This document shows positions 1 through 64,000 of a stretch of DNA of 64,000 bases, one piece after another. This DNA comes from a virus, in IMG/VR virus record IMGVR_UViG_3300029286_000020, positions 1 through 64,000 of that record; one strand, given 5' to 3'. The translations under genes were made by a program, and so were the position numbers. Positions within the stretch are counted from its first letter, which is position 1; the number at the start of each line of letters is the position of its first letter. Under the pieces are notes generated by a model. It was not told the origin of the DNA, made no database searches, and saw only the letters and a list, made by a program, of their open reading frames with translations.

Positions 1-279
1 GGACAGGGGGGGGGCTGGCGGGGGCGCAGTCTTCGGGGGGAAGACAGGGGCTGGCGGAGCGGAGGATGGCTTCTTCGACGTGGGCTTCCCTACCGGGACC
101 GTCCCGAGCGTCGCCTTCAGATCCTTGGTGACTCGGACCCAGCCCTTCTCGGTCTTTATCCAGTCCCCATCCTTGCGGGAGTTGACTGTTCCAAGAGGCT
201 GGATCGCGTCAAGAACAACGTCGGGGTATCTCGAAGAGACTCCAGCGAGAGCAAGCAGCTTTTCGAGATCGGTCGACAT
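1..279 (-). CDS. N-terminal part of a probable head-associated protein (runs off the window); not in the ORF track
   Basis: Hand translation from ATG at 279: MSTDLEKLLALAGVSSRYPDVVLDAIQPLGTVNSRKDGDWIKTEKGWVRV then Pro-rich; open to position 1; starts 4 nt after the stop of 283..573. Confidence 0.7.
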   Translation of the reverse strand, partial: MSTDLEKLLALAGVSSRYPDVVLDAIQPLGTVNSRKDGDWIKTEKGWVRVTKDLKATLGTVPVGKPTSKKPSSAPPAPVFPPKTAPPPAPPLS

Positions 280-282
280 CGT

Positions 283-573
283 TCACCCCTTCTTGGAAGG
301 CTTCTTGGCGGCAGCCAAGCCTGCAGCGTAAGCGTCTTGGAGGGCGGCTTCAATGCTCCACACAGCGACCTCCTTGAAGTCCATGCGGTCGGACTTGCGT
401 GTGGCAAGAGTCTCGACGTCGAAGTGCTTCTGAGCGATCTTCAGCAGTAGATCGGCAGGAGCCGACGCTTCGGTCTGCACCGCAGGTTCTTTCTTCAGCT
501 CTTCTTGGGTCCAACCGTCCCGATGGGACTCGATACCAGCGAGGCGGCGAAGGACGGTCATGCGGTCGGTCAT
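283..573 (-). CDS. small protein with DUF6900-like domain and N-terminal RRLAGI motif
   Basis: KIAQKHFDVETLATRKSDRMDFKEVAVWSIEAALQDAYAAG matches the DUF6900 pattern as recalled; GAGG SD upstream. Confidence 0.6.
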   Translation of the reverse strand: MTDRMTVLRRLAGIESHRDGWTQEELKKEPAVQTEASAPADLLLKIAQKHFDVETLATRKSDRMDFKEVAVWSIEAALQDAYAAGLAAAKKPSKKG

Positions 574-580
574 GGGAACC

Positions 581-844
581 TCAGTGGGACGGAAGGGTTG
601 TAACCCAGATACGAACTCTGTTCGGAATCTCTTTGGGCTTCAAGTCGTGGATCGGGAAGGCATCCTTGCCTGCGTATCCGGGCCTGTTCACATGAACGAT
701 AGCGTGCGTGACTGAGAAAACTACTCCGACGAGCGCTGGGTTGGTCCGGTCGACCACCTTGTCCCCGGGTCGGGGGACGTCGTCCGAGAGGATCACATGG
801 GCCGGGGGGACTGCCGATGTTCGACGTCGGCAGTTGCACCCCAT
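581..844 (-). CDS. hypothetical protein, possible SH3/KOW-like beta barrel
   Basis: Fills the gap between neighbours; PRPGDKVVD...VGVVFSV pattern. Confidence 0.45.
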   Translation of the reverse strand: MGCNCRRRTSAVPPAHVILSDDVPRPGDKVVDRTNPALVGVVFSVTHAIVHVNRPGYAGKDAFPIHDLKPKEIPNRVRIWVTTLPSH

Positions 845-845
845 G

Positions 846-1523
846 TCAGCCCTTCGTGGACTTCTGCAGGAAGGCCATCACGGCTTCCAGCTCCGTCGCC
901 GACTCGGCCATCATTTCGAGGATGCGGCTGGCGTTGTCGCAGGCAGCCTTGACCTTGCGGTCGAGCGTCTTGTCCTCAGCGAACTCAGCGAACTTCTCGC
1001 TGGCTTCATCCGCTCGCTGCGACAAGGACGTGGTGAAGGCGACGACCTCGCGGGACCACTGGAAGACTTTGGGTGAGACGGGGTCGAGAGCAGTCTCGCG
1101 GAGCTTGGTTCCTGTGTGCGAGATGCCAGCAAGGCGACGCATCTTGTCCATCGAGGACTCGTCGACGGTCGAGTGGCGACGGCGAAGCCCGTCTGGGGCG
1201 TCTTCGAGACCAGACTTTGCCTCCGGGCGAAGAAGCTTCTCGTAGAAGTCCGGGTGCCAATCCACCTTCGACTCATCCTTGCGAGCGGCCTTCAGGAGCT
1301 TCTCGTAGGAAGCGAGCTTCTTCTTGGCGTCTGGCTCCGCCTCGTGCTCCTTCTCCTTCGCCCTGCCTGCGGCGGTGAGCTTCATCGTTCCGGGTTCGAG
1401 GTAGCCGTTCTTCTGGAGCTGCGAGACGCAGATGGCGAACGCCCTCTCGGTGTCGCCGTCCTTTGCAGCAACAGCAGCGACACAGTGGCGAACGAGGTCG
1501 GGGGTTCCACGGTCCATCGGCAC
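846..1523 (-). CDS. hypothetical head-associated protein (N-terminal CV..AFAIC domain, internal MRRLAGI)
   Basis: GGAG SD; PDLVRHCVAAV...ERAFAICVSQ resembles ChaB-like phage head domains; helical C-terminus. Confidence 0.55.
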   Translation of the reverse strand: MPMDRGTPDLVRHCVAAVAAKDGDTERAFAICVSQLQKNGYLEPGTMKLTAAGRAKEKEHEAEPDAKKKLASYEKLLKAARKDESKVDWHPDFYEKLLRPEAKSGLEDAPDGLRRRHSTVDESSMDKMRRLAGISHTGTKLRETALDPVSPKVFQWSREVVAFTTSLSQRADEASEKFAEFAEDKTLDRKVKAACDNASRILEMMAESATELEAVMAFLQKSTKG

Positions 1524-1532
1524 GGCAGGCTC

Positions 1533-1808
1533 CTACTTGAGATGTTCGATCAGGTTGTCGAGCTGCTCGATGGCGTAGTCGAGGTCGCCCGGGTAGCCGA
1601 AGCTGAGAGGCTTCTTGGCTTGTTCCATCGCGTGTTTGGCGAGGAGAGCTTCGATCTCCCGCAGCCGCTTGTCGACGACGACCCGCTTCGCGGCGTAGGC
1701 ATCTGAGGCCGACATCTTGCCCTTTGGGGCAAGGCTCGGGGTAACGCTCTTTGCAATTGCGCTGCCGCTGGCTTCAAGCACCTTGTTCATACGGTCGGCG
1801 ACAGACAT
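1533..1808 (-). CDS. hypothetical protein (helical, G-x-x-GDL motif)
   Basis: GAGG SD; leader MSVADRMNKVLE-A; C-terminal FGYPGDLDYAIEQL. Confidence 0.6.
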   Translation of the reverse strand: MSVADRMNKVLEASGSAIAKSVTPSLAPKGKMSASDAYAAKRVVVDKRLREIEALLAKHAMEQAKKPLSFGYPGDLDYAIEQLDNLIEHLK

Positions 1809-1863
1809 CGGGAACCTCAGATGGGTAGCGTAGCGGGTTTTTGCAGGACTCGAAACGGAAACC

Positions 1864-1877
1864 GGACCATATGGCCC
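1864..1877 (+). repeat. dispersed 14-bp quasi-palindrome, copy 1 (GGACCATATGGCCC)
   Basis: Read directly; abuts the stop codon at 1878. Confidence 0.9.
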
Positions 1878-2063
1878 CTAGCGGTCATCCGACAGGTAGT
1901 CGGCCTTCGCACAGTCAACCGAGTCGACCGATTTTCTCAAGTCGAGGTAGATGACGGCGACCTTGGGAGGCGTCGAGTCAAACTCGTAGATGATGTCGAC
2001 GGGCGAAGTCGACGACACCTCAGGTTGGATGTACGAGGCCGAGAGGGTCGAGGAGGACTTCAT
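1878..2063 (-). CDS. small hypothetical protein (61 aa)
   Basis: ATG at 2063 overlaps the Nudix stop (ATGA), favouring this start over 2195. Confidence 0.45.
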   Translation of the reverse strand: MKSSSTLSASYIQPEVSSTSPVDIIYEFDSTPPKVAVIYLDLRKSVDSVDCAKADYLSDDR

Positions 2064-2764
2064 AGCCAACCCTTGTCGTTGCCCGATGCGAGGCGCTTCC
2101 GCTTGACCTTCTCGACAAGGTCCATCGCCTTCGTGAGGATCTTGATGTCGCGGCTGTTCCCGCCCTTGGCGAACTTGTGAATGGCTTCGGTCCACGTCGC
2201 GAGCAGAACCTTGTCGGTCTCCTCGTCGTGGCGCCCAAGGTCGCGGGTGGCCACCATGAGGTAGTAGTGCGTGTGCGACATCGAGCCTTCAGCGAGGCCG
2301 AGGTAGCCGCCCGGGATGATGCGCGCGACGATGCCGATCTCTTCTTCGACCTCGCGAAGCGCGGCTTGCTCCTGCGTTTCACCCTTGTCGATGCGGCCCT
2401 TGGCGAAGGCCCACGGTCCGAAGTTGCCAGATGGCTTTCGGATGTAGACGTGGTCGAGGTCGTCGACGCCTCCGAGGACAACGCCTCCTGCCGAGATCCA
2501 CTTCTCTGGCTTCTTGTACTCGGGCTTCTCAGGCTTCAGTCCAGAAGACCCGTCCGGTCCGACGCCCTTGGATGAGTCATCGCTCTTGGACGACTTGGAA
2601 CTGGACCAGCTCGACTTGGAGGACTTCTCTGCAGGGACGCCGAACCACGACTTCGCGGGCTTGTCGGACATCGGTTTGTCGCCGCCCGAAGCTTTGATGA
2701 CCTTGCCGTCGGGCCCGACCTTGAAGATCGCCTCCAGCTGTTCCAGATCTTCCTTGAAAGTCAT
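2060..2764 (-). CDS. Nudix hydrolase with low-complexity N-terminal extension
   Basis: Nudix box GRIDKGETQEQAALREVEEEIG; SAGGVV upstream; ATG at 2764 overlaps the previous stop (TGATG). Confidence 0.9.
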   Translation of the reverse strand: MTFKEDLEQLEAIFKVGPDGKVIKASGGDKPMSDKPAKSWFGVPAEKSSKSSWSSSKSSKSDDSSKGVGPDGSSGLKPEKPEYKKPEKWISAGGVVLGGVDDLDHVYIRKPSGNFGPWAFAKGRIDKGETQEQAALREVEEEIGIVARIIPGGYLGLAEGSMSHTHYYLMVATRDLGRHDEETDKVLLATWTEAIHKFAKGGNSRDIKILTKAMDLVEKVKRKRLASGNDKGWL

Positions 2765-3183
2765 CACCAAGCCTCGATTCTGAACGCCGCTCCTGCGCCG
2801 CGCACAGCAATACCAGCCTCGTAACGGTTCCGGTACGTGAATGACTCGCTCGCGAGGATCCGCCCATGCACGTTCGCTCCATCGAACGAGTATTCCAGAG
2901 CAGCTCCGCCGTCGTTGCAGATGCGGATGTTGCCCGACCAGAGCATCGGGTGAACGATTGGTGGGGCGGTGGTTCCGGTTCCAGTGGGGGTCAGCGGGTT
3001 CACCACAGGAGCGTTGCTCCCATAGGGGACGTTCGGTGCAGGGGTGAGGGGGTTTGCGCCCGCGCCGTCGAGGAACATGAAGGCGTTGGCGTCAAACGCA
3101 GCAGCTGCGACACCGCTGGTGAAGAAGCGGATCGAGCGGATGCCGCTGGGGACGCGAGGGGGCCAAGATGGGGGGAACGGCAT
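2764..3183 (-). CDS. beta-rich hypothetical protein, probably virion structural
   Basis: AGGAG SD; all-beta pattern IRICND...LEYSFDG...FRIEAW. Confidence 0.55.
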   Translation of the reverse strand: MPFPPSWPPRVPSGIRSIRFFTSGVAAAAFDANAFMFLDGAGANPLTPAPNVPYGSNAPVVNPLTPTGTGTTAPPIVHPMLWSGNIRICNDGGAALEYSFDGANVHGRILASESFTYRNRYEAGIAVRGAGAAFRIEAW

Positions 3184-3186
3184 GGG

Positions 3187-3390
3187 CTACTCCTGCGGAG
3201 ACTTCAAGACAACGCCGATGGCTTGGGCGAGAAGTTGAGCGACGTTCATACCACGTTCGGCAGCCTCTGCGTTCAGTGCAATGAAGGTGACCTCTGGAAT
3301 GGCGATGAACACCACGTTGCCGGTGGGATCCCCTCCAGTCAGAGGGTTCTCTTGAGGCTTCATGTAGCTGATGGCTCGGGGTGACGTCAT
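3187..3390 (-). CDS. small ribbon-helix-helix (CopG-like) DNA-binding protein
   Basis: VFIAIPEVTFIALNAEAAERGMNVAQLLAQAI follows the strand-helix-G-helix RHH pattern. Confidence 0.55.
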   Translation of the reverse strand: MTSPRAISYMKPQENPLTGGDPTGNVVFIAIPEVTFIALNAEAAERGMNVAQLLAQAIGVVLKSPQE

Positions 3391-3726
3391 TCAGCCCTCC
3401 TGCGCTTTGAGCATTTGGGCAGCTGTGAGCCGAGGAGGAGATCGGGAGGCCGGGCCCGGTTCAGTTTTCTTCTTGTGAGGAAGCACGGTGTACTTCCAGC
3501 GCGCGGCCAGACTGAGGATGTCGAAGTCCTCCGGGGTCAGCTCGCCACCGGGGATGCCGGTCTCCATGAACGCGGACCGGATGGCTGTGTCGGGGGATAC
3601 GTCAGGGTTCTTCTCAAAGAACGCTTCGGTCGCATCCCAGACCTGTCGCGCGGATTTCGTGCGCCACGGCCAGCTGGGGCCGGATGGCCCACCGAGGTCG
3701 CGCAGCATTTCAGGGAGGGTGCTCAT
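3391..3726 (-). CDS. hypothetical protein
   Basis: ATGA-coupled to 3723..4484. Confidence 0.55.
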   Translation of the reverse strand: MSTLPEMLRDLGGPSGPSWPWRTKSARQVWDATEAFFEKNPDVSPDTAIRSAFMETGIPGGELTPEDFDILSLAARWKYTVLPHKKKTEPGPASRSPPRLTAAQMLKAQEG

Positions 3727-4484
3727 CTTGCTGTTGGTGGCTTTCTGAAGAAGCTGTTGTAGCCGAAGAAGGAGGTGCCCGCGATGACCTTACCGCTCTC
3801 TGCAGCCGCCCTCATCGCGCTTGTGCGACCCGGGAACGACACGACCTGATTGAACTGCGGAATCTGCGAGAACGCGAGGCTCACGCTTGCCAGCCGAGGG
3901 TTGCCTGACGGGAAGAATTTCTCCCAAGTGATGTCGCAGGAGGTCATCACACAGAGGACAGAGTCTGCGTCCTGAGATGTGAAGTTGTTTTCGCCCCCGG
4001 CCAGACCGATACCGCTCTGGGGGAGGTTCAGCTTCAACTTTGCCGGAGGAATGGTTCGTTGCTTCACGGAGTCGTAGGTGGGCAGCATGTACTGCCGCAG
4101 CCACACAGCAGCGGAGCGGACGTCGATGTTGCGCTCTCCTTGACCAGAGCTTTTCAGGCGCTCCTTGGCTGCGTTCGCGGCAAAGGCCCCGACGTCAGTC
4201 ACCAGCAGCGCGAGGTCGATGTCAGATGAAAACTGAGCGGTGAACGAGATGGTCCGCTCACCGGATGCGACCCACTGGTAGACAGGGAGACTCCCGCCGG
4301 GAATCTCCTTGCTCTGCCAGTTGACCGCCTTGTTGTCGGAGATGCTCTCAGGGAAGTATTGGAACGCCTGCGCTGTGTCCGGCTCGTCGGTGTCCGGCTT
4401 CAACGAGATGAGCGTGGCCATGCTGCGCTTCTCAGAGAGCAGGCTGGGCCCGAGGGCCGTCGCAAGTCCGACCAGTCCAGCCAC
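3723..4484 (-). CDS. tail tube initiator / CIS-tube-like protein (Afp7/Pvc7 N-domain, T4 gp48/54-like)
   Basis: FQYFPESISDNKAVNWQSKEIPGGSLPVYQWVASGERTISF and C-terminal GNPRLASVSLAF motifs. Confidence 0.75.
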   Translation of the reverse strand: MAGLVGLATALGPSLLSEKRSMATLISLKPDTDEPDTAQAFQYFPESISDNKAVNWQSKEIPGGSLPVYQWVASGERTISFTAQFSSDIDLALLVTDVGAFAANAAKERLKSSGQGERNIDVRSAAVWLRQYMLPTYDSVKQRTIPPAKLKLNLPQSGIGLAGGENNFTSQDADSVLCVMTSCDITWEKFFPSGNPRLASVSLAFSQIPQFNQVVSFPGRTSAMRAAAESGKVIAGTSFFGYNSFFRKPPTAR

Positions 4485-4503
4485 GTCTCACCTCGTCTTT
4501 GGT

Positions 4504-5670
4504 TCAGCCGTCAGAGACGTCGGACCCGGTCGGGATGTAGTGCGGGTGCTGCACGGGAGCCTTCGCACCGTTGGGCAAGCGGTACTTCCCGCTCTTGCGG
4601 CCCTTCTCGTACTTCTTCGTGTACGCGGCCTTGCCCTTCCACATCTTGACGGTCTTCTTCTGGCCCTTCTTGATGCCCTGCGCGGGAACATCCTTCAACG
4701 CAGTGCAGACCTGCTCGGCCTCGGTGCCGGTACAAGTCCAGATGCCTTTGGCTGAACGCGTCTTCTTCGACGGGGAGTTCTGGCCGATCTTGGAGTAGTT
4801 GTAGAAGGGGCTGGTCTTCTTCTTGCCGGGTCCACCGCCGCCAGTGACGGGCTTCTTTCCGTCGCCCTTCTTCTTTTCCTTGCCGAGTGCTGCCTTGGCG
4901 CGCGCCTTGGCCTTCTCCGAAGCCTCGTAGAGGGGGTGCGGGGTGATCATCTCGCGGAGTTCGGCCACGAGTTTGCTGAACGACTTGTTCTCGTCCATGT
5001 CCTCCTCGTCCTCTTCTTCCTCCTCCTCCTCACCCTCGTTCTCGCCTTCTTCTTCCTCGTCCTCGTCGGCGTCAGTCTCTCCCTGACCTTGGTCGTCAGT
5101 CGCAGCCTTGGCGACCTTCTTCTCGGCGAGGCCGACCAGCGATCCGAGCGCCACCCAGCCCTTGTCGAGGGTCTTGATCTGGCAGTCATCGGTGAGCTGC
5201 TGGTCAGAGCGCAAGAAGGACTCGTGAACGCCGTCGCTCCACTCCAGAGTGACCCACGGCATCGAGACCTTCTTGATCTTCCCGGTCTTGCCGTCGATGC
5301 GGCGGATGTCGGCCCCGGCGAGTACGTTCACGTCAATCATCTCGGTCACTCCTTCGTTCCGCTCGAACTGGCCGAGCATTTTTTGAGCCCATGTGCGACC
5401 GGGGTCTCCGCCCCAAAGTCCCCACGCGATTCTTCCGGCACTCGGGTACCCCTCGTCACCGGAGTAGAAGCCTGCTCCTTGTTTGTCGACCTCATGGCGA
5501 GCGAAAAAACTCACCATGCGCTTCACGGTCGACGGACTCAGGGACTTCCGGTTTGCGAGGTCTCTGGCGCGAGCAACGCCGATGGATGTTCCGCCCCTCT
5601 TGAACTCACGACGCAATTCAAGCGCCTGAGCAGCTTCTTTTGCGACGGGAGCAGGGGGCGTGAGGTCCAT
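4504..5670 (-). CDS. head-morphogenesis-associated protein with acidic tract and Lys-rich C-terminus
   Basis: N-domain ARARDLAN...VKRMVSFFARH...IAWGLWGGDPG is a motif I recognise from phage head proteins; poly-D/E tract then K-rich tail. Confidence 0.6.
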   Translation of the reverse strand: MDLTPPAPVAKEAAQALELRREFKRGGTSIGVARARDLANRKSLSPSTVKRMVSFFARHEVDKQGAGFYSGDEGYPSAGRIAWGLWGGDPGRTWAQKMLGQFERNEGVTEMIDVNVLAGADIRRIDGKTGKIKKVSMPWVTLEWSDGVHESFLRSDQQLTDDCQIKTLDKGWVALGSLVGLAEKKVAKAATDDQGQGETDADEDEEEEGENEGEEEEEEEDEEDMDENKSFSKLVAELREMITPHPLYEASEKAKARAKAALGKEKKKGDGKKPVTGGGGPGKKKTSPFYNYSKIGQNSPSKKTRSAKGIWTCTGTEAEQVCTALKDVPAQGIKKGQKKTVKMWKGKAAYTKKYEKGRKSGKYRLPNGAKAPVQHPHYIPTGSDVSDG

Positions 5671-5682
5671 GACAAAGCCACT

Positions 5683-6105
5683 CTATGGGAGATATTTTGG
5701 TTCTACCACCCCAGCATCCCACGAAACAGAGTCAAAACGAAAAGCGCCGACCACTCGACCCTCGAAGCTTGGGTCGCGCGTCAGCACTCCTCGGATGTCC
5801 CCGCTCATGTCTGCGTTCCGCAGCAGGACGTTCGAGACGACGCCGGAGGGCTGGAGCACGAGGATGGCGTAGGCACTGGGAGCAGCAGCTTTGCGCAAGT
5901 TGGCCTTGGCCAACAAGGCGCCAGACGGGGCCAGCAGCGCACACAGCGCAGGCCACGTGAGCGAGAGAGGATCAGCGTCCTTCTGCGGTACCAGCCAACC
6001 ATCTCGAATTTTGCAGGGCGTGAGCAGAAAACTGGCCACGGTCCTCCTCAGAGACTGAAAATCCGGGTCGAACCATATGGTCCGCCCGGAGTTCCGTCGG
6101 GACAC
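5683..6105 (-). CDS. hypothetical protein (start uncertain)
   Basis: Only minus-strand ORF filling this gap. Confidence 0.4.
   Translation of the reverse strand: MSRRNSGRTIWFDPDFQSLRRTVASFLLTPCKIRDGWLVPQKDADPLSLTWPALCALLAPSGALLAKANLRKAAAPSAYAILVLQPSGVVSNVLLRNADMSGDIRGVLTRDPSFEGRVVGAFRFDSVSWDAGVVEPKYLP
6070..6083 (-). repeat. 14-bp quasi-palindrome, copy 2 (GGACCATATGGTTC on minus)
   Basis: Read directly. Confidence 0.9.
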
Positions 6106-6119
6106 CTACCCGTCAGCGC

Positions 6120-6446
6120 TCAGAGAGAGGCGCCGAGTTCGTCTTCGGCATCGGTGGTGTTGGCATCAGCAACGAAGGCGAGGCTGATGTCACCGGCCTG
6201 AACCATGCGCGCCCAGTCGTCGGCGGGGAGCATGGGCTGCTGCATCTGCACGCGGACGTTGAAGTCACGAGCGTGGACAGCGAGTTCGCGCGAGGCGCCG
6301 ACAGCGAGGGGGCCGTTCGCCTCGAAGGGGTGCGGGAGACCGTCGAGGATGTCGCCACCGACGGCGTCGGGGGACACACCGCCGCCACCGACGGCAGGAC
6401 GGTTCAGGATCTTGGTCGAGAGATTCGCGACAGTGAGCAAAGCCAT
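6120..6446 (-). CDS. small virion (decoration-like) protein; distant paralogue of 28157..28783
   Basis: GGAGG SD before ATG at 6446; MALLTVANLS vs MASLSITNIS and similar helix-strand segment. Confidence 0.6.
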   Translation of the reverse strand: MALLTVANLSTKILNRPAVGGGGVSPDAVGGDILDGLPHPFEANGPLAVGASRELAVHARDFNVRVQMQQPMLPADDWARMVQAGDISLAFVADANTTDAEDELGASL

Positions 6447-6534
6447 TGATGCCTCCAGTTGAACAGGTGCGGGCCCGGAAGCCCCTAGCCTAGATGGCGG
6501 GAGCATCGGGCGTCAAACAGGTTCCCGCAAGGGC

Positions 6535-6939
6535 TCAGTCCCCAGCGGTCGCTATGACGATGTCCACGTCCACCGCCGCCGGGTCCGTGTTGATGATCTG
6601 CAAGCTCGTCAGCGACTTCGCCGACATCAGGAACGTCGACTCGGCAGCGGATCCCACCGGAGCCACGTCCAGCGCGGTTCCGCCGTTCAGGGCGACCCCC
6701 ACAGACGTCAAGGTCAGGGTCGGGTCGGACGGGATGATGCGAAGCATCAGGAACACCGCCGCCGAGATGGAGTCCAAGGGGAGGGTGACCGTCGCCCCCG
6801 CCAGCACCCGAGTTTTCCAGACACCCCCTTCGTTGGGGTCGTCCGACGTGACCGAGAGGCACACGTTCCCCAAGTCTTTTGAGTCGGCAGGGCTCGACGA
6901 GATGGAGACGGTGACGTTGTAGCGGAGGCGGATGGACAT
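6535..6939 (-). CDS. beta-sandwich hypothetical protein, probably structural
   Basis: AGGAG SD; V/T/S-rich strands. Confidence 0.6.
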   Translation of the reverse strand: MSIRLRYNVTVSISSSPADSKDLGNVCLSVTSDDPNEGGVWKTRVLAGATVTLPLDSISAAVFLMLRIIPSDPTLTLTSVGVALNGGTALDVAPVGSAAESTFLMSAKSLTSLQIINTDPAAVDVDIVIATAGD

Positions 6940-6951
6940 GGGAGGCTCCTA

Positions 6952-9930
6952 TCAAGTCGTGAAGATCTGCAAGAAGCGAAAGAACGACCCTCTTTTCAAC
7001 GTAGAGGGGTTTCCTGCGTGGATGACGCTGCATGTCACAGCGGAACTGACAGTGAACTGAATCACACCCTCTACCATCCGCACCTGATCCGAAGAGGATT
7101 GGTTCACTCCGGGAAAAGTCACTGAAACTCCTGAGAACAGCAACGGAGTCACGCTCCCGGCTACTGTGTCGCTCGTGGTGGTGTTGACGGCAGACCCTAC
7201 GGTTAGCCCGCTCGCAGCGTCGATCTTCAAGTCGACCTTGTTGGACGCTGCTCCCGTTTTGATCCCAACAATCGCTTTGAACTCGTAGGTTCCAGCCAAC
7301 AGGTTGATCACAGGTAGATGGATTGTCGCGTCTTCAATTGCCGCGTTATCTGTTTGCTTTGTGACAGCACCTTCAATTGAGACGCTCGTTCCGGCTACGA
7401 TGTTTCGGACCTTGAAGAGACTTCCGAGGTTGATAGGGCCGCTCGCCGCAGTGACGACAACGTCTCCAGATGCGATGGCTTGGATGTTGTCCGCTGCTGT
7501 AATGATGACGTCGCTTGTTCCCCCCGAGGAGATCTCAACAGTCGTGGTCGCATCAAGTTTGATTCTTTTTGCCGAAGTCACATCAATGTCAGCTGCTGCT
7601 CCTGTCGTGGTCAGGGTAACCCCGAACCCTGCAGCAGTGAGACTGATCCCATCGAAGATCGAGGCGCTGTTCGTGAGCAGCGAGATGGACCCTTCAGAAC
7701 TCAAGCGGATATCGTCGTCGGTGGGAGCAGGGGGCGCAGCGTCGCCTGCGAAGATCACGACTCCTGCACGACCAACCAGCTGCGTCGAACCGAAAGGACC
7801 AATAGCTGGGGCCGAGCCTGCGTACAGAGATAGTCCGCCATTGCTGAGGGAGCCGACGACGACGTTGCCGACAAAAGCACCGATGGTGACATCGCCGAAA
7901 CCTGTGAGAACGGCGGCGTCCCCGTTGCTGGCTTGGAGCGAGACATTGCCGAGGAGCGACCTTACCTCGACATCTCCACCGGCAGATGCCGCTCGTATCA
8001 AGATGTCCCCGGCAACAGGAGTGGGGGGCGTGCCTGTTGCCACGACAATCCCTCCCGATGCAGACCGGAGCAGTGCATCCCCTGTGGAGGCCGCGATGTC
8101 GATGTCGATCGCTTCGACGACCGCTGCAGGCAGTATAGCGGACCCGATGTTGACGGTGGTGAGGGCTGAGATCAAGAGCGCGTTCATCGGCGCGTTCGGT
8201 GGCTGCCCACCGGCGAAGATGCTGACCCCGCCCACGCCGAGTTCGCTGCCGATCATCGTGTCCCCTGTGAACACAGGCGGCAAAGCGGTGCCCGACCAAA
8301 CAAGCGCTCCGGTAGCGCCGATCAGAGATGCACTGTTGCTGAAGGACTGAATCGTGATCGGTCCGGTGTCGGTGATCACCTCGACGTACCCTGTCGTCGC
8401 CGCTTCGATGGTGACGTCACCCGACGACGTCTGCATGTAGAGCGGGGAGACGCCTGCATCGAGGGAGATCCTTCCTCCGGTCTGAAACAATCCGCCGTCG
8501 ATGCTCACCTTGGCGCTGAAAGGATTGAGCACCGTGTTGACGAGAAGGGTGTCGACAACGCGGACGTTCTTCGTGGCACGACCCAGCGTCACCTCGGTGG
8601 CGTTCACAGGACCAATTGCGATGGGCCCTGAGTTCACAGGGGCGGGGGCGTCGAGGCTGCTCGCGAAGACGGTGCCGATGTTCGTTGACCCGAGGACCGT
8701 CAAGTCCTGCTCGACGATCTCGTTTCCCTCCACGCGGAAAGTGTGGCCTGCCCCCGGCACCGAGGAGGAGAGCACCGTCTCCCCCGAGCCGTAGGTCAGA
8801 TCCGCGTACTCTGCGCCCGGGAACGCGTCCTCGTAGAGCCGGACCTTCGTGTGGTGAGACTCCCCGGAAATCTCAGGGATGGCGTCCGTGGCCGGACCGT
8901 GCTGCTCCAGCTGGAGGTCGACGTCGGCGATGTCGAAGATCGGCGCGTTGACCCCGACCGTCGTGTACGACACCGCCGAGCACTGGACGAAGACTTCTTT
9001 GACGACAGCTGCAGTGGTGGTGACTGCGGGGAGTTGGACGGTCGTGGAGTACGTCTCCCACACACCGACAACCGCCGAGTCCAGCTGCAAAGTCACAGTC
9101 GTGATTGTCACCCCAGCGGCATCCGTGATGGTCGCCGACAAGACAGGGTTCCCCACACTCGGAACGACGGAAGGGCGGAACGCGACAGTCAGGCGCAGGC
9201 GCCGGTTGGTCGGGACAGGGAGGCCGATCTTCTGAAGCAGGGTACCGCTGACGCTGCCGAGGCCAGCCGCGTTCTTTTGCGCCCGGAAGGCCAGATTGAA
9301 ACCAGACGGAGCCAGCACCGCGCTCGATGCGATGTAGGTCATCGCGGTGAGGGATGCCGAGTCCCAGAAGTCAGGGAGGCCGACGAGATCGTGAGTGAGG
9401 TACGGGGCGCCGTTGCGAACAACAGACACCATGGGCGTCGCGTCTCGGCCCCTCGACAGGAACGGAAAACTTCGGTCGTCGATGTTGATGTTCGCCGCCG
9501 GAATGAGTCCTGCCGCCGGAACAATCACCTTCGCGAGCACGCACGAAGTCGCCGGGACAGTCTCCGTCCCGAGGTCGTAGATGTTGACCGTTCCCGTCGT
9601 GTCGGCAGGGAAGGCGTAGTGAAGGTCGACGCAGACGGCGACCGTCTTGGAGGCGTAGGCGCTCAGGTCCAAGTCGATGGTTCCCGCGACATGAACGCTG
9701 ACGCTGGTGGTTGGATTGAGGTCGCTGACGGCGACGGCAGAGCTTCGACCGGATGGGTCTGTCGCAAGCTCGATGTGCAACGGGGTGCCAGACACCTGAG
9801 GGTTGAAGCCCTCGTAGACGCCCGCAGACACGATCCCCCGGAACTGCTGGTTCAGGGACTCAGAAATGTACGGCGCGCGGAAGCGAACCGTAATTTCCTG
9901 ACTGGTGAAGCTGTACCCGGAAGTTGGCAT
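6952..9930 (-). CDS. long tail fibre / receptor-binding-like protein with beta-helical repeats
   Basis: 992 aa, G/A/T/S/V-rich; repeated GDV.I.A units; directly after the baseplate genes. Confidence 0.7.
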   Translation of the reverse strand: MPTSGYSFTSQEITVRFRAPYISESLNQQFRGIVSAGVYEGFNPQVSGTPLHIELATDPSGRSSAVAVSDLNPTTSVSVHVAGTIDLDLSAYASKTVAVCVDLHYAFPADTTGTVNIYDLGTETVPATSCVLAKVIVPAAGLIPAANINIDDRSFPFLSRGRDATPMVSVVRNGAPYLTHDLVGLPDFWDSASLTAMTYIASSAVLAPSGFNLAFRAQKNAAGLGSVSGTLLQKIGLPVPTNRRLRLTVAFRPSVVPSVGNPVLSATITDAAGVTITTVTLQLDSAVVGVWETYSTTVQLPAVTTTAAVVKEVFVQCSAVSYTTVGVNAPIFDIADVDLQLEQHGPATDAIPEISGESHHTKVRLYEDAFPGAEYADLTYGSGETVLSSSVPGAGHTFRVEGNEIVEQDLTVLGSTNIGTVFASSLDAPAPVNSGPIAIGPVNATEVTLGRATKNVRVVDTLLVNTVLNPFSAKVSIDGGLFQTGGRISLDAGVSPLYMQTSSGDVTIEAATTGYVEVITDTGPITIQSFSNSASLIGATGALVWSGTALPPVFTGDTMIGSELGVGGVSIFAGGQPPNAPMNALLISALTTVNIGSAILPAAVVEAIDIDIAASTGDALLRSASGGIVVATGTPPTPVAGDILIRAASAGGDVEVRSLLGNVSLQASNGDAAVLTGFGDVTIGAFVGNVVVGSLSNGGLSLYAGSAPAIGPFGSTQLVGRAGVVIFAGDAAPPAPTDDDIRLSSEGSISLLTNSASIFDGISLTAAGFGVTLTTTGAAADIDVTSAKRIKLDATTTVEISSGGTSDVIITAADNIQAIASGDVVVTAASGPINLGSLFKVRNIVAGTSVSIEGAVTKQTDNAAIEDATIHLPVINLLAGTYEFKAIVGIKTGAASNKVDLKIDAASGLTVGSAVNTTTSDTVAGSVTPLLFSGVSVTFPGVNQSSSDQVRMVEGVIQFTVSSAVTCSVIHAGNPSTLKRGSFFRFLQIFTT

Positions 9931-9966
9931 GGAGAACTCGTACCTTGGAGAGCCAAGGAGGGAAAG

Positions 9967-12771
9967 TCACGGGAGGAGGACGTAGATAGGGGCAGCGTTC
10001 GCAGGCAGGGTGTCGTCGATGAGGCGGGTCACGCGCTCGAAGGCTTGGTCGTTCGCCAAAGCTCCTTCCGAGAGCAGCTTGGCGGTCTTGGTGAGTTCGA
10101 CGATCACCCGGTAGATCGCGCAGATGTTGCAGTCGAGGACGATGTTGCAGATGTAGGTGAAGGCCACCGGCCCTACGACCGGAGGGACCGTTGACTGCGT
10201 CGTGACCGTGTAGACGGCGTTCGGGTAGGTCGTCGCGATCTGCGGGACCGCATCCAAGTCGACGTAAGGGACGAGCACGGGCGCCCCGAGGGAGACGAGC
10301 GTGGGTGGAGCATCGAGGAAACGAATGTTCCCAGCGCTGTCAGTGAACTTCCAGTCCCCTCCGGTGTAGACCGAGATGTCGTCACCTACGATGGTCAACG
10401 TGTGGACGTTGAGCACCGAGGAGATGCTGAGAATCACCGATCCGCCCGAGGCTGACAAGGCATCCGGATTCACTGCGGTGGAACCAACGATGATGGGCTC
10501 AACGTCGCACATGACGTCGATGCCGGGACGATTGAACGCCGTCCGAAGCAGGATGTCAGCCATGACCGCGACGTAGTCGAGGTCGACATCGTCCATCCGA
10601 GGGAAGGTCGGAACAACAGTCGTGAAAAGTTGCCCAATAGACGAAGTCAGCAGCCCGTTGTTGGGCTCGACGTAGTTCCAGTTTTCAATCGGCCCGAGGT
10701 TGGCCCCTATGGATGGCTGGAGGAGGCGAACCACTGTGGGCGAGATGACCGACCCGATGATCCAGAAGTTGTCGTTCACCGGGGCAACAGAGGCGGAGTT
10801 CCCCGTGTTGAGCACGCGACCGACGTCTGAGGCCACGAAGCTCTGGGTCGGATCGCTGAATTCAGCGAAGCCCGCGTTGTTCGTGATGGTACCTGCGACC
10901 CGACTGCGGCCCGGATCGCCGACGTAGATGTAGTTGAAACCCGCCGATGTCGACGTCCCCGGAGCTGCGACCACAGTGAAGAGCGGCAACACGTTGGCGT
11001 CAAAGCCAGACAGGTGAGCGACGTCGATGACCGACGCAGCGGTTCCCTTCACTGCGATCCACTGGGAGACCTGCCTCACCCAAGCACGCTGGCGGTCGTC
11101 AACCTGTTGGGTGTCCACCTCGATGCCGAAGTCCCGCGCGAAGATGTCGAGCAGGGCCTGTGCGTGGACCTGTACCTCGCAGTCGAGCGGGTTCAGACGG
11201 GTCGGGTCCGGTCGGATGATTGGAGCGGAACGGATCTCCCAGTAGCAGATCGCTGGGTCCGCTCGGAGGAAGGCTTTCACGAAGGCCCGGTCTCCGGCGG
11301 AGTTCACCCCAACGATCTCGTAGCAGCCGTCGTTGCCGAGGGAGGAGCCGTGGATCGATAACAGTTTTCCGATGTCCGTAGGCTCGAACGACGCCGCTGG
11401 GGAGAAAACCCGAGTGGTCGTCGGAGTCGGGTGCAGCGGGTCGGGGCCCGAGTTCGGCAAGACTTCGAGGTCGAAGTTCTCGTTGCTGACCACCCCGAGG
11501 GGCAGCCCGCCCCTCAGCGTGATGCGCGCGAACGGACGGACGGCCCAGAAGAACGGCCCGTCGGTCTCTGGGAGGCGAAGTCCTTTGATGGGGGCCCGGT
11601 CGAACGCGGCCACGGTCGTCTCCACACCGGGAGTGACGGTGCGGTACACCTCGACGTACTTCACGATGGTCGGGTTCAGCCCGATCGCCGTGACGATGTC
11701 AGAGGGGATCGTCGTGATGTTCGACCCTGCATCGGTAGCCAACCGCACCGTGATGTCGAAGCGCTCTTGAGAGATGGCGTCCGACTGGAACGAGACGACA
11801 AGTGGGAGGTTCGGAAGCGCCTCGTAGGTGTGCTGGATGGTGACCAGCCGGTCGGCGGTGGTGCGGTAGGCGTAGGTGATCTTCCCGAAGGGGTCTTTGA
11901 GAGCCCCGGGAACGACAAGGCGCCCGACGACAGCACGTCCCGCCTCGACATCGCCGATCTCGGTAAGCACCGACGCCCCATCCGAAAGGGGGCCGAGGAA
12001 GATCAACTTCCCGATGTCCGTCTGCGTGAACACGTAGGACGGAGAGCCGACGGTGCCTGCGGTATCAACCTCTCCGTCGTTGAATTCGCGCTCGTTGAGC
12101 TGCTGGTTGTTGAGGACAGACTGGTAGTACATCTGGCGCGTCAGCACGGAGAACTGCTTCGCGCCGTCGAACACCTGCCAGCCGATCTCCACGAGACGGG
12201 GGTCGCCACCCCGAATCTCGATCTCGACCTCGTCGACAGGAATCTCGACCGCCGGGCGCATCTCCCAGCGCACCGGCCCGGCGTCCACAGCGATCAGAGG
12301 GTCGGTGAAGACTTCCTTCTCGTTGATGAATCCCGAGATGGTGAATGTCTGCTGGTTGTTCGTCTGAACTGACGACCGTCTGATTATGATCTGTTTGCCG
12401 ATATCCGCAGGGGAGAAGCGGGTGGTTCGGTCCTGCGCCGTGAAGGTGCCGGACGAGAAAACGCGGGCCTGTGCCCCTGTCTGCTCGATCGCCCCTGTGG
12501 GGATGATCTGCTTCCCGAGCGTGAGGAACTCGAAGTCCGACCACGCCGTCCGCACGAGAAAAGGGTCGCGGAGGTCACCAAACTGGCGGATGTGCTCGCG
12601 AAGGTTGTCGAAGGACGGGAACAGCCCCTCCTGAAGACGCTCCAGCAGGCGACCGTTGTCGGCGTCAACCTTCTGATAGACCTGCGGAATCGTGTCGAAG
12701 AGGACGTTGCGCGCCCAATCCGCCTGCCCTGTAGGGCTCTGTCCAAAAGGTCCACTTCCGAATCCACCCAC
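9967..12771 (-). CDS. baseplate wedge protein (P2 gpI / T4 gp7-like) with four inserted F..xD(I/V)G(K/R) repeat domains
   Basis: N-terminal LFDTIPQVYQKVD and later LLDIFARDFG...IAVKGT halves of a gpI-like domain; GGAGG SD before GTG. Confidence 0.65.
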   Translation of the reverse strand: MGGFGSGPFGQSPTGQADWARNVLFDTIPQVYQKVDADNGRLLERLQEGLFPSFDNLREHIRQFGDLRDPFLVRTAWSDFEFLTLGKQIIPTGAIEQTGAQARVFSSGTFTAQDRTTRFSPADIGKQIIIRRSSVQTNNQQTFTISGFINEKEVFTDPLIAVDAGPVRWEMRPAVEIPVDEVEIEIRGGDPRLVEIGWQVFDGAKQFSVLTRQMYYQSVLNNQQLNEREFNDGEVDTAGTVGSPSYVFTQTDIGKLIFLGPLSDGASVLTEIGDVEAGRAVVGRLVVPGALKDPFGKITYAYRTTADRLVTIQHTYEALPNLPLVVSFQSDAISQERFDITVRLATDAGSNITTIPSDIVTAIGLNPTIVKYVEVYRTVTPGVETTVAAFDRAPIKGLRLPETDGPFFWAVRPFARITLRGGLPLGVVSNENFDLEVLPNSGPDPLHPTPTTTRVFSPAASFEPTDIGKLLSIHGSSLGNDGCYEIVGVNSAGDRAFVKAFLRADPAICYWEIRSAPIIRPDPTRLNPLDCEVQVHAQALLDIFARDFGIEVDTQQVDDRQRAWVRQVSQWIAVKGTAASVIDVAHLSGFDANVLPLFTVVAAPGTSTSAGFNYIYVGDPGRSRVAGTITNNAGFAEFSDPTQSFVASDVGRVLNTGNSASVAPVNDNFWIIGSVISPTVVRLLQPSIGANLGPIENWNYVEPNNGLLTSSIGQLFTTVVPTFPRMDDVDLDYVAVMADILLRTAFNRPGIDVMCDVEPIIVGSTAVNPDALSASGGSVILSISSVLNVHTLTIVGDDISVYTGGDWKFTDSAGNIRFLDAPPTLVSLGAPVLVPYVDLDAVPQIATTYPNAVYTVTTQSTVPPVVGPVAFTYICNIVLDCNICAIYRVIVELTKTAKLLSEGALANDQAFERVTRLIDDTLPANAAPIYVLLP

Positions 12772-12830
12772 TGCAAACCTCCATCGGATCCGAAGTACCC
12801 TACTACCGAGCGTTCCTCTGGACTACTGCG

Positions 12831-12844
12831 GGTCCGTATGGTCC
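12831..12844 (-). repeat. 14-bp quasi-palindrome, copy 3 (GGACCATACGGACC on minus)
   Basis: Read directly; intergenic. Confidence 0.9.
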
Positions 12845-12850
12845 TCAAAA

Positions 12851-13228
12851 TCAGAGAGGCAGGAAGGTCACACCGGGTTGAACGACAAAGGAGCTGCGGG
12901 GGACGACGTTGTACCGCTCTGAGGACGCTGTGATGAGCCAGACGTCGAACGCGAGCGTGCAGGGCGCGATGCCCTGCGTGTCCGCCGGAACGAAGTAGAA
13001 CTCAGCGATTCCTTGACGCGGGATCGTGATGGCCGCTTCACTGGGGACGTTCGACCGCTTCTGGATTGTGGGCAGGTCGTCGCTCAGGGCCTGTTTGACC
13101 GTGAGGATCACTCGACCCCCCGTGATGTCGTAGGGCGTGCCGTCCGGCTTTGTGACGGCCATCTGGAGCTTCTTGGTCGTGCCCCGGATGATCGTCAGGC
13201 TGTTCGCAGGGAGAAGCAGCGGCTGCAT
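12851..13228 (-). CDS. BppU-N-like Ig-fold virion protein
   Basis: LTIIRGTTKKLQMAVTKPDGTPYDITGGRVILTVK. Confidence 0.6.
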   Translation of the reverse strand: MQPLLLPANSLTIIRGTTKKLQMAVTKPDGTPYDITGGRVILTVKQALSDDLPTIQKRSNVPSEAAITIPRQGIAEFYFVPADTQGIAPCTLAFDVWLITASSERYNVVPRSSFVVQPGVTFLPL

Positions 13229-13243
13229 GGAGGCTCCAGTCAG

Positions 13244-13564
13244 TCACTTCTCGCGAGGAACCCACCCCTCGGCGAGCTGGGAAATGACATCCACAACGTA
13301 GCAGAATCCTGCCGAAGCGAACGCCCAGATTGCTGCAGGACCGAAGGTGGCTGCCAACGCTTCAGGAAGAGGCATCGAGGGGCTCACGGGCAGCCCATAG
13401 ATGACCCGAGCCAAGAGCCACCCGAGCCAACCTGCGTGAAATCCCGTGCAGTACGAGCACGAGAGCATCCGGTCGAAGAAGTTCACCTTGCGGAGCACGT
13501 CGACCTTGTTCATCAAGCCGAAGCACAGGCCGTAGCAGAGCAACAGGTCGATCAGAGCAGGCAT
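13244..13564 (-). CDS. small membrane protein, DUF1360-like (possible holin)
   Basis: Three hydrophobic segments and LSCSYCTGFH CxxC motif. Confidence 0.55.
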   Translation of the reverse strand: MPALIDLLLCYGLCFGLMNKVDVLRKVNFFDRMLSCSYCTGFHAGWLGWLLARVIYGLPVSPSMPLPEALAATFGPAAIWAFASAGFCYVVDVISQLAEGWVPREK

Positions 13565-13926
13565 CAGAGCTTCTCCTCGGAAACAGTTTTCTTCCGCCGG
13601 GACGTTCCGGCGGGGGCAGCCCGCCGGGAAGTCGCCGCCGGAGCGACACGGCTGGTGTCGATGGGGACCAACCGACAGCAGGCCGTAGCCGCGCTCTTGG
13701 CAAAGATCTCGACGGTGTCAGGCTGGTCGTCGCCGTCGCAGTCGAAGCCGAGATGCAGCTTGTGCGTGTTGAGGGCCGCGAAGATCAGGTCGCGTTCCTC
13801 CTTCATGGAGTCGGAGATGTTCACCAAGCCATGCTGCCGCAGGATCTCAACCTGCAGCAGCCGCCTGACGGCTTCTCCGAGGCCCATCTCCATAGTTTTT
13901 GAGACGTGCTTCTCGGTGTCGGTCAC
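13564..13926 (-). CDS. hypothetical protein
   Basis: TGATG-coupled to the downstream gene. Confidence 0.55.
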   Translation of the reverse strand: MTDTEKHVSKTMEMGLGEAVRRLLQVEILRQHGLVNISDSMKEERDLIFAALNTHKLHLGFDCDGDDQPDTVEIFAKSAATACCRLVPIDTSRVAPAATSRRAAPAGTSRRKKTVSEEKL

Positions 13927-13932
13927 TGAAAC

Positions 13933-14283
13933 CTACTTTGTTCGAGTGAAGCTGCGGAATTCGTTGTTGTAGCTGTAGATGAAGTCGCCGTTGAAGTTCA
14001 GGCCGGTGGCGATGCCTGCGGCCTTGATGGCCTCCTCGAACTGCTTGCGAGCGGCTTGAACATTTGCTTGGAGCAGGATCGACTCTTGGTGAGCCTTCTC
14101 CGTGTGAGCGCCGAGGTTCAGGAGAAGCTGGTGCAGCTGCCGTTCGGTGGGGAGGATGAGGTCCAGCTGGGCTTGGTCGACCGGAGTCGACTCACCAACG
14201 GCGAGGGTGATCGCCTTGGGTGGGTTGGTGACGGTCTCGGTGGCTTCAGAGACTTCGGGGGCGATGGGAGTTTCAGACAACAT
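13933..14283 (-). CDS. hypothetical coiled-coil protein
   Basis: GGAG SD before ATG at 14283. Confidence 0.55.
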   Translation of the reverse strand: MLSETPIAPEVSEATETVTNPPKAITLAVGESTPVDQAQLDLILPTERQLHQLLLNLGAHTEKAHQESILLQANVQAARKQFEEAIKAAGIATGLNFNGDFIYSYNNEFRSFTRTK

Positions 14284-14336
14284 GTGATCTCCAGCAGAGG
14301 GGTGCGTGTCCATACCAGACTACGCCTAAGTCAACA

Positions 14337-15392
14337 TCACACAATCGTAGTCCCCTTGATCGACAAGGCAACCGAAGCAGTGAGGAACAAGGGGCTGCTG
14401 TACGCAGAGGCGTCATCGACGATGCCGACTTCGGTCACGACGGTACCCGGTGCGAAGCCGGTGACGTTATTCGTGAGCTTCCCTGAGGTGAGAGAGACGT
14501 AGACCGGGTCGCCTGCGGCCAAGGTCAGTCCAGCAATGAAGTTCGCAGTTGCGTAGCTGGCGATCGGTTGCACCTTCCCGACCCCGGGCCCACCTACGGT
14601 GTGGACGATTCCGACTGCGCGTGCGGTTCCAATCACCGTTGCGTTCGCGGACGAGGCGACGCCGTTCCCTGAAATTCTTGCAACGTCTCCAAGAGTCAGG
14701 AGCGACGTGTCGAGCGTCAGCAGAGTGGTTCCTCCGCCTGCGGAAGGTGCAGAAACCCATGCCGCACCTGTGGAGGTGAGCACGTTCCCCCCGGCACCGG
14801 GCACCGCCAAGCCTGTCCCTCCGTTCGCAACAGGCACGATGCCTGTCAGCGAGATAACCGGCGAGGCGCCACCGCTTGAATTGATAGGAGCCAAGGCCGT
14901 GACAGCGGTCACACCACCACCTCCGCCCGGGGCGTCGATGATGGGCAGTGCGTCACCGTCGTTCAGCACTTGGCCGTTGCGCCAGTACAGTTTGTTCTGA
15001 CGCCGTCGGAAAAGAACGAAGGTGCTGTCGACCTCAGACGGAGGCAGCACGTCCGCCGACGCGAGAACAAGGGTGACAGGGGCTTGCGGGGATGGCTGGA
15101 AAAGGACGTACCCGAGCGCACCGTCGTTCACGACCGTCGTCAGGTTCCCTGCGGGGATGGTCTCCGCATAGCCAGACTGCGAGGAGTTCAGGACGATGGG
15201 CAGCGCCCACGTCACAGTGTTGAGGGTCGCGTCCCATGAGATGACCCCGCCGCCCGACAGGATGATGTTCTTCTCGTCGTGCAGCGCGAAGACCGAGGCG
15301 TCCTCAGCCCGAACCATGTCCTCAAAAGACGAGTACCAAGGATCCTCGCCATCGCGAGGATACGGCCACTGCATGCGAGGACTGGTGGACAT
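14337..15392 (-). CDS. virion structural / short fibre protein
   Basis: GGGGG linker, PVANGGTG fibre motif, C-terminal LAAGDPVYVS..GKLT domain. Confidence 0.65.
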   Translation of the reverse strand: MSTSPRMQWPYPRDGEDPWYSSFEDMVRAEDASVFALHDEKNIILSGGGVISWDATLNTVTWALPIVLNSSQSGYAETIPAGNLTTVVNDGALGYVLFQPSPQAPVTLVLASADVLPPSEVDSTFVLFRRRQNKLYWRNGQVLNDGDALPIIDAPGGGGGVTAVTALAPINSSGGASPVISLTGIVPVANGGTGLAVPGAGGNVLTSTGAAWVSAPSAGGGTTLLTLDTSLLTLGDVARISGNGVASSANATVIGTARAVGIVHTVGGPGVGKVQPIASYATANFIAGLTLAAGDPVYVSLTSGKLTNNVTGFAPGTVVTEVGIVDDASAYSSPLFLTASVALSIKGTTIV

Positions 15393-15412
15393 GCGATGCT
15401 CGTTTCGGTCGC

Positions 15413-17590
15413 CTAGACGGCGGAAGGACCAGTGTAGAGGACGGAGGTTACAACGAAGGAGTCCTTGGTCACGACCTCGCTGTCGAGGATGATGAGGTTG
15501 CCGAAGGAATCCAGCTTCGTCGTGAGGGGGATGACCGGGCTGTCCGCTGTCAGGTACCCGACGATGGTCGGGTTCACGAAGGCCACTCCTGCAACCGTCA
15601 GCGCGCCATCAGTGATCTCGGAACGGTACAGCGAACTACCGAACAGTCGATTCTTGAGCAGGTTGTCCAGCACCGACTCAACTGCAAGCCGAGCCACTTG
15701 CTCGCTGAAGCCGGGGCGGACGCCGATCTGGACATCGAGGATGGCGTAGATCAGGGACCGCTCTCCCGAGACAACCTGCACCGTCTGCGTCACTGCTTTT
15801 CGGGCATCGAGGTAGGTCTGCAGGCTCAGTTTGAGACCGAGGCTGGGGGCGACGTAGAAGCCGCTCGCGTCCCGAGTGAGGATCGGGACCGTGACGAGGT
15901 TCGCGGAGCAGTTCGCGGACAGGATCGCATCCACGTGGGCTTCGATCTCGTCGAGCGTACCGTTGATGGTACCGACACCAATCCCACCGGGCTCGAAGGG
16001 GAACACCGCTGCCGTGATGGCTGGCGAGACGACCGTGTCGATGTTGATGACCGCCGCATCGGATGCGACGACTGCGTTGGTCTGTGCCAGCAGGATGGAG
16101 TCGGGAGTCGTTGGGGCGAGGCCGACTGCAAGCAGGTCGTCTTGCACGTCTCCGCAGGACACCACGGACGAGTCGATCTGCGACTGCATCGTCACGAGGT
16201 CGATGTTGATGTTCGTGAAGAGCCCTTGCAAAGCTGTTTTGGTCGCCGATGTGAGTTGGTCTGTTGCGGCAACCGGGATGGGCCCGAGCGTGACCAGCCC
16301 GTCGTTGCAACGGCTGCTCGCAAGGACCGCGCGATTGCTGGCGGAGTTCAGAGTCGAGATCGTGGTGGTGATGGTTCCCGTTGCACCCGTGTTGAGGACA
16401 CCGATGTCCGCGATGCCCGTCGTGATCGTGAGATTCGCAGCCGTGATGGTCGCTGTGTCCACGCCCAGCGCCAGCAGCTGTGCGTCCACCGTGGTCGCCA
16501 CTGGAGCCACGATGTTGCGGACGTCCTGCAGGAGGCTCTGGAGTTCAAGGTCGCTATCGGCGGAGCGGGTCGAGTACGCCTGTGACGCAGCCACACGCCC
16601 GAAGAGAGGGTCAGCAAACGCCGAGGAGAGGGCCACGTAGTCGCTGCGGGTCACCGCGACTTGGCGGCTCTTGTAGACCTGCCCCGCGAGGTACTTCGCT
16701 CGTTCAAGCGACTCTGGATTGTCTCCACCGACCGCACCTTCAGGGTTCGTGATGGACAAGGCGATGGTCTGAAAACTGACGACGAGCGGCTTGGCAACCT
16801 TCGTGATGGTGTTCGCAGTCACCTGCCCAGCAAGCCCTGTGGCGGCGATGTAGGTGACAGCGATCGTGGAGTTCGGCCCGGGAATATCGGTCTGCGCGAC
16901 CGTGCCGTCCCCGAAGCGAACCGTCGTCGGGTCGTCGCTGTAGCCGACCTCAAAGAACTGCCCACCTGTGACGGGGAGGAAGTCAGCCTCCGCGTAGGGG
17001 GCACCGTTGACGAGAACAGACACAGACCCCTGCACCACGTTCTTCCCTGACGGGACGTTGCGGAGGTTGAAGACTTGGCTTGCAGTACCGTCGCCAACGA
17101 ACGACTCAGAGAGGCTCTCCCCTTCGTAGATCGGGATAGTCTGCGGGGAGTTCTGCCGAGGGGCGAACGTCACAGCCTCTGCGGTCTCGAAGATCAGGTT
17201 GTTGGGGCCCAGAAACTGGAAGCCAACTGGGATCGTGACTGTGAAGTTGACAGGGTTCGATATGCTGACGACGACGTCGGTAGATGAGCTGACGGCGCCT
17301 CCCATCTTGTAGCCGAGCTGCCTTGTGAGGCGCGACACAGCCTTCCGAGTCTGCGCCGTGTCGAGGTACGAGTCGGAGGCACGGCGGTCGAGATAGAACG
17401 CAAGGGAGTCGAGGCCATACGCCGAGATGTCCAACAGCATGATGGCGAGGCTGGAGAGGGCAAAGTCGTTGAACTCAGCAGCAAACTTCGTCTGAAGCTC
17501 AGAGCGCAGGTCATCGAAGATCGTCGGGAAGTCGAGCCCGACGTACTGAACTTTGTTGAGAGCGGCGACCGCTGTTGTCGAGTTCGCCAT
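15413..17590 (-). CDS. baseplate wedge subunit (T4 gp6 / baseplate J-like)
   Basis: YVGLDFPTI...SYLDTAQTR, FGDG, GGDNPES...AVTRSDY motifs. Confidence 0.9.
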   Translation of the reverse strand: MANSTTAVAALNKVQYVGLDFPTIFDDLRSELQTKFAAEFNDFALSSLAIMLLDISAYGLDSLAFYLDRRASDSYLDTAQTRKAVSRLTRQLGYKMGGAVSSSTDVVVSISNPVNFTVTIPVGFQFLGPNNLIFETAEAVTFAPRQNSPQTIPIYEGESLSESFVGDGTASQVFNLRNVPSGKNVVQGSVSVLVNGAPYAEADFLPVTGGQFFEVGYSDDPTTVRFGDGTVAQTDIPGPNSTIAVTYIAATGLAGQVTANTITKVAKPLVVSFQTIALSITNPEGAVGGDNPESLERAKYLAGQVYKSRQVAVTRSDYVALSSAFADPLFGRVAASQAYSTRSADSDLELQSLLQDVRNIVAPVATTVDAQLLALGVDTATITAANLTITTGIADIGVLNTGATGTITTTISTLNSASNRAVLASSRCNDGLVTLGPIPVAATDQLTSATKTALQGLFTNINIDLVTMQSQIDSSVVSCGDVQDDLLAVGLAPTTPDSILLAQTNAVVASDAAVINIDTVVSPAITAAVFPFEPGGIGVGTINGTLDEIEAHVDAILSANCSANLVTVPILTRDASGFYVAPSLGLKLSLQTYLDARKAVTQTVQVVSGERSLIYAILDVQIGVRPGFSEQVARLAVESVLDNLLKNRLFGSSLYRSEITDGALTVAGVAFVNPTIVGYLTADSPVIPLTTKLDSFGNLIILDSEVVTKDSFVVTSVLYTGPSAV

Positions 17591-17623
17591 ACGAGAACCT
17601 GCTTCCTAGAGGATCGGACCGTT

Positions 17624-18007
17624 CTACGGGGCGGCGGTTGGAATGGCGACTGGGAAAGCGCCAGTAGTCCCTGTGGCGACCACTGTGTACTCGATCAGAA
17701 CGGTCACAAATGCTTCGTCGCGGGTGAATGAGATGTTGTCGAGCCGAGCCCGAGGCTCCCAGCGCGCAAGTGTCGAGGAGATTTCCGACCGGAGAATTTG
17801 CGTCAGAATGTCATCGTTGTTCTCGAAGACGTACTGCTGCATGTCGCACCCGAATTGAGGGCGCATCGGACGCTCGCCTCGCTGAGTCTGCAGGATCTGC
17901 TGCAGAGACATCCGGACGAGGTCGTCATCGAAGGTGGCAGCAGGAAGACTCTGGGAGCCCTTCTGGAAGGGGAAAGCCACTCCTCTGTAGAACGCCATCA
18001 GGGCCAT
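17624..18007 (-). CDS. baseplate sheath initiator (gp25/GPW family)
   Basis: ILQTQRGERPMRPQFGC...RWEPRA; AAGGAGG SD. Confidence 0.92.
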   Translation of the reverse strand: MALMAFYRGVAFPFQKGSQSLPAATFDDDLVRMSLQQILQTQRGERPMRPQFGCDMQQYVFENNDDILTQILRSEISSTLARWEPRARLDNISFTRDEAFVTVLIEYTVVATGTTGAFPVAIPTAAP

Positions 18008-18014
18008 ATGGTCC
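18001..18014 (-). repeat. 14-bp quasi-palindrome, copy 4 (GGACCATATGGCCC on minus), overlapping the gp25 start codon
   Basis: Read directly; lies between SD and ATG. Confidence 0.9.
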
Positions 18015-18052
18015 GCCTCCTTGGGTACTGCATCCTAGACGTATCTGCTCGT

Positions 18053-18538
18053 TCACACCACCGGCCCGATGATGGGCGGGCCAGATGGCTGTGGAAACGT
18101 GACGAGCGTGCTCAAGGTGGCAGTGTGGAGCGCAGTGGCAACGGCTGTCGCGTAGACCTCGGCGGGATTCGGCACGACCAAGAGAGCCGTCAGGATGGGC
18201 AGCATGGCGGGGGCGAGGACAGGGGGAGCTGCCACACCGGGGAGTGGGACGCCTGCGAAGATGGCGCCGGTCCAATAGAGGGTGATCATCGAGACGAAGC
18301 CTGCAGCGACCACCGGAGGAGCCCCGGGCAGCACCGCAAAAGCCGACCCGAGGGCCACGTCCATCGTGACCACACCGGGGCCCGGAGTCACCAGCGGGAA
18401 ACCAAGGGAAGAGGCGGCGGCAGCATACTCGCGGTAGGCCGACGCGACCCGACTGGCTGCGGTGAACGCATCCGGAGGCTTGTCCGTGGTCGACAGCTTG
18501 AGCAGGGCGTTGAAAAGAACCGAAGGGTCAAGAGGCAC
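18053..18538 (-). CDS. hypothetical baseplate-region protein
   Basis: Between spike and gp25; hydrophobic, Pro/Ala-rich. Confidence 0.6.
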   Translation of the reverse strand: MPLDPSVLFNALLKLSTTDKPPDAFTAASRVASAYREYAAAASSLGFPLVTPGPGVVTMDVALGSAFAVLPGAPPVVAAGFVSMITLYWTGAIFAGVPLPGVAAPPVLAPAMLPILTALLVVPNPAEVYATAVATALHTATLSTLVTFPQPSGPPIIGPVV

Positions 18539-18541
18539 AGT

Positions 18542-19417
18542 TCACTTGACCTTCACGACTGTCGACAGCAACGCCGGGGTTGCAGGAGCGACTGGAGGGC
18601 TGGAGGGCCCAACGCCGGTCGCGTGGGTGTGCGTGTTGAGCCACGTCAAAAGCTGCTGCCCGAGCACTGCGGGTTCTGTCGGAAGGTTCCCAAGGTTCAC
18701 GGCGGCGGCTTTGGCGGAAAACTCAGATGCCCCGTCGATCACGACTTTCTGGGTGGTCTTGATGGTCACCCCGCCTGCGTCGATGGTGATCGTGTTCGAG
18801 TTGTCCTTGTCCGTGATGGTGATCTTCTTCCCCACCGTGTCGATGACGACCGACGACTCATTCGCTGCCTGCAGCTTGACCGCGCCGTCCTTGGTGAACT
18901 GGAGGAAGGCGTTGTCTCCGTCCCGAGCTGCGCTGTCATTCCCAACAGGTTGCGCCGTTGGCTTTCGCCACGTCAGCGTCACGTCCTCGGAACCGCTCTC
19001 GTCGTTGAGGACGAAGGAGTGGCCCATGCGGGTCACGAAGCCTCGACGGGTGGGAACCGAGCCGTCCGCCGCCGGGTAGCCAAGCTCAGGTGGCAGCTTT
19101 CCCTGCGCAGAGAAGCCGCCGAAGTAGATGGGTCGGCCTGTCAACCGACCGCGTGGATAGGCAATCCACACGACGTCTCCAACCTCCGGGGGCCAGAACC
19201 AACCTCGATCGGGCCCGCCACCTGCGAACGCCGGGTACGCCCAGATGTCCGGAGGGTTGTCGTTACCGACCTCCTCACACAAGACTTGAATGCGCCCCTG
19301 CTTCGTGGGGTCGGTTACCGACGTAACGCGCGCCAAGTAGGTGCCGTAGAACACCAAATGTGGTTCAAGGCCGTAGTTCTGCAGCCACTCGTAGAAGCTC
19401 TCGAAGCTCAGGCTCAT
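18542..19417 (-). CDS. central spike (gpV/gp5/VgrG OB-fold, beta-helix, HxH apex)
   Basis: DPTKQGRIQV, WAYP, PPEVGDVVW, C-terminal NTHTH. Confidence 0.9.
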   Translation of the reverse strand: MSLSFESFYEWLQNYGLEPHLVFYGTYLARVTSVTDPTKQGRIQVLCEEVGNDNPPDIWAYPAFAGGGPDRGWFWPPEVGDVVWIAYPRGRLTGRPIYFGGFSAQGKLPPELGYPAADGSVPTRRGFVTRMGHSFVLNDESGSEDVTLTWRKPTAQPVGNDSAARDGDNAFLQFTKDGAVKLQAANESSVVIDTVGKKITITDKDNSNTITIDAGGVTIKTTQKVVIDGASEFSAKAAAVNLGNLPTEPAVLGQQLLTWLNTHTHATGVGPSSPPVAPATPALLSTVVKVK

Positions 19418-20856
19418 TCAACACCGCTCTCGACGACAGCCTCTACCACAACAACGTCCGCCAGCCGCAGCTGAGATTCTGTTCCAGTCGCGTTCGGAAC
19501 AGGTTGATTTTCGTTTTTCCCTCGTGGAGAGATCTTGTTGAGGATCGCTTGCACCATCAGCTGGCTGTTCTGGATGAGCGTGAGCGACGTGGTGAACCCA
19601 GACGCTGACATCGAGTGCTTCAGTGCGTGACAAACATAGAAGCCGTCGATGCGCTTGCTGACTCCTCTCACGTCGTACATGTTGCCGGGGATGGCATCTG
19701 GAAGCCCGAGCGTTTCGATGTCGAGCTGCAGGCCGACCGAATTCCCAAGCGAAGTCATTCCAGCAAGCTGTTCAAGGGCGAGCTTCTCCGTCGGGGAGTC
19801 GTCATCTTGCGTGGGAGCCACGACCGTCGAGATCTTGTTTGACGTAGTGTCGACGCCTGTCTGAGCGTCTTCTCCGCCAGATACCGTAGCGTCTTTGGGG
19901 GTTGCAGCGGTCTCGACAGACTCCTGAGTAGTCTGGTTGATCTTCTTCATCTGAAGGGTCTTGGCCCATCCAGACAGGAAGATTGCTGACAAGCCCTCAC
20001 CGACGGAGATGGAGAGAATCGGGTAGATCGCCCGATTCGCGATTGAAGACCCGATTTCTCCGCCGAAGTCGTAGAGAGTGAGAAGCGCCAAGGGGGCCTG
20101 CAGCATCATCTCAACCTGAGAAATGAGTCTCAGTTTTCGGAAGCCGTCTTTCCCATCGAAGGTGTTGACCCAACAACCCGAAGCACGCGCCAGCTGCGAG
20201 ATGACGTGTAGGTAGGATTTTCCAGCGTTGACCAGTGCAACTTCCTCTTTCAGCGCACTCAAAGCAGCAGCGTCGAGAATCCAGTCCCCGGTGTTGGTTT
20301 GGACTTCGCCTCCCATCTTATTGACGAGGCTGATGATGTGTTCCTGCCGGGTCTTCTTCTCCACTACACCCGTCGCACCTGTGGCACCGAGGTAGTAGCC
20401 TGCAGTGCCGACACCCTTCAGAGTGATGGTCACGTCAGTCCCGAAGTTCGCTTCGGGCGGCTGAAGAATTCCTTGGAACGGCGGCGTCGATGTCACCCCT
20501 TCCGATCCTGTGGAGTAGCCGAGGGTCACTTCGATTGCACTGAGCGGGTATTCAAGCAGCGTCGAGTCGAGGATCTTCCGCGCGTCTTCCAGAGTTGGCG
20601 TCAGGACAACATCGATGGTCGGCACTCCTCCCAAGTCCATCGAGACAGTCACCGATGACAGGTAGGAAAGAGTGCTGGCGAACAGCGGGTCGCCATCCTT
20701 CTCGCCTCCCGTCGTTCCCGTGAGTGCGACGGGCAACAAGGACTGTGGGTTCGATTGGTTGCTGTTGACCGATAAGGAGAATCGCTGCTCGGTGGTCTGC
20801 CCCGGGTTCTTGAGGATCGCCGCCTGCATGAAGGGGCTGGAGAAGTCAGTCTTCAT
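19414..20856 (-). CDS. baseplate hub (gp27/gpD-like)
   Basis: Position before spike; C-terminal LGLPDAIPG...DGFYVCHALKHSMSASGFTTSL. Confidence 0.75.
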   Translation of the reverse strand: MKTDFSSPFMQAAILKNPGQTTEQRFSLSVNSNQSNPQSLLPVALTGTTGGEKDGDPLFASTLSYLSSVTVSMDLGGVPTIDVVLTPTLEDARKILDSTLLEYPLSAIEVTLGYSTGSEGVTSTPPFQGILQPPEANFGTDVTITLKGVGTAGYYLGATGATGVVEKKTRQEHIISLVNKMGGEVQTNTGDWILDAAALSALKEEVALVNAGKSYLHVISQLARASGCWVNTFDGKDGFRKLRLISQVEMMLQAPLALLTLYDFGGEIGSSIANRAIYPILSISVGEGLSAIFLSGWAKTLQMKKINQTTQESVETAATPKDATVSGGEDAQTGVDTTSNKISTVVAPTQDDDSPTEKLALEQLAGMTSLGNSVGLQLDIETLGLPDAIPGNMYDVRGVSKRIDGFYVCHALKHSMSASGFTTSLTLIQNSQLMVQAILNKISPRGKNENQPVPNATGTESQLRLADVVVVEAVVESGVE

Positions 20857-20865
20857 TGCGCCCTC

Positions 20866-21183
20866 CTACTGCTTGGTCTTCTTGGCGAACAGGGTGCTGG
20901 CAACGTAGGTTGGCGACGGAATCCGGATGGTGGCCCCTACCTGTAGGTCGGTTGGCAGAAGGTAGAGGTCGTTGGCGAGCGCGATGACCCACCAGAGATT
21001 CGGGTCGCCGTAGTAGCTGAACGCGAGATTGTCGATGCGATCCGTGATGTTGACGGTGATGTAGAAGTCGGACGGCTGGAGAGGAACCTCAGGCAGGTTA
21101 TCCAGTTCCCAGAAGGTCACTCCCCGCACCGTGAGCAGGTTCTTGAAGCGCAGTCGGCTTTGGCGAGAGACGACGACAGACAT
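20866..21183 (-). CDS. LysM/gpX/gp53-like baseplate protein
   Basis: DRIDNLAFSYYGDPNLWWVIALAN...GATIRIP. Confidence 0.85.
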   Translation of the reverse strand: MSVVVSRQSRLRFKNLLTVRGVTFWELDNLPEVPLQPSDFYITVNITDRIDNLAFSYYGDPNLWWVIALANDLYLLPTDLQVGATIRIPSPTYVASTLFAKKTKQ

Positions 21184-21186
21184 TGT

Positions 21187-24100
21187 CTACCTCAACGCCG
21201 GGGAGAGGCGGGCAGGAGGGGAAACGCGCCCAGCATTTGCCGCAGGAGATGGGCCTCTGGACCGAGCCCGATCAGGAGAGGCTCGATCTTCTTGCAGCAC
21301 CTTCGCGATGAGTTCAAGCACAGCCGTCTGGCGCTCGTCCCGGGCGCGCTGCTCCTCAGCCCACTTCGGGTTCTCGACCGCAGCGACAAGCGCCGCCGAG
21401 TTTTCCTTGTTCGTGGTCTGAAGCATCGACCACTCGGAGTTGCCTGCTCCGTTGCCGCTCAACACCCCAGAACCAGAAGGAGTCAGGTCTGGAACAGATG
21501 TCCGGGCCCTGAAAGCGGCAAAGTTTTTTCGCCCTTGTGCAATTTCAGCCGCAGTGGCCCCTGATACCTTCTCAGGACCGTTCATCTCCAGCTGCCGAGC
21601 GCCGAGGCCCTGCACCTTGCTGGCGTCAAGACCTCGGTAAGCCTTGATGGCGAGAGGAGTCGAGGTCGTTCTCTCCATCTTGGGGTCTGAGAGGGCGGCA
21701 GCGACGTCGCTCTTCTTGGTGCTCTGGAGCCACTCACCAGCCTTCTTGATGTTAGCGATCGTGGCAGAGTCAATGCCAAAGAACTTCGCCAAGCCGGGGG
21801 ACTCAGAGATGGTCTTTCCGAGGCCGATGAGCAGGTCGCCGATGGTCTGGATGATGCTGGTCAATGGTGCAGAGATAAGGGTGGCCAGCTTGTTCGAGTA
21901 CTCGCGAACGAAGTTGAACACGACGGCGAAGGCATTGTGGACGACGTCGAACCCAGCCATGAAGAAGTTGGCGATGTGGGCGCCGATGTTCTCAAAGAAC
22001 GTCAAGGTGTTCTGACCGATGTACGACAAAAAGTTCCCGATGTGATCGCCATACCATTCGACCGTCGTGAAGATGTTGTTCCACATCCGGTCCCACGTCT
22101 GCGTGAAGGTGTCGCCCTCCTGTTGGGCCATTGCGAACATGCCTGCAAAGAAGGCCACGAACGCAGCGATGACGATGGCACTCGCTGCTGTGATCGCTCC
22201 TGCGATGCCTTGGATAATACCAGTGAAACCTCTCCACAGCTGAGAGGCCAACCACTTCAAGGCGGGCCACACAGCCTTTTTCCACATCCATGGTCCAAGC
22301 AGCTTCAGCACCGTGACAGCAAGGGTCGCGAATGCAGACACGAGGGCAGCAGTGATCGGACCGAGAAAGGTCACAGCGAGGATTGAGCCTGCAATCAGGA
22401 GCGGAAGGGACTCGCCAAACCACGCCTTCACCTTCTCCTCGAAAGTCTTGTTGGGGTCATCCCATATCTCGCCCATCCTAGCCCACCACCCAACCAAGTA
22501 GTCCCCAAGCGTCTCCAGCGCGTAGTCAAACGCCTTCCGCATGGTGTCCCCGATGGCTGCGCCAATGACCGCACCGTCGCTCGCGGTCTTCGGGTCAACG
22601 AAGTCTCCCATCAGCCCATCGAAGAACCCGCTCGCGACCTCCTTGACGAACTTGAAGGCTTTGTCGAAGGCATCCTTGAAGACGTCAATCAAGCCATTCA
22701 GGATTGCGTCAGTCTCCTTGTTTCCGGTGAGCTGCCCTACGTCGCCGAGCCCGCCTGAGAGAACTTTGCGCGCGAACTTCGAGACAAACTTGATCGCCTT
22801 CGACGCGTAGACCGGCAGTGTCGTGGTCATGAACTTGATGATCTGTGCGCCGGTTTTCTGGAGTGCTGCGTGAGCTACGGCCTCCACGATCTCCCCAGAA
22901 GACGCTCCCAGCTTCTTCAGACCCGGGCGTAGCTTCTTGTCGAGGTCGACGAAGTTCGACGCGAACATCGCAGCGATGCCACCGAACACACCCAACAAAG
23001 CCCCAAACGGGCTCGTGAGGTTGATGCCTGCAGCACGGAGCTTCGCCAGAGGGCCCGTCAGTGCCTCCGCTGCGCTGCCAAGCGCAATCATCGGCCCTTG
23101 GATATTTGCTGGGAACAACGCTGTGGCCCCGAACTTCTGCACGTCCGCAAGTTTGCCGAGGACCATCCCAAGCGGACCGCCATCCTTTGCGACGTCCTCC
23201 ATCTTGGTCGCGAACCAGTTGAACGAAGACTGTGTTTCTTTGAGGAAAGAATTTGTCGACTGAGTCGCGAGGCCTCGGAAGCGCTGCAGGAAGCCTTGCT
23301 GCTGACGCTCGAACATCTCAGCAGCCGTCAGGCCAGTCGTGAATCCGTCCTTCGCGAGCTTCCCTGTGGCCTTCGCAGATGCAGCCACCATCTTGCCGAC
23401 ATCCACAGTGGTCAGGGCCAGACGTCCTTCAGCGGACTGCAACATATTGACGATGTCGTTGCCTGACTCTCCGAAGGCTTTGGATGCATGCGCGCGGAAG
23501 AATTCGACAGCAGCTTTGGCGTCTTCCGCTCCGAGCTTGTCCACCGCCCCCGCGAACTTCTTCAGGAAGACGTCAGGGCTCTCACTCATCGAGGCGAACG
23601 CGTCGTCGATTCCGGTGCCCGCCTTGGCGAACGCCAAAGTGCTCTCGTGCAAGGCGCTGGTCGCACCAGCGGCGAGGTCTTTGAAGCCTTGCTTGCCGTC
23701 CGTCAGAGCAGTTGCGAGACCCGTGGCAACTGCCATCGCCTTCTCGTCGTTCCCGGTGACGCTGTAGAACGCGTCTGCTGTGGCGACAATTCCCTTGCCG
23801 AATTCAGCGATCTGCTCAGGCGTGTCGCCCAACATCTTGCGCTTGCTCAGGATCGACGTGATGTCATCGAGCTTCCCGAGGCTTGCTGTGACGTCGCCTG
23901 ACTTCGTCCCGAACGCAGTGAGCATGTCCGTGATCTGCGAGACATCCTTGGGGGAGATCTTCTTCCCCATCTGAAGCAACGAGTAGGAAAACTTGTCGCT
24001 GGAGACGCCAGCGACTTCGGCCAGCTTCGCCAAAGTCGCAGCGCTGTCGATCCCCATGTCCTTCAGGATGTCAGCGGCTTTCACGTCGCCAAGAACAGCG

Positions 24101-24486
24101 TCAAAGCCGTAGATCGCCTTCCCGGCTTGGTCCGCCCCGATGTTCATCGAGTAGGCCATCCCGGAGGCCTCCTTCTTGAACTTCGTCAGCTCCTTCCCGG
24201 TGTAGCCCATCGTCGCGCCGAGCTTCCGAGTCTCCTTGTCGAAGGCGGTGAACGTCGACTCGATCGAGGATGTCAGCTCCATGCTGCCCGTCGAGAGCGT
24301 CTTGAACTTGTCCCCCAGCTCCCCGAGCCGGTCGAAGCTCAGGGCCGACAGCATGGTCTGGAGCCGCTGGAGCCCCAGCATCTCCTTTCCAAGCGTGCGA
24401 AAGTCCCGACTCAGCCCGTTGATGGCCTTGCCGAGCCCAAGGTCGTTTCCTCGGAAGCTGAAACCAAGACCGAAATTGAGGGCCAT
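21187..24486 (-). CDS. tape measure protein
   Basis: 1099 aa, Ala/Gly-rich helical with hydrophobic segments; follows chaperone, precedes LysM gene. Confidence 0.9.
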   Translation of the reverse strand: MALNFGLGFSFRGNDLGLGKAINGLSRDFRTLGKEMLGLQRLQTMLSALSFDRLGELGDKFKTLSTGSMELTSSIESTFTAFDKETRKLGATMGYTGKELTKFKKEASGMAYSMNIGADQAGKAIYGFDAVLGDVKAADILKDMGIDSAATLAKLAEVAGVSSDKFSYSLLQMGKKISPKDVSQITDMLTAFGTKSGDVTASLGKLDDITSILSKRKMLGDTPEQIAEFGKGIVATADAFYSVTGNDEKAMAVATGLATALTDGKQGFKDLAAGATSALHESTLAFAKAGTGIDDAFASMSESPDVFLKKFAGAVDKLGAEDAKAAVEFFRAHASKAFGESGNDIVNMLQSAEGRLALTTVDVGKMVAASAKATGKLAKDGFTTGLTAAEMFERQQQGFLQRFRGLATQSTNSFLKETQSSFNWFATKMEDVAKDGGPLGMVLGKLADVQKFGATALFPANIQGPMIALGSAAEALTGPLAKLRAAGINLTSPFGALLGVFGGIAAMFASNFVDLDKKLRPGLKKLGASSGEIVEAVAHAALQKTGAQIIKFMTTTLPVYASKAIKFVSKFARKVLSGGLGDVGQLTGNKETDAILNGLIDVFKDAFDKAFKFVKEVASGFFDGLMGDFVDPKTASDGAVIGAAIGDTMRKAFDYALETLGDYLVGWWARMGEIWDDPNKTFEEKVKAWFGESLPLLIAGSILAVTFLGPITAALVSAFATLAVTVLKLLGPWMWKKAVWPALKWLASQLWRGFTGIIQGIAGAITAASAIVIAAFVAFFAGMFAMAQQEGDTFTQTWDRMWNNIFTTVEWYGDHIGNFLSYIGQNTLTFFENIGAHIANFFMAGFDVVHNAFAVVFNFVREYSNKLATLISAPLTSIIQTIGDLLIGLGKTISESPGLAKFFGIDSATIANIKKAGEWLQSTKKSDVAAALSDPKMERTTSTPLAIKAYRGLDASKVQGLGARQLEMNGPEKVSGATAAEIAQGRKNFAAFRARTSVPDLTPSGSGVLSGNGAGNSEWSMLQTTNKENSAALVAAVENPKWAEEQRARDERQTAVLELIAKVLQEDRASPDRARSRGPSPAANAGRVSPPARLSPALR

Positions 24487-24535
24487 CGACTCTCCAACAG
24501 ATGGGGCACCGACGATTTTGTAGCACGACGACCTG

Positions 24536-24742
24536 TCAGCGTCTCATTCGAGCGCGGGACTGAGAGTCCGCCTGCCGTTGCTTCTCCTCGCGCTTCTGCT
24601 CCAATTCGACCTTCTTTTGAATCAGCCGATGCCGCCGGGTCGTCGGCATCCCCATCGCTGACTCGTAGGAGGTGTGCCACACCTCCATCAGGTAGAAGAT
24701 TTCGTCTTCGAGTCCTTCTGGACTCGACCCGGGAAGAAAAAA
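24536..24742 (-). CDS. -1 frameshift extension of the tail assembly chaperone (gpGT-like)
   Basis: Open -1 frame LPGSSPEGLEDEIFYLMEVWH...RR entered at T TTT TTC (24736..24742). Confidence 0.8.
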   Translation of the reverse strand, partial: FFLPGSSPEGLEDEIFYLMEVWHTSYESAMGMPTTRRHRLIQKKVELEQKREEKQRQADSQSRARMRR

Positions 24743-25494
24743 CCGGGCTGACCCAAGTCCAGTTCGCTCTTGTATTCGTGGCTGCAGACAGGGCACTGCA
24801 TGTCCATCTCAGTGTCGACGCCGCCGTCGTGGCTCTCCATCATGGTCCGCAGACCCTGCCGGTCGCGAAACGACAAGCCCTTGATGTCGGTCATCGTAGG
24901 CGTCTTCCCGTCGAGAAGTTCGATGCGCGCAAGAAGCATGGCTGAGGGCTTCTCGTCGTCAGATACCTTGCTGGCACGTTCCTCGTCGGCACCAGTCCCG
25001 AGACGGTGGCGAACCTTCCGGCCCGATGGGAGCACGTCATCGAACACGCGGACCATCGGGTTGGTCATCTTCTGGACGGTGAGGTCGCTGAGATCGAGAA
25101 CGTAGTTCCCCCTGCTTTTGCACTCTGGGCACACCTCCTCGACTGGGAAGGCATCCCCCAGAGACGTGCGGCGAAGGGCCAGCAAGAGGAAGATGCGGTC
25201 GCCAGTCGGGAGGTGGGAGATGATGCTGGGAAAATGCCCCTTGTCCGTGATGGTGCCGATGCGTTCCAAACAGGCGGACAGCAGCATCCCGAGCTTCTTC
25301 TGCACCCCGAGCTTCGGAGTGGCGAGAAGGTCCTCTTCCCGCCCCGTCATCTCCCTCAGATGGACCTCAGTGTGAAGCACTCCAAGGTTGTCGAGGTAGC
25401 CGCACGGCAACTCGAAGACGCCGTTTGTCGGCTTCGGAGTGTCGAGCAGGTTCTGGTTGATGTTCTCTGAGAAAGTCGGTGCTTTGTCGCTCAC
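24688..25494 (-). CDS. tail assembly chaperone (T4 gp26-like, two CxxC motifs)
   Basis: FELPCG, REMTGREED, CPEC and CPVC, ends near GFFFP; upstream of tape measure. Confidence 0.8.
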   Translation of the reverse strand: MSDKAPTFSENINQNLLDTPKPTNGVFELPCGYLDNLGVLHTEVHLREMTGREEDLLATPKLGVQKKLGMLLSACLERIGTITDKGHFPSIISHLPTGDRIFLLLALRRTSLGDAFPVEEVCPECKSRGNYVLDLSDLTVQKMTNPMVRVFDDVLPSGRKVRHRLGTGADEERASKVSDDEKPSAMLLARIELLDGKTPTMTDIKGLSFRDRQGLRTMMESHDGGVDTEMDMQCPVCSHEYKSELDLGQPGFFFPGRVQKDSKTKSST

Positions 25495-26096
25495 GTCTTG
25501 TTCCTTCCGGCTGCGTCCACCAGCGGTGAGGCTTCCGCCTCGTACATGCAGAAAAGGGCTTTGAGAGCCGTCGTCACGGTCATCCCTTGCCCGTCCACGA
25601 TCGTTTTGAAAGTCGAGTACAGGTCCGAATCCACCCAGATGTTGAGCCGGACATCAGACCCTGCGTCCTGATACGACGAGAGGTCGTCGAAGCGTGCTTG
25701 GTCGGCGACGTAGCGGCCCATCATGTAGCGCACCAAAGCGCCCATGCTGCTCGTGTGGCCGACGTCCCGTCGCTCCTGCAGCTTCTTGTAGAGCCGGTCG
25801 GAGACCCAGATGTTGACGAGACGCTTGCCTTGCTCCGCGACCTTCTTCGGGGAGACGCTGGAGGCCAGCTCGCATGCCCGGCAGAGGAGCACGGAGTTCG
25901 CGAGGAGCAGTTTTCCGCCCGCCTCCTCCGGAACGATGAGTCGGGGTTTGAGCTTGTGCTCCCCTCCGCAGTTCGCACATTTTCCGTGTGCAGCGTCGTA
26001 GACCATCTGCGACCACATCCGGCGGTCGTCGGGTTCTGCTGGGTCCGTCAAGATCGCACCTGTTGGGACCATATGGCCCGCGTCCATGTTGAGCAT
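25491..26096 (-). CDS. degenerate HNH-type Zn finger fused to two ribbon-helix-helix-like domains; putative regulator
   Basis: CANCG...IVP..GG..NSVLLCRAC lacking the usual His residues; repeated (L/V)NIWV-helix-helix units. Confidence 0.65.
   Translation of the reverse strand: MLNMDAGHMVPTGAILTDPAEPDDRRMWSQMVYDAAHGKCANCGGEHKLKPRLIVPEEAGGKLLLANSVLLCRACELASSVSPKKVAEQGKRLVNIWVSDRLYKKLQERRDVGHTSSMGALVRYMMGRYVADQARFDDLSSYQDAGSDVRLNIWVDSDLYSTFKTIVDGQGMTVTTALKALFCMYEAEASPLVDAAGRNKT
26066..26079 (+). repeat. 14-bp quasi-palindrome, copy 5 (GGACCATATGGCCC), in the first codons of the HNH*-RHH gene
   Basis: Read directly. Confidence 0.9.
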
Positions 26097-26128
26097 GCCT
26101 TACCTCACACTCGATGTACCATACTCCC

Positions 26129-26152
26129 AAAAAAAGCCCACGCGAAGTGGGC
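26129..26152 (-). terminator. intrinsic terminator
   Basis: GCCCAC-TTCGC-GTGGGC followed by T7 on minus. Confidence 0.8.
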
Positions 26153-26159
26153 GGTGTGT

Positions 26160-26714
26160 TCAGGGGAGCCATCCCATCGCCTTCAGTGCCCGTAGGTACT
26201 CTGCGTCTCCAGCCTTGAGCGCTCGAAGAGCGCGGACCGATGCGGATTCCCACCCAGATGCCGCAGGATTGGGGAACGGGTTCTTGGTGGGCGGTCCAAG
26301 GGGAACGGCGTAAGCGCCTACGTTGGCGGTCGTGGTGCCCTCCTGCTGGGCAAGAAGCGCCTTCATGGCGTCCATCCTCGCTTGCTGCAGCTGAGGAGAC
26401 GGGGGCAGACGGTTGAAGCTCCGTCGCCCCATCTCGTGCGCTTCCTTCCACGTCGCGCGACCGGCAGCGTGTTCAAGGACCTCCTCGTCCTCTTCGCCGA
26501 AGATCGAGGCGACGGACTCGGACGCCCCGCGCAGGACGTCGGCGGTCGCACGCATCTGCCCGCGCAGATCGGCATACTCGGGGTGGCGGGAGCGCTTGCG
26601 GTAGATGCCGGAGAGGACGTCGAGCATGTCCTCGACGCGGCCCGTGCGGTCGACGAGGTCTTCGAGCTTGGCCTTCAGGTCGAAGGTGCCGTCGTTGGAT
26701 TCGGAGTGGCGCAT
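26160..26714 (-). CDS. hypothetical protein
   Basis: GAGG SD; followed by terminator. Confidence 0.6.
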   Translation of the reverse strand: MRHSESNDGTFDLKAKLEDLVDRTGRVEDMLDVLSGIYRKRSRHPEYADLRGQMRATADVLRGASESVASIFGEEDEEVLEHAAGRATWKEAHEMGRRSFNRLPPSPQLQQARMDAMKALLAQQEGTTTANVGAYAVPLGPPTKNPFPNPAASGWESASVRALRALKAGDAEYLRALKAMGWLP

Positions 26715-26723
26715 CCTCGTATC

Positions 26724-27455
26724 CTATGCGGCCATCGCAATTTCCTCCACAGCTTCTGGCTGGATGTCCATCTCCTGAATCGAGACCTGCCCAGAGGTCG
26801 CATCAAAGTCTGAGCCGGTCTTGTACCTCAAGGGGATGCAGTTCTTGAGGAGGAAGGCGCGTGCGGGGATTTTGATGCTGGTTGCCTGCGAAGTAGGCGC
26901 GTTGGGAGCGAAGTTGGCCGCGAGGGTTGCCGCACCTAGAGACCCAAGTTGAGCTGCGGACGTGGTCGCCGCTCCCACTCCGGTGCCCAAGCCTGCACCC
27001 GCTCCCACGGAGAACCCGGTCACAGTCGACAGGCCAGTTGTGAGACCTGCAGCCATCGCTACCTGTTGAGCGGTGTTCTGAGCTGGGGTGTTTCGGAAGA
27101 AGTGAACCAGAAGCAGGGTTCGGCGGTAGGTGATGCCACCGATCTGAAGACCAGTCAGCCCGGTTGTTCCCGCAAGCGCGGCCATCGTCCACTTCCAAAA
27201 GTCCGAGTTGAACCACGTCACGCCCCGAGACAGCGTGATCGACCCGACGCTCGCGCCCTTCACCACGGTCTTCGTGAAGGGCCAGTTTCCTTCGTTGATC
27301 TGCTGAGTCTCGACAGTGATCTCCGGGGAAGACACCGCAGAGAACCCCGAGAGCGGGGTGAACAATGGCAGCGCAGGCGCGAAGTCGATGGGGGCGACGT
27401 CGTAGAGCCAGAAGTTGTTGTCGCGCAGTGGGTCAAGCAGGTTGGAGCGCGCCAT
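26724..27455 (-). CDS. second tail tube-like protein (gp19 family) with Gly/Ala-rich insertion
   Basis: DPLRDNNF, GFSAVS, ITLSRGV, FWKW, FDATSGQVSIQEM. Confidence 0.85.
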   Translation of the reverse strand: MARSNLLDPLRDNNFWLYDVAPIDFAPALPLFTPLSGFSAVSSPEITVETQQINEGNWPFTKTVVKGASVGSITLSRGVTWFNSDFWKWTMAALAGTTGLTGLQIGGITYRRTLLLVHFFRNTPAQNTAQQVAMAAGLTTGLSTVTGFSVGAGAGLGTGVGAATTSAAQLGSLGAATLAANFAPNAPTSQATSIKIPARAFLLKNCIPLRYKTGSDFDATSGQVSIQEMDIQPEAVEEIAMAA

Positions 27456-27466
27456 CAGTCACCTTC

Positions 27467-27509
27467 AAAGAAAAACGCCGGAGTCGAGGCTACCTCAAAC
27501 TCCGGCGTT
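27467..27509 (-). terminator. intrinsic terminator after the major tube gene
   Basis: AACGCCGGAGT...ACTCCGGCGTT stem then TTTCTTT on minus. Confidence 0.75.
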
Positions 27510-27526
27510 CTGGTTGTCGTCCCGAT

Positions 27527-28111
27527 TCAGAGCTTTGGGACGGCGATTGGCGTGTCCTGCACGTCGAAGTATTCGAAGGAGATGTCCAGCTCCATCACCG
27601 AGATGTCGCTTGACGATGCGTCGAGGTCACCAGCGACCTTCGCGCGGATCGGGAACGCCTCGTACAGGTTGTACGTCCGTGACGCCTGAGCGTCAGCACC
27701 CGTCGCCGCCGAGTAGGGCATGCCGGGCCCTGTGCTCGCGCTGGTGATGGGAACCGGACGGGTCAGCACCGATCGGTTGAAGTGCTTGATGATGACCGTC
27801 GTGCGGTACTCACCAGAGCCTTCGACGACCACGCGGAGCCAGTTCCAGAAGTTCGAGTTCGACTGAGCGACACCCTTCTGCAAGGTGACGTCGCTGACAG
27901 TCGTGTTGCCCGGATACTTCTGGGGGTAGTTGAAGTGTCCTTCCCGGTACTCCACCGCCTCCGTCGTCGCCTCAGGTGTCGTGCAGCTCATGAAGCCTGC
28001 AGGAACGCCTGTCGGGAAGACATCGGGACGCAGCGTGTCCGGAAGTTCACCGGACGTCGTCACGTGGAACCGCATCGAGTGCAGGAAGTCAGTTGATGCC
28101 GGACGAGCCAT
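27527..28111 (-). CDS. major tail tube protein (T4 gp19 family)
   Basis: EYREG, KYPG, DVTLQKG, FWNW, LYEAFP, DLDASSSDISVMEL; AAGGAG SD. Confidence 0.92.
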   Translation of the reverse strand: MARPASTDFLHSMRFHVTTSGELPDTLRPDVFPTGVPAGFMSCTTPEATTEAVEYREGHFNYPQKYPGNTTVSDVTLQKGVAQSNSNFWNWLRVVVEGSGEYRTTVIIKHFNRSVLTRPVPITSASTGPGMPYSAATGADAQASRTYNLYEAFPIRAKVAGDLDASSSDISVMELDISFEYFDVQDTPIAVPKL

Positions 28112-28156
28112 GTCATGCTCCTTGGGGAGATAGGGTTCCGAAGACGCCGAACCCTA

Positions 28157-28783
28157 TCAGGCTTCGCGACGGGCGGTGATGACGATCTCGCCAACCGTCG
28201 AACGGTCCCGGCGGATGAACAGACCAACGATCGCGCCGGGGGTCAAGACCACCGAAGCATTGGGGCCGATCATGCGAGCCGCACCAAGGACGTCGGCAGG
28301 GACAGTCGCTGCGAGGGTACCGCCACCAGCCGCTGCCGAGCGCACCGCGAGGGTTGAAGCACCGGGGCCAGCCACCGAGATGAGAGCCATCGCGTCGAGG
28401 ATGCGGATTTTGTAGGGCAGCGTGTTGACCGCGTAGATGGTCACGTCGTCGAGCGTGCCGGAGGCACCACCCGAGGCGAACGCCTTGCGGAAGATGACCG
28501 GAGCGGAGTCGATCGCTGCAGCAGCAACCGGAGCAACTGCCAGCGCGCTCACCGAGCCGGGAGCGATAGGCGAGGGAAGCGGGATGGAGGCCAACTCATC
28601 CGCCGTGTAGGCGATGGATGCGGTCAGGATTCCGTCAGCGACTGCAGCTTGCAGGCCCGCCATCGACGAGATTTCCGCAGGCGACCGGCTGACGACGAGG
28701 GTCTGCGCTGCGGCGATGTCGACGTAGACATCGTTGAGGAAGAAGGCCGACGCCGAGATGTTCGTGATCGAGAGGGAAGCCAT
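28157..28783 (-). CDS. virion structural protein between sheath and tube genes
   Basis: AGGAG SD; N-terminus similar to 6120..6446. Confidence 0.65.
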   Translation of the reverse strand: MASLSITNISASAFFLNDVYVDIAAAQTLVVSRSPAEISSMAGLQAAVADGILTASIAYTADELASIPLPSPIAPGSVSALAVAPVAAAAIDSAPVIFRKAFASGGASGTLDDVTIYAVNTLPYKIRILDAMALISVAGPGASTLAVRSAAAGGGTLAATVPADVLGAARMIGPNASVVLTPGAIVGLFIRRDRSTVGEIVITARREA

Positions 28784-28832
28784 GTGAGTTCTCCTGCAAG
28801 CTGGGGGAAGAGTACGAGGGTTCAGAGAGAAA

Positions 28833-28862
28833 CACCAACGGGACCATATGGACCCGTTGGTG
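28833..28862 (-). terminator. hairpin/terminator after the sheath gene, centred on palindrome copy 6 (28841..28854 GGACCATATGGACC)
   Basis: CACCAACGGG...CCCGTTGGTG 10-bp inverted repeat followed by TTTCTCT on minus. Confidence 0.7.
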
Positions 28863-28867
28863 GAAAG

Positions 28868-31720
28868 TCAGGAATTGAGGGACTTCTGCTGGAAGCGCAT
28901 TCGCACGAACTCAGCAGGCTTGTTCGGGGCTGCACCAATGTCGATGATGACTTGACCCGCTTCGATGGTGGCCGGGGTGTTGTTCGAGGAGTCGCAGACG
29001 ACGAAGTACGCCTGTGACGGGTTCACACCCGCGAAGTAGCCTTGCGAGAACAAGTTGCCCATATAGGACTCCAGCTGCGCCGTGATGCGCGTCCAGAGGC
29101 CGGGACCATTGTTCTCGAAGACGATCCACCACGTAGCGTTGAAGACCGACTTCTCCAAGAACATGAACAGCCGACGAGCGTTGATGTAGCGCCAGTCAGG
29201 TACGTTCGAGATGGTGCGGACGCCCCACACCGCGAGCCCAGTCTGCGTCGACGAGATCAACGGGTTGACCTTGTTCGGGTAGAGGAGGTCACGGTCTTCC
29301 TGCGTCGGAGACGTTTCCAGACCCACGAGGTAAGTCAAGGCGCCGTCCACGGTGCCGCCGGGGCTCTTCCCGACGTTCCGGTTGTTGTCCGTGCGGGCGT
29401 AGACACCCGCGATGTGCCCGAGGGCAGGCATCAGCGTGGGCCGGTTGTTCATCAGGGGATTGGAGACCCGGACCCACGGCCAGTAGAGCGCCGCGTAGTC
29501 CGAGGACCGTGCGAGGCTGAACCGGAACCAATCGACTGCCCTCTGGGCCGTCAGCCCGGCAGGCGGGGTGAGGATGATGAAGCGGTCACCACCCTGCGGC
29601 ATCAGCGCGCGGCCAGCGGCGTAGTCGAGCTGATCCTGCGAGATGATCACGTTCCCGGCGAAGTCGACGATCGTGATCTGCAGCAGCTCCTCGACCTTGT
29701 TGAAGGCGTACATGCCCTTGTAGGTCGCAGCCAGCGCCGTGGCGTCGGTAAACTGCGACCGACCCCAGTTCGTTGAGTCGAACGTGCCTTCCTCACCCGG
29801 CAGGTAGTTCTTCGAGCTGTCGCCGAGGATCTCGGAGTGAACCGTCTCGGCCACCTTGTCGGCAAAGGTCGCGACGACGAGCGTGGCTCCCTTGATGTTG
29901 TTCAGGGTGGTGAACTCGACCGCGCCGGTCTCGTAGTCGATGGTGTTGACCGCCGAAGTCAGGACTGACCCCACCAGATTGCCGTCACCGTCGTCCGTGA
30001 TGACGCGCGCCGTGCCGCCCGTGTCGGTGTAGGCGATCGACACCGTCCGAGGCGCGATGGGTCCACCGAGCGAGGTCGAGAAGACTCGGTTGGGAGCCAG
30101 CGCGTTTCCGCCACCGAGAGCCAGCGTGTGCGGGACCGCATTCAGCTGGTAGGGCGGGATGTCACCGGCAGGCTCGTTGATCCGGATGAAATCGGACAAC
30201 TCGTTCACGACGTCGGCAAAGTAGACAGGCGAGGTTGGGTCGTTGAAGACCATCTCCTCGTACTGCTCGACGACGTTGAAGGACGACGTCGGCGTATTGC
30301 GCAGCAGCACCAGCATGTCGAAGCGGGTGTAGACGCCGGTCGAGGCATCAAAGAAGTTTGGCGATCCAGCGATCTGGACCTGCAGGTTGTTTCCCCACGT
30401 CCCAACAGAGATCGGGTCAACCGACCACGCGTTGAGCGTGTAGTCCGAGAGGAGAGGGCTCTTGTTGCAGGGGATGAAGCCCGTGAGGTCGAGCGCGAAC
30501 GCACCTGAGGAGTAGTCCACGGACCCGGGGGTCGCGACATCGCCGAGCCACAGACCTGCTGCCGAGGCGACGATCGGGGCGACTGAGAAGCCAGCAGCGG
30601 CGACGCTCTCCGAGAGCACAGGGGTCGGAGCGACGGACGAGTTCGGCACCAGTTTGATCTGGGTCAACGATCCAGCCACGGCTTCGGCCTTGAGCAGAAG
30701 CAGGGGGGCGTTGTTGATGGCAGCGATTGTCGCGGCCTGAATCGTTGCCGTGGAGTCCGCGAGGGTGAACGGGATGGGGAGACCCGTTGAGGCGCCGTTC
30801 GAGTCGTACTCGAACGTGACCGGCGGGTTGACGCCATCATCGATAATGAAAGCGTCGGTGTCGATGAGGGAGGCGCCTGCAACAATCGAGATGGCTGCGA
30901 AGCCATCGACTGCCGTGCGGGTCGCAGTCGTCGGAGTGAAGTCCGCCGTGACGAGGGCACCGTTGTCTGCGAGCACTGGAACGAACGTTCCGAAAGTGCG
31001 GAGCGAGAAGCGCCCCGAGCGCGAGTCGAGGATCACGATCGCGCCGTCCGTGCCGTCACCGACCGAGGCTTGGACGATCGAACCCGTCCCTGCAGGAATC
31101 AAGATGGCCTGCGCACCGGGGCCCGCGAGCGTGAAGTTGATGGTGACGGTACCGCGCACGACGGCGTCGAGGTTGTTCACCAGCGTGGGGAGGCCAGCGG
31201 GATTGATGCGACCATCGTAGCTCGCCTGAGCCGTCACCAGCGAGAGGTTGGCGGTGCTGTCGCGATTGCGCGTGTTCTGAGCGACCACAGGGGCGCCTGC
31301 CGAGCGCCAGTTGACGTTGATCGAGCCGGGTACGAGGGGAGAGGCCCCCGCAGCCGTCGGGAACGACCCGGTGAACGCCGTCGTGACGCCGTCGCCCGTT
31401 CCGATGCTGTCGTCGGTGAGGTCTGACTGGATCTTCGCATTGGCAGCCACCGCGTTCGCGGGGGGAACACGCACGATGAAGGCACGACGGCCACCGTTGG
31501 CGAAGAACGCCGCGAGCGAGAGAGGCATGAGGCTCTGCGTGACCAGCCCACCGAAGATGCGGGAGTACTGCTCGAAGCTCTGCACGAGCACAGCCTCGTT
31601 GGCCGGACCACGCTCTGCGTATCCCACGGTGCCGAGGTTCGAGGTCGTCACACCGGGAATGATCTGCGCCGCCGTCGGGACTTCTTCGACGAAAACACCG
31701 GGCGAGAGAATGTCAGCCAT
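28868..31720 (-). CDS. tail sheath protein with large inserted domains
   Basis: SPGVFVEE, FFANGG, ALYWPW, GHIAGVYARTD, VWGVRT, WRYINARR, PAEFV. Confidence 0.95.
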   Translation of the reverse strand: MADILSPGVFVEEVPTAAQIIPGVTTSNLGTVGYAERGPANEAVLVQSFEQYSRIFGGLVTQSLMPLSLAAFFANGGRRAFIVRVPPANAVAANAKIQSDLTDDSIGTGDGVTTAFTGSFPTAAGASPLVPGSINVNWRSAGAPVVAQNTRNRDSTANLSLVTAQASYDGRINPAGLPTLVNNLDAVVRGTVTINFTLAGPGAQAILIPAGTGSIVQASVGDGTDGAIVILDSRSGRFSLRTFGTFVPVLADNGALVTADFTPTTATRTAVDGFAAISIVAGASLIDTDAFIIDDGVNPPVTFEYDSNGASTGLPIPFTLADSTATIQAATIAAINNAPLLLLKAEAVAGSLTQIKLVPNSSVAPTPVLSESVAAAGFSVAPIVASAAGLWLGDVATPGSVDYSSGAFALDLTGFIPCNKSPLLSDYTLNAWSVDPISVGTWGNNLQVQIAGSPNFFDASTGVYTRFDMLVLLRNTPTSSFNVVEQYEEMVFNDPTSPVYFADVVNELSDFIRINEPAGDIPPYQLNAVPHTLALGGGNALAPNRVFSTSLGGPIAPRTVSIAYTDTGGTARVITDDGDGNLVGSVLTSAVNTIDYETGAVEFTTLNNIKGATLVVATFADKVAETVHSEILGDSSKNYLPGEEGTFDSTNWGRSQFTDATALAATYKGMYAFNKVEELLQITIVDFAGNVIISQDQLDYAAGRALMPQGGDRFIILTPPAGLTAQRAVDWFRFSLARSSDYAALYWPWVRVSNPLMNNRPTLMPALGHIAGVYARTDNNRNVGKSPGGTVDGALTYLVGLETSPTQEDRDLLYPNKVNPLISSTQTGLAVWGVRTISNVPDWRYINARRLFMFLEKSVFNATWWIVFENNGPGLWTRITAQLESYMGNLFSQGYFAGVNPSQAYFVVCDSSNNTPATIEAGQVIIDIGAAPNKPAEFVRMRFQQKSLNS

Positions 31721-31761
31721 GTCGTGCTCCTACAGGTGAACAATGTCGCGGAAAGGGAGAA

Positions 31762-32094
31762 TCACTTCTTTTCAGGCGACGGAAGGATGGGGTCTTCCTT
31801 GACCTTGGCCTCAGGCTTTGCCTCAGGCTTCGCTTCAGGCTTCGCTTCAGGCTTCGCGGGAGCGGGGGCCTTCTTGACAGCGACGGTCACACCGGACTTC
31901 GACTTCTTCGCCGCGATGAGGGGGATGGCGCGAACCTCAGGGATCAGCGCGCGCTGGTCGAGCAAGCTCTTCATGGAAGCCGACAGTTCCACATCATCGG
32001 AGAGCGAGGTCCATGCCTTCGGAGGGAAAACTGCAACCTTGCCCTCGATGGTGGCCGAGATGGAACCGCGAGTCGTGTTGTAGAACTTGCTCAT
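31762..32094 (-). CDS. small protein with (AKPE)4 repeat
   Basis: ATGA-coupled; 12-bp tandem repeat at about 31808..31857. Confidence 0.6.
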   Translation of the reverse strand: MSKFYNTTRGSISATIEGKVAVFPPKAWTSLSDDVELSASMKSLLDQRALIPEVRAIPLIAAKKSKSGVTVAVKKAPAPAKPEAKPEAKPEAKPEAKVKEDPILPSPEKK

Positions 32095-32810
32095 GGATTC
32101 TTCCTCTGGAGGGAGAGTACTGGCGGTTGCGTTGCAGTGCGGGAAATTGTCGGGTCAGCAAGATCGTATTCTGCTTCGACCCTGATGGTCACGGCAAATT
32201 GGATCATGCGCTCCGAGATGCCTGCGACGTCATCCAAGTTGACAATACCTTCGTTGAAAGCCTCGTAGGAACGAGGAACACCGAGGGAGTCCGTCACCCA
32301 GACCTGACCGTACACAGGCCAGATTTTCAGGATGTGCGTGAGCATCCGATTCGCTGCGCTTCTGCCGGGTCCACCGCGCAGCGAGTTGTAAATGTTGACC
32401 GTGTAGGTGAGGTCGTAGGGCGTTGCCGCCTCTTGCATCGCCATACGGTCTGCCTGCGTGCGAGGACCGTTTTGAGTCTGAGCCGTGACGAACGTCGCTG
32501 TCTTGGCCGGGGCCCGGTACTTCTGCGTGAAAGGGTGCAGCCGCTGCTGAGACACCGAGATGTCGTCGCGCGTGACGACGAAGGCCGGGTACCGGAAGTT
32601 CGCGTAGAAGTCTTCCGGGTACATGAAGTAGACCGGGATCCCCGGGTCACCCGGAGGGGGCTCGACTCCATCAATGGTGATGTAGAAGTGGCTGCCGTTG
32701 ACTCGCCCACCCATCGACTCGATGAAGCCTTGGTCAAATGACCGGAGGTCAACATCGCCGTTTGGCAGGGCACCCGTAACCTGTTCGAGGAGAACAGACG
32801 GGTCTGTCAT
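32091..32810 (-). CDS. tail terminator / tail completion protein (gp15/Pvc16-like)
   Basis: YPAFVVTRDDI, PYDLTYTVNI; located before sheath. Confidence 0.6.
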   Translation of the reverse strand: MTDPSVLLEQVTGALPNGDVDLRSFDQGFIESMGGRVNGSHFYITIDGVEPPPGDPGIPVYFMYPEDFYANFRYPAFVVTRDDISVSQQRLHPFTQKYRAPAKTATFVTAQTQNGPRTQADRMAMQEAATPYDLTYTVNIYNSLRGGPGRSAANRMLTHILKIWPVYGQVWVTDSLGVPRSYEAFNEGIVNLDDVAGISERMIQFAVTIRVEAEYDLADPTISRTATQPPVLSLQRKNP

Positions 32811-32815
32811 TGGGG

Positions 32816-33217
32816 TCAGGCGCTCTCGCCGAACTGAGCATCAGCAATCGCCATGACCATGTCGCCGAACGCCATGATCTTCGCTTTGCCGATCCACTCA
32901 GCGGTGGAAACAAGATCGTCTTCCGGGGGGAGGAAGGGCAGAGAACCCTCCTCAGCGACAGCGTCTGCTGCGTCGAAGACGAAGTCGACAGCGCTCTCGG
33001 AGTCGAGGTCGTAGGCGTCCTCGATGCCAGCAGCGATGTCGAGCATGTAGTCGATGAGCACGTCGTTCACGTCGCTCACGTTCTCGGCGCCGCCAGTTCC
33101 AGCTTCACCTTCACCGTGCTCAGTGTCGATCTCACTCTCAGGACCCCACGCCTCGCCTTCCATCTCCGCGAGTCGTTTGCGGATGCCTGCGAGCTTCTGG
33201 GAAACACTGATGGCCAT
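32816..33217 (-). CDS. acidic hypothetical protein with N-terminal KLAGI motif
   Basis: GGAGGA SD before ATG at 33217 (MAISVSQKLAGIRK). Confidence 0.6.
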   Translation of the reverse strand: MAISVSQKLAGIRKRLAEMEGEAWGPESEIDTEHGEGEAGTGGAENVSDVNDVLIDYMLDIAAGIEDAYDLDSESAVDFVFDAADAVAEEGSLPFLPPEDDLVSTAEWIGKAKIMAFGDMVMAIADAQFGESA

Positions 33218-33252
33218 GGAGTCCTCCGTAGGGTCTGCTTGTTCTACTGCAG

Positions 33253-34047
33253 TCACCGAATTTTGTCTTGAAACTCTTCAAATGAGTCGATCTCCGTACC
33301 GGGAACCGCTGGGGATGACAAGTTCCTCCAAGACTTCCACCCGTCAAAGTCCCAGTCCAGCATCGCCCGTCCGACCACGTCGCTCTCAAACAAGGCAGCG
33401 ACTCGCTGCTTGGTGGCAACGATGGCCGGGCGCCAGTGCGCGACACTCCGAGACCCTCCCAGCCCGTACTCCAGTCGAAGCGCGGTGTACGACAGGTCTG
33501 TTGTTGCTTTGAACTTTGTCGGGGGATCGACCTTCACCCCTTCGTCCTTGAACGCCTTGGACCAGTCAGGTCGGCTCTTCAGAAGCTTCTCGCGAACCCC
33601 CTCCACCTCTCGGGTTGAAACCTTCCGCTTCGTAACGGTCGCAATCGACGTCGGAGGCTTGAAAGGAAGAGTGTCGGCGGTCCACGGTTGGTACTGCATC
33701 AGCAGCTTGACGACGGGATGAGGCTTCCGCTCGTTCTTTGGCTTGAAGTAGAGAACGTCCCGGGCGCCGTCGATCTCCTCGGCCTTGGTCGGCTCCGATG
33801 CCACTGCGAAGACCGGGTTGACGACGCCGGACTGCACAAGGCGCAGAGAGCTTCGGTACGCAGCGTAGTCTGCCCCTGTCGGGATGCGAGAGACCACCTC
33901 TTCGAGCATGATCTGCGCGGCGTTGTGGACGATGTAGCGTTGGATGGCTTCAGCTCGAAGCGTCAAGAAGCCCTGCTCGATCATCGCCAGCGTCATGCGG
34001 GTTCCCATGTCGGGACCGACGTTGATGTCGATGGACGGCTTCGGCAT
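33253..34047 (-). CDS. neck/tail completion protein, HK97-gp10-like
   Basis: RIP...YRSSL and LRLEYG...HWRPA motifs. Confidence 0.5.
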   Translation of the reverse strand: MPKPSIDINVGPDMGTRMTLAMIEQGFLTLRAEAIQRYIVHNAAQIMLEEVVSRIPTGADYAAYRSSLRLVQSGVVNPVFAVASEPTKAEEIDGARDVLYFKPKNERKPHPVVKLLMQYQPWTADTLPFKPPTSIATVTKRKVSTREVEGVREKLLKSRPDWSKAFKDEGVKVDPPTKFKATTDLSYTALRLEYGLGGSRSVAHWRPAIVATKQRVAALFESDVVGRAMLDWDFDGWKSWRNLSSPAVPGTEIDSFEEFQDKIR

Positions 34048-34517
34048 CAGCCCTTCTCCGCGTCGATCTTCTCAAATTCAGCTTCAGTCTCAGCGATCCG
34101 CTCCCAAACAGTTTTCTTGCGGGGAGGGAAGAGTGTGGCGAGGGTCTTCTCGACTCCGCCACCTATGTTCACCAAGGCTTGAGCTTCTTGAGGGAGCTGC
34201 ATGTTCGTCGGTTTGAGCGTTGGAAGCATGCGCTTGTGCTTCTCACACACCCCGAAACGGCGAGGTGACCCCGGCTTGGCGATGACTCCCGCAGGGGGTT
34301 CCCCGCAGATGAAGCACCACTGGTCGAAGGCCGTCATCGGGCCTGCGTACTCGTGGAAGTCATCACCTGCGAGCGGCGACCCACACGGCGTGCGAGACGT
34401 ACAGCGGTCCCCCGGGAGATTCAGGTCGCGGCCCTCCCAATACCGAGGACAGGTGGCGCACACGGTCGACAACCCACCTTGGACCGCGAGGGCCACTCGC
34501 ACACTGTGCTGCAGCAC
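34047..34517 (-). CDS. Cys-rich putative zinc-binding protein
   Basis: CATC, C..C, CFIC, CEKH; AGGAGG SD before GTG. Confidence 0.6.
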   Translation of the reverse strand: MLQHSVRVALAVQGGLSTVCATCPRYWEGRDLNLPGDRCTSRTPCGSPLAGDDFHEYAGPMTAFDQWCFICGEPPAGVIAKPGSPRRFGVCEKHKRMLPTLKPTNMQLPQEAQALVNIGGGVEKTLATLFPPRKKTVWERIAETEAEFEKIDAEKG

Positions 34518-34525
34518 GCGACCTC

Positions 34526-34783
34526 CTAGACCGCCGCCTTGGCGACCTTGAGGGCCTTCATCGCCTTCGAGGCGTTGAACATCTTCATGCCCTTCAGCAA
34601 CGCGGCCTTGCTGGAGACGAGCTTCTTCAGCATGCCGATGAAGATCTCCTGATGACCCTCGTCACCGGGGTCCATGCCAGCAGCTTCCATCGCAAGCACA
34701 AGCTGCGGGATGAGGACTTTCGGGTCGGGCATGCGCTCGTTCTCTTCACCGAGCAGCGCAAGCATCTTTGGCGTGACGGACAT
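34526..34783 (-). CDS. small hypothetical protein
   Basis: GAGG SD before ATG at 34783 (MSVTPKMLALLGEE). Confidence 0.6.
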   Translation of the reverse strand: MSVTPKMLALLGEENERMPDPKVLIPQLVLAMEAAGMDPGDEGHQEIFIGMLKKLVSSKAALLKGMKMFNASKAMKALKVAKAAV

Positions 34784-34793
34784 GGGGACCTCT

Positions 34794-35381
34794 TCAGATG
34801 GAAGTGACAAGTTTTCGTTCGGGAGTCTGCTGCGTCGTGCGGCGGAGGGTACACTTGAACCCGACGAAGGAAGGGTTGTCAAACAGAGTACCGTCCTCTT
34901 GGACGTCGGTGATGGCGAAGTACAGGCCCGCCCCGGGGATGTTGAAGCCGTCCACCGCGAACTCGGTGTTGTAGTACGGCGTATCCCAAACACGGACAAT
35001 GTCTGTTTCGCTTGGTGCGAGCATGTTCACACGTTCGCACTCGGACCGTGGCAGCCACAGCTCGCCGTCGAACTGAGACGACAGACCCTCCATCGCAACG
35101 CCAGTCGTCTTGGCAAGAGTGACGAAGGCTTTCAGCAGATAAGGCCCAAGCCAAGCGCGCTTCACCGGCTCGTTGTAGACCGGGTCCACAATCGACTGAG
35201 AGATGTTCTGCGTGTAGTAGGCGATCGACGTGCCGATGATGTTGACGTGCTCGCTCGTGATGCAGTCGAACAGCGCCCGCTCGCAGTCACCGAGGGCGAA
35301 AGTCTCGCAGTCGCCCATCGGACGCACCGGCATGGTCGGTTGAGGGCAGAGGTAGTCCGAGATCGATTTACACTTGCTCAC
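34794..35381 (-). CDS. head closure / neck protein (T4 gp14-like)
   Basis: EHVNIIGTSIAYY, DPVYNEP, PSETDIV; follows the gp13-like gene. Confidence 0.7.
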   Translation of the reverse strand: MSKCKSISDYLCPQPTMPVRPMGDCETFALGDCERALFDCITSEHVNIIGTSIAYYTQNISQSIVDPVYNEPVKRAWLGPYLLKAFVTLAKTTGVAMEGLSSQFDGELWLPRSECERVNMLAPSETDIVRVWDTPYYNTEFAVDGFNIPGAGLYFAITDVQEDGTLFDNPSFVGFKCTLRRTTQQTPERKLVTSI

Positions 35382-35394
35382 AAGACCTCCCTCT

Positions 35395-35408
35395 GGACCA
35401 TATGGACC
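35395..35408 (+). repeat. 14-bp quasi-palindrome, copy 7 (GGACCATATGGACC)
   Basis: Read directly; between gp13-like stop and gp14-like SD. Confidence 0.9.
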
Positions 35409-35411
35409 CGA

Positions 35412-36248
35412 TCAGCCAACGATGAAACCAATCGGCATCGCGCTCTGGCCAATCTCTTCTTCGAGAATCTGCACCTCGCTCTCAGCCTCGCCGAGAAGCA
35501 CGCCTCCGTCGAGGCCCGTCGAACCACCCGCTGTTGGGTACGAGTCGTACTTTGACCGGATACGCCCAAGGTCGCGCTTCGCCATCGCCAGCGCGTAGCG
35601 ACGAACAAGGTCAAAGTCCCGCTGCTTCAGGTCGGTGATGCAGAACGAATTCGCCGTGTAGTAGACGAGCGCCTTGGGTGTCGTCGGAGACAGGCGTGTC
35701 GGCAGGATGTAGAGCTTCGTGTTCTCTTGCCGCCATTCCGGGTCCGCTCCGAGGACACGCTGGGCAGTCTGGGTGTACTGCTGGACCTGCAGCAAACTGG
35801 AGATGGGACCGCCGGTCTCTCCGCCTCCGCCGACTCCAATCCCGAACCCACCACCGTAGGCGAGAGGAACACCCAGATTCTCGTTGGGCCATGCCCATGC
35901 CCACGGAGAGGCGAGGGGGTTCATGTCGTAGTTGGAGAACGGGAAGACCACGTCCGTGACGACGTCGACGTCGCTTGGGAGGCAGTACTCCACGATGCTT
36001 GGGATGAGCTGCAAGTCGTAGCTCTTGATGTACCCCTTCTTTGCCGCAAACCAACGCAGCGCCTGCCCGATGTCGTCCATCAGGTGCGCTTCAGTCAGCT
36101 CGATTTTGAGAAGGGGAGCACCGAGGCGCCGGAGAATCCACAGCGCCATGTCGTCGGCGTCAACCTTCGTCGACGGCGAGATCCCACAGCTGCTGATGCT
36201 GATGCCGGTGCCACCGCCGCCGCCACATCCGCCACAGTCGTCAGCCAT
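35412..36248 (-). CDS. neck protein / head-tail adaptor (T4 gp13-like)
   Basis: WILRRLGAPLLKIEL, RYALAMAKRDLGRIRSKY, LDG..L..EA, PIGFIVG. Confidence 0.88.
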   Translation of the reverse strand: MADDCGGCGGGGGTGISISSCGISPSTKVDADDMALWILRRLGAPLLKIELTEAHLMDDIGQALRWFAAKKGYIKSYDLQLIPSIVEYCLPSDVDVVTDVVFPFSNYDMNPLASPWAWAWPNENLGVPLAYGGGFGIGVGGGGETGGPISSLLQVQQYTQTAQRVLGADPEWRQENTKLYILPTRLSPTTPKALVYYTANSFCITDLKQRDFDLVRRYALAMAKRDLGRIRSKYDSYPTAGGSTGLDGGVLLGEAESEVQILEEEIGQSAMPIGFIVG

Positions 36249-36265
36249 GAGGTCTCCTTCAGTGC

Positions 36266-36700
36266 CTATGCTTCAGGCGTGGGCTTCACCTTACGCGGTC
36301 GGCCTCCCTTGTTCTTCACGGGAGCGAGAGGCGCCGTCTCTACCATCGTATCGTTCAGCGATGGGTTTGCCGAATTGCTTTCGAGTTGAGTCGGGGCGGT
36401 CTCAACAGAAGCAGGCTCAGGTGGCATAGCATCGGCTGTGATGGGCGCTGGCTCATCGACCGGTACAGTCTCGCGAGCAGCGATGGCAAGAGCGTCGTGG
36501 ATGACTTGGATGGCCGCAGCCGCCGGAACCGACTGGTAGACCGGCTTCACTTCCACAGCCCCAATCTCGTGCAGCAGGTGCGGCGAGAAGTGCTGGTACT
36601 GGTCGCCTTCAAGGATGTCGACGTCGTGGACGCGACCGTGGCCGGGGACGATGACGACAGGGAGGTGAGGGTTTTTCCTGAAACGGCGAATGGCTGTCAT
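36266..36700 (-). CDS. hypothetical protein with C-terminal AT-hook-like GGRPRK
   Basis: ATGA-coupled start at 36700. Confidence 0.55.
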   Translation of the reverse strand: MTAIRRFRKNPHLPVVIVPGHGRVHDVDILEGDQYQHFSPHLLHEIGAVEVKPVYQSVPAAAAIQVIHDALAIAARETVPVDEPAPITADAMPPEPASVETAPTQLESNSANPSLNDTMVETAPLAPVKNKGGRPRKVKPTPEA

Positions 36701-37233
36701 GATTCCTCGTTGATGCTGCTTGCAACCGCCAGAAGCGAGTCGCGGAGGTCGGCGACACAAGCTTCCAGCAGGTCCAAGCGGGCGAAAGCCTCTTTGAGTC
36801 TCCGTGCCGTGTGGGATGGCGCAGCCCGGACTCTCAACTTGCGCGGAGGCGAGACGGGTTCGGGGATCGCCTCCGCCACTTCCGGCAGATCCTCCTCGTC
36901 CTCGTCCTCTTCGTCGTCCTCCTCGTCCTCCTCGTTTCGCTCAAAAGCAGATCTCAGCTCTGAGTACGACGGGGAGACAGCGCCCGTCGCCATCTCAGAG
37001 AGGGCTCGGATCTTCGCTTCGACGTCTTCATCCACCGGGACGATGGCTTCGTCTGGAGATGGCGGAGGCTCGGAAGCTGGAGAAAGAACTGGCGCAGGGT
37101 CGGATGGGAGTGAGAGCGTGGCGGTGCCTGCGACTTGTTCGGAAGTTACCGGCAGCGTGACGGCAGGAGCAGGCCGAAAAACCGCCCCCAACGCGCCGAG
37201 TTCCGTCATCACGCTGTTCAGGCGACCTATCAT
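36697..37233 (-). CDS. hypothetical Pro-rich/acidic protein
   Basis: GAGGAG SD before ATG at 37233. Confidence 0.55.
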   Translation of the reverse strand: MIGRLNSVMTELGALGAVFRPAPAVTLPVTSEQVAGTATLSLPSDPAPVLSPASEPPPSPDEAIVPVDEDVEAKIRALSEMATGAVSPSYSELRSAFERNEEDEEDDEEDEDEEDLPEVAEAIPEPVSPPRKLRVRAAPSHTARRLKEAFARLDLLEACVADLRDSLLAVASSINEES

Positions 37234-37286
37234 AGTTTGCTCCTCTCGCACTCATCGCGTGAGGCGCACACAAAGTCAACACGCCC

Positions 37287-37315
37287 AAAGAAAAACGACC
37301 CCGTGAGGGGCCGTT
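37287..37315 (-). terminator. intrinsic terminator closing the capsid + endonuclease transcript
   Basis: AACGGCCCC-TCAC-GGGGTCGTT then TTTCTTT on minus. Confidence 0.7.
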
Positions 37316-37337
37316 CTTCCTAGTCCGAAAGCCTCGT

Positions 37338-38327
37338 TCAGAGGACTTCAGCGACCTTGAAGCGGTCGTACTTCCGGGCCAGCCGCGTCTCAGGGGTCGA
37401 GTCGGCGTAGAGGAGGCGAACGACATCGCGGAAGACGTTCCCTGTGATGCGACTGCCGTGTGCTTCGCTGTGGCTCCCGTCTTTCCGCTCGTAGGGCATC
37501 GAATAGATTGAGTGGTGTGCGCGGAACACGTCGCGGATGATCCACGTCAAGAATGGAAGCGAACCGGAAGTGAGCTGCAAGGACGATCCGTCTGCCTCTG
37601 CGTGCCCGTCACCATCGAACACCCCTCGAATGTACGACCAGACAAAGGCACGGTCGAGCTGGGTCGGCGGCTGGATCGTCAAAGACTTCCGAGGCGTCAC
37701 GTTGAAGTTCAGAGCCAAGGCTTCTACCCACCGGGGACACGTCACGTTCAGCCATGCGTAGATGCGCCCCGTGTTGTTCGGGCGAAGTGTGATCGGTTGG
37801 TCCAGCCTCGCGGCTATCTTGAAGCGCTCCAGCAGCTCCCGGTCGTCAGGGTGAATGCCAAAGGAAAGGGTGTCGTTCTCCTCGTGGACACAGCCATCAG
37901 CGGCAGCGAAGCCTGCCCAATAGGCAGAGACGTGATTCACCTCTGCGAAGAAGTCCCGGTCGAAGAACTTGTACTTCTGACCCCGGTCGCGCTGTGCAGT
38001 CACCACACGGCGTCTTCGGAGGTGAGTGAACACAGGCGTGTACGAAACACCGAGGGCGGCGGCGATCTCGTAGATGGTTCGTTTCTCGACGGTGAAAAGG
38101 CGCACAGCCTCATCCACGTCGAAAGTTGGTCGCTGAGCCTCTTGTGGAGAACGAGTTTTCCCGTGGGTGCGCAAAGTGCGGCTTACGATCCCTTGGGAGA
38201 GGTTGTATCTCGCCGCCAAATCGGTCTGAATCGATCCTGCAGCGTACTCCGCTAAAAGCGATGCGCGAATCTCTGGAGTCACGCGCCCATAGGGTTTGCG
38301 GTTCTTCGATCCCAGTGGTCGGCCCAT
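37338..38327 (-). mobile_element. free-standing double-motif LAGLIDADG homing endonuclease with N-terminal HTH domains
   Basis: SAYWAGFAAADGCV and WSYIRGVFDGDG; GAGG SD before ATG at 38327; capsid gene upstream is uninterrupted. Confidence 0.88.
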
Positions 38328-38401
38328 AAACACCTCGGTCCGCCAACCCAAGAAGAGCTGGCGGACCAAGCGTAGCACACCTGATTAGAGGCGTAGTATT
38401 T

Positions 38402-39898
38402 CTACAAATTCGTGACGCGCATCTGGCCGTAGTATTCCGGGCGCAAGAGCTTCTTCGCGTAGCGGGTACGCATCGCCTTGCGGAGCGAGAAGTCGTTCGG
38501 GTCGAGGAAGGTCTGAGTGACCTGCAGGGGGATGTACGGAGCCCAGACGTATCCGGCGTCGAGGAAGCTGCCGCCCTTGAGGCCGATCAGCATCTGGTCG
38601 CGCTGGAAGAAGGGGTCTTCGTAGACCATCCACTTGTTCTGCAAGGTGCCGACCTTGTAGATGCCGAACTGGCCCTGCGAGGACAGGGGGCGGGGCATGT
38701 CCATCGGGCCGTAGGGCGACTCAGCGCCCGAGACGTAGGCCGCGCGGAAGTCACCGTGCGTGGTGAGCTGCGCGAGCAGGGCGCTCACGTCGGGGCTCGT
38801 CACGATGAAGTTCGCGGGCGCACGCAGGGTCTTCTTGTGGATCTGGTTCGAGACGGTCGAGATGACCGTGAGCATCGAGCGCAGGTGGTCGAGTTCGCTG
38901 ATGCCAGCCGGGGGCACGCGGTCGAACGAGCCGGTCGTCGACGTCGAGTTCTGGAAGAGGTCATCGATGATCTCGCGATCGATTTCGAGGGCCATTTCCT
39001 GAGCGACGGCGGAGACGATTTCCGTCTCAGCGTCGATGCCGTGGAAGGCGCGGAGGTCTTCAGCGGCTTCGCTGGACCACAGAGCCTTGAGGCGGCGAGG
39101 CTGGGCTTCGACCGGGGCCTTCTTCACGTCGAGCTTCATCGACGGGATCTTGGTGTTCAGTTCGCCGTCGTAGACGTAGAACGCCTTGATCTGGTTGCCC
39201 AGACCGCACGCGACGGTGAACCGGAAGCCGGAGATGGCGCCGTTCGCGTAGTTGAGGGCACCCGAGAGCACGTTGCCAGTGAAGCCACCGGCACCGTCAT
39301 CGGTCGCCTGCTGGACAACGGCACCCGTGATGACGTTGAACTCGCGGACGATGGTGGCGAAGCCATTCGAGGCGTTCAGCGGACGAACCGGGTTGAACGA
39401 CAGGGTGGACGAGAGCGGAGCGCCAGCGCCGCCGAAGTCAGCGCCGTTGCCGGTGCCGAGGATCTCGCCGTCGATCTTCTCGGACGTGTAGTTGCGGTCG
39501 AAGTCACGAGGGAAGACCTGACCGCGCTGGGTCGGGGCCTTGTTCGTGTCGTAGACGTAGTCGAGGAAGAACACGGCGCCGACCGAGGCCGTCATCGGCT
39601 GCACGGACACGATGTCGTGGGCGATGAGGTTCGGGAACACGCGACGGAGGACGGGGAAGATGAACTTCGTGAACGAGCCGACGTTCACGAGGCGAGTCTC
39701 TTCTTCGAGGCTCTGAAGGTGCTGCGACTCGTTCTCCATCAGCACGGCAGTGACGCCGAGGACGTAGCGGTCACGCTCCGTTCGGTCGGGCATGCCTTCC
39801 AGCAAGTCCTTCCACTTGCGAACGAGGGCACCGACGTAGGTCTTGTCGGCGATCGTGCGGGTCGAACCTTCGAGAACCATGTTGCGAGCTTCCATCAC
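38402..39898 (-). CDS. major capsid protein (T4 gp23-like)
   Basis: KWKDLLEG, LMENE, RRVFPNLIA, VSVQPM, RRLKALWS.EAAEDL, EIDREII, YVWAPYIPL, TRY. Confidence 0.97.
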   Translation of the reverse strand: MMEARNMVLEGSTRTIADKTYVGALVRKWKDLLEGMPDRTERDRYVLGVTAVLMENESQHLQSLEEETRLVNVGSFTKFIFPVLRRVFPNLIAHDIVSVQPMTASVGAVFFLDYVYDTNKAPTQRGQVFPRDFDRNYTSEKIDGEILGTGNGADFGGAGAPLSSTLSFNPVRPLNASNGFATIVREFNVITGAVVQQATDDGAGGFTGNVLSGALNYANGAISGFRFTVACGLGNQIKAFYVYDGELNTKIPSMKLDVKKAPVEAQPRRLKALWSSEAAEDLRAFHGIDAETEIVSAVAQEMALEIDREIIDDLFQNSTSTTGSFDRVPPAGISELDHLRSMLTVISTVSNQIHKKTLRAPANFIVTSPDVSALLAQLTTHGDFRAAYVSGAESPYGPMDMPRPLSSQGQFGIYKVGTLQNKWMVYEDPFFQRDQMLIGLKGGSFLDAGYVWAPYIPLQVTQTFLDPNDFSLRKAMRTRYAKKLLRPEYYGQMRVTNL

Positions 39899-39959
39899 AC
39901 TCTCCTTCGGGGGTTGAGCGGCTACACCGCCACTCTACAGATTGAACTCTAGCTGAACT

Positions 39960-41624
39960 TCAGCCTTTGATACCAGCCAAAGCGCGAACTCGATCGAGGC
40001 TGATTCCAAGACCCTGCCAGTTTTGGCCTTCGGCCATGGTCCGGCGGGTCCGGGGAGCTTCGGTCTCTTCCGAGATTTCCGTCGGCGTGCGCTCGACGCC
40101 GCCGTTCATACGGCCACGGATGCGGGCGCGGACCGACTGGAGGTCGTCCTCGTCACGCTCAACTTCGCGCTCACTCTCCACGAGGGAGTCAACCGCTCGG
40201 CGAGAGGACGGACGGGTGCTCTCCACGAGGCCACGGAGCTTGGTCGCCTTCGGATGGCTGGCAAGACGCTCCTCCGCGTAGAGGCGTGTCTCCAGTTCCT
40301 TTGTCGAACGCTTGGCTTCGGCGAGGTCATCTTCCAGTTCCAAGCGAAGGGCCTTCTCTTCGGCCATCTTCTTTTCCATCGCAGCCAACTTGGACTCGAC
40401 AGCGTCGCGCTGTTTCCGCTCGACCTTCCGAGCCTCTGCGACTTCCTTGGCCTTGGCTTCCTGCTCGACCTTCTTTGCCTCGGTCTTGCGGCTCATCTCA
40501 TCCTTGACCTCGGTGACACGCTGCTTGAGCGCATCCGAACTCTCGAAGCTCTTGAGGTCGCCGACAAGGGTTCGGATGGAGTCGGCGTCGGGGTCGTTGG
40601 CAACCATCTTCTCAAGGTAGAAGCGGTAGCCGACTTCCTTGGCCATCTCAGCGAGAGCCGTGTTTTCCGACTCCAGATCCTTCAGCTTGAGGTCACGTTC
40701 CGCCAACTGCTTCTGCAGGTCGCGGATCTCGACGTCCTTGCCACGAACGACCTCAGCGGCGTCTTCGGGGAGGAGGTACGGACGGAGGACACCACGCAGA
40801 GCTTCCAGCACGGCTTTGGCCTTGCCGATCTCCGGGTCTTCCATCATTTCCTTCCGCAGTTCATCGCGAACTGCGGCACGGACGGTCGAGAGGTTGTCGA
40901 GGATTGCCTTCGCGAAGTCGTCGCGGACATTGCGCGAACCGGAACCCTGCTTGGCGCCCATCTCACCTTCGATGCGTCGAGCAAACTCCTGAGCCTTCGC
41001 CGCATCGCCTTCGAGGGGTGCCTTCTTGGCAACCATCTCAGCCTCGATGCGCCGAGCGAACTCAATCGCCTTCTCCTGTTCAGCATCAGCGTCGAACTCC
41101 ACACCCTCGAACAGGGAGCGGCTTTCGCCCATCACTGGGTAGGCGTCTTGGTCAGCCGGGTCTGCGACGAAGTCGAAGGTGACCAGCTTGTAGTCATCCT
41201 GCACGATGTCGTTCCCGCTCTCGTTGGTCTTGACGCTGCCGAAGCCACGGCTGGAAACGCCAACGGGGACGTTCGACTTGAGGAGCGCGAGAAGGTTCTT
41301 CCCTGCCTCGGTCGGCATGATCTCCGCCTCACCGATCACGAGCCCGTCCTTGACGGAGAGGTCCGTGATGATGTGCGAGACGCGGGACAGCTTGGTCTGG
41401 CCATCGCTGGGATGGTCGATCTCGCCCATGACCCTGCGTTCCTTGAGAGCCTTGCCGAGCCGCTTCAGCTCCTTCTCCCAAACACCCTTCGGGTAGACGC
41501 GCTTGTTCTCGGTGGCGATGCCGCATTTGGCAAACTCACCTCGAACTTTGACGCGGCCACCCTCGCCTCCCTCAGCAAGAGAGAGGCGCACAATGGAAAC
41601 GTCGCTCAGAAGTGGCTTGGTCAT
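39960..41624 (-). CDS. prohead protease (T4 gp21-like) fused to coiled-coil scaffold
   Basis: NKRVYP, GEIDHP, GVSSRGFGS, FDFVADPA; long charged coiled coil; ends RVRALAGIKG. Confidence 0.93.
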   Translation of the reverse strand: MTKPLLSDVSIVRLSLAEGGEGGRVKVRGEFAKCGIATENKRVYPKGVWEKELKRLGKALKERRVMGEIDHPSDGQTKLSRVSHIITDLSVKDGLVIGEAEIMPTEAGKNLLALLKSNVPVGVSSRGFGSVKTNESGNDIVQDDYKLVTFDFVADPADQDAYPVMGESRSLFEGVEFDADAEQEKAIEFARRIEAEMVAKKAPLEGDAAKAQEFARRIEGEMGAKQGSGSRNVRDDFAKAILDNLSTVRAAVRDELRKEMMEDPEIGKAKAVLEALRGVLRPYLLPEDAAEVVRGKDVEIRDLQKQLAERDLKLKDLESENTALAEMAKEVGYRFYLEKMVANDPDADSIRTLVGDLKSFESSDALKQRVTEVKDEMSRKTEAKKVEQEAKAKEVAEARKVERKQRDAVESKLAAMEKKMAEEKALRLELEDDLAEAKRSTKELETRLYAEERLASHPKATKLRGLVESTRPSSRRAVDSLVESEREVERDEDDLQSVRARIRGRMNGGVERTPTEISEETEAPRTRRTMAEGQNWQGLGISLDRVRALAGIKG

Positions 41625-41827
41625 CAGTACCGTCTCCAGCGGAAGTTGCTTCGGAAAGGGGTCCGGGCCAGTTGGCCGGAGTCCTTCTTTTGCACCTTCC
41701 GTGCTTTGCGTCGAAAGGGGTTCAGGTCTCGTTTTTCAGCGCCGATCAGCTCACGTCTCCCGCTGGAGTACGAGGCACGACGATTCCGCCATGCCTCCTC
41801 CGTCGAGGACGAGTTCAGTCGTTTCCC
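41624..41827 (-). CDS. putative -1 frameshift extension of 41815..42492 (Arg-rich)
   Basis: G GGA AAC at 41821..41827; -1 frame open to TGA at 41624..41626, which overlaps the protease ATG. Confidence 0.6.
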   Translation of the reverse strand, partial: GKRLNSSSTEEAWRNRRASYSSGRRELIGAEKRDLNPFRRKARKVQKKDSGQLARTPFRSNFRWRRY

Positions 41828-42492
41828 GAGGTCTCTTCGACCTCTTCTTCGTCTTCGTCTTCGTTGTTGTCCTCGTAGAGGTCAACGGCGTCGAGGATGG
41901 TCTCCATCCCCTCGGCAAAGGCAGCGGCGACGTCCTCAGCGGACTCTTCGAGCTTGCCTTCGCTCATCGCGGTGGCGATGTCGGCGAATGACTCAGCAAT
42001 CTCGCTGAGTTCACCAACAAGGCTGGCGAACATGCGCTCGTCGCTGGCCTCGTACTCGTCGGCCTTCACCCACTCGGTGAAGATGCCAGCCAGCTTATCG
42101 GCGATGATGGCTGCGTTGGCGAACGACTTGAGGGTCTCGTTGGCGTCGACAGCCTCTTGGCGCGTGCCCTTCTGGATCGCCTTGGCCGTGACCTTCGCCA
42201 TGCGGCGCTGGCCCTTGGCGGACCGACGCATCTTGGCCTGCTTGCGAGCGGACTTCTTGCCGCTCGCCGAACGGCGCTGCTTCTTCGCGGCGAGGCGGTC
42301 AGCCATCGACGTCTTCTGCTGCTTGACCTTCTTGCCACCGCGCAGAGCGAACTTGATGCGGCCCGCCTCGTCGAGCACCTCTTCCTCTTCCTCCTTCGGA
42401 GCAACCGGAGCGGGGGTCGGAGCGGACTCACGGATGAGTCCGATCTTGCGGAAGTCTTCTTCAAGGGTGGTGACAACGATCTGGTTTCGCAT
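41815..42492 (-). CDS. prohead core / scaffold-like protein (basic middle, acidic end)
   Basis: GAGGAG SD; between portal and protease; K/R-rich segment and multiple xxE sites. Confidence 0.65.
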   Translation of the reverse strand: MRNQIVVTTLEEDFRKIGLIRESAPTPAPVAPKEEEEEVLDEAGRIKFALRGGKKVKQQKTSMADRLAAKKQRRSASGKKSARKQAKMRRSAKGQRRMAKVTAKAIQKGTRQEAVDANETLKSFANAAIIADKLAGIFTEWVKADEYEASDERMFASLVGELSEIAESFADIATAMSEGKLEESAEDVAAAFAEGMETILDAVDLYEDNNEDEDEEEVEETSGND

Positions 42493-42512
42493 CGGAACTT
42501 CTCCTCAAGGCG

Positions 42513-43433
42513 TCAAGTGAGACGCGCAACTGTTTTCGCCACGAAGGCACCGGCAACCTCGAATGAGGTTACTTCGGAAGCGACAGAATCGAACACCTTG
42601 GCGATCCGGTCAACAGAACCGAACTCAGCCACAGCCTCAACCACGAACTCTCGCACTTGAGTCACATCGGAAAGAAGGTCCGACGCGAACGCCTCCAGAG
42701 AGGTGATCGCCTCTTCCCCGCCTTCCTGAATCGCCTGCTCTCGGACGAGGCGGATGGCGTGCAGCGCCGATGTTGTGCTCGCTTCGACCGCCGACAGGCG
42801 GGAAAGGAGGTGCGCAACATCGTCTTGGACGAGCGCTTTGAAGGTGTCCATCTCAGCTTGTGCTGTGGACCCGTCGTAGAGTCGCCCGAACTTCGGCGCC
42901 ATAGGCGCTGGAAGTTTGTCCTCACCGAGGAACTTCTGAACCTTGTCAGCACGTTCGCTCAAGGTGGTCTTCCACAGAAGACCTTCACGGCTCTCTGCAA
43001 AGGACTTCAGGATGTCCTCGTCCGTCACAGACGAAGCTTGATCGACCAACGGAGCGAGCGCCACGATTTTTTCGTTGGCTTGGTCGACGAGCCCGCGCAA
43101 GAACAGGTCGGCTGCAGCGCGCGCTTCCTGTCGGATGAACCGATGCAGGTTCTTCTCAGTCACGACCGTGAGGTCAACGTCACTCGTCCCGGTGAAGTAG
43201 ACCTCACCAGACTCGCTCAAAGCGTACTTGACCCGGACCAACTCAGCTTCGCCGACGAGGGCAACGATGAAGCTTGGGAAAACTCCAAGCAGCTGGGCCG
43301 ACTGTCCTGCAAAGAGCTTGGAAGCTTCAGTGCGGAGGGCTGAAGTGACCCGAGCAGTCGTGTCCTGAAAAGAACCTGCCAAAAGTTGGGCAAGTTCAAT
43401 CGAAGGAACAAAAGGAAGGACGCTGCGGGTCAT
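42513..43433 (-). CDS. head-module hypothetical protein
   Basis: 306 aa, helical; between portal and core genes. Confidence 0.65.
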   Translation of the reverse strand: MTRSVLPFVPSIELAQLLAGSFQDTTARVTSALRTEASKLFAGQSAQLLGVFPSFIVALVGEAELVRVKYALSESGEVYFTGTSDVDLTVVTEKNLHRFIRQEARAAADLFLRGLVDQANEKIVALAPLVDQASSVTDEDILKSFAESREGLLWKTTLSERADKVQKFLGEDKLPAPMAPKFGRLYDGSTAQAEMDTFKALVQDDVAHLLSRLSAVEASTTSALHAIRLVREQAIQEGGEEAITSLEAFASDLLSDVTQVREFVVEAVAEFGSVDRIAKVFDSVASEVTSFEVAGAFVAKTVARLT

Positions 43434-43442
43434 TTGGGCCTC

Positions 43443-43471
43443 ACGCTATCGGGGGACGGAAGGGGCGTCAA
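43443..43471 (-). promoter_or_regulatory. sigma70-like promoter TTGACG-N17-TAGCGT
   Basis: Intergenic, just upstream of the 43433 start. Confidence 0.5.
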
Positions 43472-43528
43472 GGAACCGCGCGCTTCCGAAAGGAGTTTCA
43501 GGGCGGTTTTGCCCTGCGAGCGGAAACC

Positions 43529-45325
43529 TCAGCGCGCGCCTCGGGCGTTGAGATCTCGGAGCAGACCGCCAATTTCACGCAAGCGCAACTCCAAGCCTCG
43601 ATCGGACTTCAGGATGGTGTCGAGCTTGGCGTCCATGCGTTTTGTGTCCTTCGGGTTGTAGCCCTCGGTCAACTCTCGGTCGGAGAAGCCGCTGTGCGTT
43701 GGGATCCCGCGACGACGGGCTGCGTCACGCGAGCTTGAGAGAGCCTTCACCACCCGGTTCGGCTGGCGAGCCTCTGCTGGGGGACCATACGGGCCCTCTT
43801 CGGGGGGCGCTTCGCCCGGAGGAGCTTCCATCGGTGGAGGCGGGGGCATGATGATGTTCTGTGCAGCGGCTTGATTTTCAGCGTCCTCGGCAGACTCCCC
43901 ACTGCGCTGCTTCTTGATGGTGACGATCTCGTCTTCAGACAAACCGAAGACGTTCGAGAGAATCCACTGCAGCGAGACGAAGTCCCGCATGCGTGCCGCG
44001 AGGTCCGCTTTGGCCGTGCGAACTTCCATCTGAGCCAGCTCGAAAATGGCCGACGGCACCGTCATGTTGATGTCGTAGTCGACAGCGTAGGGGTCGAGGC
44101 CCAGCGCTGACAGATGGACGCGGGCGACCTTCCGGAGCCCGTTCTTCAGCTCCCGCTGGATGCGGAGGACGGTACGAGCAAAGCGGACATCCTCGCTGGA
44201 CAGAACCGCCCGGGCCACACCGGATTCCTGCCCAAGGTACGCCTTCGGCACCTTGATGGCTGAAAACAGCTTGTCGCGGAAGTATTCGATGTCGTCCATC
44301 GCCTGCCACTGCGGGGCACCGAGAGTCTCGATGCGAGTGGAGTCCACGCCCTTCCGGGTAGGAACGAAGAAGTCCTCGTCCTGCGACAGCGCGTCGAACT
44401 TCAGGTTCAGTTTTCCAGTGCCCGGGTCAACAAACCGCTTCTTCCGGAAGTTCTGGCGGACACGATTCACGAAGGCGAGGGCTTCCTGCGGGGGCAGATC
44501 GCCGACATCGACGTAGAACGCAAAGCGCTCCGGGGCCCGCTGGAGGCGGTACACGAGGGCTGCGTCCTCCAGCAGCATGAGCCGCTTCCAGATCCAACGA
44601 GCAGCCTCCAAGGCGCTGTGGCCGTAGACCGAACGGCGCTCCTTCCCGCGCAAGCGAAAGTGGACCACCTCCCAGCTCTCAAACGCCGCCACCGGCTGAT
44701 TCATCGGGTCCGAGCTTGTTGCCAAGTCGAACTTCGCAGACAGGGTTCGCTGGAAGTCGTTGTTGGTGAAGTCGAAGCGCCCCTTGAAGTCCTGCATGAA
44801 GCCGATCAGGTCACCCTTCGGGGTTTCAAGGCGGCGGACCGTCGGAGGAGGCAGATAGTTGATGCCTCTGACGCCGTCAGCGTTGACCAGAAGCTCCTCG
44901 TAGTCGTTCCCGTACTTGCACAAGGTTCGTGCAATTTCCCAGATCTCTTCGTCCATGCGAAGCGTTCGATTGAACAAGTCATCGAGGTTGCTTTGCAGAG
45001 TCTTGTCTGGAGAGGTGATCCAGATGGTTCGGTGGAGAACGGAGTCTGGCTGAGTCGCGTCGTCCGCGAGGATGTCGAGGGCAGTGGCGATCTCCCCGTA
45101 GTCGTCCATCTCCTCGTAGTCAGCGAACCGGAGGAGGAGGTCCGTGTCAAGGCGCAGGTAGTCCGTGAGGGCGTCGTAACCCACACCCGACATCAGGTCG
45201 ATGGCTGTGGCGTCGCCACCGCCCAATTCGCCCGTCGCACCCTTGGCAAGCTGGATGTTCGCTTGGTCCTTGTCGCGGCTGAACGCAGCTGAAATTCGCT
45301 TGGCGACGTCGTCCGCGAATCCCAT
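43529..45325 (-). CDS. portal protein (T4 gp20-like)
   Basis: YEEMDDYGEIATALDI, YGHSALE, LLEDAALVYRLQRAPERFAFYVDVGDLP, EDFFVP, IETL.G, KVPKAYL. Confidence 0.96.
   Translation of the reverse strand: MGFADDVAKRISAAFSRDKDQANIQLAKGATGELGGGDATAIDLMSGVGYDALTDYLRLDTDLLLRFADYEEMDDYGEIATALDILADDATQPDSVLHRTIWITSPDKTLQSNLDDLFNRTLRMDEEIWEIARTLCKYGNDYEELLVNADGVRGINYLPPPTVRRLETPKGDLIGFMQDFKGRFDFTNNDFQRTLSAKFDLATSSDPMNQPVAAFESWEVVHFRLRGKERRSVYGHSALEAARWIWKRLMLLEDAALVYRLQRAPERFAFYVDVGDLPPQEALAFVNRVRQNFRKKRFVDPGTGKLNLKFDALSQDEDFFVPTRKGVDSTRIETLGAPQWQAMDDIEYFRDKLFSAIKVPKAYLGQESGVARAVLSSEDVRFARTVLRIQRELKNGLRKVARVHLSALGLDPYAVDYDINMTVPSAIFELAQMEVRTAKADLAARMRDFVSLQWILSNVFGLSEDEIVTIKKQRSGESAEDAENQAAAQNIIMPPPPPMEAPPGEAPPEEGPYGPPAEARQPNRVVKALSSSRDAARRRGIPTHSGFSDRELTEGYNPKDTKRMDAKLDTILKSDRGLELRLREIGGLLRDLNARGAR
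43782..43795 (+). repeat. 14-bp quasi-palindrome, copy 8 (GGACCATACGGGCC), inside portal
   Basis: Read directly; encodes GPYGP. Confidence 0.88.
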
Positions 45326-45675
45326 CAGCCTCTCCCTTTGAGTGTGGCTGCGAACGCACCTGCGAACTCAGCAGGGTTCTCCGCCAACGCTTTCGATACC
45401 TGCTTCGCAACCGAGTCCGCAAGGGAACTCATACGCCAGAAGTCGGCGGGACGCATTCCCTGTTGCTCAAGCATCTCGCAGAACCGCTCTGCAACAACCA
45501 CAGCGACGTCGGTCAGCACGACAGATGGCGGAAAGTCCTCGGCCAGCTTCACAGCAGTCTCGCGCTGCTCCTTGGTTGCGCGCAGGAGGATAAGACCCTC
45601 ATCACCTGCAGGGACCCACTCTTTGACAAGAAGAGTGTCCAATTCACGCCGCAGCTGGTCGACCTTGGTGCTCAT
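45325..45675 (-). CDS. hypothetical protein between TerL and portal
   Basis: ATGA and TGATG coupling on both sides. Confidence 0.6.
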   Translation of the reverse strand: MSTKVDQLRRELDTLLVKEWVPAGDEGLILLRATKEQRETAVKLAEDFPPSVVLTDVAVVVAERFCEMLEQQGMRPADFWRMSSLADSVAKQVSKALAENPAEFAGAFAATLKGRG

Positions 45676-47735
45676 CCGCGACCTCCTGTGCTGCTTCCTC
45701 GGAAGAAAGGCAACGGTTCCCAGCGTTCGGCGCCTGCGCCTGCATGTCCGCCTCCGACCTGTCCTTGGTACTGGTCCGTCATCCAAGAGTCTCCCCCTGT
45801 AGCGGATTGGCGAAGAATCGGAAGCGGGGTCGTGAGTTGCTGCTGCCCCAGCGTCCACAGCACACCGGCGAGGGCGTCCGCGCAGTCCTTGGAGCCTCGG
45901 ACCGGGTGATCGATCTTCCGACGCCGGTAGTCCCGCTGCAGCTGCCGAAGCTCGGTCTGGAGGGTGGCGTGCTCGTACATGAACACCCGGTCCTCGTAGA
46001 ACGCTGTTTTGAGGGCCTCGTAGGGTTCCGTGCTGGTGTCGACTGAGACGATTTTGGCGTTGAAGCCCTTCTGATTGAGCTGCTGCACCAAGTCCGTCGA
46101 CTGGTAGGAGTCCGTCGAGACAGACGTGATGGTGTAGCCGTGTTGTGCCAGCTCGTAGATGAGGCGCCGCACGTCGCCGAGGATGATTTCGTCTCCGGGC
46201 GGCGGAGTCACTCGAAGCATCAGGTCGACCACGAAGACGGGGGCCCGCTCCAGATGCTGCTCACCGTTCGGGCCCCGGCGGACCACATCTCGAAAACTAC
46301 CGATGTGCGCCATGCAGAGGCCCAGCGCGTCGTGTCGCAGCCCGATGTCGATGTGAACGTGGCGCATCGCGTTGGGGTTGATGATGGGTCTCATCATGTC
46401 CGTCTGGCCGCGCATCGAAGGGTCCGGCGTGAGCCGGACGGCCTTCTCCCATACGAATTGACCGCCCTTCGACGGGTCGTACTCCGGCTTTGAGAAGAAG
46501 TGCCGGTCGGCACCGTATGTCTTCTTGTCCTGCTCGACGGCATCCACCAACTTCTCACGTCTTTGTATAAATGGACTGACGCTTACAACGCTGCACCCAG
46601 CTATATCTTTTATACTGCCCTCAAGATCGCGCTCGAAGTCAAGTTTGAAGTCCTCGGGGACACCGATGATGAGCGTTCCATCTGGGAGTGACGGACGGAT
46701 GCGGTCCGCCTCGCCCGGATCGAGAATCTTTGATGGGATCGTCTCATTGCCGACGAGCACATGAAACTTGTCGACGGAGTAGTAGTCCTCGGGCTTGATC
46801 TCCCAGAGCGCGTAGTCGCGGACGAACAGGGTGGGGTCGTCGCGCGCTTCCTTCAGGCGGCGGCTGACGAAGTCTTCGTGGGTCGTCTTCGATGATGCAA
46901 TGAAGAGGATGCCCGGGAGCTTCCCTGCCTTCTCAAAACGAGACTTCATACGTCGCTTGAGCGAGGAGTAGATGAGGTCGGCGTGGTCGACGACGCCTGC
47001 TGCAGCAGAGTACTTCCCGCGCTTCGGCAAGAAGTTACCTTCGTCCATGAAGGCGCTGATGACGTTGAGACCGAGAGCCGAGGTGTCAGTCGTGGCGCGA
47101 GGAGCCACCCACACGTTGTGAGGGAACCGCAACTCCTTCTTCGTCGCAGAGAAGGGGAAGTTCTGCATGAAGTACGGCGACGCCGTGATCTTCGTCTTGA
47201 TGTTCTCGAACACGACCTTGGTCGCCAGTTCCTCATTCACCGAGAAGCAGGCGAGCGTGATGTTCGTGTCCTTGGCGAGGCCGAAAGTCTTGTGAGGGTC
47301 TTTGAGGCATGAGATTTCGTAGAGCACGCGCGCGATACCGATCGTGCAGACGAAGGTTTTTCCGATGCCGATTGCCCCGGTGATGATGCATTCGTTGTAG
47401 CCGCCTGAGAACAGGTCCACGAGGTCGTCGAGGAACTTCGGGTAGAGCGAGTCGCAGGTGTTCCCCAAGAAGTTCGGGTCTTTGATGAAGGTCCGCATGT
47501 CGACTGGCGGCGTCTTGTACTCAGCTGCCGACAGGGCGGCGAGCAGGTTCGGTTGAGCAGGCTGGAACTGCGTCGCTGCTGACCCGGTCGGGGTCGGGAG
47601 GTGGAAGTCCTGCAGGATAATGCGCAGGGCCTCGCGCTCCTCTGGGGTGAGCGTCGACATCTCCTTCTTCAGCGACTCGTCCAACTCCGAAGCTGTGCGG
47701 ACGCTGACAGTTCGGCCTTCACGGGTTACAAGCAT
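45672..47735 (-). CDS. terL: terminase large subunit
   Basis: Walker A GAIGIGKT, Walker B AFMDE, IASS, nuclease HIDIG, DSYQS, DHP..GSKDCADA. Confidence 0.95.
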   Translation of the reverse strand: MLVTREGRTVSVRTASELDESLKKEMSTLTPEEREALRIILQDFHLPTPTGSAATQFQPAQPNLLAALSAAEYKTPPVDMRTFIKDPNFLGNTCDSLYPKFLDDLVDLFSGGYNECIITGAIGIGKTFVCTIGIARVLYEISCLKDPHKTFGLAKDTNITLACFSVNEELATKVVFENIKTKITASPYFMQNFPFSATKKELRFPHNVWVAPRATTDTSALGLNVISAFMDEGNFLPKRGKYSAAAGVVDHADLIYSSLKRRMKSRFEKAGKLPGILFIASSKTTHEDFVSRRLKEARDDPTLFVRDYALWEIKPEDYYSVDKFHVLVGNETIPSKILDPGEADRIRPSLPDGTLIIGVPEDFKLDFERDLEGSIKDIAGCSVVSVSPFIQRREKLVDAVEQDKKTYGADRHFFSKPEYDPSKGGQFVWEKAVRLTPDPSMRGQTDMMRPIINPNAMRHVHIDIGLRHDALGLCMAHIGSFRDVVRRGPNGEQHLERAPVFVVDLMLRVTPPPGDEIILGDVRRLIYELAQHGYTITSVSTDSYQSTDLVQQLNQKGFNAKIVSVDTSTEPYEALKTAFYEDRVFMYEHATLQTELRQLQRDYRRRKIDHPVRGSKDCADALAGVLWTLGQQQLTTPLPILRQSATGGDSWMTDQYQGQVGGGHAGAGAERWEPLPFFRGSSTGGRG

Positions 47736-47738
47736 CTT

Positions 47739-48497
47739 TCAGTCCTTCGACGTGTCGTTCATGTCGATGAGGTCACCGGAAGGATCATTGGACAGTTCGT
47801 CCATCTCCCCCGCGAATTCAGGGTTGCGATCGGACCGCTCCGCGATGGAAAGCAGCCGCTCGGCGATGGCGAGCACTTTGCGTCGAGACTCAGAACTGTC
47901 GAGCACCTTGACCACTCCGGGGTTGTCGGCGTAGCGGGTTGCGACGTCAGCCATGAGAGTCGCAGCGACACTCACAGTCCCAAGTTTTCGGTCGTTGATG
48001 CCGAGGTCCATCTTCAGTTGGGCCGCAGAGGCAAGGATCTCACGAGCGGTTCGGATTTCCTGTGTCATCGACGGCAGCAGCTTCTTGATGTTCTGCTCGG
48101 TCTTGAAGTCGATGGCGACCCGGTCCATCTGGATCTTGTAGAGACGGTGCATCTCCTCCAGTTCGTTGAGCCCGGCCTTCACCTCTGCAACCGACTTCTC
48201 AAACACGACGTTCAGAGGCCCCGCGCGCTGGGTCGCCGGGATGGACATCCGGTACTCCGTGAGGAGGTTGACCAGCGAAGCCGGGGTCATGTTGGTCATC
48301 TCGTTGCGTTCGTCCTGCACCCACGCAGCCACAATCCGTCCCGAAACACCCTCTTCCACCAGCTTCTTGTGCAGTTCCTTGAAGCACTTGAGGTTCCGCA
48401 ACGACGCGAAGTTCGTCGATCGGCTCACGGGGCGGATTCGACCGCCCTTCTTCGGCAGAGCGCTCTTCGGCGCCGCGTCCTTCTTGGGTTCGCTCAT
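47739..48497 (-). CDS. probable terminase small subunit
   Basis: Helical protein directly upstream of TerL; called on position. Confidence 0.5.
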   Translation of the reverse strand: MSEPKKDAAPKSALPKKGGRIRPVSRSTNFASLRNLKCFKELHKKLVEEGVSGRIVAAWVQDERNEMTNMTPASLVNLLTEYRMSIPATQRAGPLNVVFEKSVAEVKAGLNELEEMHRLYKIQMDRVAIDFKTEQNIKKLLPSMTQEIRTAREILASAAQLKMDLGINDRKLGTVSVAATLMADVATRYADNPGVVKVLDSSESRRKVLAIAERLLSIAERSDRNPEFAGEMDELSNDPSGDLIDMNDTSKD

Positions 48498-48499
48498 GC

Positions 48500-48530
48500 A
48501 AGTACCCTAACAGGATGGAAGGGCTGTCAA
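48500..48530 (-). promoter_or_regulatory. promoter-like TTGACA-N15-TAGGGT (with TG extension)
   Basis: Intergenic before TerS candidate; spacer short but shares CCCTTCC.TCC with the 43443 promoter. Confidence 0.4.
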
Positions 48531-48547
48531 CAACGGGGGAACTGGTT

Positions 48548-50386
48548 TCATTTGCTTCCCCAACTTTGGCCCCCGCCGACTTCCGCGCGCGTCGGGACGG
48601 ACGGAAGCATTGGAGCGATGCCTTCGATCATGCCGTCGTGCAGCTCCTGCCGAACGTGAATTTCCAGTTCAGGATCCTCGTCGTGTTCGCAGACGATCTC
48701 GTCGTGGACCATATGGACCGGCGCGCACTTCGCCCCCTTACCGAGAAGGGGCGTTCGCCCTGCAAGCTTCTTCATACGGTCGTAGACGTTGCGGATGGCA
48801 ACCTTGAGGCCGTCGGCCCCAGTGCCTTGGATGGGGCTGTTGTAGAACTCGTTGTGTGCCTTCTCATCCTTGATGATGCGTCGACGACCCCAAGCCGTCC
48901 GGGTCTCGCGCTGACGCTTGCCTGAGTCCATCGCCAACCGATGCCACGAGTCGATCCCCGCGTATGCCTCGAAGAAGCGTCGGCGGAACGTGCGGGCTTG
49001 GTTCTCCGTGAACGACACCCCGTAGCCCTGCTTCGCGTACATCACAAGGCGAGCGGCCTGCATCCCGTAGATGAAGCCGAAGTTGACCGGCTTGGCTTGC
49101 TGGCGTTCGGCCTTCACGATCTCCGACTCAGGCTTGCCGGTCACGAGGGACGCCGTCGCGTAGTGAGCATCGCGGTCGTCTCGGAACACCTTGATGAGCA
49201 CCGGATCCTTGGAGATCTCGGCAACAATCCGCATCTCGATGTTGCTCCAATCGCAGATGGCCAAGGTTCTACCGGGCTCGGCCCTGAAGCAGTCTCGAAA
49301 GGCACCCCCACGAGGTACTTGCTGGAGGTTCGGTCCTCGATTCGCGTAGCGCCCCGTGTCTGTGAAAGGGAAGTACGACGAGTGGATGCGACCCGACGTC
49401 GGGTGGATATTCTTCAGGTACTCCTCGCCGAACGCCTTCACCGACTGCGCATAACCTCGGTACTCGATGAACTCTTTGAGGATTGGCCAGCGGTCAGCCT
49501 CCATAGCCAGCGTCATCTCCTTCGTGTCCATCAAAGGGACTGTCTTCGTCAGCCCGGTCTCCGGGTCTTTCCACTTCTGCTTCACTCCCAGCATGTGGAA
49601 GGACCGAAGGATCTGGTCGGTAGAGTCGAGGTTGAAGCTGGCAGGACCGAAGAGGCCCAACTGGTTCGATGGGTTCGGGAGCTTGGAAAGCAAGCTTGCC
49701 CGCAGCCGCTCCAGCTGAACCCGGTCCGATGCTGTCCGCGTGAGCCACATATCTTTGTTGAGGAAGAACCCGTTCAGCTCCATGCACGCTTCGGGGAGAA
49801 CCGCATTGAACTCCAGCTGTGCAATCTTCACCAGCCGCGCATCGACGATCTTTTTCTTGAGGACGTCGCGGAGCCGGGGAAGCTTGTCGATGTCGTCTGC
49901 GGCGTAGTCAAGCTGTCGCTGTGTCAGCGTCCCGTCCCAATCGGAACCGCCGAGGTCTTCGACGGTCGCGGCTTCGCCCAGCTCGCGCTTGTAGAGGCTC
50001 CACAGGTCGTGCTTCAGCCCGGGGAGGCCCGCGTAGATGATGCTCGACGCGCGCAGGGTGTCGAACAGCTTCCCGATCTCCAGATCGAAGTGCCAGAGCA
50101 GCCACTTCTGGTCGAACTTCATGTTCTGACCGACCGTGACGCCCTTGGTCCGCCTGAAGGCATCCAAAACGGGGCCGAGCGTCTTCGTCTTGTAGAGGTC
50201 AATAAGGTAGAGACCCTGTCCGGTGTTGACCGAGAACAGGCGTGGACGCCCTGTCAGGGGGTCGAAGCTACCCCCACCGCCGATCTTTGCGGTTTCCAGA
50301 TCGAGCCCGATGACATCGGCACTCTCAATTTCACGAGCAATAGCGGCGAGCAAATGCTCATCAGTGACGACGGTGTACGGGCGCAA
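48548..50386 (-). CDS. polA: family A DNA polymerase (3'-5' exonuclease + polymerase, no 5'-3' exonuclease)
   Basis: ExoI DLE, ExoII NMKFD, ExoIII YAADD; motifs A DWSNIEMR, B RQQAKPVNFGFIYG, C HDE; TTG start with GGAG SD. Confidence 0.96.
   Translation of the reverse strand: MRPYTVVTDEHLLAAIAREIESADVIGLDLETAKIGGGGSFDPLTGRPRLFSVNTGQGLYLIDLYKTKTLGPVLDAFRRTKGVTVGQNMKFDQKWLLWHFDLEIGKLFDTLRASSIIYAGLPGLKHDLWSLYKRELGEAATVEDLGGSDWDGTLTQRQLDYAADDIDKLPRLRDVLKKKIVDARLVKIAQLEFNAVLPEACMELNGFFLNKDMWLTRTASDRVQLERLRASLLSKLPNPSNQLGLFGPASFNLDSTDQILRSFHMLGVKQKWKDPETGLTKTVPLMDTKEMTLAMEADRWPILKEFIEYRGYAQSVKAFGEEYLKNIHPTSGRIHSSYFPFTDTGRYANRGPNLQQVPRGGAFRDCFRAEPGRTLAICDWSNIEMRIVAEISKDPVLIKVFRDDRDAHYATASLVTGKPESEIVKAERQQAKPVNFGFIYGMQAARLVMYAKQGYGVSFTENQARTFRRRFFEAYAGIDSWHRLAMDSGKRQRETRTAWGRRRIIKDEKAHNEFYNSPIQGTGADGLKVAIRNVYDRMKKLAGRTPLLGKGAKCAPVHMVHDEIVCEHDEDPELEIHVRQELHDGMIEGIAPMLPSVPTRAEVGGGQSWGSK
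48706..48719 (+). repeat. 14-bp quasi-palindrome, copy 9 (GGACCATATGGACC), inside polymerase motif C
   Basis: Read directly; encodes VHMV of PVHMVHDE. Confidence 0.88.
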
Positions 50387-50443
50387 GTTGTTCTCCCATG
50401 AAAGGGCACTGCGCGCTTCGTAACACAGATCTTCGACGGACCG

Positions 50444-51898
50444 TTAGCCCTGCTTTGACTCAGGGACAGCATCGATGCCCGGGTCTTCAGTTCCTTCACC
50501 CGGCTTGAACGTCGGAGCCGTCTTTGCCAGCTGTTCAGCCTCCCACTTGGTCGCTGCAGCGTAGAGTGCGAGCAGAGCCTCGGCGGTCATCGGCTTCTTC
50601 ATCGACTCCTCCATCCAGTTCGGGTTGCCGACCGTGTCGTTCCCCGCCTGAGCAAACATCTGCTTCGGAGCAGTCGGATCCGTCACGTTAACAACAATCG
50701 CCGATGAGGCTTCAGGGGCCAGTTCAGCGAACGACGCAGGCAGCTTGATGCGGGCGGCTGGGAAGATTTCCGGTTTCACGAAGCGTCCGAAGCGCACCCC
50801 TCGGTCTTCGGCCCTGATCCGGACCGCATCCAAGCCTGTCATATCGTCGGTGTCGCGAACATGGGCGAGGACGAGTTTGACGTCGTAGCCCTTCGATCGA
50901 GCCTCCTTGATGACACCCTTGTAGTAGGCCGTCGATGTGCCCACCCCGTCGAGCAGGAAGGGGTAGTACTCCCCGGGGCTATCAGGGTCTTCCGACATCG
51001 CGAGGTCAATGGCAGTGTCGTTGAGGTTCGATACCTCGCTGTGCGTGATGATGGCACCGTTGCGGGCCTTCGTCGCCACCGCCGCTTGGTATTCCGGCAG
51101 CTTGGTGCGGTGCGCGTCCGCGTCGAGCACAGCCAGTTCGTCGGGGTTCTCCGCGAGGTAGCGCGCCAGCGTGCTCTTCCCGCTGGCTGGCATGCCCATC
51201 GTGATGACCGCTACAGGATTCCGCACGCGCTTCTTCCCTCGGAAGACGTCGTCCAGAATCGTTTTGTGCAGACGTTGGCGCTCTGAGGTCAGGACTCCGT
51301 CAGGCGTAGTGTGCGCCTTGAGCGTGTCCGTTGGCAGGTCTGGGTTGGCGTCGGTCCACTCCATCCCCGCACCGAGATGTAGCCACGATCCGTTCGGCTG
51401 TTTCTTGAACCAAGAGTCGCGCGACGCCCAGAAGTGAACCGTACCGACCGGAGCTTCCTCCCCTCGGGCCTCGTCGAAGTCGAACACGACGGGGGTGACA
51501 CTCTCGTTCTGGGCGCTTGGAGGCCCGTACTCCTGCGCGTAGGTCTCTGGCACCTCTGCGGCGTGCAACACAAGGTAGACGTCGCCCTGAGTTTTCAAAG
51601 AGGCCAGAGTCGCGTCGGAGAGACCGAACCGATCAGGGTGCTGTCGAACCATGTCCACGGTGACTGGGGTGAATGTGAGCTGGTTTCCGTCGGCACTGAT
51701 CGCCGTAACCACGCCGTCAGGATGCTTCTTCAGGTCCCGCATTGGGATGTCGAAGTCAGTCTTCGGTGCTTCGTCAGATTGCCAGAAGTGCCAGACACTG
51801 AGCCCAGCCTCGGTTCCCCGGTCGGAGGCCCCGCTCAAAACAAGCCGATCCAACCAGTCGCCAGACGTCAGCCAATAGGACGTGAAGTAGTCGAACAT
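50444..51898 (-). CDS. zeta-toxin-like P-loop kinase with N-terminal extension
   Basis: TSERQRLH, GMPASGKST, DADAHR..LPEY, HSEVS, LLDG, R...RG...GRFV. Confidence 0.85.
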   Translation of the reverse strand: MFDYFTSYWLTSGDWLDRLVLSGASDRGTEAGLSVWHFWQSDEAPKTDFDIPMRDLKKHPDGVVTAISADGNQLTFTPVTVDMVRQHPDRFGLSDATLASLKTQGDVYLVLHAAEVPETYAQEYGPPSAQNESVTPVVFDFDEARGEEAPVGTVHFWASRDSWFKKQPNGSWLHLGAGMEWTDANPDLPTDTLKAHTTPDGVLTSERQRLHKTILDDVFRGKKRVRNPVAVITMGMPASGKSTLARYLAENPDELAVLDADAHRTKLPEYQAAVATKARNGAIITHSEVSNLNDTAIDLAMSEDPDSPGEYYPFLLDGVGTSTAYYKGVIKEARSKGYDVKLVLAHVRDTDDMTGLDAVRIRAEDRGVRFGRFVKPEIFPAARIKLPASFAELAPEASSAIVVNVTDPTAPKQMFAQAGNDTVGNPNWMEESMKKPMTAEALLALYAAATKWEAEQLAKTAPTFKPGEGTEDPGIDAVPESKQG

Positions 51899-54800
51899 CA
51901 GTAGCCCGCCGGTTTCAAGTGGTCCGTGTAGAAATCATCCGAGTGGACCACAAGGTCTTCGACCGGCATGCCATTGAAGTCCGTCACACCGGCTGCCTTC
52001 AACCCAGCGATGACTTGATTCCGGGCGGTCGCCGACTGCGTTCGGATCTTGATGACCTTGTTCGGGCTGAAGCCGTGGCGAAACATCATCTCTGTCTTGC
52101 CCTGCGTACTGGAACTTTCGAGAGGTTGGCGATTGTCGAAGGGTGTCCCAGACGTCTTTCCGTAGTTGTCGCCGCTATGCGTAAACACGTCCAAGCGGTC
52201 CAGTTCACTCGGGTCAACAACCATCTGAATTTCACCCCACGCGAAGTCTTTGTTGTCCTCCAATCCGGGCTTGGTGAACAGGTAGTCCGCGCCGCCAGTA
52301 TTGATGTCGGCGGACCCACTGGTCGTCCCTGACGTTGGGATGCCGAGCTGCAAGCGGTCACCGACTGCAATGGACCCGCTGAGAAGGTGTTTCACCACCT
52401 TGTCGACGCTGCCAAAGCCGTGACGGACGTACTTCATCTTCGGATTGGCTGCCAAAATCTTCTTCGACCTCCCGGGAAGCACCGGCACCACGCGTCCATT
52501 GAAGCCGACCTTCTCCAAGCGGATCGAGTTCAACTCCGCGTCCGTGTAGCCATTCTTCTTCAAGATGGCGCGCAGGTTTTCCGATGTCCGCCCCTTCTCA
52601 GGGAGAGAGTTGGACAGTTGAGGAGCGACGGCCCACAGCATGGAGGAGAGTTTCATGACGTCCAGATCGTCCTTCGACGGTGGAGTCATCACAGCCTTGC
52701 CAACTGCAGGGTTGGCCGTAATCAACAGCCCTTCGAGGGCGTCCTCCACGGACTGCCCAGCTTTCGGATACACGTCCGCAACAACCATCCCAAGGAACGT
52801 GCGTTGTCCGTTTTCGCCTGTTCCCATAGACAGCTGACTGTCTCCGCTGGTCCACTTCCTCGTCTCAAACGTGCCGCCAGACAGTTTTCCACCGCTCTCG
52901 ACCCAAGTGTCGGTCGCAGGGTCGTAAGACATCTTCGGGTAATCGAACTCGCTCGCGGTCCCTCCGGTCATCTTATTCTGTGCCGCTTCACGCAGCTTGA
53001 AGGACACGCGGTAGAACGTCTTGCCCTTCGCGTCCTTGTGACGCTGCACCATCATTGAGTTGTGCTCGACCATGTTGCCGTCGGCGATCATGACCTTTCC
53101 GAGCGACAGCTTGGCTTTCTCGATGTTCTTGATGAGAGCGACTGTCTCCTTCTGCTCGTCAAGCACAACGTTCTTGAGGACACCGGGCTTGGGCACCACC
53201 GTGCCTTTGCCCGATGGCGGAGGCGCCGCCGGAGGGAGGTCGACCAGAACACTGATGTTCTTGCCAGACGCCTGCCCTTTGGCCAGTTCAGTCTTCGGCA
53301 TCATGGCAATGACGAATTCGCCCTTCACCTTCAGGCTCAGCGGCGTCAAGCCGAGTTGCTTCAGGGACTCCTCAGCTTCAGATAGCGTCAGGTTCTTCAG
53401 CTTGACGATGACGTTCTCAGAGGCGCCGTCAGGGGCGCCGTCGGGGCCCTTCGGTGGCTTGGTCTTGTAGAAGTTGCCGTCTGGCCCGGTCGAGAAGAAG
53501 GTACTTCCCGACTTGACACTCCACATCTTGCCCTTCGGCGGATCCGAGTATCCCCACGGATTCGGCGGAGCGACCGGAGCGACCGGAGCCTGTGCGTTTG
53601 CAGGGCTGTAGAGGTCTACGCCGGAAGCACCGAGTTTTCCTGTCTTGGTCACGTCAACTTCGAGTTGAGGCTGGACGCCTGAGACAGGCGCTGCCGGGGG
53701 AGCCGCAGGTGCCGTGACACCCGTCCCGTCGTCCCAACCACCTGCAAACGTGAAGGTGCCCTTCTTCTTCGTTCGCTTCGCGTAGAGCCCGCCGATGAAC
53801 GACTCGAAGTCCTTGCGGATGTTCTGCTTGCGCGCGAGCGCAAGGTCGAGGAACTCCGCGACCTTCTTCGGGTCGTCTTTGAACTTGGCCTCGCTGGCAA
53901 ACTTCGAGAGAAGTTGCGTGTAGTCACTGTCGCTGATGGCTTCGATGCGCTCGATCGCACCAGTCATCTCCTTCGGGTCGAAGGACATCGAGCCGTCAGC
54001 GAACGCCTTCCAGAACTTGTTGTAGTAGGGTTCGTTTTCGACTTTGTTCGGGTGGTAGTCGATTGCGAGCTTGTCACCGTCAGCCGATTCGGCGGTGCCG
54101 GGCAGCATGAACTTGAAGCCCTGCTCCTTGTCGACGGAAAGTAGTGCCCCGTCAGGACGACGAACAAAGTTTGCTGCGTGCGTATCGTGCTGCGACATCA
54201 ACCAGTCGAGGGCGTGCTCCTCAGCAACGTCCTTCCGCTCACTGTCCGTCAGAAGCGAAGGGTTCGTCCCTGCAGCGCCGAGAGGCGTGGCACCTGCCAT
54301 CCAAGGCTGGATCGAGGCGGGGATGCCTTTGTAGCCTTCGGGGACATTGCCCACAGGAATAGACTTCCCGGGCCGAACGACGCTGGAGACCTGAGAGAAC
54401 ATCTCCTGCGCTGCGATGCGGAAAGGCTCGATCTTCGCCTTGTTCTTCGACCGGGCCAACTTGACGAGGTACTTCCCGTCCGGACCTGCGAAGAAGAACT
54501 TCTCGCCCGCTCCTCCAATACCAGAGGCTGCACCCTCCGGTACGAGAGAGCTGATGGACGGTAGCTGGGGCGGTGACAGGATACTGCCCATCGGAGGAAC
54601 CGAGATCCCCCCGAGGTCTTTCTTCTTCTTCTTCCCCGCCTTTGTGGCGAGAGAGACCTTACCAGCCTCGAACTCGAACGTGTCGGTCATGCCGATGTCG
54701 CCGCGTTCCTGAAACACGCCGGTGAGGAAGGCTTCCAAGTCCTTCCTCACGTTCTTCTTGCGCTTGAGGATCTCGTCCTTGAGCACAGTCAGCTCTTTCG

Positions 54801-56736
54801 GAGAGCCACCCTTGGCACCGAGGTAGGGACCGAGGTTCGCGAGCCAAGCATCGTCAGAGATGTCCTCGATCTTCTCGATTGCAGGAAGCATGGCGCTGAC
54901 CGGCAGGTCAACTTTCTTCTTCTTGAAGAGGTCGAACAGCGCTCCGTAAATCAGAGGTGATGGGTTCGGCTTGTACGTCGTGTCGAGGCTGTCTTTGCCG
55001 ATGAACTTGAGAGCTTGATCCTTGTCAATCCCAACAACGTTGCCGTCATTGGTGAGCATGAAGTTCGCAGCCTTCGCGTCGTGACTGGCAAGGGCCCAGT
55101 CAAGGACGCGCTCCTTCATCAGCCGCGCGAGTTGGTCGGGAGTCAACGTCGTCAGGTCAACCTTGCTGAGGTCGGTCTTGATGTTCGGGATCATCGGCTG
55201 AACGGATCCTGATCCAACACCGCTCACAGTTCCAACAGCAACAGGGATGGCGCCTTCCGCGCCGAAAACCTTGGCAGCGATATTCGCGTAGGCAGCAGCG
55301 GCGAGCGCAGGAGCATTCGCGCCCGTTTTGAAGAGGAAGGTGTTTCCTGCTGCATCTTTGACGAACTGCTTTGGATGCGCTCCACCCAACGAAGCCTTTG
55401 CGTCACCGACGAGAGACAAGGTCGTCAGAGGCGGGATGGCAGGCAAGCCCAGACCTCCCGATGTGACGGGAGCGGTCTGGGTTGCGGTCGGTGTCGTTGT
55501 GGTGGGAGCAGGCGGGGCTGCCCGGGGAGTCTTAGGCCCCTTGAGGATGACAACCACCCTGAACGCTTGTCCGACAAGGGCGGATGTGTCGGCAGCGTGA
55601 ATGCCGTCGAGCCACCACTTCCCACCGATCTTCTCGAAGGTGAACCCTTTGGGGTTCTGAATCGTGACGCCTTCCTGCCCATTGTTCAGGTCCGCAAGGT
55701 TGAAGGTCACGAAACCGGGCGGGGCCGGAGAGGTGGCAGGAGGCGTCGGAAGAGAGATTGCGGCCACAGGGGCAGGGGTCGGAAGCGGGACCGGAGCTGC
55801 AGGAGCAGGAGCCGGTGTCAGCATTGGTGATGCAGCCATCGGCTTGAACTTCACAACGTCGATGTCGTCGTCGTCTTCGTCCGACGTGACATTGACGAGA
55901 CCAGCTTTCTTGGCTGAGGCAATCGCCTTGTTGACCGTCTTCGCGGCTTTCGCAAAGTCGTCTTCGGAGGCGTCGTCACCCCCGGCCAAGGCAACAGTCG
56001 CGTCAACGTCGTTGCCGTGCTTGTGCAGCGACTCCAGCGCCTTGAACTCCATTGATCCGGGCGCGAAGTTTAGGATCTTCGCCGCGTTTGCAACCTCAGG
56101 CGCAACCGGGTTCAACCCGGGAACAGCGAAGCCAAGCGCAGCGGCCTGCGCCTTCCAGTTTGCTCCGTAGACCTTCAGCAGCACCGAAGTGACCTGTGGG
56201 TTCTTCAGCAGCTTGAGGTCGGTCGTCGGGTCTTGACCGAATTGGACCGCGTGAAGGTAGGCGTCCAGCGGAACAGACGCTGTTCCGCCGAGCGCAGCCT
56301 GCACATCAGCCTTCGTGATCGCCTGTGGCGACACAGGGGCGGCAGGACCGGGGCTGGGCTGAGGTACCGGCGCCGATGCAGGCTGCAGGTCGTGGAGGGG
56401 CTCCGCCGCGCTCGACTGGCCTTCCTTCGTCAGCACGTCCTTCAGGGTCTTGTTCAGATCCTTCAGGATGAGGTCGGTCGCCGCCTTGTAATGCTTCGGG
56501 ATCTCCCCGATGACTGTGTTCGCCAGAGGCGTCCCCGGCTCCGGGTCTACAAGGTCGTCGATGTACTTGAAGACATTCGCGTGCTTGATGTGGACGGGAA
56601 CGAGGCCGAGGCTCTTGTTCCCGTCCTTGTGTTTGTACGCGTAGACGAACTTCGGAGTGATCCGAAACGCAGAGGCTTCCGCCAGAGCTACGGCTTCAAG
56701 CAGCGACATCGCCTGCTTCGGACTGGAGTCGGTCAT
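51898..56736 (-). CDS. 1612-aa multidomain protein: two HipA/PI3-4-kinase-like domains and a C-terminal ADP-ribosyltransferase-like domain
   Basis: GGAHPK..FK..DWALASHDAKAAN..ID and GGAGEK..VK..E..DWLMSQHDTHAAN..VD; C-terminal YVRHG..GGADYLF..EMMF; Pro-rich linkers. Confidence 0.7.
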   Translation of the reverse strand: MTDSSPKQAMSLLEAVALAEASAFRITPKFVYAYKHKDGNKSLGLVPVHIKHANVFKYIDDLVDPEPGTPLANTVIGEIPKHYKAATDLILKDLNKTLKDVLTKEGQSSAAEPLHDLQPASAPVPQPSPGPAAPVSPQAITKADVQAALGGTASVPLDAYLHAVQFGQDPTTDLKLLKNPQVTSVLLKVYGANWKAQAAALGFAVPGLNPVAPEVANAAKILNFAPGSMEFKALESLHKHGNDVDATVALAGGDDASEDDFAKAAKTVNKAIASAKKAGLVNVTSDEDDDDIDVVKFKPMAASPMLTPAPAPAAPVPLPTPAPVAAISLPTPPATSPAPPGFVTFNLADLNNGQEGVTIQNPKGFTFEKIGGKWWLDGIHAADTSALVGQAFRVVVILKGPKTPRAAPPAPTTTTPTATQTAPVTSGGLGLPAIPPLTTLSLVGDAKASLGGAHPKQFVKDAAGNTFLFKTGANAPALAAAAYANIAAKVFGAEGAIPVAVGTVSGVGSGSVQPMIPNIKTDLSKVDLTTLTPDQLARLMKERVLDWALASHDAKAANFMLTNDGNVVGIDKDQALKFIGKDSLDTTYKPNPSPLIYGALFDLFKKKKVDLPVSAMLPAIEKIEDISDDAWLANLGPYLGAKGGSPKELTVLKDEILKRKKNVRKDLEAFLTGVFQERGDIGMTDTFEFEAGKVSLATKAGKKKKKDLGGISVPPMGSILSPPQLPSISSLVPEGAASGIGGAGEKFFFAGPDGKYLVKLARSKNKAKIEPFRIAAQEMFSQVSSVVRPGKSIPVGNVPEGYKGIPASIQPWMAGATPLGAAGTNPSLLTDSERKDVAEEHALDWLMSQHDTHAANFVRRPDGALLSVDKEQGFKFMLPGTAESADGDKLAIDYHPNKVENEPYYNKFWKAFADGSMSFDPKEMTGAIERIEAISDSDYTQLLSKFASEAKFKDDPKKVAEFLDLALARKQNIRKDFESFIGGLYAKRTKKKGTFTFAGGWDDGTGVTAPAAPPAAPVSGVQPQLEVDVTKTGKLGASGVDLYSPANAQAPVAPVAPPNPWGYSDPPKGKMWSVKSGSTFFSTGPDGNFYKTKPPKGPDGAPDGASENVIVKLKNLTLSEAEESLKQLGLTPLSLKVKGEFVIAMMPKTELAKGQASGKNISVLVDLPPAAPPPSGKGTVVPKPGVLKNVVLDEQKETVALIKNIEKAKLSLGKVMIADGNMVEHNSMMVQRHKDAKGKTFYRVSFKLREAAQNKMTGGTASEFDYPKMSYDPATDTWVESGGKLSGGTFETRKWTSGDSQLSMGTGENGQRTFLGMVVADVYPKAGQSVEDALEGLLITANPAVGKAVMTPPSKDDLDVMKLSSMLWAVAPQLSNSLPEKGRTSENLRAILKKNGYTDAELNSIRLEKVGFNGRVVPVLPGRSKKILAANPKMKYVRHGFGSVDKVVKHLLSGSIAVGDRLQLGIPTSGTTSGSADINTGGADYLFTKPGLEDNKDFAWGEIQMVVDPSELDRLDVFTHSGDNYGKTSGTPFDNRQPLESSSTQGKTEMMFRHGFSPNKVIKIRTQSATARNQVIAGLKAAGVTDFNGMPVEDLVVHSDDFYTDHLKPAGY

Positions 56737-56763
56737 GCGAGCCTCAGGCGAACGTGGTGAACG

Positions 56764-56777
56764 GAACCGTATGGTCC
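56764..56777 (-). repeat. 14-bp quasi-palindrome, copy 10 (GGACCATACGGTTC on minus)
   Basis: Read directly; abuts the stop codon at 56778. Confidence 0.9.
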
Positions 56778-57545
56778 TCAGGCCAGCTCAAAGCCACCAA
56801 TCTCAGGGTCCTCTTCAACCGCAAGCGCGATCTCGATGCCCTTCGACTTGGCCTCGTACTTCTCCTTCGCACGGGCGCGGGCGATCAGCTCGACGGCGCG
56901 ACGGTTGATGCCTTGCGTCCTGCCGAACAGTGGGTTGGCCGAGTCGCGAGCGTCGAAGCAGGCGTCGATGAGCGCCTTCTTCTCGGAGTCGGTCAGCTCA
57001 CCATTCTCCAACCCAATCTTCTTCGCCGCATCGCGAAGGAGCTTCTGAGCGCGAGCCGACTTGTTCAGGAAGTCCTTCACCGATGGCCCAAGGCCCTTGG
57101 CCGTGAAGGCGATGCCATCAGCGATGTCCTTGTCGGTCATCGTCTTGATGTCGACGCTGCTCGACTTCTTCCCGACGGAGGGCGTCACCTTGTAGAGATC
57201 CCACGCCAGCGCGAGGCTGTAGAACGCTTGACGGGCCTCGGCGAAGGGCCCGTAGATGCCGTCGACAGCGTGCTTCATCTTCAGGCAGGCGGATTCGGTG
57301 TCCATCGCGGCCCGCTTCGCGGCAATGCCGCCGTCCGCGATGGCTGCCTCTTCGGCAAACTTGGCCACCTTCGCCGCAGCCTCCTCCAAGTCGTCCCCGG
57401 ACTTCACAGCTTCGCGGAAGCCATTCGCCGCCTTGAGAGCGTCCCCCGGGATGTCCGTGCTGGCTCCAGCGTCCTTGACTCCCTTGGACTTCGCAGCCTC
57501 AAGGATGGAGCGGGTCTGATCGGCGAGGCGCTTGAGGTCGGACAT
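56778..57545 (-). CDS. helical hypothetical protein with ILE-A leader
   Basis: AGGAG SD before ATG at 57545 (MSDLKRLADQTRSILEAAK). Confidence 0.65.
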   Translation of the reverse strand: MSDLKRLADQTRSILEAAKSKGVKDAGASTDIPGDALKAANGFREAVKSGDDLEEAAAKVAKFAEEAAIADGGIAAKRAAMDTESACLKMKHAVDGIYGPFAEARQAFYSLALAWDLYKVTPSVGKKSSSVDIKTMTDKDIADGIAFTAKGLGPSVKDFLNKSARAQKLLRDAAKKIGLENGELTDSEKKALIDACFDARDSANPLFGRTQGINRRAVELIARARAKEKYEAKSKGIEIALAVEEDPEIGGFELA

Positions 57546-57601
57546 CGAAACTCCTGATGAGAGGTCGGGACGGGAGACCGTACCCCAACGCAGAAGTCCT
57601 C

Positions 57602-58411
57602 TCAAGAATCAAGGACCGCTTTGGCCGTATCTTTGGACTTGTCGAGCGCCTTCAGAGCCTGCTTCCCTGCCTCTTCAATGAGGGGCGCCAAGAAGTCGTT
57701 GACGTCTTCGTTGGCGTGCTTGCAGTAGGCAAGAACCTTGTCGAGGGCCTTCTTGGTGTTGCGATTCATTTGCACATAGATGTGCTCTTGCTTGCCGAAC
57801 GAAAACACCATGAAAGAGAGGTTCACCGTGTCGCCGTGCTTGGCGAAGAGGTGCTGAAGGATGTTGGAGAGGTCTTCGACTGTCTTGGCTTCCTTGGCTT
57901 TGTCGTCGAACTCGTCCTGTAGCTCTTTCGGGAGCGACTTCTTCAGCCCGCGCTTCACATCGCCGACGATCTTCTGGAAGCCCTTTGTGTCAGCGTAGCC
58001 CATCAGCTGTTGGAGAGCGTCGGCGCCGTACTTCGTCGCCATTTCTCCGTAGAGCTTGGCGAACTTCTCTGGATCCAGTTTTCCCTTCAACACGTTCAAT
58101 CGAACGGTGACGAACTTCTGAAGATCCTCGTCTTGCCACTTCGAGTCTGAAAGGACCGCACAAGGCAGTTCGTCGAGCCCAATGATCTTGGCTGCCTGCC
58201 AGCGATGCTCGCCACCGATGATGCGATAGGTGCCGTCGTCCATCGGCACCACTTCGAGGGGATCTAGGAAGCCCACGTCGCGGATCTCGTCGACGAGACG
58301 CTGAAAGGTGATCTCGTCTTGACCCTGTGGGTTCCACGAGTTCGGGTGAATGAGGTCGATGGGGATGTGACGAAGTTCGATGCGACCGGGTTTGACGTCA
58401 GGATTGCTCAA
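57602..58411 (-). CDS. ParB/Sulfiredoxin N-domain protein with possible C-terminal RHH-like domain
   Basis: IPIDLIHPNSWNP, GFLDPLEV, IIGGEHRWQAA. Confidence 0.88.
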   Translation of the reverse strand: MSNPDVKPGRIELRHIPIDLIHPNSWNPQGQDEITFQRLVDEIRDVGFLDPLEVVPMDDGTYRIIGGEHRWQAAKIIGLDELPCAVLSDSKWQDEDLQKFVTVRLNVLKGKLDPEKFAKLYGEMATKYGADALQQLMGYADTKGFQKIVGDVKRGLKKSLPKELQDEFDDKAKEAKTVEDLSNILQHLFAKHGDTVNLSFMVFSFGKQEHIYVQMNRNTKKALDKVLAYCKHANEDVNDFLAPLIEEAGKQALKALDKSKDTAKAVLDS

Positions 58412-58420
58412 GGGGGCGTC

Positions 58421-58642
58421 CTATTGGATGACTTCGACGAGGGTAGCGCTCTTGGAAGCAACCACCTTCATCTCATTGGTGAACTGGTGAAAGAGCGTGT
58501 CGCGATCCGCGTCAGATGACGCGTCCAGAGCCTGCAACCAAGCCTCGTCGCCGAAGCGAGACCGCCACCGTTCGACAACCGAGGCGAGGAGGTTCAGTTC
58601 ACCTGCGAGAAGTTCGGCGGTGATTGGCCACGGGTTGTTCAA
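58421..58642 (-). CDS. small hypothetical protein
   Basis: TTGA overlap with the upstream gene. Confidence 0.4.
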   Translation of the reverse strand: MNNPWPITAELLAGELNLLASVVERWRSRFGDEAWLQALDASSDADRDTLFHQFTNEMKVVASKSATLVEVIQ

Positions 58643-59700
58643 TTGGACTCCGGTTCGTCGGTTTGTGACTTGGCAGCTTTGGCAGCGGCAGCAAGGGCAC
58701 CGAGGCCATACACCACCTCGTCGTCGTCGTCGACCACCACCAAGCGGAGGCCCACCGACTTCTCGATCTTGGAGAGGAAGCGGAGACGCTGCTCGATGGA
58801 CGCACCACTCCAGTCCGCCCCCGAGAGAAAGTCGAGGCAGATGAGCGAGATGAGCGTGGAAGGCGCTTTGGTGTCGCGACCAACCAGATCCTGTGCGCGC
58901 TTGAGGGCAAGGTTCACCGTCTCAGCCTGCTCAGACTCCAACTGGAAGACCTTGCTGACCCACTTCCGGTCCACGAACGCTTCGCTGGCGGTGTCCGCGT
59001 AGTCGCCGGTCGGGCGAGCTTTCGGTGCTGGAGGTACCGAGTGCGGAATAAGTATTGCTTTACTGGGCTCTGCGCCCGGTATCTCAGGTGAGTTCTCGGT
59101 TGGAAGCATCCCCTCAGGAATCTCGTTGGAGGCCAAGACGGGGTCTGGCTGACGTGCGATGTCGGCTTGAATCTGGCGGGCCTGTTCCATCGCGACGGTG
59201 CGCTTGATGATCTCGACCAGTGTCGTGTAGTTCACCGTCTCTGCGCGGTCGATCCACTCGACCATGTTCGCCTTCGTGAGAACGCGGACCAGCTCTCGGG
59301 CCTTGGACCAACCCAAGCGGATGAATCGCTTCTTCAGTTCCGGGTTCTGTCCGAGTCCGTCCAGTTCCACTTCGACGCGGTAGAAAATGCGTACCAGACG
59401 CTGCGCCTTCTTGTAGTGAAGGGACAGCTCCTTCTCGGCAAATTCACCGATGTTGTTGTAGCCCCACTTTGCCAGCACGGAGCCGTTCTTTGGATCGCCG
59501 TCCACCGGGGCGTCGTAGATGCGGTAGAGAATCTCGCCGAGTTCGAGGTAGCCCGTCTCGACTTGCTCTGCGAGCACCCGGGCCCGGTGTCTGATGCGAC
59601 CTGCCCACGACTTCGATCCCACGTCGACGTCGACTCGGTAGTTCTTGGGCTCCTCTTCAGGGTTCGGGATCAACGTCAGAGCGGCGGTTGGGTTCGTCAA
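58639..59700 (-). CDS. putative DNA-binding protein (HTH-like N-part, RHH-like C-part)
   Basis: GGAGGA SD before TTG at 59700; GYNNIGEFAEKEL..AQRL..LGWSKARE. Confidence 0.5.
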   Translation of the reverse strand: MTNPTAALTLIPNPEEEPKNYRVDVDVGSKSWAGRIRHRARVLAEQVETGYLELGEILYRIYDAPVDGDPKNGSVLAKWGYNNIGEFAEKELSLHYKKAQRLVRIFYRVEVELDGLGQNPELKKRFIRLGWSKARELVRVLTKANMVEWIDRAETVNYTTLVEIIKRTVAMEQARQIQADIARQPDPVLASNEIPEGMLPTENSPEIPGAEPSKAILIPHSVPPAPKARPTGDYADTASEAFVDRKWVSKVFQLESEQAETVNLALKRAQDLVGRDTKAPSTLISLICLDFLSGADWSGASIEQRLRFLSKIEKSVGLRLVVVDDDDEVVYGLGALAAAAKAAKSQTDEPESN

Positions 59701-60028
59701 AGATTCCTCCACGGATTGGCTGCGGCGGGCCAAAGAAAGACAGCTCCCATGCCCGTATCTCAGTCGCTCGTCCAACGGGAGAGTCGCGGTTCATCAGCTC
59801 GCCTTCGACGAGGACGTAACAGCCTTTCTCCAGTTTTCCGCGACACGCCTCAACGAGCCCGTCGATGTAGACGTTGATTTTGACGCAGACCGTCAAGCTT
59901 CCTCGGTTCGTGGGACGCTCGGACTCGATGAAGAACGTGCAGGCGTCCGCGCCTTGGACGTGGGTTTTGGAGAAGGTGATGCGATCAGTGACGTGTCCAG
60001 CAATGAAGACTCGGTTGAGGCCGCGCAT
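59657..60028 (-). CDS. ssb: single-stranded DNA-binding protein
   Basis: LNRVFIAGHV...LEKGCYVLVEGEL OB-fold pattern; acidic tail. Confidence 0.8.
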   Translation of the reverse strand: MRGLNRVFIAGHVTDRITFSKTHVQGADACTFFIESERPTNRGSLTVCVKINVYIDGLVEACRGKLEKGCYVLVEGELMNRDSPVGRATEIRAWELSFFGPPQPIRGGIFDEPNRRSDVDPEP

Positions 60029-60636
60029 TCAACCATCCTTCGCAGAAGCAAGACCTCCGCACTATCGCGGCAAGCGACTACAGCCGCAAGTGCGTCATAA
60101 GGGTGCTCAATCTGGCTGGCTGGGATACCAGATTTCGTCATCAAGCCGGTGGGCCCCACGAGGTCGGCACGGAAAAGAAGGTTCAGCGATGCCTGTACCT
60201 CCTCTTTGGATGCGGACTTATTCTGGCACATGGTCTTCTTGATCTCTTGCGGGGACGCCTGCGTCACAGGGATCCTCTTGAGCGCCGAGAAGGCCGCAAT
60301 CACCCCCCAGCACATCGCCATCTTCGCCGCGACGGAGGAGCTTCGGGGGAAGGACATCGTCTCCGCGCAGATGATTTTGATGTCGTAGGACGACACCACA
60401 GAGTTCAGCCACGAGGCGATCTCTTTGGCACGCTCCAGATTGTCGTCGGAGGCTCGGACCTTCCGCTTTGCAGTCGCCTTTGAGGTGCGACACACAGTCA
60501 TCTTCACCGGACGGTCGTCCTGTGGATTTGGTCCGACGGCGTAGACGCAGAGGCCGATCGACGCGAAGCCCGGGTCGATGCCCAGCACGTAGAGAGGCCG
60601 GAAAGAACCAAGCGGGGCGAGAGGAGACTCGTTCAT
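59893..60636 (-). CDS. ruvC: RuvC-like Holliday junction resolvase
   Basis: VLGIDPG, ICAE, ASKEEV, HPYDALA. Confidence 0.88.
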   Translation of the reverse strand: MNESPLAPLGSFRPLYVLGIDPGFASIGLCVYAVGPNPQDDRPVKMTVCRTSKATAKRKVRASDDNLERAKEIASWLNSVVSSYDIKIICAETMSFPRSSSVAAKMAMCWGVIAAFSALKRIPVTQASPQEIKKTMCQNKSASKEEVQASLNLLFRADLVGPTGLMTKSGIPASQIEHPYDALAAVVACRDSAEVLLLRRMVECAASTESSLLDTSLIASPSPKPTSKARTPARSSSSPSVPRTEEA

Positions 60637-60980
60637 CGTCGACTCGGTGGGATGCGAGCGGCGGTTCGCTCTGTGAGAATGACTACGCCAAGGACGTCGT
60701 CAGCGTCTTTGGACGAAAGGCGCCCATCGGTGAAAACAAAGCGTCTGTCTGAGTTTCGTTCAATTGAAGCGATGGTGGACGGTACGAGAGGGCTTTGAGA
60801 TTTCCCCCATGCGCTCTCGTAGAGAACGCACGCGCCGCAGATGAACAGCGGCGACTGTCGACCAACAGTGATGCCCCACCGGGCTTGTGGCTTGTCGCAC
60901 TTGGCGCAGTGGGCGCCCCACAGCTTCTGCGGAAGAGGGTTGACAAGGCTCAGAGATGCAAGTGGGTCGTCGCGCATCAC
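60633..60980 (-). CDS. hypothetical Zn-finger protein
   Basis: CAKC...CGAC; coupled to both neighbours. Confidence 0.5.
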   Translation of the reverse strand: MMRDDPLASLSLVNPLPQKLWGAHCAKCDKPQARWGITVGRQSPLFICGACVLYESAWGKSQSPLVPSTIASIERNSDRRFVFTDGRLSSKDADDVLGVVILTERTAARIPPSRR

Positions 60981-61816
60981 GGGCTACCGAAGCAGGCTTT
61001 GGAAACCGGGCACGCCTTAGCGCGAGCGCAGGAGTCGTTGCCGCAGATGCGGTCGGGCAGGGTCTTCGATTCCATACCGGACCATACGGACCTGATGAGG
61101 TTGCGGACAAGGTCGATGGTGTCCTCGTCGCGGTCGATGTGATGCTCCACGAGGCTGCCAAGCCCGCTCTCGGCCTTCTGCCAGTAGAGGATCTTCCCCC
61201 ACTTGAACCCGGTGAACATCATGTAGATGTGGGTCTGCACCATGTGCGCGATCTGTGGCACCTGCTTGATCTCCCGTCCGCCGCGCTCCCCGATGCTTTT
61301 GATCTCAAGGATGCCCATGCCTTGGAGGCCGGGAAGCACAAGGAACCCGTCGCTGTGCCCCGTCAGTCGCAGCGCGTGGTCGACGAACTTGTGCTCGATG
61401 AATCGGAACGCTGCGCTTTCGCACTTCAGGCACACCTTCGGCATTGGCCGGGACCAGTCCTCCGGGCGTGTACCGTCGATGTATTCGCCGTATCGCTTCA
61501 AGCACCCCAAGCACTCCCACGTCCCGTAGAGCACGCCCGACTGGCCAAGCAGCTCGTTCTGAACAGCCCAATGGAGGGCGGTTCCGTGCAAGAAGGTCAG
61601 GTTGAGGCCGACGTCGACGGTGTCCCTCCGAACGATCTTGTTGAGAGTGCAGAGCACCTCTTCACGAGCGCAGAGCGATGGAATTCCAGACGCACGGAGG
61701 TAGCTGGCGACGGGATCGAGCGGTTGTTTCGGCTCATCCCGAACAAAAGTCTCAGAGATGATTCGGAGAAGCGACCCATGGCCGGTCTCTCCCCGCAGTA
61801 CGTTGGCAAGGCTCAT
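60977..61816 (-). CDS. Cas4-like PD-(D/E)XK exonuclease with Fe-S-type cysteines
   Basis: RAS..LCAR, GTALH, GHSDG, ILEIKS, QTHIYM, C..C..CP..C; probable start ATG at 61816. Confidence 0.85.
   Translation of the reverse strand: MSLANVLRGETGHGSLLRIISETFVRDEPKQPLDPVASYLRASGIPSLCAREEVLCTLNKIVRRDTVDVGLNLTFLHGTALHWAVQNELLGQSGVLYGTWECLGCLKRYGEYIDGTRPEDWSRPMPKVCLKCESAAFRFIEHKFVDHALRLTGHSDGFLVLPGLQGMGILEIKSIGERGGREIKQVPQIAHMVQTHIYMMFTGFKWGKILYWQKAESGLGSLVEHHIDRDEDTIDLVRNLIRSVWSGMESKTLPDRICGNDSCARAKACPVSKACFGSP
61079..61092 (+). repeat. 14-bp quasi-palindrome, copy 11 (GGACCATACGGACC), inside the Cas4-like gene
   Basis: Read directly; encodes SVWS. Confidence 0.88.
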
Positions 61817-61835
61817 GTCCGGTGGAGTAACAGAC

Positions 61836-62276
61836 TCAGTCGACCGTTCCCCAGAGGACGTCCATCCAGTCGCGCCGTTTCCCAGCTTCGGATGCAGGGG
61901 ACTTCCAGCGATGCCCGGACGGCTCGACAAAGGTCTCCTCGGTGTCGTTGCACTCGCAGTCGGCTCGATGCTCCTGTTTGACAGCGAGGAATAGGTGTCG
62001 GGCACGCCCGGGCTCGTGGTTGTCCTCCTCGGCCTCCTGCATTGAGAACGACTTCCGCACGAACGCTATGTCTTTGTCGCTCACGACGGCGTTGAGACGA
62101 GATGCGCTGACGTGCCACGTTGGGGTGGTGGCTTCCTTGTCGATCGGGGACGTCATCAGGTCGACGGCGCTGATCACCAGCAGCCCACCGCACTTCCAAG
62201 CAGCGGACTTTTCCTCAAGAACCCCGGGGCTCTTTATAGGTTTCCACATGGGAGAGGACGGATGTCTGGGGGTCAT
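61836..62276 (-). CDS. hypothetical protein
   Basis: GAGG SD; WHVSAS motif. Confidence 0.55.
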   Translation of the reverse strand: MTPRHPSSPMWKPIKSPGVLEEKSAAWKCGGLLVISAVDLMTSPIDKEATTPTWHVSASRLNAVVSDKDIAFVRKSFSMQEAEEDNHEPGRARHLFLAVKQEHRADCECNDTEETFVEPSGHRWKSPASEAGKRRDWMDVLWGTVD

Positions 62277-62285
62277 GGAGCCTCG

Positions 62286-62732
62286 TCAGTCGCCGGATGC
62301 GAGTTTTCTCATCCGCTCGAAAACATCAAGCGGGATGACGACGAGGTCAATAGGCTTTGAAGACGGACTGTGGTGCTTCTCGAAGGTGATGAACAGCGCT
62401 GGGTCTTGTCCAGCAGCGCGAGCGCCATCAACAACCTGCAGCCACCATTCCCGTTTGATGGACATGGTCGCCGTCTCAGTACGCTTATGCTCGACCCAGA
62501 AGTCTCCGATCGTGAGGTCGCCTCGGAGGGTGATGGTTTCAGGTCTTTCGTCGCCGGTCTGGGCTCGGATGGCGTGCCTTGAAAGCCGCTTGGCTCCTGA
62601 CTGCGGGAGGCGCTTGCCACCCAGCTTGTCGGCAAGCCGGGTCTCGTGCTTCTTTGATCGCTTGAAGCGGTCGTAGTTGGGGTCCAACCACTTTGGAAGC
62701 GCACGCTTCTCCGGGGGATCCTCCTCACTCAT
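62286..62732 (-). CDS. PD-(D/E)XK resolvase-like nuclease (Hjc-like)
   Basis: HETRLADKLGGKRLPQSGA, RGDL, VEHKRT. Confidence 0.75.
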   Translation of the reverse strand: MSEEDPPEKRALPKWLDPNYDRFKRSKKHETRLADKLGGKRLPQSGAKRLSRHAIRAQTGDERPETITLRGDLTIGDFWVEHKRTETATMSIKREWWLQVVDGARAAGQDPALFITFEKHHSPSSKPIDLVVIPLDVFERMRKLASGD

Positions 62733-62994
62733 CGATGCGCTCCCACGTGTGTTCACAAATTCTGCAGGTGCAGACGACCTTTATGGGGAAGGTCAGCCCT
62801 GCACCCTGCTCGACAGTCACAAACGACATGGCGCACTTGGGGCACTCGTCAACATCAGGGATGGGATCGACGGAATCGGACTGCAGCGCGGCGATGACAG
62901 CATCGGTGGCTTGACGGTCGATCGCAGGTGGAGTGAACACACTCCGAAGAAAGTCCTCCATCGGGTCGGCGCTTTCGACGCCGTCGTCCGTCAA
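62725..62994 (-). CDS. small Zn-ribbon protein (start uncertain)
   Basis: CPKC...CRIC; possible TTGA coupling to the RecA stop. Confidence 0.45.
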   Translation of the reverse strand: MTDDGVESADPMEDFLRSVFTPPAIDRQATDAVIAALQSDSVDPIPDVDECPKCAMSFVTVEQGAGLTFPIKVVCTCRICEHTWERIDE

Positions 62995-63998
62995 GTTCCC
63001 TGCTGAACCGACTTCAGCAGGACGTCCGTCACCATCCGCTTGAAGATCGGGTCCGCCACCAGTCGCTTCTCGATTTCCGACTTCTTGCCAAAAGACTCCC
63101 CGAGAATTTTCCATGACGTTCCTCCTCCCGAGACAAGCCCGAGTCGCTCCGCGTGATCGAGGATGAAGTCCTCGTAGTAGAAGTCGCCCAGAGACTTGCT
63201 CTCAGAGTCCGACAACATCATGCGGAAGTCGTAACCGACCTTCGCGGTGCTTGACTTCGACTTGTCGAGAGAGAAGCCAAAATCCGCGTAGAGGGGGCGT
63301 TCGCCAAGCTCGTCCATCTTGAACTTGCCGGTCTTCATCTTCATCTCGGTCCAAGACATGAACCCGGGAGCCAGTCCGCCCGGAGTGGTCTCAGGATTGC
63401 CAAACATGACACCGATCTTCATTCGGATCTGGTTGGTGAAGAACAGCGTGGGCCTCTTCCCGGTATCCGTCATGACCGAGTTGAGGGCAGCGGTGAACTT
63501 CCGTACACCCTTGCCGAGCACTCGCGCCTGCTGGCCCATCAGGTCCTTCTCGATGGCCTCTTCAATCTCCTTGGCAGGGGTGAGGAAGGCGATGGAGTCG
63601 ATCGCCAAGATGTCACACTTGCCAGACCGCAGGAGAGCCTCGCCGATCGACAGTGTCTGTTCGGCGTATTCGGGCACGGAGATGAGCACTTTGTCGAGGT
63701 CGCAGAAGCGACTGGCCCAAGCGGCGTCCAGCGCACCTTCGACGTCGATGTAAGCGATGACTGGCTCTCGGGGTCGCTTGCAGATGCATCGGTCCATATA
63801 CATCCAGCACTCAGCGCACATCTTTTGAGCCTCTCCGAAGGTCGAGTAGAGGGCTGTGGTCTTGCAGGAGGACTTGTGGCCGATCAGCGTATGGACACCG
63901 CCTTGCGCCCATCCGCCCTCCAACGCAAAGTCGATCGGGAAGATGCCCGTCGGGATGCGACGAACCTTCCGGGCTTTGATCTCAGACCCTTGGATGAG
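62991..63998 (-). CDS. recA: RecA/UvsX-like recombinase, 5' end outside the window
   Basis: IPTG...D.AL.GG, GHKSSCKTT, YIDVEGALD, IDSIA, MGQQAR, FTNQIRMKIGVMFGNPETTPGG; frame open to the window edge. Confidence 0.93.
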   Translation of the reverse strand, partial: LIQGSEIKARKVRRIPTGIFPIDFALEGGWAQGGVHTLIGHKSSCKTTALYSTFGEAQKMCAECWMYMDRCICKRPREPVIAYIDVEGALDAAWASRFCDLDKVLISVPEYAEQTLSIGEALLRSGKCDILAIDSIAFLTPAKEIEEAIEKDLMGQQARVLGKGVRKFTAALNSVMTDTGKRPTLFFTNQIRMKIGVMFGNPETTPGGLAPGFMSWTEMKMKTGKFKMDELGERPLYADFGFSLDKSKSSTAKVGYDFRMMLSDSESKSLGDFYYEDFILDHAERLGLVSGGGTSWKILGESFGKKSEIEKRLVADPIFKRMVTDVLLKSVQQGT

Positions 63999-64000
63999 AG

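Follow-up and report, generated by a model that had tools for sequence, protein, structure and literature searches.

A private, asymmetric DNA word at about 25 places around the genome of a T4-like phage lineage: putative docking sites for a phage protein

What keeps the same 11-bp word at many places in a phage genome, on both strands and inside genes as well as between them? The window analysed here, i.e., the first 64,000 nucleotides of the IMG/VR record IMGVR_UViG_3300029286_000020, contains 11 copies of GGACCATAYGG against a chance expectation of 0.03; a preliminary description had put this expectation below 0.1. All coordinates and strands given in that description were recovered (seven copies on the + strand, four on the − strand) and no others occur in the window. 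Its statements that all genes of the window lie on one strand (the − strand according to the ORF calls), that none of the 11 copies is perfectly palindromic, and that the copies sit at particular gene junctions and within particular genes were likewise borne out. The whole 91.5-kb record carries 15 copies, the additional ones at positions 78146, 83041, 89332, and 90574, with 11 on the + and 4 on the − strand, and a composite circle of ~153.6 kb (a ~154-kb genome) has ~25, roughly one per 6 kb. The source phage belongs to an uncultured T4-like, PolA-encoding myovirus lineage. When the first 20 kb of the window were compared with cultured phages by megablast, there were no matches; the capsid protein has its best match among them at 34%. 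The window lacks tRNAs, and a thaumatin-like gene has its only genome match in a cyanobacterial MAG (40% identity). Literature queries with GGACCATAYGG yielded primer matches only, and a general query gave nothing relevant.

The word is highly specific. A logo of 43 independent positions displays 11 invariant bases, followed by C at position 13 (74%) and position 14 (91%), and the flanks carry no information. The 14-bp dyad layout, of which only one half is strict, is thus the appearance of an asymmetric 11-mer core with a weak 3′ extension t-C-C, which together read as a 14-bp quasi-palindrome. Independent one-mismatch copies number two, compared with 1.8 expected under a third-order Markov model, and both are relics of sites that are perfect in the relative G016. 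Scanning with the 14-mer pattern and at most one mismatch added only the opposite strands of known sites.

Spacing was less regular than first described. The gaps within the window have a coefficient of variation of 0.31 (P = 0.0003 relative to uniform placement), but the value rises to 0.56 for the whole record (P = 0.02), which includes a 17-kb gap, and to 0.62 for the 25 sites of the composite circle (P = 0.007). The term 'genome-wide, evenly spaced' was overstated because it was drawn from the most regular stretch, and over-dispersion genome-wide is only moderate.

The sites prefer intergenic DNA: non-coding DNA makes up 7% of the record and contains 11 of its 15 copies (P = 3e-10), mostly directly behind stop codons, and the distance to the next start codon ranges from overlapping up to 186 nt, in both orientations. 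Intergenic copies in the window are GGACCATATGGCCC at 1864–1877 (+), immediately after the stop codon of the gene upstream of it (1878–2063, −) and conserved in G011 and G013; GGACCATATGGTTC at 6070–6083 (−); GGACCATACGGACC at 12831–12844 (−), 6 nt behind a stop codon; GGACCATATGGACC at 28841–28854 (+), behind the sheath gene and at the apex of a longer, imperfect hairpin; a second GGACCATATGGACC at 35395–35408 (+), 3 nt past a stop codon in a 30-bp spacer and conserved in G005, G003, and G002; and GGACCATACGGTTC at 56764–56777 (−), directly behind a stop codon. Another copy of GGACCATATGGCCC, at 18001–18014 (−), overlaps the ATG of a gp25-like baseplate gene (17624–18007).

Copies inside genes allowed us to separate the DNA word from the peptide it encodes. 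The copy of GGACCATATGGCCC at 26066–26079 (+) occupies codons 6–11 of a gene for a dead-HNH/tandem ribbon-helix-helix (RHH) protein, in its disordered N-terminal tail; it is conserved in G013, G005, G003, and G002, and in the last of these the motif survives a His-to-Arg change. GGACCATACGGGCC at 43782–43795 (+) falls on the peptide GPYGP in the portal protein's variable C-terminal tail and recurs at the same place in G001. A third GGACCATATGGACC, at 48706–48719 (+), falls on the conserved VHMVH peptide of the family-A DNA polymerase and is present in G016 and G020, whereas G002, G006, G009, and G010 encode VHMVH or IHMVH by other codons and lack the site. Within the Cas4-like exonuclease gene, GGACCATACGGACC at 61079–61092 (+) encodes part of RSVWS with a GTA codon for Val; 15 nt are identical there in G002, G011, and G012, the site is also present in G016, and motif-less relatives use different codons for S-[IL]-W. 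The portal (GPYGP), polymerase (VHMV), and Cas4-like (SVWS) copies are read in three different frames, and, as had been proposed, protein sequence does not explain the sites. Judged by these comparisons, purifying selection on the DNA itself, and not via protein or RNA, keeps the sites, as in-gene copies are made by codon choice, one of them outlives an amino acid replacement, and 11 of 15 copies lie in short intergenic spacers. With the copies maintained by selection at the DNA level, the word must have some sequence-specific reader.

Relatives show how the sites are gained and lost. The word is carried by related contigs of two sub-lineages at 65–98% nucleotide identity (7 copies in G001, 6 in G002, 18 in G011, 10 in G012, 7 in G013, 8 in G016, and 5 in G020); the word is absent from a third sub-lineage at an equal distance and from every relative farther away. 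A 14-mer scan of IMG/VR returned mostly chance matches but yielded G016, G018, and G020. Sites are conserved far above background 11-mers, with 6 of 8 kept in G011 (background 0.31), 4 of 5 in G016 (about 0.12), and 3 of 7 in G002 (about 0.06). Several positions are common to relatives, some are flipped in place, and one is shifted. The 6070 site is kept in G013 but destroyed by two changes in G011, where it is replaced by a new copy 150 bp away, on the other strand and inside the next gene. The 28841 site is present in G005, flipped in G001 and G004, and has one mismatch in G002; the 56764 site is kept in G011, and G016 has a copy at the same place in the opposite orientation. The moved site and the in-place flips indicate that position and orientation are locally free, a pattern of turnover that would fit a function needing a site in the neighbourhood and not at an exact place. 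In the motif-less relatives, a search for an analogous private word by k-mer enrichment, dyad scans, and inspection of palindromes near the ParB-like and HNH-RHH genes found only a sigma-70-like promoter word in G009.

Orientation bears on most of the conceivable functions. By our own count, about 13 sites run in the sense direction of the local genes and 12 against it, and the same site can flip between relatives, both of which speak against the word being a promoter, terminator, or other transcript-level element. In favour of such an element, 11 of 15 copies are intergenic and two, at 28841 and 90574, sit at the apex of terminator-like hairpins. Relatives, however, contain truly antisense intergenic copies with a non-palindromic ATAC centre, strong terminators such as that behind the capsid gene lack the word, promoter and terminator scans gave chance-level results, no Rfam family matched, and promoters are better matched by another intergenic word, CCTGTTAC, which is sense-oriented. 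As orientation is independent of transcription, we reject promoters, terminators, and RNA elements, in agreement with the earlier view that these are not ordinary promoters; a simple promoter or RNA element is refuted by orientation, flips, and scans, and any transcript-level role appears extremely improbable.

The broader claim that the sites are orientation-independent stood only in part. Single sites do flip, but between 26 and 91.5 kb 11 of 12 sites lie on one strand in G000 and 11 of 11 in the G005/G016 type, in a run that spans a switch in transcription direction; the unique positions of this region split 16:4 by our own count, and the sites of the composite circle divide 17:8 or 18:8. 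One-strand runs over tens of kilobases suggest a polar function, which simple docking would not need. The word could be a polar signal for a DNA translocase, comparable to Chi or KOPS, and be read by the phage recombination set (RecA-like protein, Cas4/RecB-like nuclease, helicase), by a host end-processing nuclease, or by the packaging motor. Its asymmetry, its density of about one per 6 kb, the immateriality of exact position, and the same-strand runs independent of transcription agree with this, and RecA-like, Cas4-like, RuvC-like, and SNF2/ResIII proteins are encoded. Known Chi and KOPS words are 5–8 nt long, however, and this one measures 11–14 nt; two-domain polarity on the composite circle is weak (P about 0.07), GC skew was uninformative and gave no replichore signal, and individual sites flip between close relatives. 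We regard a Chi- or KOPS-like signal as unlikely. A somewhat different proposal, sites bound by a host global regulator or nucleoid protein or tied to host or phage restriction-modification or methylation specificity, draws on the 5-4-5 dyad layout, which resembles operators of dimeric helix-turn-helix proteins, on the patchiness among equally related lineages, which could reflect different hosts, and on two DNA methyltransferases encoded by G011 together with the scarcity of CATATG outside the motif in all relatives. Regulator sites are normally degenerate, though, and these are invariant at 10 positions; for restriction or methylation targets one would expect avoidance or neutrality, and this word is enriched about 500-fold. 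This origin seems very unlikely to us.

Closer parallels exist among phages whose virion DNA carries localized single-strand interruptions. Phage tf has 14 copies of the 9-mer TACTRTGMC, with only three one-substitution variants genome-wide, none of them nicked; nick positions are similar in tf-related phages, with a slightly different main site; and in the known systems all sites lie on one strand and their function was unexplained as of 2012 (PMC3517423). The word described here resembles the nick sites of tf/LUZ24-like phages, phiKMV-like phages, and T5 in being short, asymmetric, and private, with about 14–25 exact copies, almost no one-mismatch variants, and conserved positions. It differs in occupying both strands (about 2:1) and in belonging to a T4-like myovirus rather than podoviruses or T5 and to a different host group. 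That the copies are nick sites made by a phage nickase would agree with the tf-like statistics, the strictly asymmetric, all-or-none core, the conserved positions, and the confinement to particular lineages. The scarcity of perfect palindromes (one among roughly 45 independent positions, compared with about 4 estimated from position frequencies) also points this way, but the argument has weakened: none occurred among the first 43 positions, and one then turned up at 18133 in G016, where both strands would be nicked, at points 3 bp apart. With this copy, and as lineages with only the ATAC centre avoid CATATG in general, palindrome avoidance is now only suggestive. The use of both strands (about 17:8 on the composite circle) contrasts with the one-strand systems, and no active nuclease tracks the motif. 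The HNH-like protein lacks the catalytic His (40 of 40 family members), and an HNH_3/NUMOD4 endonuclease (88314–88925), tried as a nickase, was rejected because G011 and G012 lack it despite carrying the motif. Nicking, which the preliminary description had listed too, is possible but, on this evidence, rather unlikely; it is the chief competitor of the reading favoured below.

We tentatively favour, with confidence that falls somewhat short of even, an array of putative docking sites for one sequence-specific, asymmetrically binding phage protein. GGACCATAYGG, weakly extended to GGACCATAYGGtCC, is a private, highly specific site read on duplex DNA, and selection maintains it at about 25 places around the ~154-kb genome; the docked array would act on the whole chromosome, by organisation, marking, or roadblocking, rather than on single promoters. 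The structurally best-fitting candidate reader is the 201-aa dead-HNH/tandem-RHH protein (25491–26096, −), which has weak Pfam HNH matches and combines an HNH-like zinc fold with two RHH units in one TraY-like chain. An alignment placed Leu or Met at the catalytic His position in all 40 family members. The AF2 model (pLDDT 85) contains the beta-alpha-alpha unit twice, and Foldseek matched it to HNH domains and to the F-plasmid relaxosome chain 9f11_G, which we take to be TraY. A single-chain tandem RHH is asymmetric by construction, which would account for the strict GGA flank on just one side of the pseudo-dyad core CCATAYGG. The second candidate is a 269-aa ParB/Noc/KorB-like protein (57602–58411, −; Pfam ParB_N and, over its full length, PHROG 26387), combining a ParB/Srx domain (GGEHR) at its N-terminus with a helical domain of moderate model confidence. 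It aligns to Noc over residues 6–168, and its AF2 model matches the folds of ParB, Noc, and KorB over 190–235 columns. No ParA was seen.

Neither candidate tracks the motif across lineages. Orthologues of the HNH-RHH protein in the motif-less G006–G008 are 42–50% identical, and the one in L214, from a lineage with 0 sites in 23.5 kb, is 63% identical and has the same beta-strand residues. The ParB-like family is large and well conserved (at least 314 members), with an 81% identical orthologue in L252 (0 sites in 20.8 kb) and orthologues of 50–54% identity in the motif-less G006 and G008–G010. A 255-aa gene (56778–57545) seemed motif-specific but was rejected as the determinant because the motif-less L252 has a 53% identical orthologue; an ESM Atlas look-up of its product was uninformative. 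The preliminary proposal of a protein-binding array acting at the DNA level gains from the selection on DNA, the genome-wide recurrence, and the exclusion of promoters, and loses from the presence of the candidate binders' orthologues in a sister lineage without sites.

Known arrays match the docking model in part. KorB operators (OB) of RK2, Noc-binding sites (NBS), and parS are 13–16-bp dyad words dispersed over a replicon. The present phage has a dispersed 14-bp dyad word and encodes a ParB/Noc/KorB-like two-domain protein; unlike in those arrays, the word is strict in one half only and relatives that lack the word carry the ParB-like gene just as well. As a precedent for an asymmetrically binding reader, the L5-type repressor of Cluster A mycobacteriophages is a monomer with two DNA-binding domains that binds an asymmetric 13-mer at >20 sites, and stoperator orientation follows the direction of transcription, as is needed for function (PMC9283540). 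The likeness to these stoperators (L5 gp71-type) lies in ~25 copies of an asymmetric word, with an 11-bp core and three weak positions, many in short intergenic spacers; the differences are the independence of orientation from transcription and the phage's lytic, T4-like appearance. About 100 proteins, a subset of all ORFs, were compared with Pfam or PHROGs, and no L5-type repressor or integrase emerged from them. Against docking, the all-or-none conservation is sharper than operator sets usually show and agrees with that of nickase consensus sites (PMC3517423). We infer a docking protein rather than a nickase as reader, and likewise its identity and the effect of its binding. A further reading, plausible but on balance doubtful, is that a strand-specific DNA transaction, tiled over the genome and new for T4-like phages, takes place at the word, either nicks or covalent marks on both strands or a polar translocase signal, with an accessory reader present in two sub-lineages and missing from the third, and with continual loss and regain of sites keeping every long stretch supplied with at least one.

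Private, exact, genome-wide words have been known in phages since the nicks of T5, their purpose still unexplained, and a T4-like lineage is now added to them. The comparative data are unusually clean: they document DNA-level selection, turnover, and sites flipped in place, and they include a sister lineage that naturally lacks the motif, and this last makes the question of the reader testable. Should the reader prove to be a tandem-RHH or ParB-type protein, the array would illustrate a means by which large lytic phages organise or mark their chromosomes; nicks on both strands would instead broaden the phenomenon of localized nicks.

The 11 copies of GGACCATAYGG (Y = C or T) that the preliminary description had placed in the window were all recovered at their positions, and the whole 91,548-bp record holds 15. 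Allowing one mismatch added just two independent copies in the record (vs. 1.8 at chance level); at both, a relative has a perfect orthologous site, and they are thus relics. The 11 window copies against 0.03 expected, together with the chance level of one-mismatch copies, rule out chance or base composition. The flanking GGA accompanies 15 of the record's 18 CCATAYGG octamers. A logo covering eight genomes (43 positions, roughly independent of one another) displays ten invariant bases with Y at position 9, followed by T>A>G>C at position 12, C (74%) at position 13 and C (91%) at position 14, and contains no information in the sequence flanking the 14-mer. The site is thus an asymmetric 11-mer whose weak extension gives it the look of a 14-bp dyad, the quasi-palindrome described earlier. 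Because conservation does not reach past these 14 bp, a mobile mini-element is ruled out.

The source record (G000, from IMG/VR; 60.9% G+C, 54% complete according to CheckV, the window being its first 64 kb) carries a T4-type virion module comprising a gp23-like capsid protein, T4-type portal, prohead protease, sheath, gp19-like tube, and gp25- and gp6-like baseplate parts. It also codes for a family-A DNA polymerase (PolA), RecA-like, DnaB-like and DnaG-like proteins, an O-like initiator, and RuvC-like and Cas4-like nucleases. No close cultured phage was found: megablast with the first 20 kb of the window gave no match, and the capsid protein is at most 34% identical to those of cultured phages. 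Overlaps of G000 with the related contigs G011 (110 kb), G012 (62 kb), and G013 (52 kb) join up into a circle of about 153.6 kb, of which the record represents about 59%, with extensions of 17.7 kb to the left by G013 and 25.8 kb to the right by G012. ORF calls put every gene up to about 82 kb on the minus strand; for the window, a single coding strand had already been stated. Given a set of nucleotide and DNA-modification genes (dNMP kinase, MT-A70 and N6/N4 DNA methyltransferases, SET-domain protein, MazG, and dCMP deaminase; G011 47925-48482, 65878-67955, and 68017-68559; G000 83048-83371 and 83771-84502), the phage DNA may be modified.

By our own gene calls, non-coding sequence makes up 7.3% of the record yet holds 11 of the 15 sites (P=3e-10). 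Most sites lie 0-13 nt past the upstream stop codon and remote from the next ribosome-binding site, and two overlap a start codon via the ATG within the word. Four are deep in genes: one each in the portal tail, PolA, the Cas4-like gene, and, beyond the window, a 269-aa ORF. Another site, absent from clade B, one of the two motif-bearing sub-lineages, occurs at the 5' end of a 201-aa gene (25491-26096, minus strand; HNH-RHH protein) within its disordered, variable N-terminal tail. CATATG is rare apart from the motif, with 8 of 11 copies in G000 falling in motif sites; in the relatives examined (G001, G002, and G006-G010) 0-2 copies were seen vs. 3-8 expected, and in G009 6 vs. about 17. The ATAC centre, a form without CATATG, is nearly exclusive in clade B and G002. 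Restriction by an NdeI-like enzyme of the host may lie behind this scarcity.

Comparison of coding sequences shows that the selection holding the sites acts on the DNA. The PolA site is written over the conserved peptide VHMVH and is present in G016 and G020; in G002, G006, G009, and G010, VHMVH or IHMVH is spelled with different codons and the site is lacking. In the Cas4-like gene, 15 nt with a GTA codon among them are the same in all motif-bearing genomes, against a background identity of 75%, and motif-less relatives code S-[IL]-W differently. In both genes the word is made by codon choice. In the HNH-RHH gene of G002 the word survives a His-to-Arg replacement at its single degenerate base. 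The synonymous changes in relatives, together with the use of three reading frames, rule out a protein-coded repeat, as the preliminary description had claimed. Sites are also retained far more often than aligned background 11-mers (6/8 vs. 0.31 in G011, 4/5 vs. about 0.12 in G016, and 3/7 vs. about 0.06 in G002).

Enrichment of the word is shared by clade A (G000, G002, G003, G005, G011-G014, and G016) and clade B (G001, G004, G018, and G020). Nucleotide identity between the two is about 70%, and at least three site positions are common to them: one following the sheath gene, one in the portal tail, and one in PolA. In 44 kb from a third lineage of equal distance (L214, L018, and L252), neither the word nor a replacement for it was found, and all more distant relatives, with capsid identity of 75% or less, are without the word. 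Sites also move. The minus-strand site at G000 6070 was lost in G011 by two changes, and a new copy lies 150 bp off on the opposite strand within the gene next to it; overall identity of the aligned sequences is 88%. Sites have flipped in place, too: the sheath-junction site in G001/G004, the one at 56764 in G016, and the one at 90574, in a terminator-hairpin loop, in G012. This hairpin, between convergent genes, carries the motif in its loop (G000 90560-90600; G012 26780-26820); compared with its stems, the G012 loop is turned around, although the flanking segments of the two genomes are about 95% identical, an apparent stem-mediated loop flip. A 17-kb site-free gap of G000 contains both one-mismatch relics, at 68905 and 72935, and covers a place near 65.0 kb where G011 and G016 have a site.

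The even spacing reported previously is more regular than random, but only moderately so: the gaps have a coefficient of variation of 0.31 within the window (P=0.0003), which rises to 0.56 over the record (P=0.02) and to 0.62 around the composite circle (P=0.007), and regularity is not significant in G011 (0.73) or G002 (1.0). Orientation is likewise independent of local transcription (about 13 sites are sense and 12 antisense to the local genes) but not random along the map, since between 26 and 91.5 kb the plus strand carries 11 of 12 sites in G000 and 11 of 11 in G005 and G016 together, a run that crosses the gene-direction switch at 82 kb. A two-domain orientation pattern on the composite circle is weakly supported (P about 0.07), and GC skew was of no help with it.

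Site orientation, the variability of the distances, scans that gave chance levels, and the lack of any Rfam match rule out promoters, terminators, and RNA motifs, in line with the earlier view that these are not ordinary promoters; a transcript-level element has almost no chance of being the answer. Stoperators require an orientation tied to transcription (PMC9283540), whereas the sites here are not so tied, and this reading was rejected. Separately, a second intergenic word, CCTGTTAC, runs in the sense direction 20-60 nt ahead of genes of the replication module (G000 65064, 67639, 77655, and 79202, minus strand) and is likely a promoter element of the phage. In the motif-less 129-kb relative G009, a sigma-70-like word, CTTGACAATCC, with CCCCAATC in front, occurs instead, 7-11 times and at many places; these copies are probably its early promoters.

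We tentatively favour the sites being a docking array for a predicted phage protein. Docking would account for the tolerated flips and for the perfect palindrome and has two plausible candidate readers, although it leaves the one-strand runs unexplained. Localized nick consensus sites are a rather unlikely alternative: the all-or-none pattern, lineage-private word, and conserved positions match those of the nick consensus in phage tf and its relatives (PMC3517423), but in all known nick systems every site is on one strand (PMC3517423), whereas GGACCATAYGG occurs on both, and one site is a perfect palindrome. It is improbable that the word is a polar signal of the Chi or KOPS type, and that it is read by a host factor or through modification is less probable still. 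A modest share of the probability is assigned to none of these readings.

The first candidate reader for a docking array, the HNH-RHH protein, combines an HNH-like zinc fold with two ribbon-helix-helix units in a single chain. The catalytic His is Leu or Met in 40 of 40 family members, and Foldseek matches comprise HNH domains and a chain of the F-plasmid relaxosome (9f11_G), which we take to be the tandem-RHH protein TraY. Judging from the predicted fold, such a single-chain pseudo-dimer, carrying one further domain, would suit a pseudo-dyad core that has a strict flank on one side. An orthologue in the motif-less L214 lineage is 63% identical with unchanged beta-strand residues, and more distant orthologues likewise occur in motif-less genomes. 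A strong intrinsic terminator (GCCCAC...GTGGGC then T7; window 26136-26152, minus strand) lies immediately upstream of the gene in the tail-gene cluster, so that it is probably transcribed alone.

The second candidate, a ParB-like protein (57602-58411), resembles ParB, Noc, and KorB across both domains in alignment and fold. Its gene is a widely conserved core gene, with an 81% identical orthologue in motif-less L252. Within or adjoining this gene in the motif-less G009 (25749-25764) and G010 (5964-5977) is a single copy of a perfect 14-bp palindrome, GAGAGCATGCTCTC, which could be a parS-like site. The 255-aa neighbour of the ParB-like gene was rejected as determinant, its orthologue in motif-less L252 being 53% identical. 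A free-standing homing-type endonuclease (HNH_3, NUMOD4, and HTH; G000 88314-88925, L167 10314-10925, minus strand) was rejected as reader because its gene is missing from motif-bearing G011 and G012; it is precisely absent from both, G012 being 97% identical. The presence of the motif is tracked by neither the HNH-RHH nor the ParB-like protein, and the reader may be an accessory gene, or one of these two proteins may have altered its specificity.

Follow-up and report, generated by a model that had tools for sequence, protein, structure and literature searches.

A giant phage protein with tandem atypical kinase domains and a DarT-like ADP-ribosyltransferase domain: a polyvalent effector and candidate for packaging into a T4-like head

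The window analysed here, the first 64,000 nucleotides of the IMG/VR virus record IMGVR_UViG_3300029286_000020, belongs to an uncultured phage with a T4-like head (a myovirus), whose contig measures 91.5 kb and is 54 % complete. The window holds a giant gene on its minus strand (51898..56736). Its reading frame, as proposed in the initial annotation, is real: it runs uninterrupted in a single frame and encodes a protein of 1612 amino acids (P0001), and a GAGG stands 5 nt before the ATG. The neighbours of the giant gene are of the replication type (RuvC, ParB and PolA). The portal gene is found about 6.5 kb away and the giant gene is not inside the head module; TerL and portal belong to the same co-directional gene string, and the order ParB...PolA-TerL-portal is kept across related viral contigs.

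Directly downstream, on the same strand, lies the gene for a 484-aa protein (50444..51898) with a Zeta-toxin kinase domain at aa 222-407 (Pfam Zeta_toxin, 1.7e-17). Its start overlaps the stop codon of the giant gene by one base. The 484-aa protein is translationally coupled to the giant gene and occupies a variable effector slot, which in L010 is filled by a RelA_SpoT protein.

The giant protein contains two homologous kinase-like domains at the places where they had been recognised from the letters alone. Domain 1 covers aa 440-715 (54592..55419, minus strand) and domain 2 aa 716-1012 (53701..54591, minus strand), with core kinase regions at about aa 446-679 and 739-999, respectively. The two share 31 % identity (BLASTP, E 2e-22) and their family profiles align over 256 columns (hhalign, E 2e-56). 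Every motif quoted for the kinase and C-terminal domains is present in the protein: domain 1 carries FLFK (K470), HDAKAAN (552-558) and IDKDQ (570-574, including D571), and domain 2 carries YLVK (K759), AAQE (775-778, including Q777), HDTHAAN (850-856) and VDKEQ (868-872, including D869). No Pfam kinase family matches the 1612-aa protein, and PI3_PI4_kinase is reached by homologues only, below threshold (P0021 with 23.7 and P0035 with 17.9 bits against a cut-off of 27.1). The AF2 model of domain 2 (pLDDT 93.6) supports a bilobal PI3/4K-, CtkA- and HipA-like fold, in agreement with the first reading. PI4KII-alpha leads (VIA Z 14.6, 237 residues aligned, rmsd 3.8), followed by CtkA (13.4), actin-fragmin kinase (11.7) and HipA (10.2); Foldseek matches are all kinases, at about 1e-5, with more than 500 kinase matches at E<=1e-3. 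Domain 1, by its homology to domain 2, would adopt a kinase-like fold as well. The phage kinase shares with PI4KII-alpha (4pla), CtkA (3akj) and HipA/HipT (4pu3, 7ab3) a bilobal fold that aligns over 209-237 residues, together with a beta-3 Lys, a D-x-H-x-x-N catalytic loop and an Mg-binding Asp. Unlike these enzymes, with which identity is only about 10-13 %, the phage kinase has no HipB/HipS-type partner and comes in tandem copies, one of them with D-x-K-x-x-N.

The C-terminal end of the protein (aa 1422-1605; 51922..52473, minus strand) forms a DarT-like ADP-ribosyltransferase (ART) domain with residues H1439, R1461, S1473, D1477, Y1485, R1514, D1516 and E1549, and with the motifs YVRHG (H1439), GGADYLF (Y1485), EMMF (E1549), FSP and VIKI. 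DarT and DarT1 (PF14487; 8baq, 7omu, 7omv, 7yk3) are the toxins of DarTG systems and ADP-ribosylate thymidine or guanosine in ssDNA. Comparison of the domain model (pLDDT 92) with solved structures supports the earlier DarT-like reading of an ART fold: DarT1 8baq ranks highest (VIA Z 11.3, 157 residues aligned, rmsd 4.1), ahead of 7omu (11.2), 7omv (9.8) and 7yk3 (9.3), with DarT entries aligning over 148-157 residues, and DarT entries are also the best Foldseek matches in the PDB (probability 1.0-0.89). The next family is Tpt1 (Z 7.4), then SopF and OspC3. This closeness to DarT may partly reflect which structures have been solved, since the ART-PolyVal clade was not represented among the PDB structures seen.

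The match to DarT is one of fold only. Identity to DarT is about 10-13 %, below the Pfam threshold: PF14487 has no match in P0001 at E<=1 and none in a six-frame search of the contig at E<=10, and among 46 ART relatives 4 match it weakly (best E 3.1e-4). The region of Glu1549 aligns with the Glu of the DarT 'AEFL' motif at a profile-profile probability of only 17 %. This Glu is invariant in 30 close and 46 wider-family sequences, which supports the Glu of EMMF as a family-invariant residue at the catalytic position. An H...Y/F...E layout had been proposed for this domain; all three residues are present in the protein and the Glu stands, but His1439 and Tyr1485 vary across the family. The likely conserved partner of Glu1549, as in DarT, is Arg1461, invariant among close homologues and near-invariant in the wider ART family; in DarT the catalytic or NAD-polarising Arg (R51/R52) belongs to the loop that follows helix 1. 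Along the sequence, H1439, R1461, Y1485 and E1549 succeed one another as H13 (beta1), R51 (loop), Y71 (beta2) and E160 (beta5) do in DarT, and the invariant Glu corresponds to the catalytic Glu that opens beta5 there (E160 in DarT2, E152 in DarT1). The setting differs from that of DarT: the domain is the C-terminal module of a 1612-aa phage protein, compared with a 200-aa toxin, and we propose that it is used by a phage, not against one. No DarG partner was found in the 91.5-kb contig, 54 % complete, nor any Macro, NADAR or ARH match, and the contig likewise yielded no ADP-ribose hydrolase able to shield the phage's own DNA.

Both enzymatic assignments have competitors. The initial annotation took domain 1 for a probable pseudokinase; such a domain could act as a regulator exerting allosteric control over domain 2. 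In this protein Ala-Ala indeed occupies the helix-C position aligned to Gln777/Glu778 of domain 2, and Lys555 replaces the His of D-x-H-x-x-N. However, D-x-K-x-x-N is the ordinary catalytic loop of active Ser/Thr protein kinases, and 28/28 homologues retain Lys470, His552-Asp553-x-Lys555-x-x-Asn558 and Asp571 without change. Domain 2 is no better preserved (K759, D851, H853 and D869 in 28/28, N856 in 27/28; mean identity among homologues 59 %, against 55 % for domain 1). The helix-C Glu, on which the pseudokinase label was based, varies even in domain 2, where E778 is present in 12/28 homologues; the corresponding residue of domain 1 is E or Q in 15/28 orthologues. With the beta-3 Lys, catalytic Asp and Mg-binding Asp all kept, we rejected domain 1 as a decayed pseudokinase, and a purely regulatory role for it is quite improbable. 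For the ART domain, the closest structural neighbours, DarT and Tpt1, make nucleic acid the preferred target. That it instead modifies protein, like Alt and AcrIF11, or is an NADase, the DarT likeness being merely a shared fold, we consider somewhat unlikely. The protein-modifying enzymes SopF, CopC, OspC3 and CteC do match the domain, but at Z 4.9-6.5, so that DarT scores 3-5 Z units higher; His1439-Tyr1485-Glu1549 is similar to the H-Y-E found in ARTD enzymes that target proteins, but the family does not preserve the His and Tyr, and the near-invariant Arg1461 would parallel R51/R52 of DarT. The ARTs of polyvalent proteins have been predicted to modify proteins (PMC5512222). The small helical, HTH-like domain that stands before the ART in the giant protein speaks against a protein target here.

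This helical domain (aa 1353-1420; 52477..52680, minus strand) shows helices in the model and gives Z of about 4 to KorB and HTH-like bundles; homologues have sub-threshold RecX_HTH1 matches, in L004 at the equivalent place. It is preceded by an alpha/beta domain (aa 1200-1350; 52687..53139, minus strand) with a confident model and weak structural matches to T3SS-chaperone, YbjN and StART-like folds (Z 3.6-4.5). The middle region upstream of it (aa 1013-1199; 53140..53700, minus strand) has a sub-threshold PASTA match only (aa 1113-1155, E 0.034, 14.6 bits against a cut-off of 23.2). The N-terminal region (aa 21-439; 55420..56676, minus strand), in which no Pfam, PHROG, NCBIfam, PDB-sequence or Atlas match was found, consists of a conserved module (aa 21-110) followed by Pro/Ala-rich linkers and other segments; aa 7-148 are common to many homologues. 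The Pro-rich linkers described earlier are there, with 23-32 % Pro at aa 111-140, 296-345 and 402-440, and a weaker one at aa 1005-1050 (13 %).

The first 20 residues (56677..56736, minus strand) form a putative propeptide or capsid-targeting leader with the sites L-L-E14/A and L-A-E20/A. Of the family members, 30/32 carry a [LIV]xE[AGS] (L-x-E-A) site within aa 12-44, where chance predicts about 11 %, although the motif is short and the homologues counted are not independent samples. Such a site is also present in 9/11 distant syntenic homologues, the N-termini of which do not align in other respects, and in 47 of 93 other ART-bearing large proteins, against 11 % expected. T4 Alt is processed by gp21 at ITE and LTE (PMC5694885), and the leader motif of the giant protein corresponds to these gp21-type sites. 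A T4-type portal and an S77 prohead core protease resembling T4 gp21 (39960..41624, minus strand; Pfam Peptidase_S77 3.6e-17, phrog_207 1.9e-41) are encoded near the giant gene, and the MCP and core proteins of the phage have N-terminal LxE[AG] sites. We infer that the leader is cleaved at L-x-E-A, with the S77 protease as the candidate processing enzyme. The likeness to T4 Alt would thus comprise an ART in a T4-type head, a leader ending in [IL]-x-E and an encoded gp21-family protease; Alt, however, is a 682-aa protein of the R-S-E Alt/VIP2 clade without kinases.

The relatives of the giant protein extend this picture. There are 36 large homologues of 985-2511 aa, and single- and double-kinase forms both occur. 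The same kinase domain is found with MuF (P0034), with VG15 and ADPrib_exo_Tox (P0036/37), with ART-PolyVal and DUF3626 (L013) and in mycobacteriophage 'minor capsid and ART fusion' proteins encoded beside the portal gene. The ART family counts at least 751 cluster representatives, mostly C-terminal in proteins of 1000-4000 aa and some fused to MuF, as in P0066. In P0001 itself, Pfam, PHROG and NCBIfam found no MuF, VG15, portal or other known head-anchoring domain. The giant protein belongs with the polyvalent proteins described in phages and conjugative elements by Iyer, Burroughs, Anand, de Souza and Aravind 2017 (PMC5512222). Like those proteins and the MuF polymorphic toxins (Jamet et al. 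2017, PMC5576092), it is a giant phage polypeptide joining unrelated enzyme domains, two kinases and an ART, that are shuffled among varied architectures (MuF, VG15 and ART-PolyVal partners), and a Zeta-toxin or RelA-SpoT companion is in keeping with the polyvalent domain catalogue. It differs in the proposed T4-style L-x-E-A leader in place of a MuF or portal anchor, in an ART that is not of the H-Y-D ART-PolyVal or Tox-ART-HYD2 type, and in a tandemly duplicated kinase that retains its helical C-lobe and has no Pfam match above threshold.

How and against whom the protein acts can be read in other ways. The same domains might remain unpackaged, made in early or mid infection from the incoming genome and acting only in the cell that makes them, as T4 ModA/ModB and the T7 kinase do. 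The company of ParB, RuvC and PolA, the lack of a MuF or VG15 match and a length of 1612 aa, large for an internal head protein, would suit such a scenario, but it leaves aside that relatives repeatedly fuse both effector domains to head-incorporation domains, that the N-terminal L-x-E-A site is conserved alongside a gp21-like protease, and that TerL and portal share the gene string; we regard it as unlikely. That ARTs and polyvalent proteins can be packaged in phage heads is an established concept (PMC5512222, PMC9503650). Virion delivery, put forward in the initial annotation, is still deduced rather than observed, and gains support from the leader site in 30/32 homologues, the S77 prohead protease gene and the MuF-fused relatives. 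A very improbable alternative is a superinfection-exclusion or abortive weapon aimed at rival phages rather than at host takeover. Defence and TA systems classically employ DarT, Zeta and RelA-SpoT modules as toxins, and the downstream slot changes its content as a toxin cassette would; yet neither an antitoxin nor an immunity gene could be recognised beside the giant gene, which is conserved and syntenic across the whole phage group, like a core function.

We therefore favour, as probable, a polyvalent effector of a myovirus with a T4-like head, packaged via a cleavable leader and acting through two kinases and an ART. The protein would be packed into the prohead by its short N-terminal leader, which the gp21-like S77 protease would remove at L-A-E20/A, as for T4 Alt and internal proteins, and it would then be ejected into the cell together with the DNA. 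There the tandem PI4KII/CtkA/HipA-type kinases, with complete catalytic sets built on a D-x-K-x-x-N loop in domain 1 and a D-x-H-x-x-N loop in domain 2, would most likely place phosphate on Ser/Thr residues of host proteins, and the targets of the two may differ. The C-terminal DarT-like ART would rely on Arg1461 and Glu1549 to transfer ADP-ribose from NAD+ to a macromolecule of the host. Host shut-off or disarmed defences would be the outcome, and the Zeta-toxin kinase protein in the downstream slot would be a companion effector. The folds, residue conservation, family distribution, synteny and motif enrichment are observed in the analysis; packaging, cleavage, catalysis and substrates are what this reading predicts from them.

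A bolder extension of this reading is offered tentatively, and we think it doubtful that all of it holds: that phages re-use DarT chemistry as an injected weapon, the DarT-related ART family, until now without a name and sitting for the most part at the ends of giant phage proteins, ADP-ribosylating host DNA or RNA on entry and being delivered with two active atypical kinases by a T4-style leader, not by MuF. If true, a chemistry known until now from a bacterial toxin directed at phages would have been turned by the phage against its host.

The 1612-residue product of the uninterrupted open reading frame at 51898-56736 on the minus strand, whose ATG has a GAGG ribosome-binding site 5' of it, is a protein of a known kind, the polyvalent effectors, and the observation that singled it out is confirmed. 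What is new is an unnamed family of DarT-related ADP-ribosyltransferase (ART) domains, an unnamed family of tandem atypical kinases and, plausibly, a putative route into the phage head that is of leader type, not MuF type.

Searches with the whole protein gave a PASTA match below threshold and nothing else in Pfam, and no match in PHROGs or NCBIfam. Sequence searches of the PDB with the protein, a full-length family profile and an ART-family profile returned no meaningful match, the ESM Atlas no usable match to residues 1-330, and BFVD weak matches only (best E 1e-4). Against 50,697 GenBank phages, neither megablast with the gene nor tblastn with residues 1-430 and 1010-1612 found a match; those phages that did match are mycobacteriophages, through the kinase domain only. 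A search for shorter proteins bearing the N-terminal module returned a single contig-end fragment, and no paralogue of any part of the protein was found elsewhere within the window. Two genome-contig scans offered no clue to the host: the ART domain had no match there, and the kinase domain matched just five short MAG contigs.

The C-terminal region was modeled as residues 1200-1612 (pLDDT 92.1, confident) and falls into three parts: residues 1200-1350 form an alpha/beta domain, 1353-1420 a small bundle of helices, and 1422-1605 an ART fold. A structural search of 48,161 representative chains, independent of Foldseek, gave DarT1 8baq as the best match (Z 11.3, 157 aligned, rmsd 4.1), followed by Thermosipho DarT(G) (Z 11.2), Thermus DarT (9.8) and M. 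tuberculosis DarT (9.3), and after the DarTs by Tpt1 (7.4), SopF (6.5), CopC (6.3) and OspC3 (6.0). ARTs or ART-fold NAD+-dependent enzymes make up 13 of the first 14 matches, and Foldseek also ranks DarT entries first (probability 1.0-0.89). The C-terminal DarT-like ART proposed in the initial annotation is thus borne out at the level of the fold, with DarT structures taking the top four places.

The H...Y/F...E layout proposed with it stands only in part: all of its residues are present in the giant protein and Glu1549 is invariant, but His1439 and Tyr1485 vary among homologues. Arg1461, S1473 and D1477 are invariant in close homologues and nearly so in the wider family, while G1481, R1514 and D1516 are invariant with the wider set included. 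As read from these alignments, the signature of the domain appears to be the DarT-type Arg...Glu and not a conserved H-Y-E. R51 and E160 are each essential in DarT, whose Tyr is also missing from DarT1; the DarT order H13-R51-Y71-E160 is also that of the giant protein, His(beta1)-Arg(loop)-Tyr(beta2)-Glu(beta5). An hhalign comparison of the ART family with 21 DarT proteins, all taken from a single phylum's genomes, placed Glu1549 and the FSP/VIKI strands after it, weakly, against the DarT 'AEFL' (P 0.0015, probability 17%); only this Glu/beta5-beta6 segment was recovered confidently, the extended alignment being too weak for placing His or Arg. The extreme C-terminus, L-K-P-A-G-Y (residues 1607-1612, window 51901-51918), is almost invariant in the family, with K-Y-[VIL]-K-P-L-G-[FY] as its counterpart in most of the distant syntenic homologues; it may belong to the ART fold or act as a signal for docking or processing.

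The two kinase-like segments, domain 1 (residues 440-715) and domain 2 (716-1012), had been called homologous and are true duplicates, by BLASTP (E 2e-22) and by comparison of their family profiles (E 2e-56 over 256 columns). Every motif quoted in the initial annotation was found in its place, and the proline-rich linkers are real, being Pro/Ala-rich with 23-32% Pro in three. An AlphaFold2 model of residues 715-1012, with 30 homologues in the input, is confident (pLDDT 93.6) and matches kinases only. VIA-align returned PI4KII-alpha (Z 14.6, 237 residues, rmsd 3.8), CtkA (13.4), actin-fragmin kinase (11.7), ATM (11.1), Fam20 (about 11), MavQ (10.5) and HipA (10.2), and Foldseek at least 500 kinase chains at E<=1e-3. 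The description 'HipA/PI3-4K-like' therefore suits the fold and motifs, but no Pfam family reaches threshold; PI3_PI4_kinase matches the catalytic loop below threshold in two homologues.

That domain 1 is a pseudokinase, a reading that took the helix-C Glu as its criterion, is not supported, since its catalytic residues are fully kept and it is as conserved as domain 2. In a set of 28 homologues that carry both kinase domains, all sequences (28/28) keep K470, H552, D553, K555, N558, D571, K572 and Q574 in domain 1 and K759, Q777, H850, D851, T852, H853, D869, K870, E871 and Q872 in domain 2, where N856 is kept in 27/28. D-x-K-x-x-N is the catalytic loop of ordinary Ser/Thr protein kinases. The helix-C Glu is itself variable: E778 of domain 2 occurs in only 12 of the 28, and the aligned position of domain 1, Ala in the giant protein, is Glu or Gln in 15 of 28 orthologues. 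Mean identity to the giant protein is 55% for domain 1 versus 59% for domain 2, both higher than for every other region. Relatives further away carry just one kinase domain, which is nearer to domain 2; domain 1 is therefore the derived copy.

A full phmmer scan of 1.84 billion representatives with residues 1400-1612 of the ART family returned 751 clusters at E<=1e-3, of which 169 reach E<=1e-10. The matching segment mostly lies at the very C-terminus of a protein of 1000-4000 residues, and some matches are short and stand-alone. Pfam DarT is touched weakly by 4 of 46 shorter members, and one of the 46 (P0066) combines MuF with the ART domain. Partners of the kinase domain include MuF (in the homologue P0034) and VG15 with ADPrib_exo_Tox (P0036/37); mycobacteriophages have it too, in proteins named 'minor capsid and ADP-ribosyltransferase fusion', whose genes lie directly after the portal gene. 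A 1442-residue relative on a related viral contig (L013:6491-10819) carries ART-PolyVal (PF18760), DUF3626 and, at its C-terminus, this kinase domain. Polyvalent proteins and MuF toxins are known to shuffle domains in this way (PMC5512222, PMC5576092, PMC9503650). BFVD also gave a DUF3626 protein as a weak structural neighbour of the ART model, a hint that DUF3626 may be related to the ARTs.

The viral contig containing the window is 91.5 kb long, about 54% complete (CheckV) and about 60% G+C, and every gene around the giant gene is on the minus strand. In gene order, RuvC (59893-60636) is followed by a 378-residue protein (p378), a ParB-like nuclease (57602-58411), a 275-residue protein and the giant gene, and directly after it by a 484-residue protein with a Zeta-toxin domain (50444-51898), family-A DNA polymerase (PolA, 48548-50386), a 252-residue protein (p252), TerL, a T4-type portal (43529-45325), the S77 prohead protease (39960-41624) and the major head protein (38402-39898). 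The position of the homologue is kept in 11 related IMG/VR contigs: RuvC, p378, ParB, giant gene, variable slot, PolA, p252, TerL, portal. Between the giant gene and PolA, the slot that the Zeta-toxin protein fills in the window holds an alarmone-synthetase-like RelA_SpoT protein in L010:12591-13784 and unrecognised small proteins in L004:13065-13970, L005:12993-13541 and L002:12539-13030, and has the look of a site where effector cassettes are exchanged. An N-terminal domain common to the Zeta-toxin protein, the RelA_SpoT cassette protein and the giant proteins is unsupported (BLASTP E 0.038, HMM search E >= 0.15).

TerL and portal are uninterrupted in the window; in several related contigs (L002:13815-18155, L003:14162-17752, L004:18619-22557, L014:19782-22526) their matches fall into 2-3 pieces about 1-1.2 kb apart, which suggests inteins, introns or homing-endonuclease insertions. 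A 346-residue gene (37338-38378) adjoining the major head protein gene matches phrog_4645 'endonuclease' (1.1e-27) and may be a homing endonuclease inside the head module. A promoter and terminator scan gave no signal exceeding shuffled controls, and searches of the 54% complete contig for Macro, NADAR and ARH found no match.

Virion delivery, also proposed initially, is plausible and now better supported, by a putative leader site and a gp21-family protease. The giant protein has no MuF-type domain and carries a candidate cleavable leader instead. A [LIV]-x-E-[AGS] site lies at residues 12-44 in 30/32 family members (L-L-E14/A and L-A-E20/A here) and is kept across sub-families with unrelated flanks; the two members without it look N-terminally truncated. 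Distant syntenic homologues have the site about 17-24 residues from the likely start in 9/11, and 47 of 93 other large proteins with the ART domain have it within the first 50 residues, where the per-residue rate predicts 11%. The major head protein has N-terminal V-L-E10/G and L-L-E34/G, and a 225-residue putative core protein (41815-42492) L-D-E42/A, LxE[AG] sites that are consistent with T4-like maturation cleavage. The phage encodes a gp21-family protease, and T4 gp21 cuts 10-20-residue N-terminal leaders off internal proteins and Alt at ITE/LTE (PMC5694885). Given the conserved site, the protease and the T4 precedent, we infer, on the strength of a short motif that related sequences share, that head packaging is the best reading.

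The first minutes of infection are thought to be decided by injected multi-enzyme effectors, very few of which have been assayed. The family described here is large, without a Pfam, PHROGs or NCBIfam model, and essentially confined to uncultured phages. Its tandem kinases, predicted to be active, recall the broad anti-defence phosphorylation that a recent study reports of the T7 kinase (PMC13645617). Should the ART domain prove to modify nucleic acid, as DarT does, phages would be using for attack a chemistry that also serves in defence. The conserved L-x-E-A leader, if real, would allow effectors that are packed into the head to be predicted from sequence by a simple rule in MuF-lacking phages with T4-type heads.
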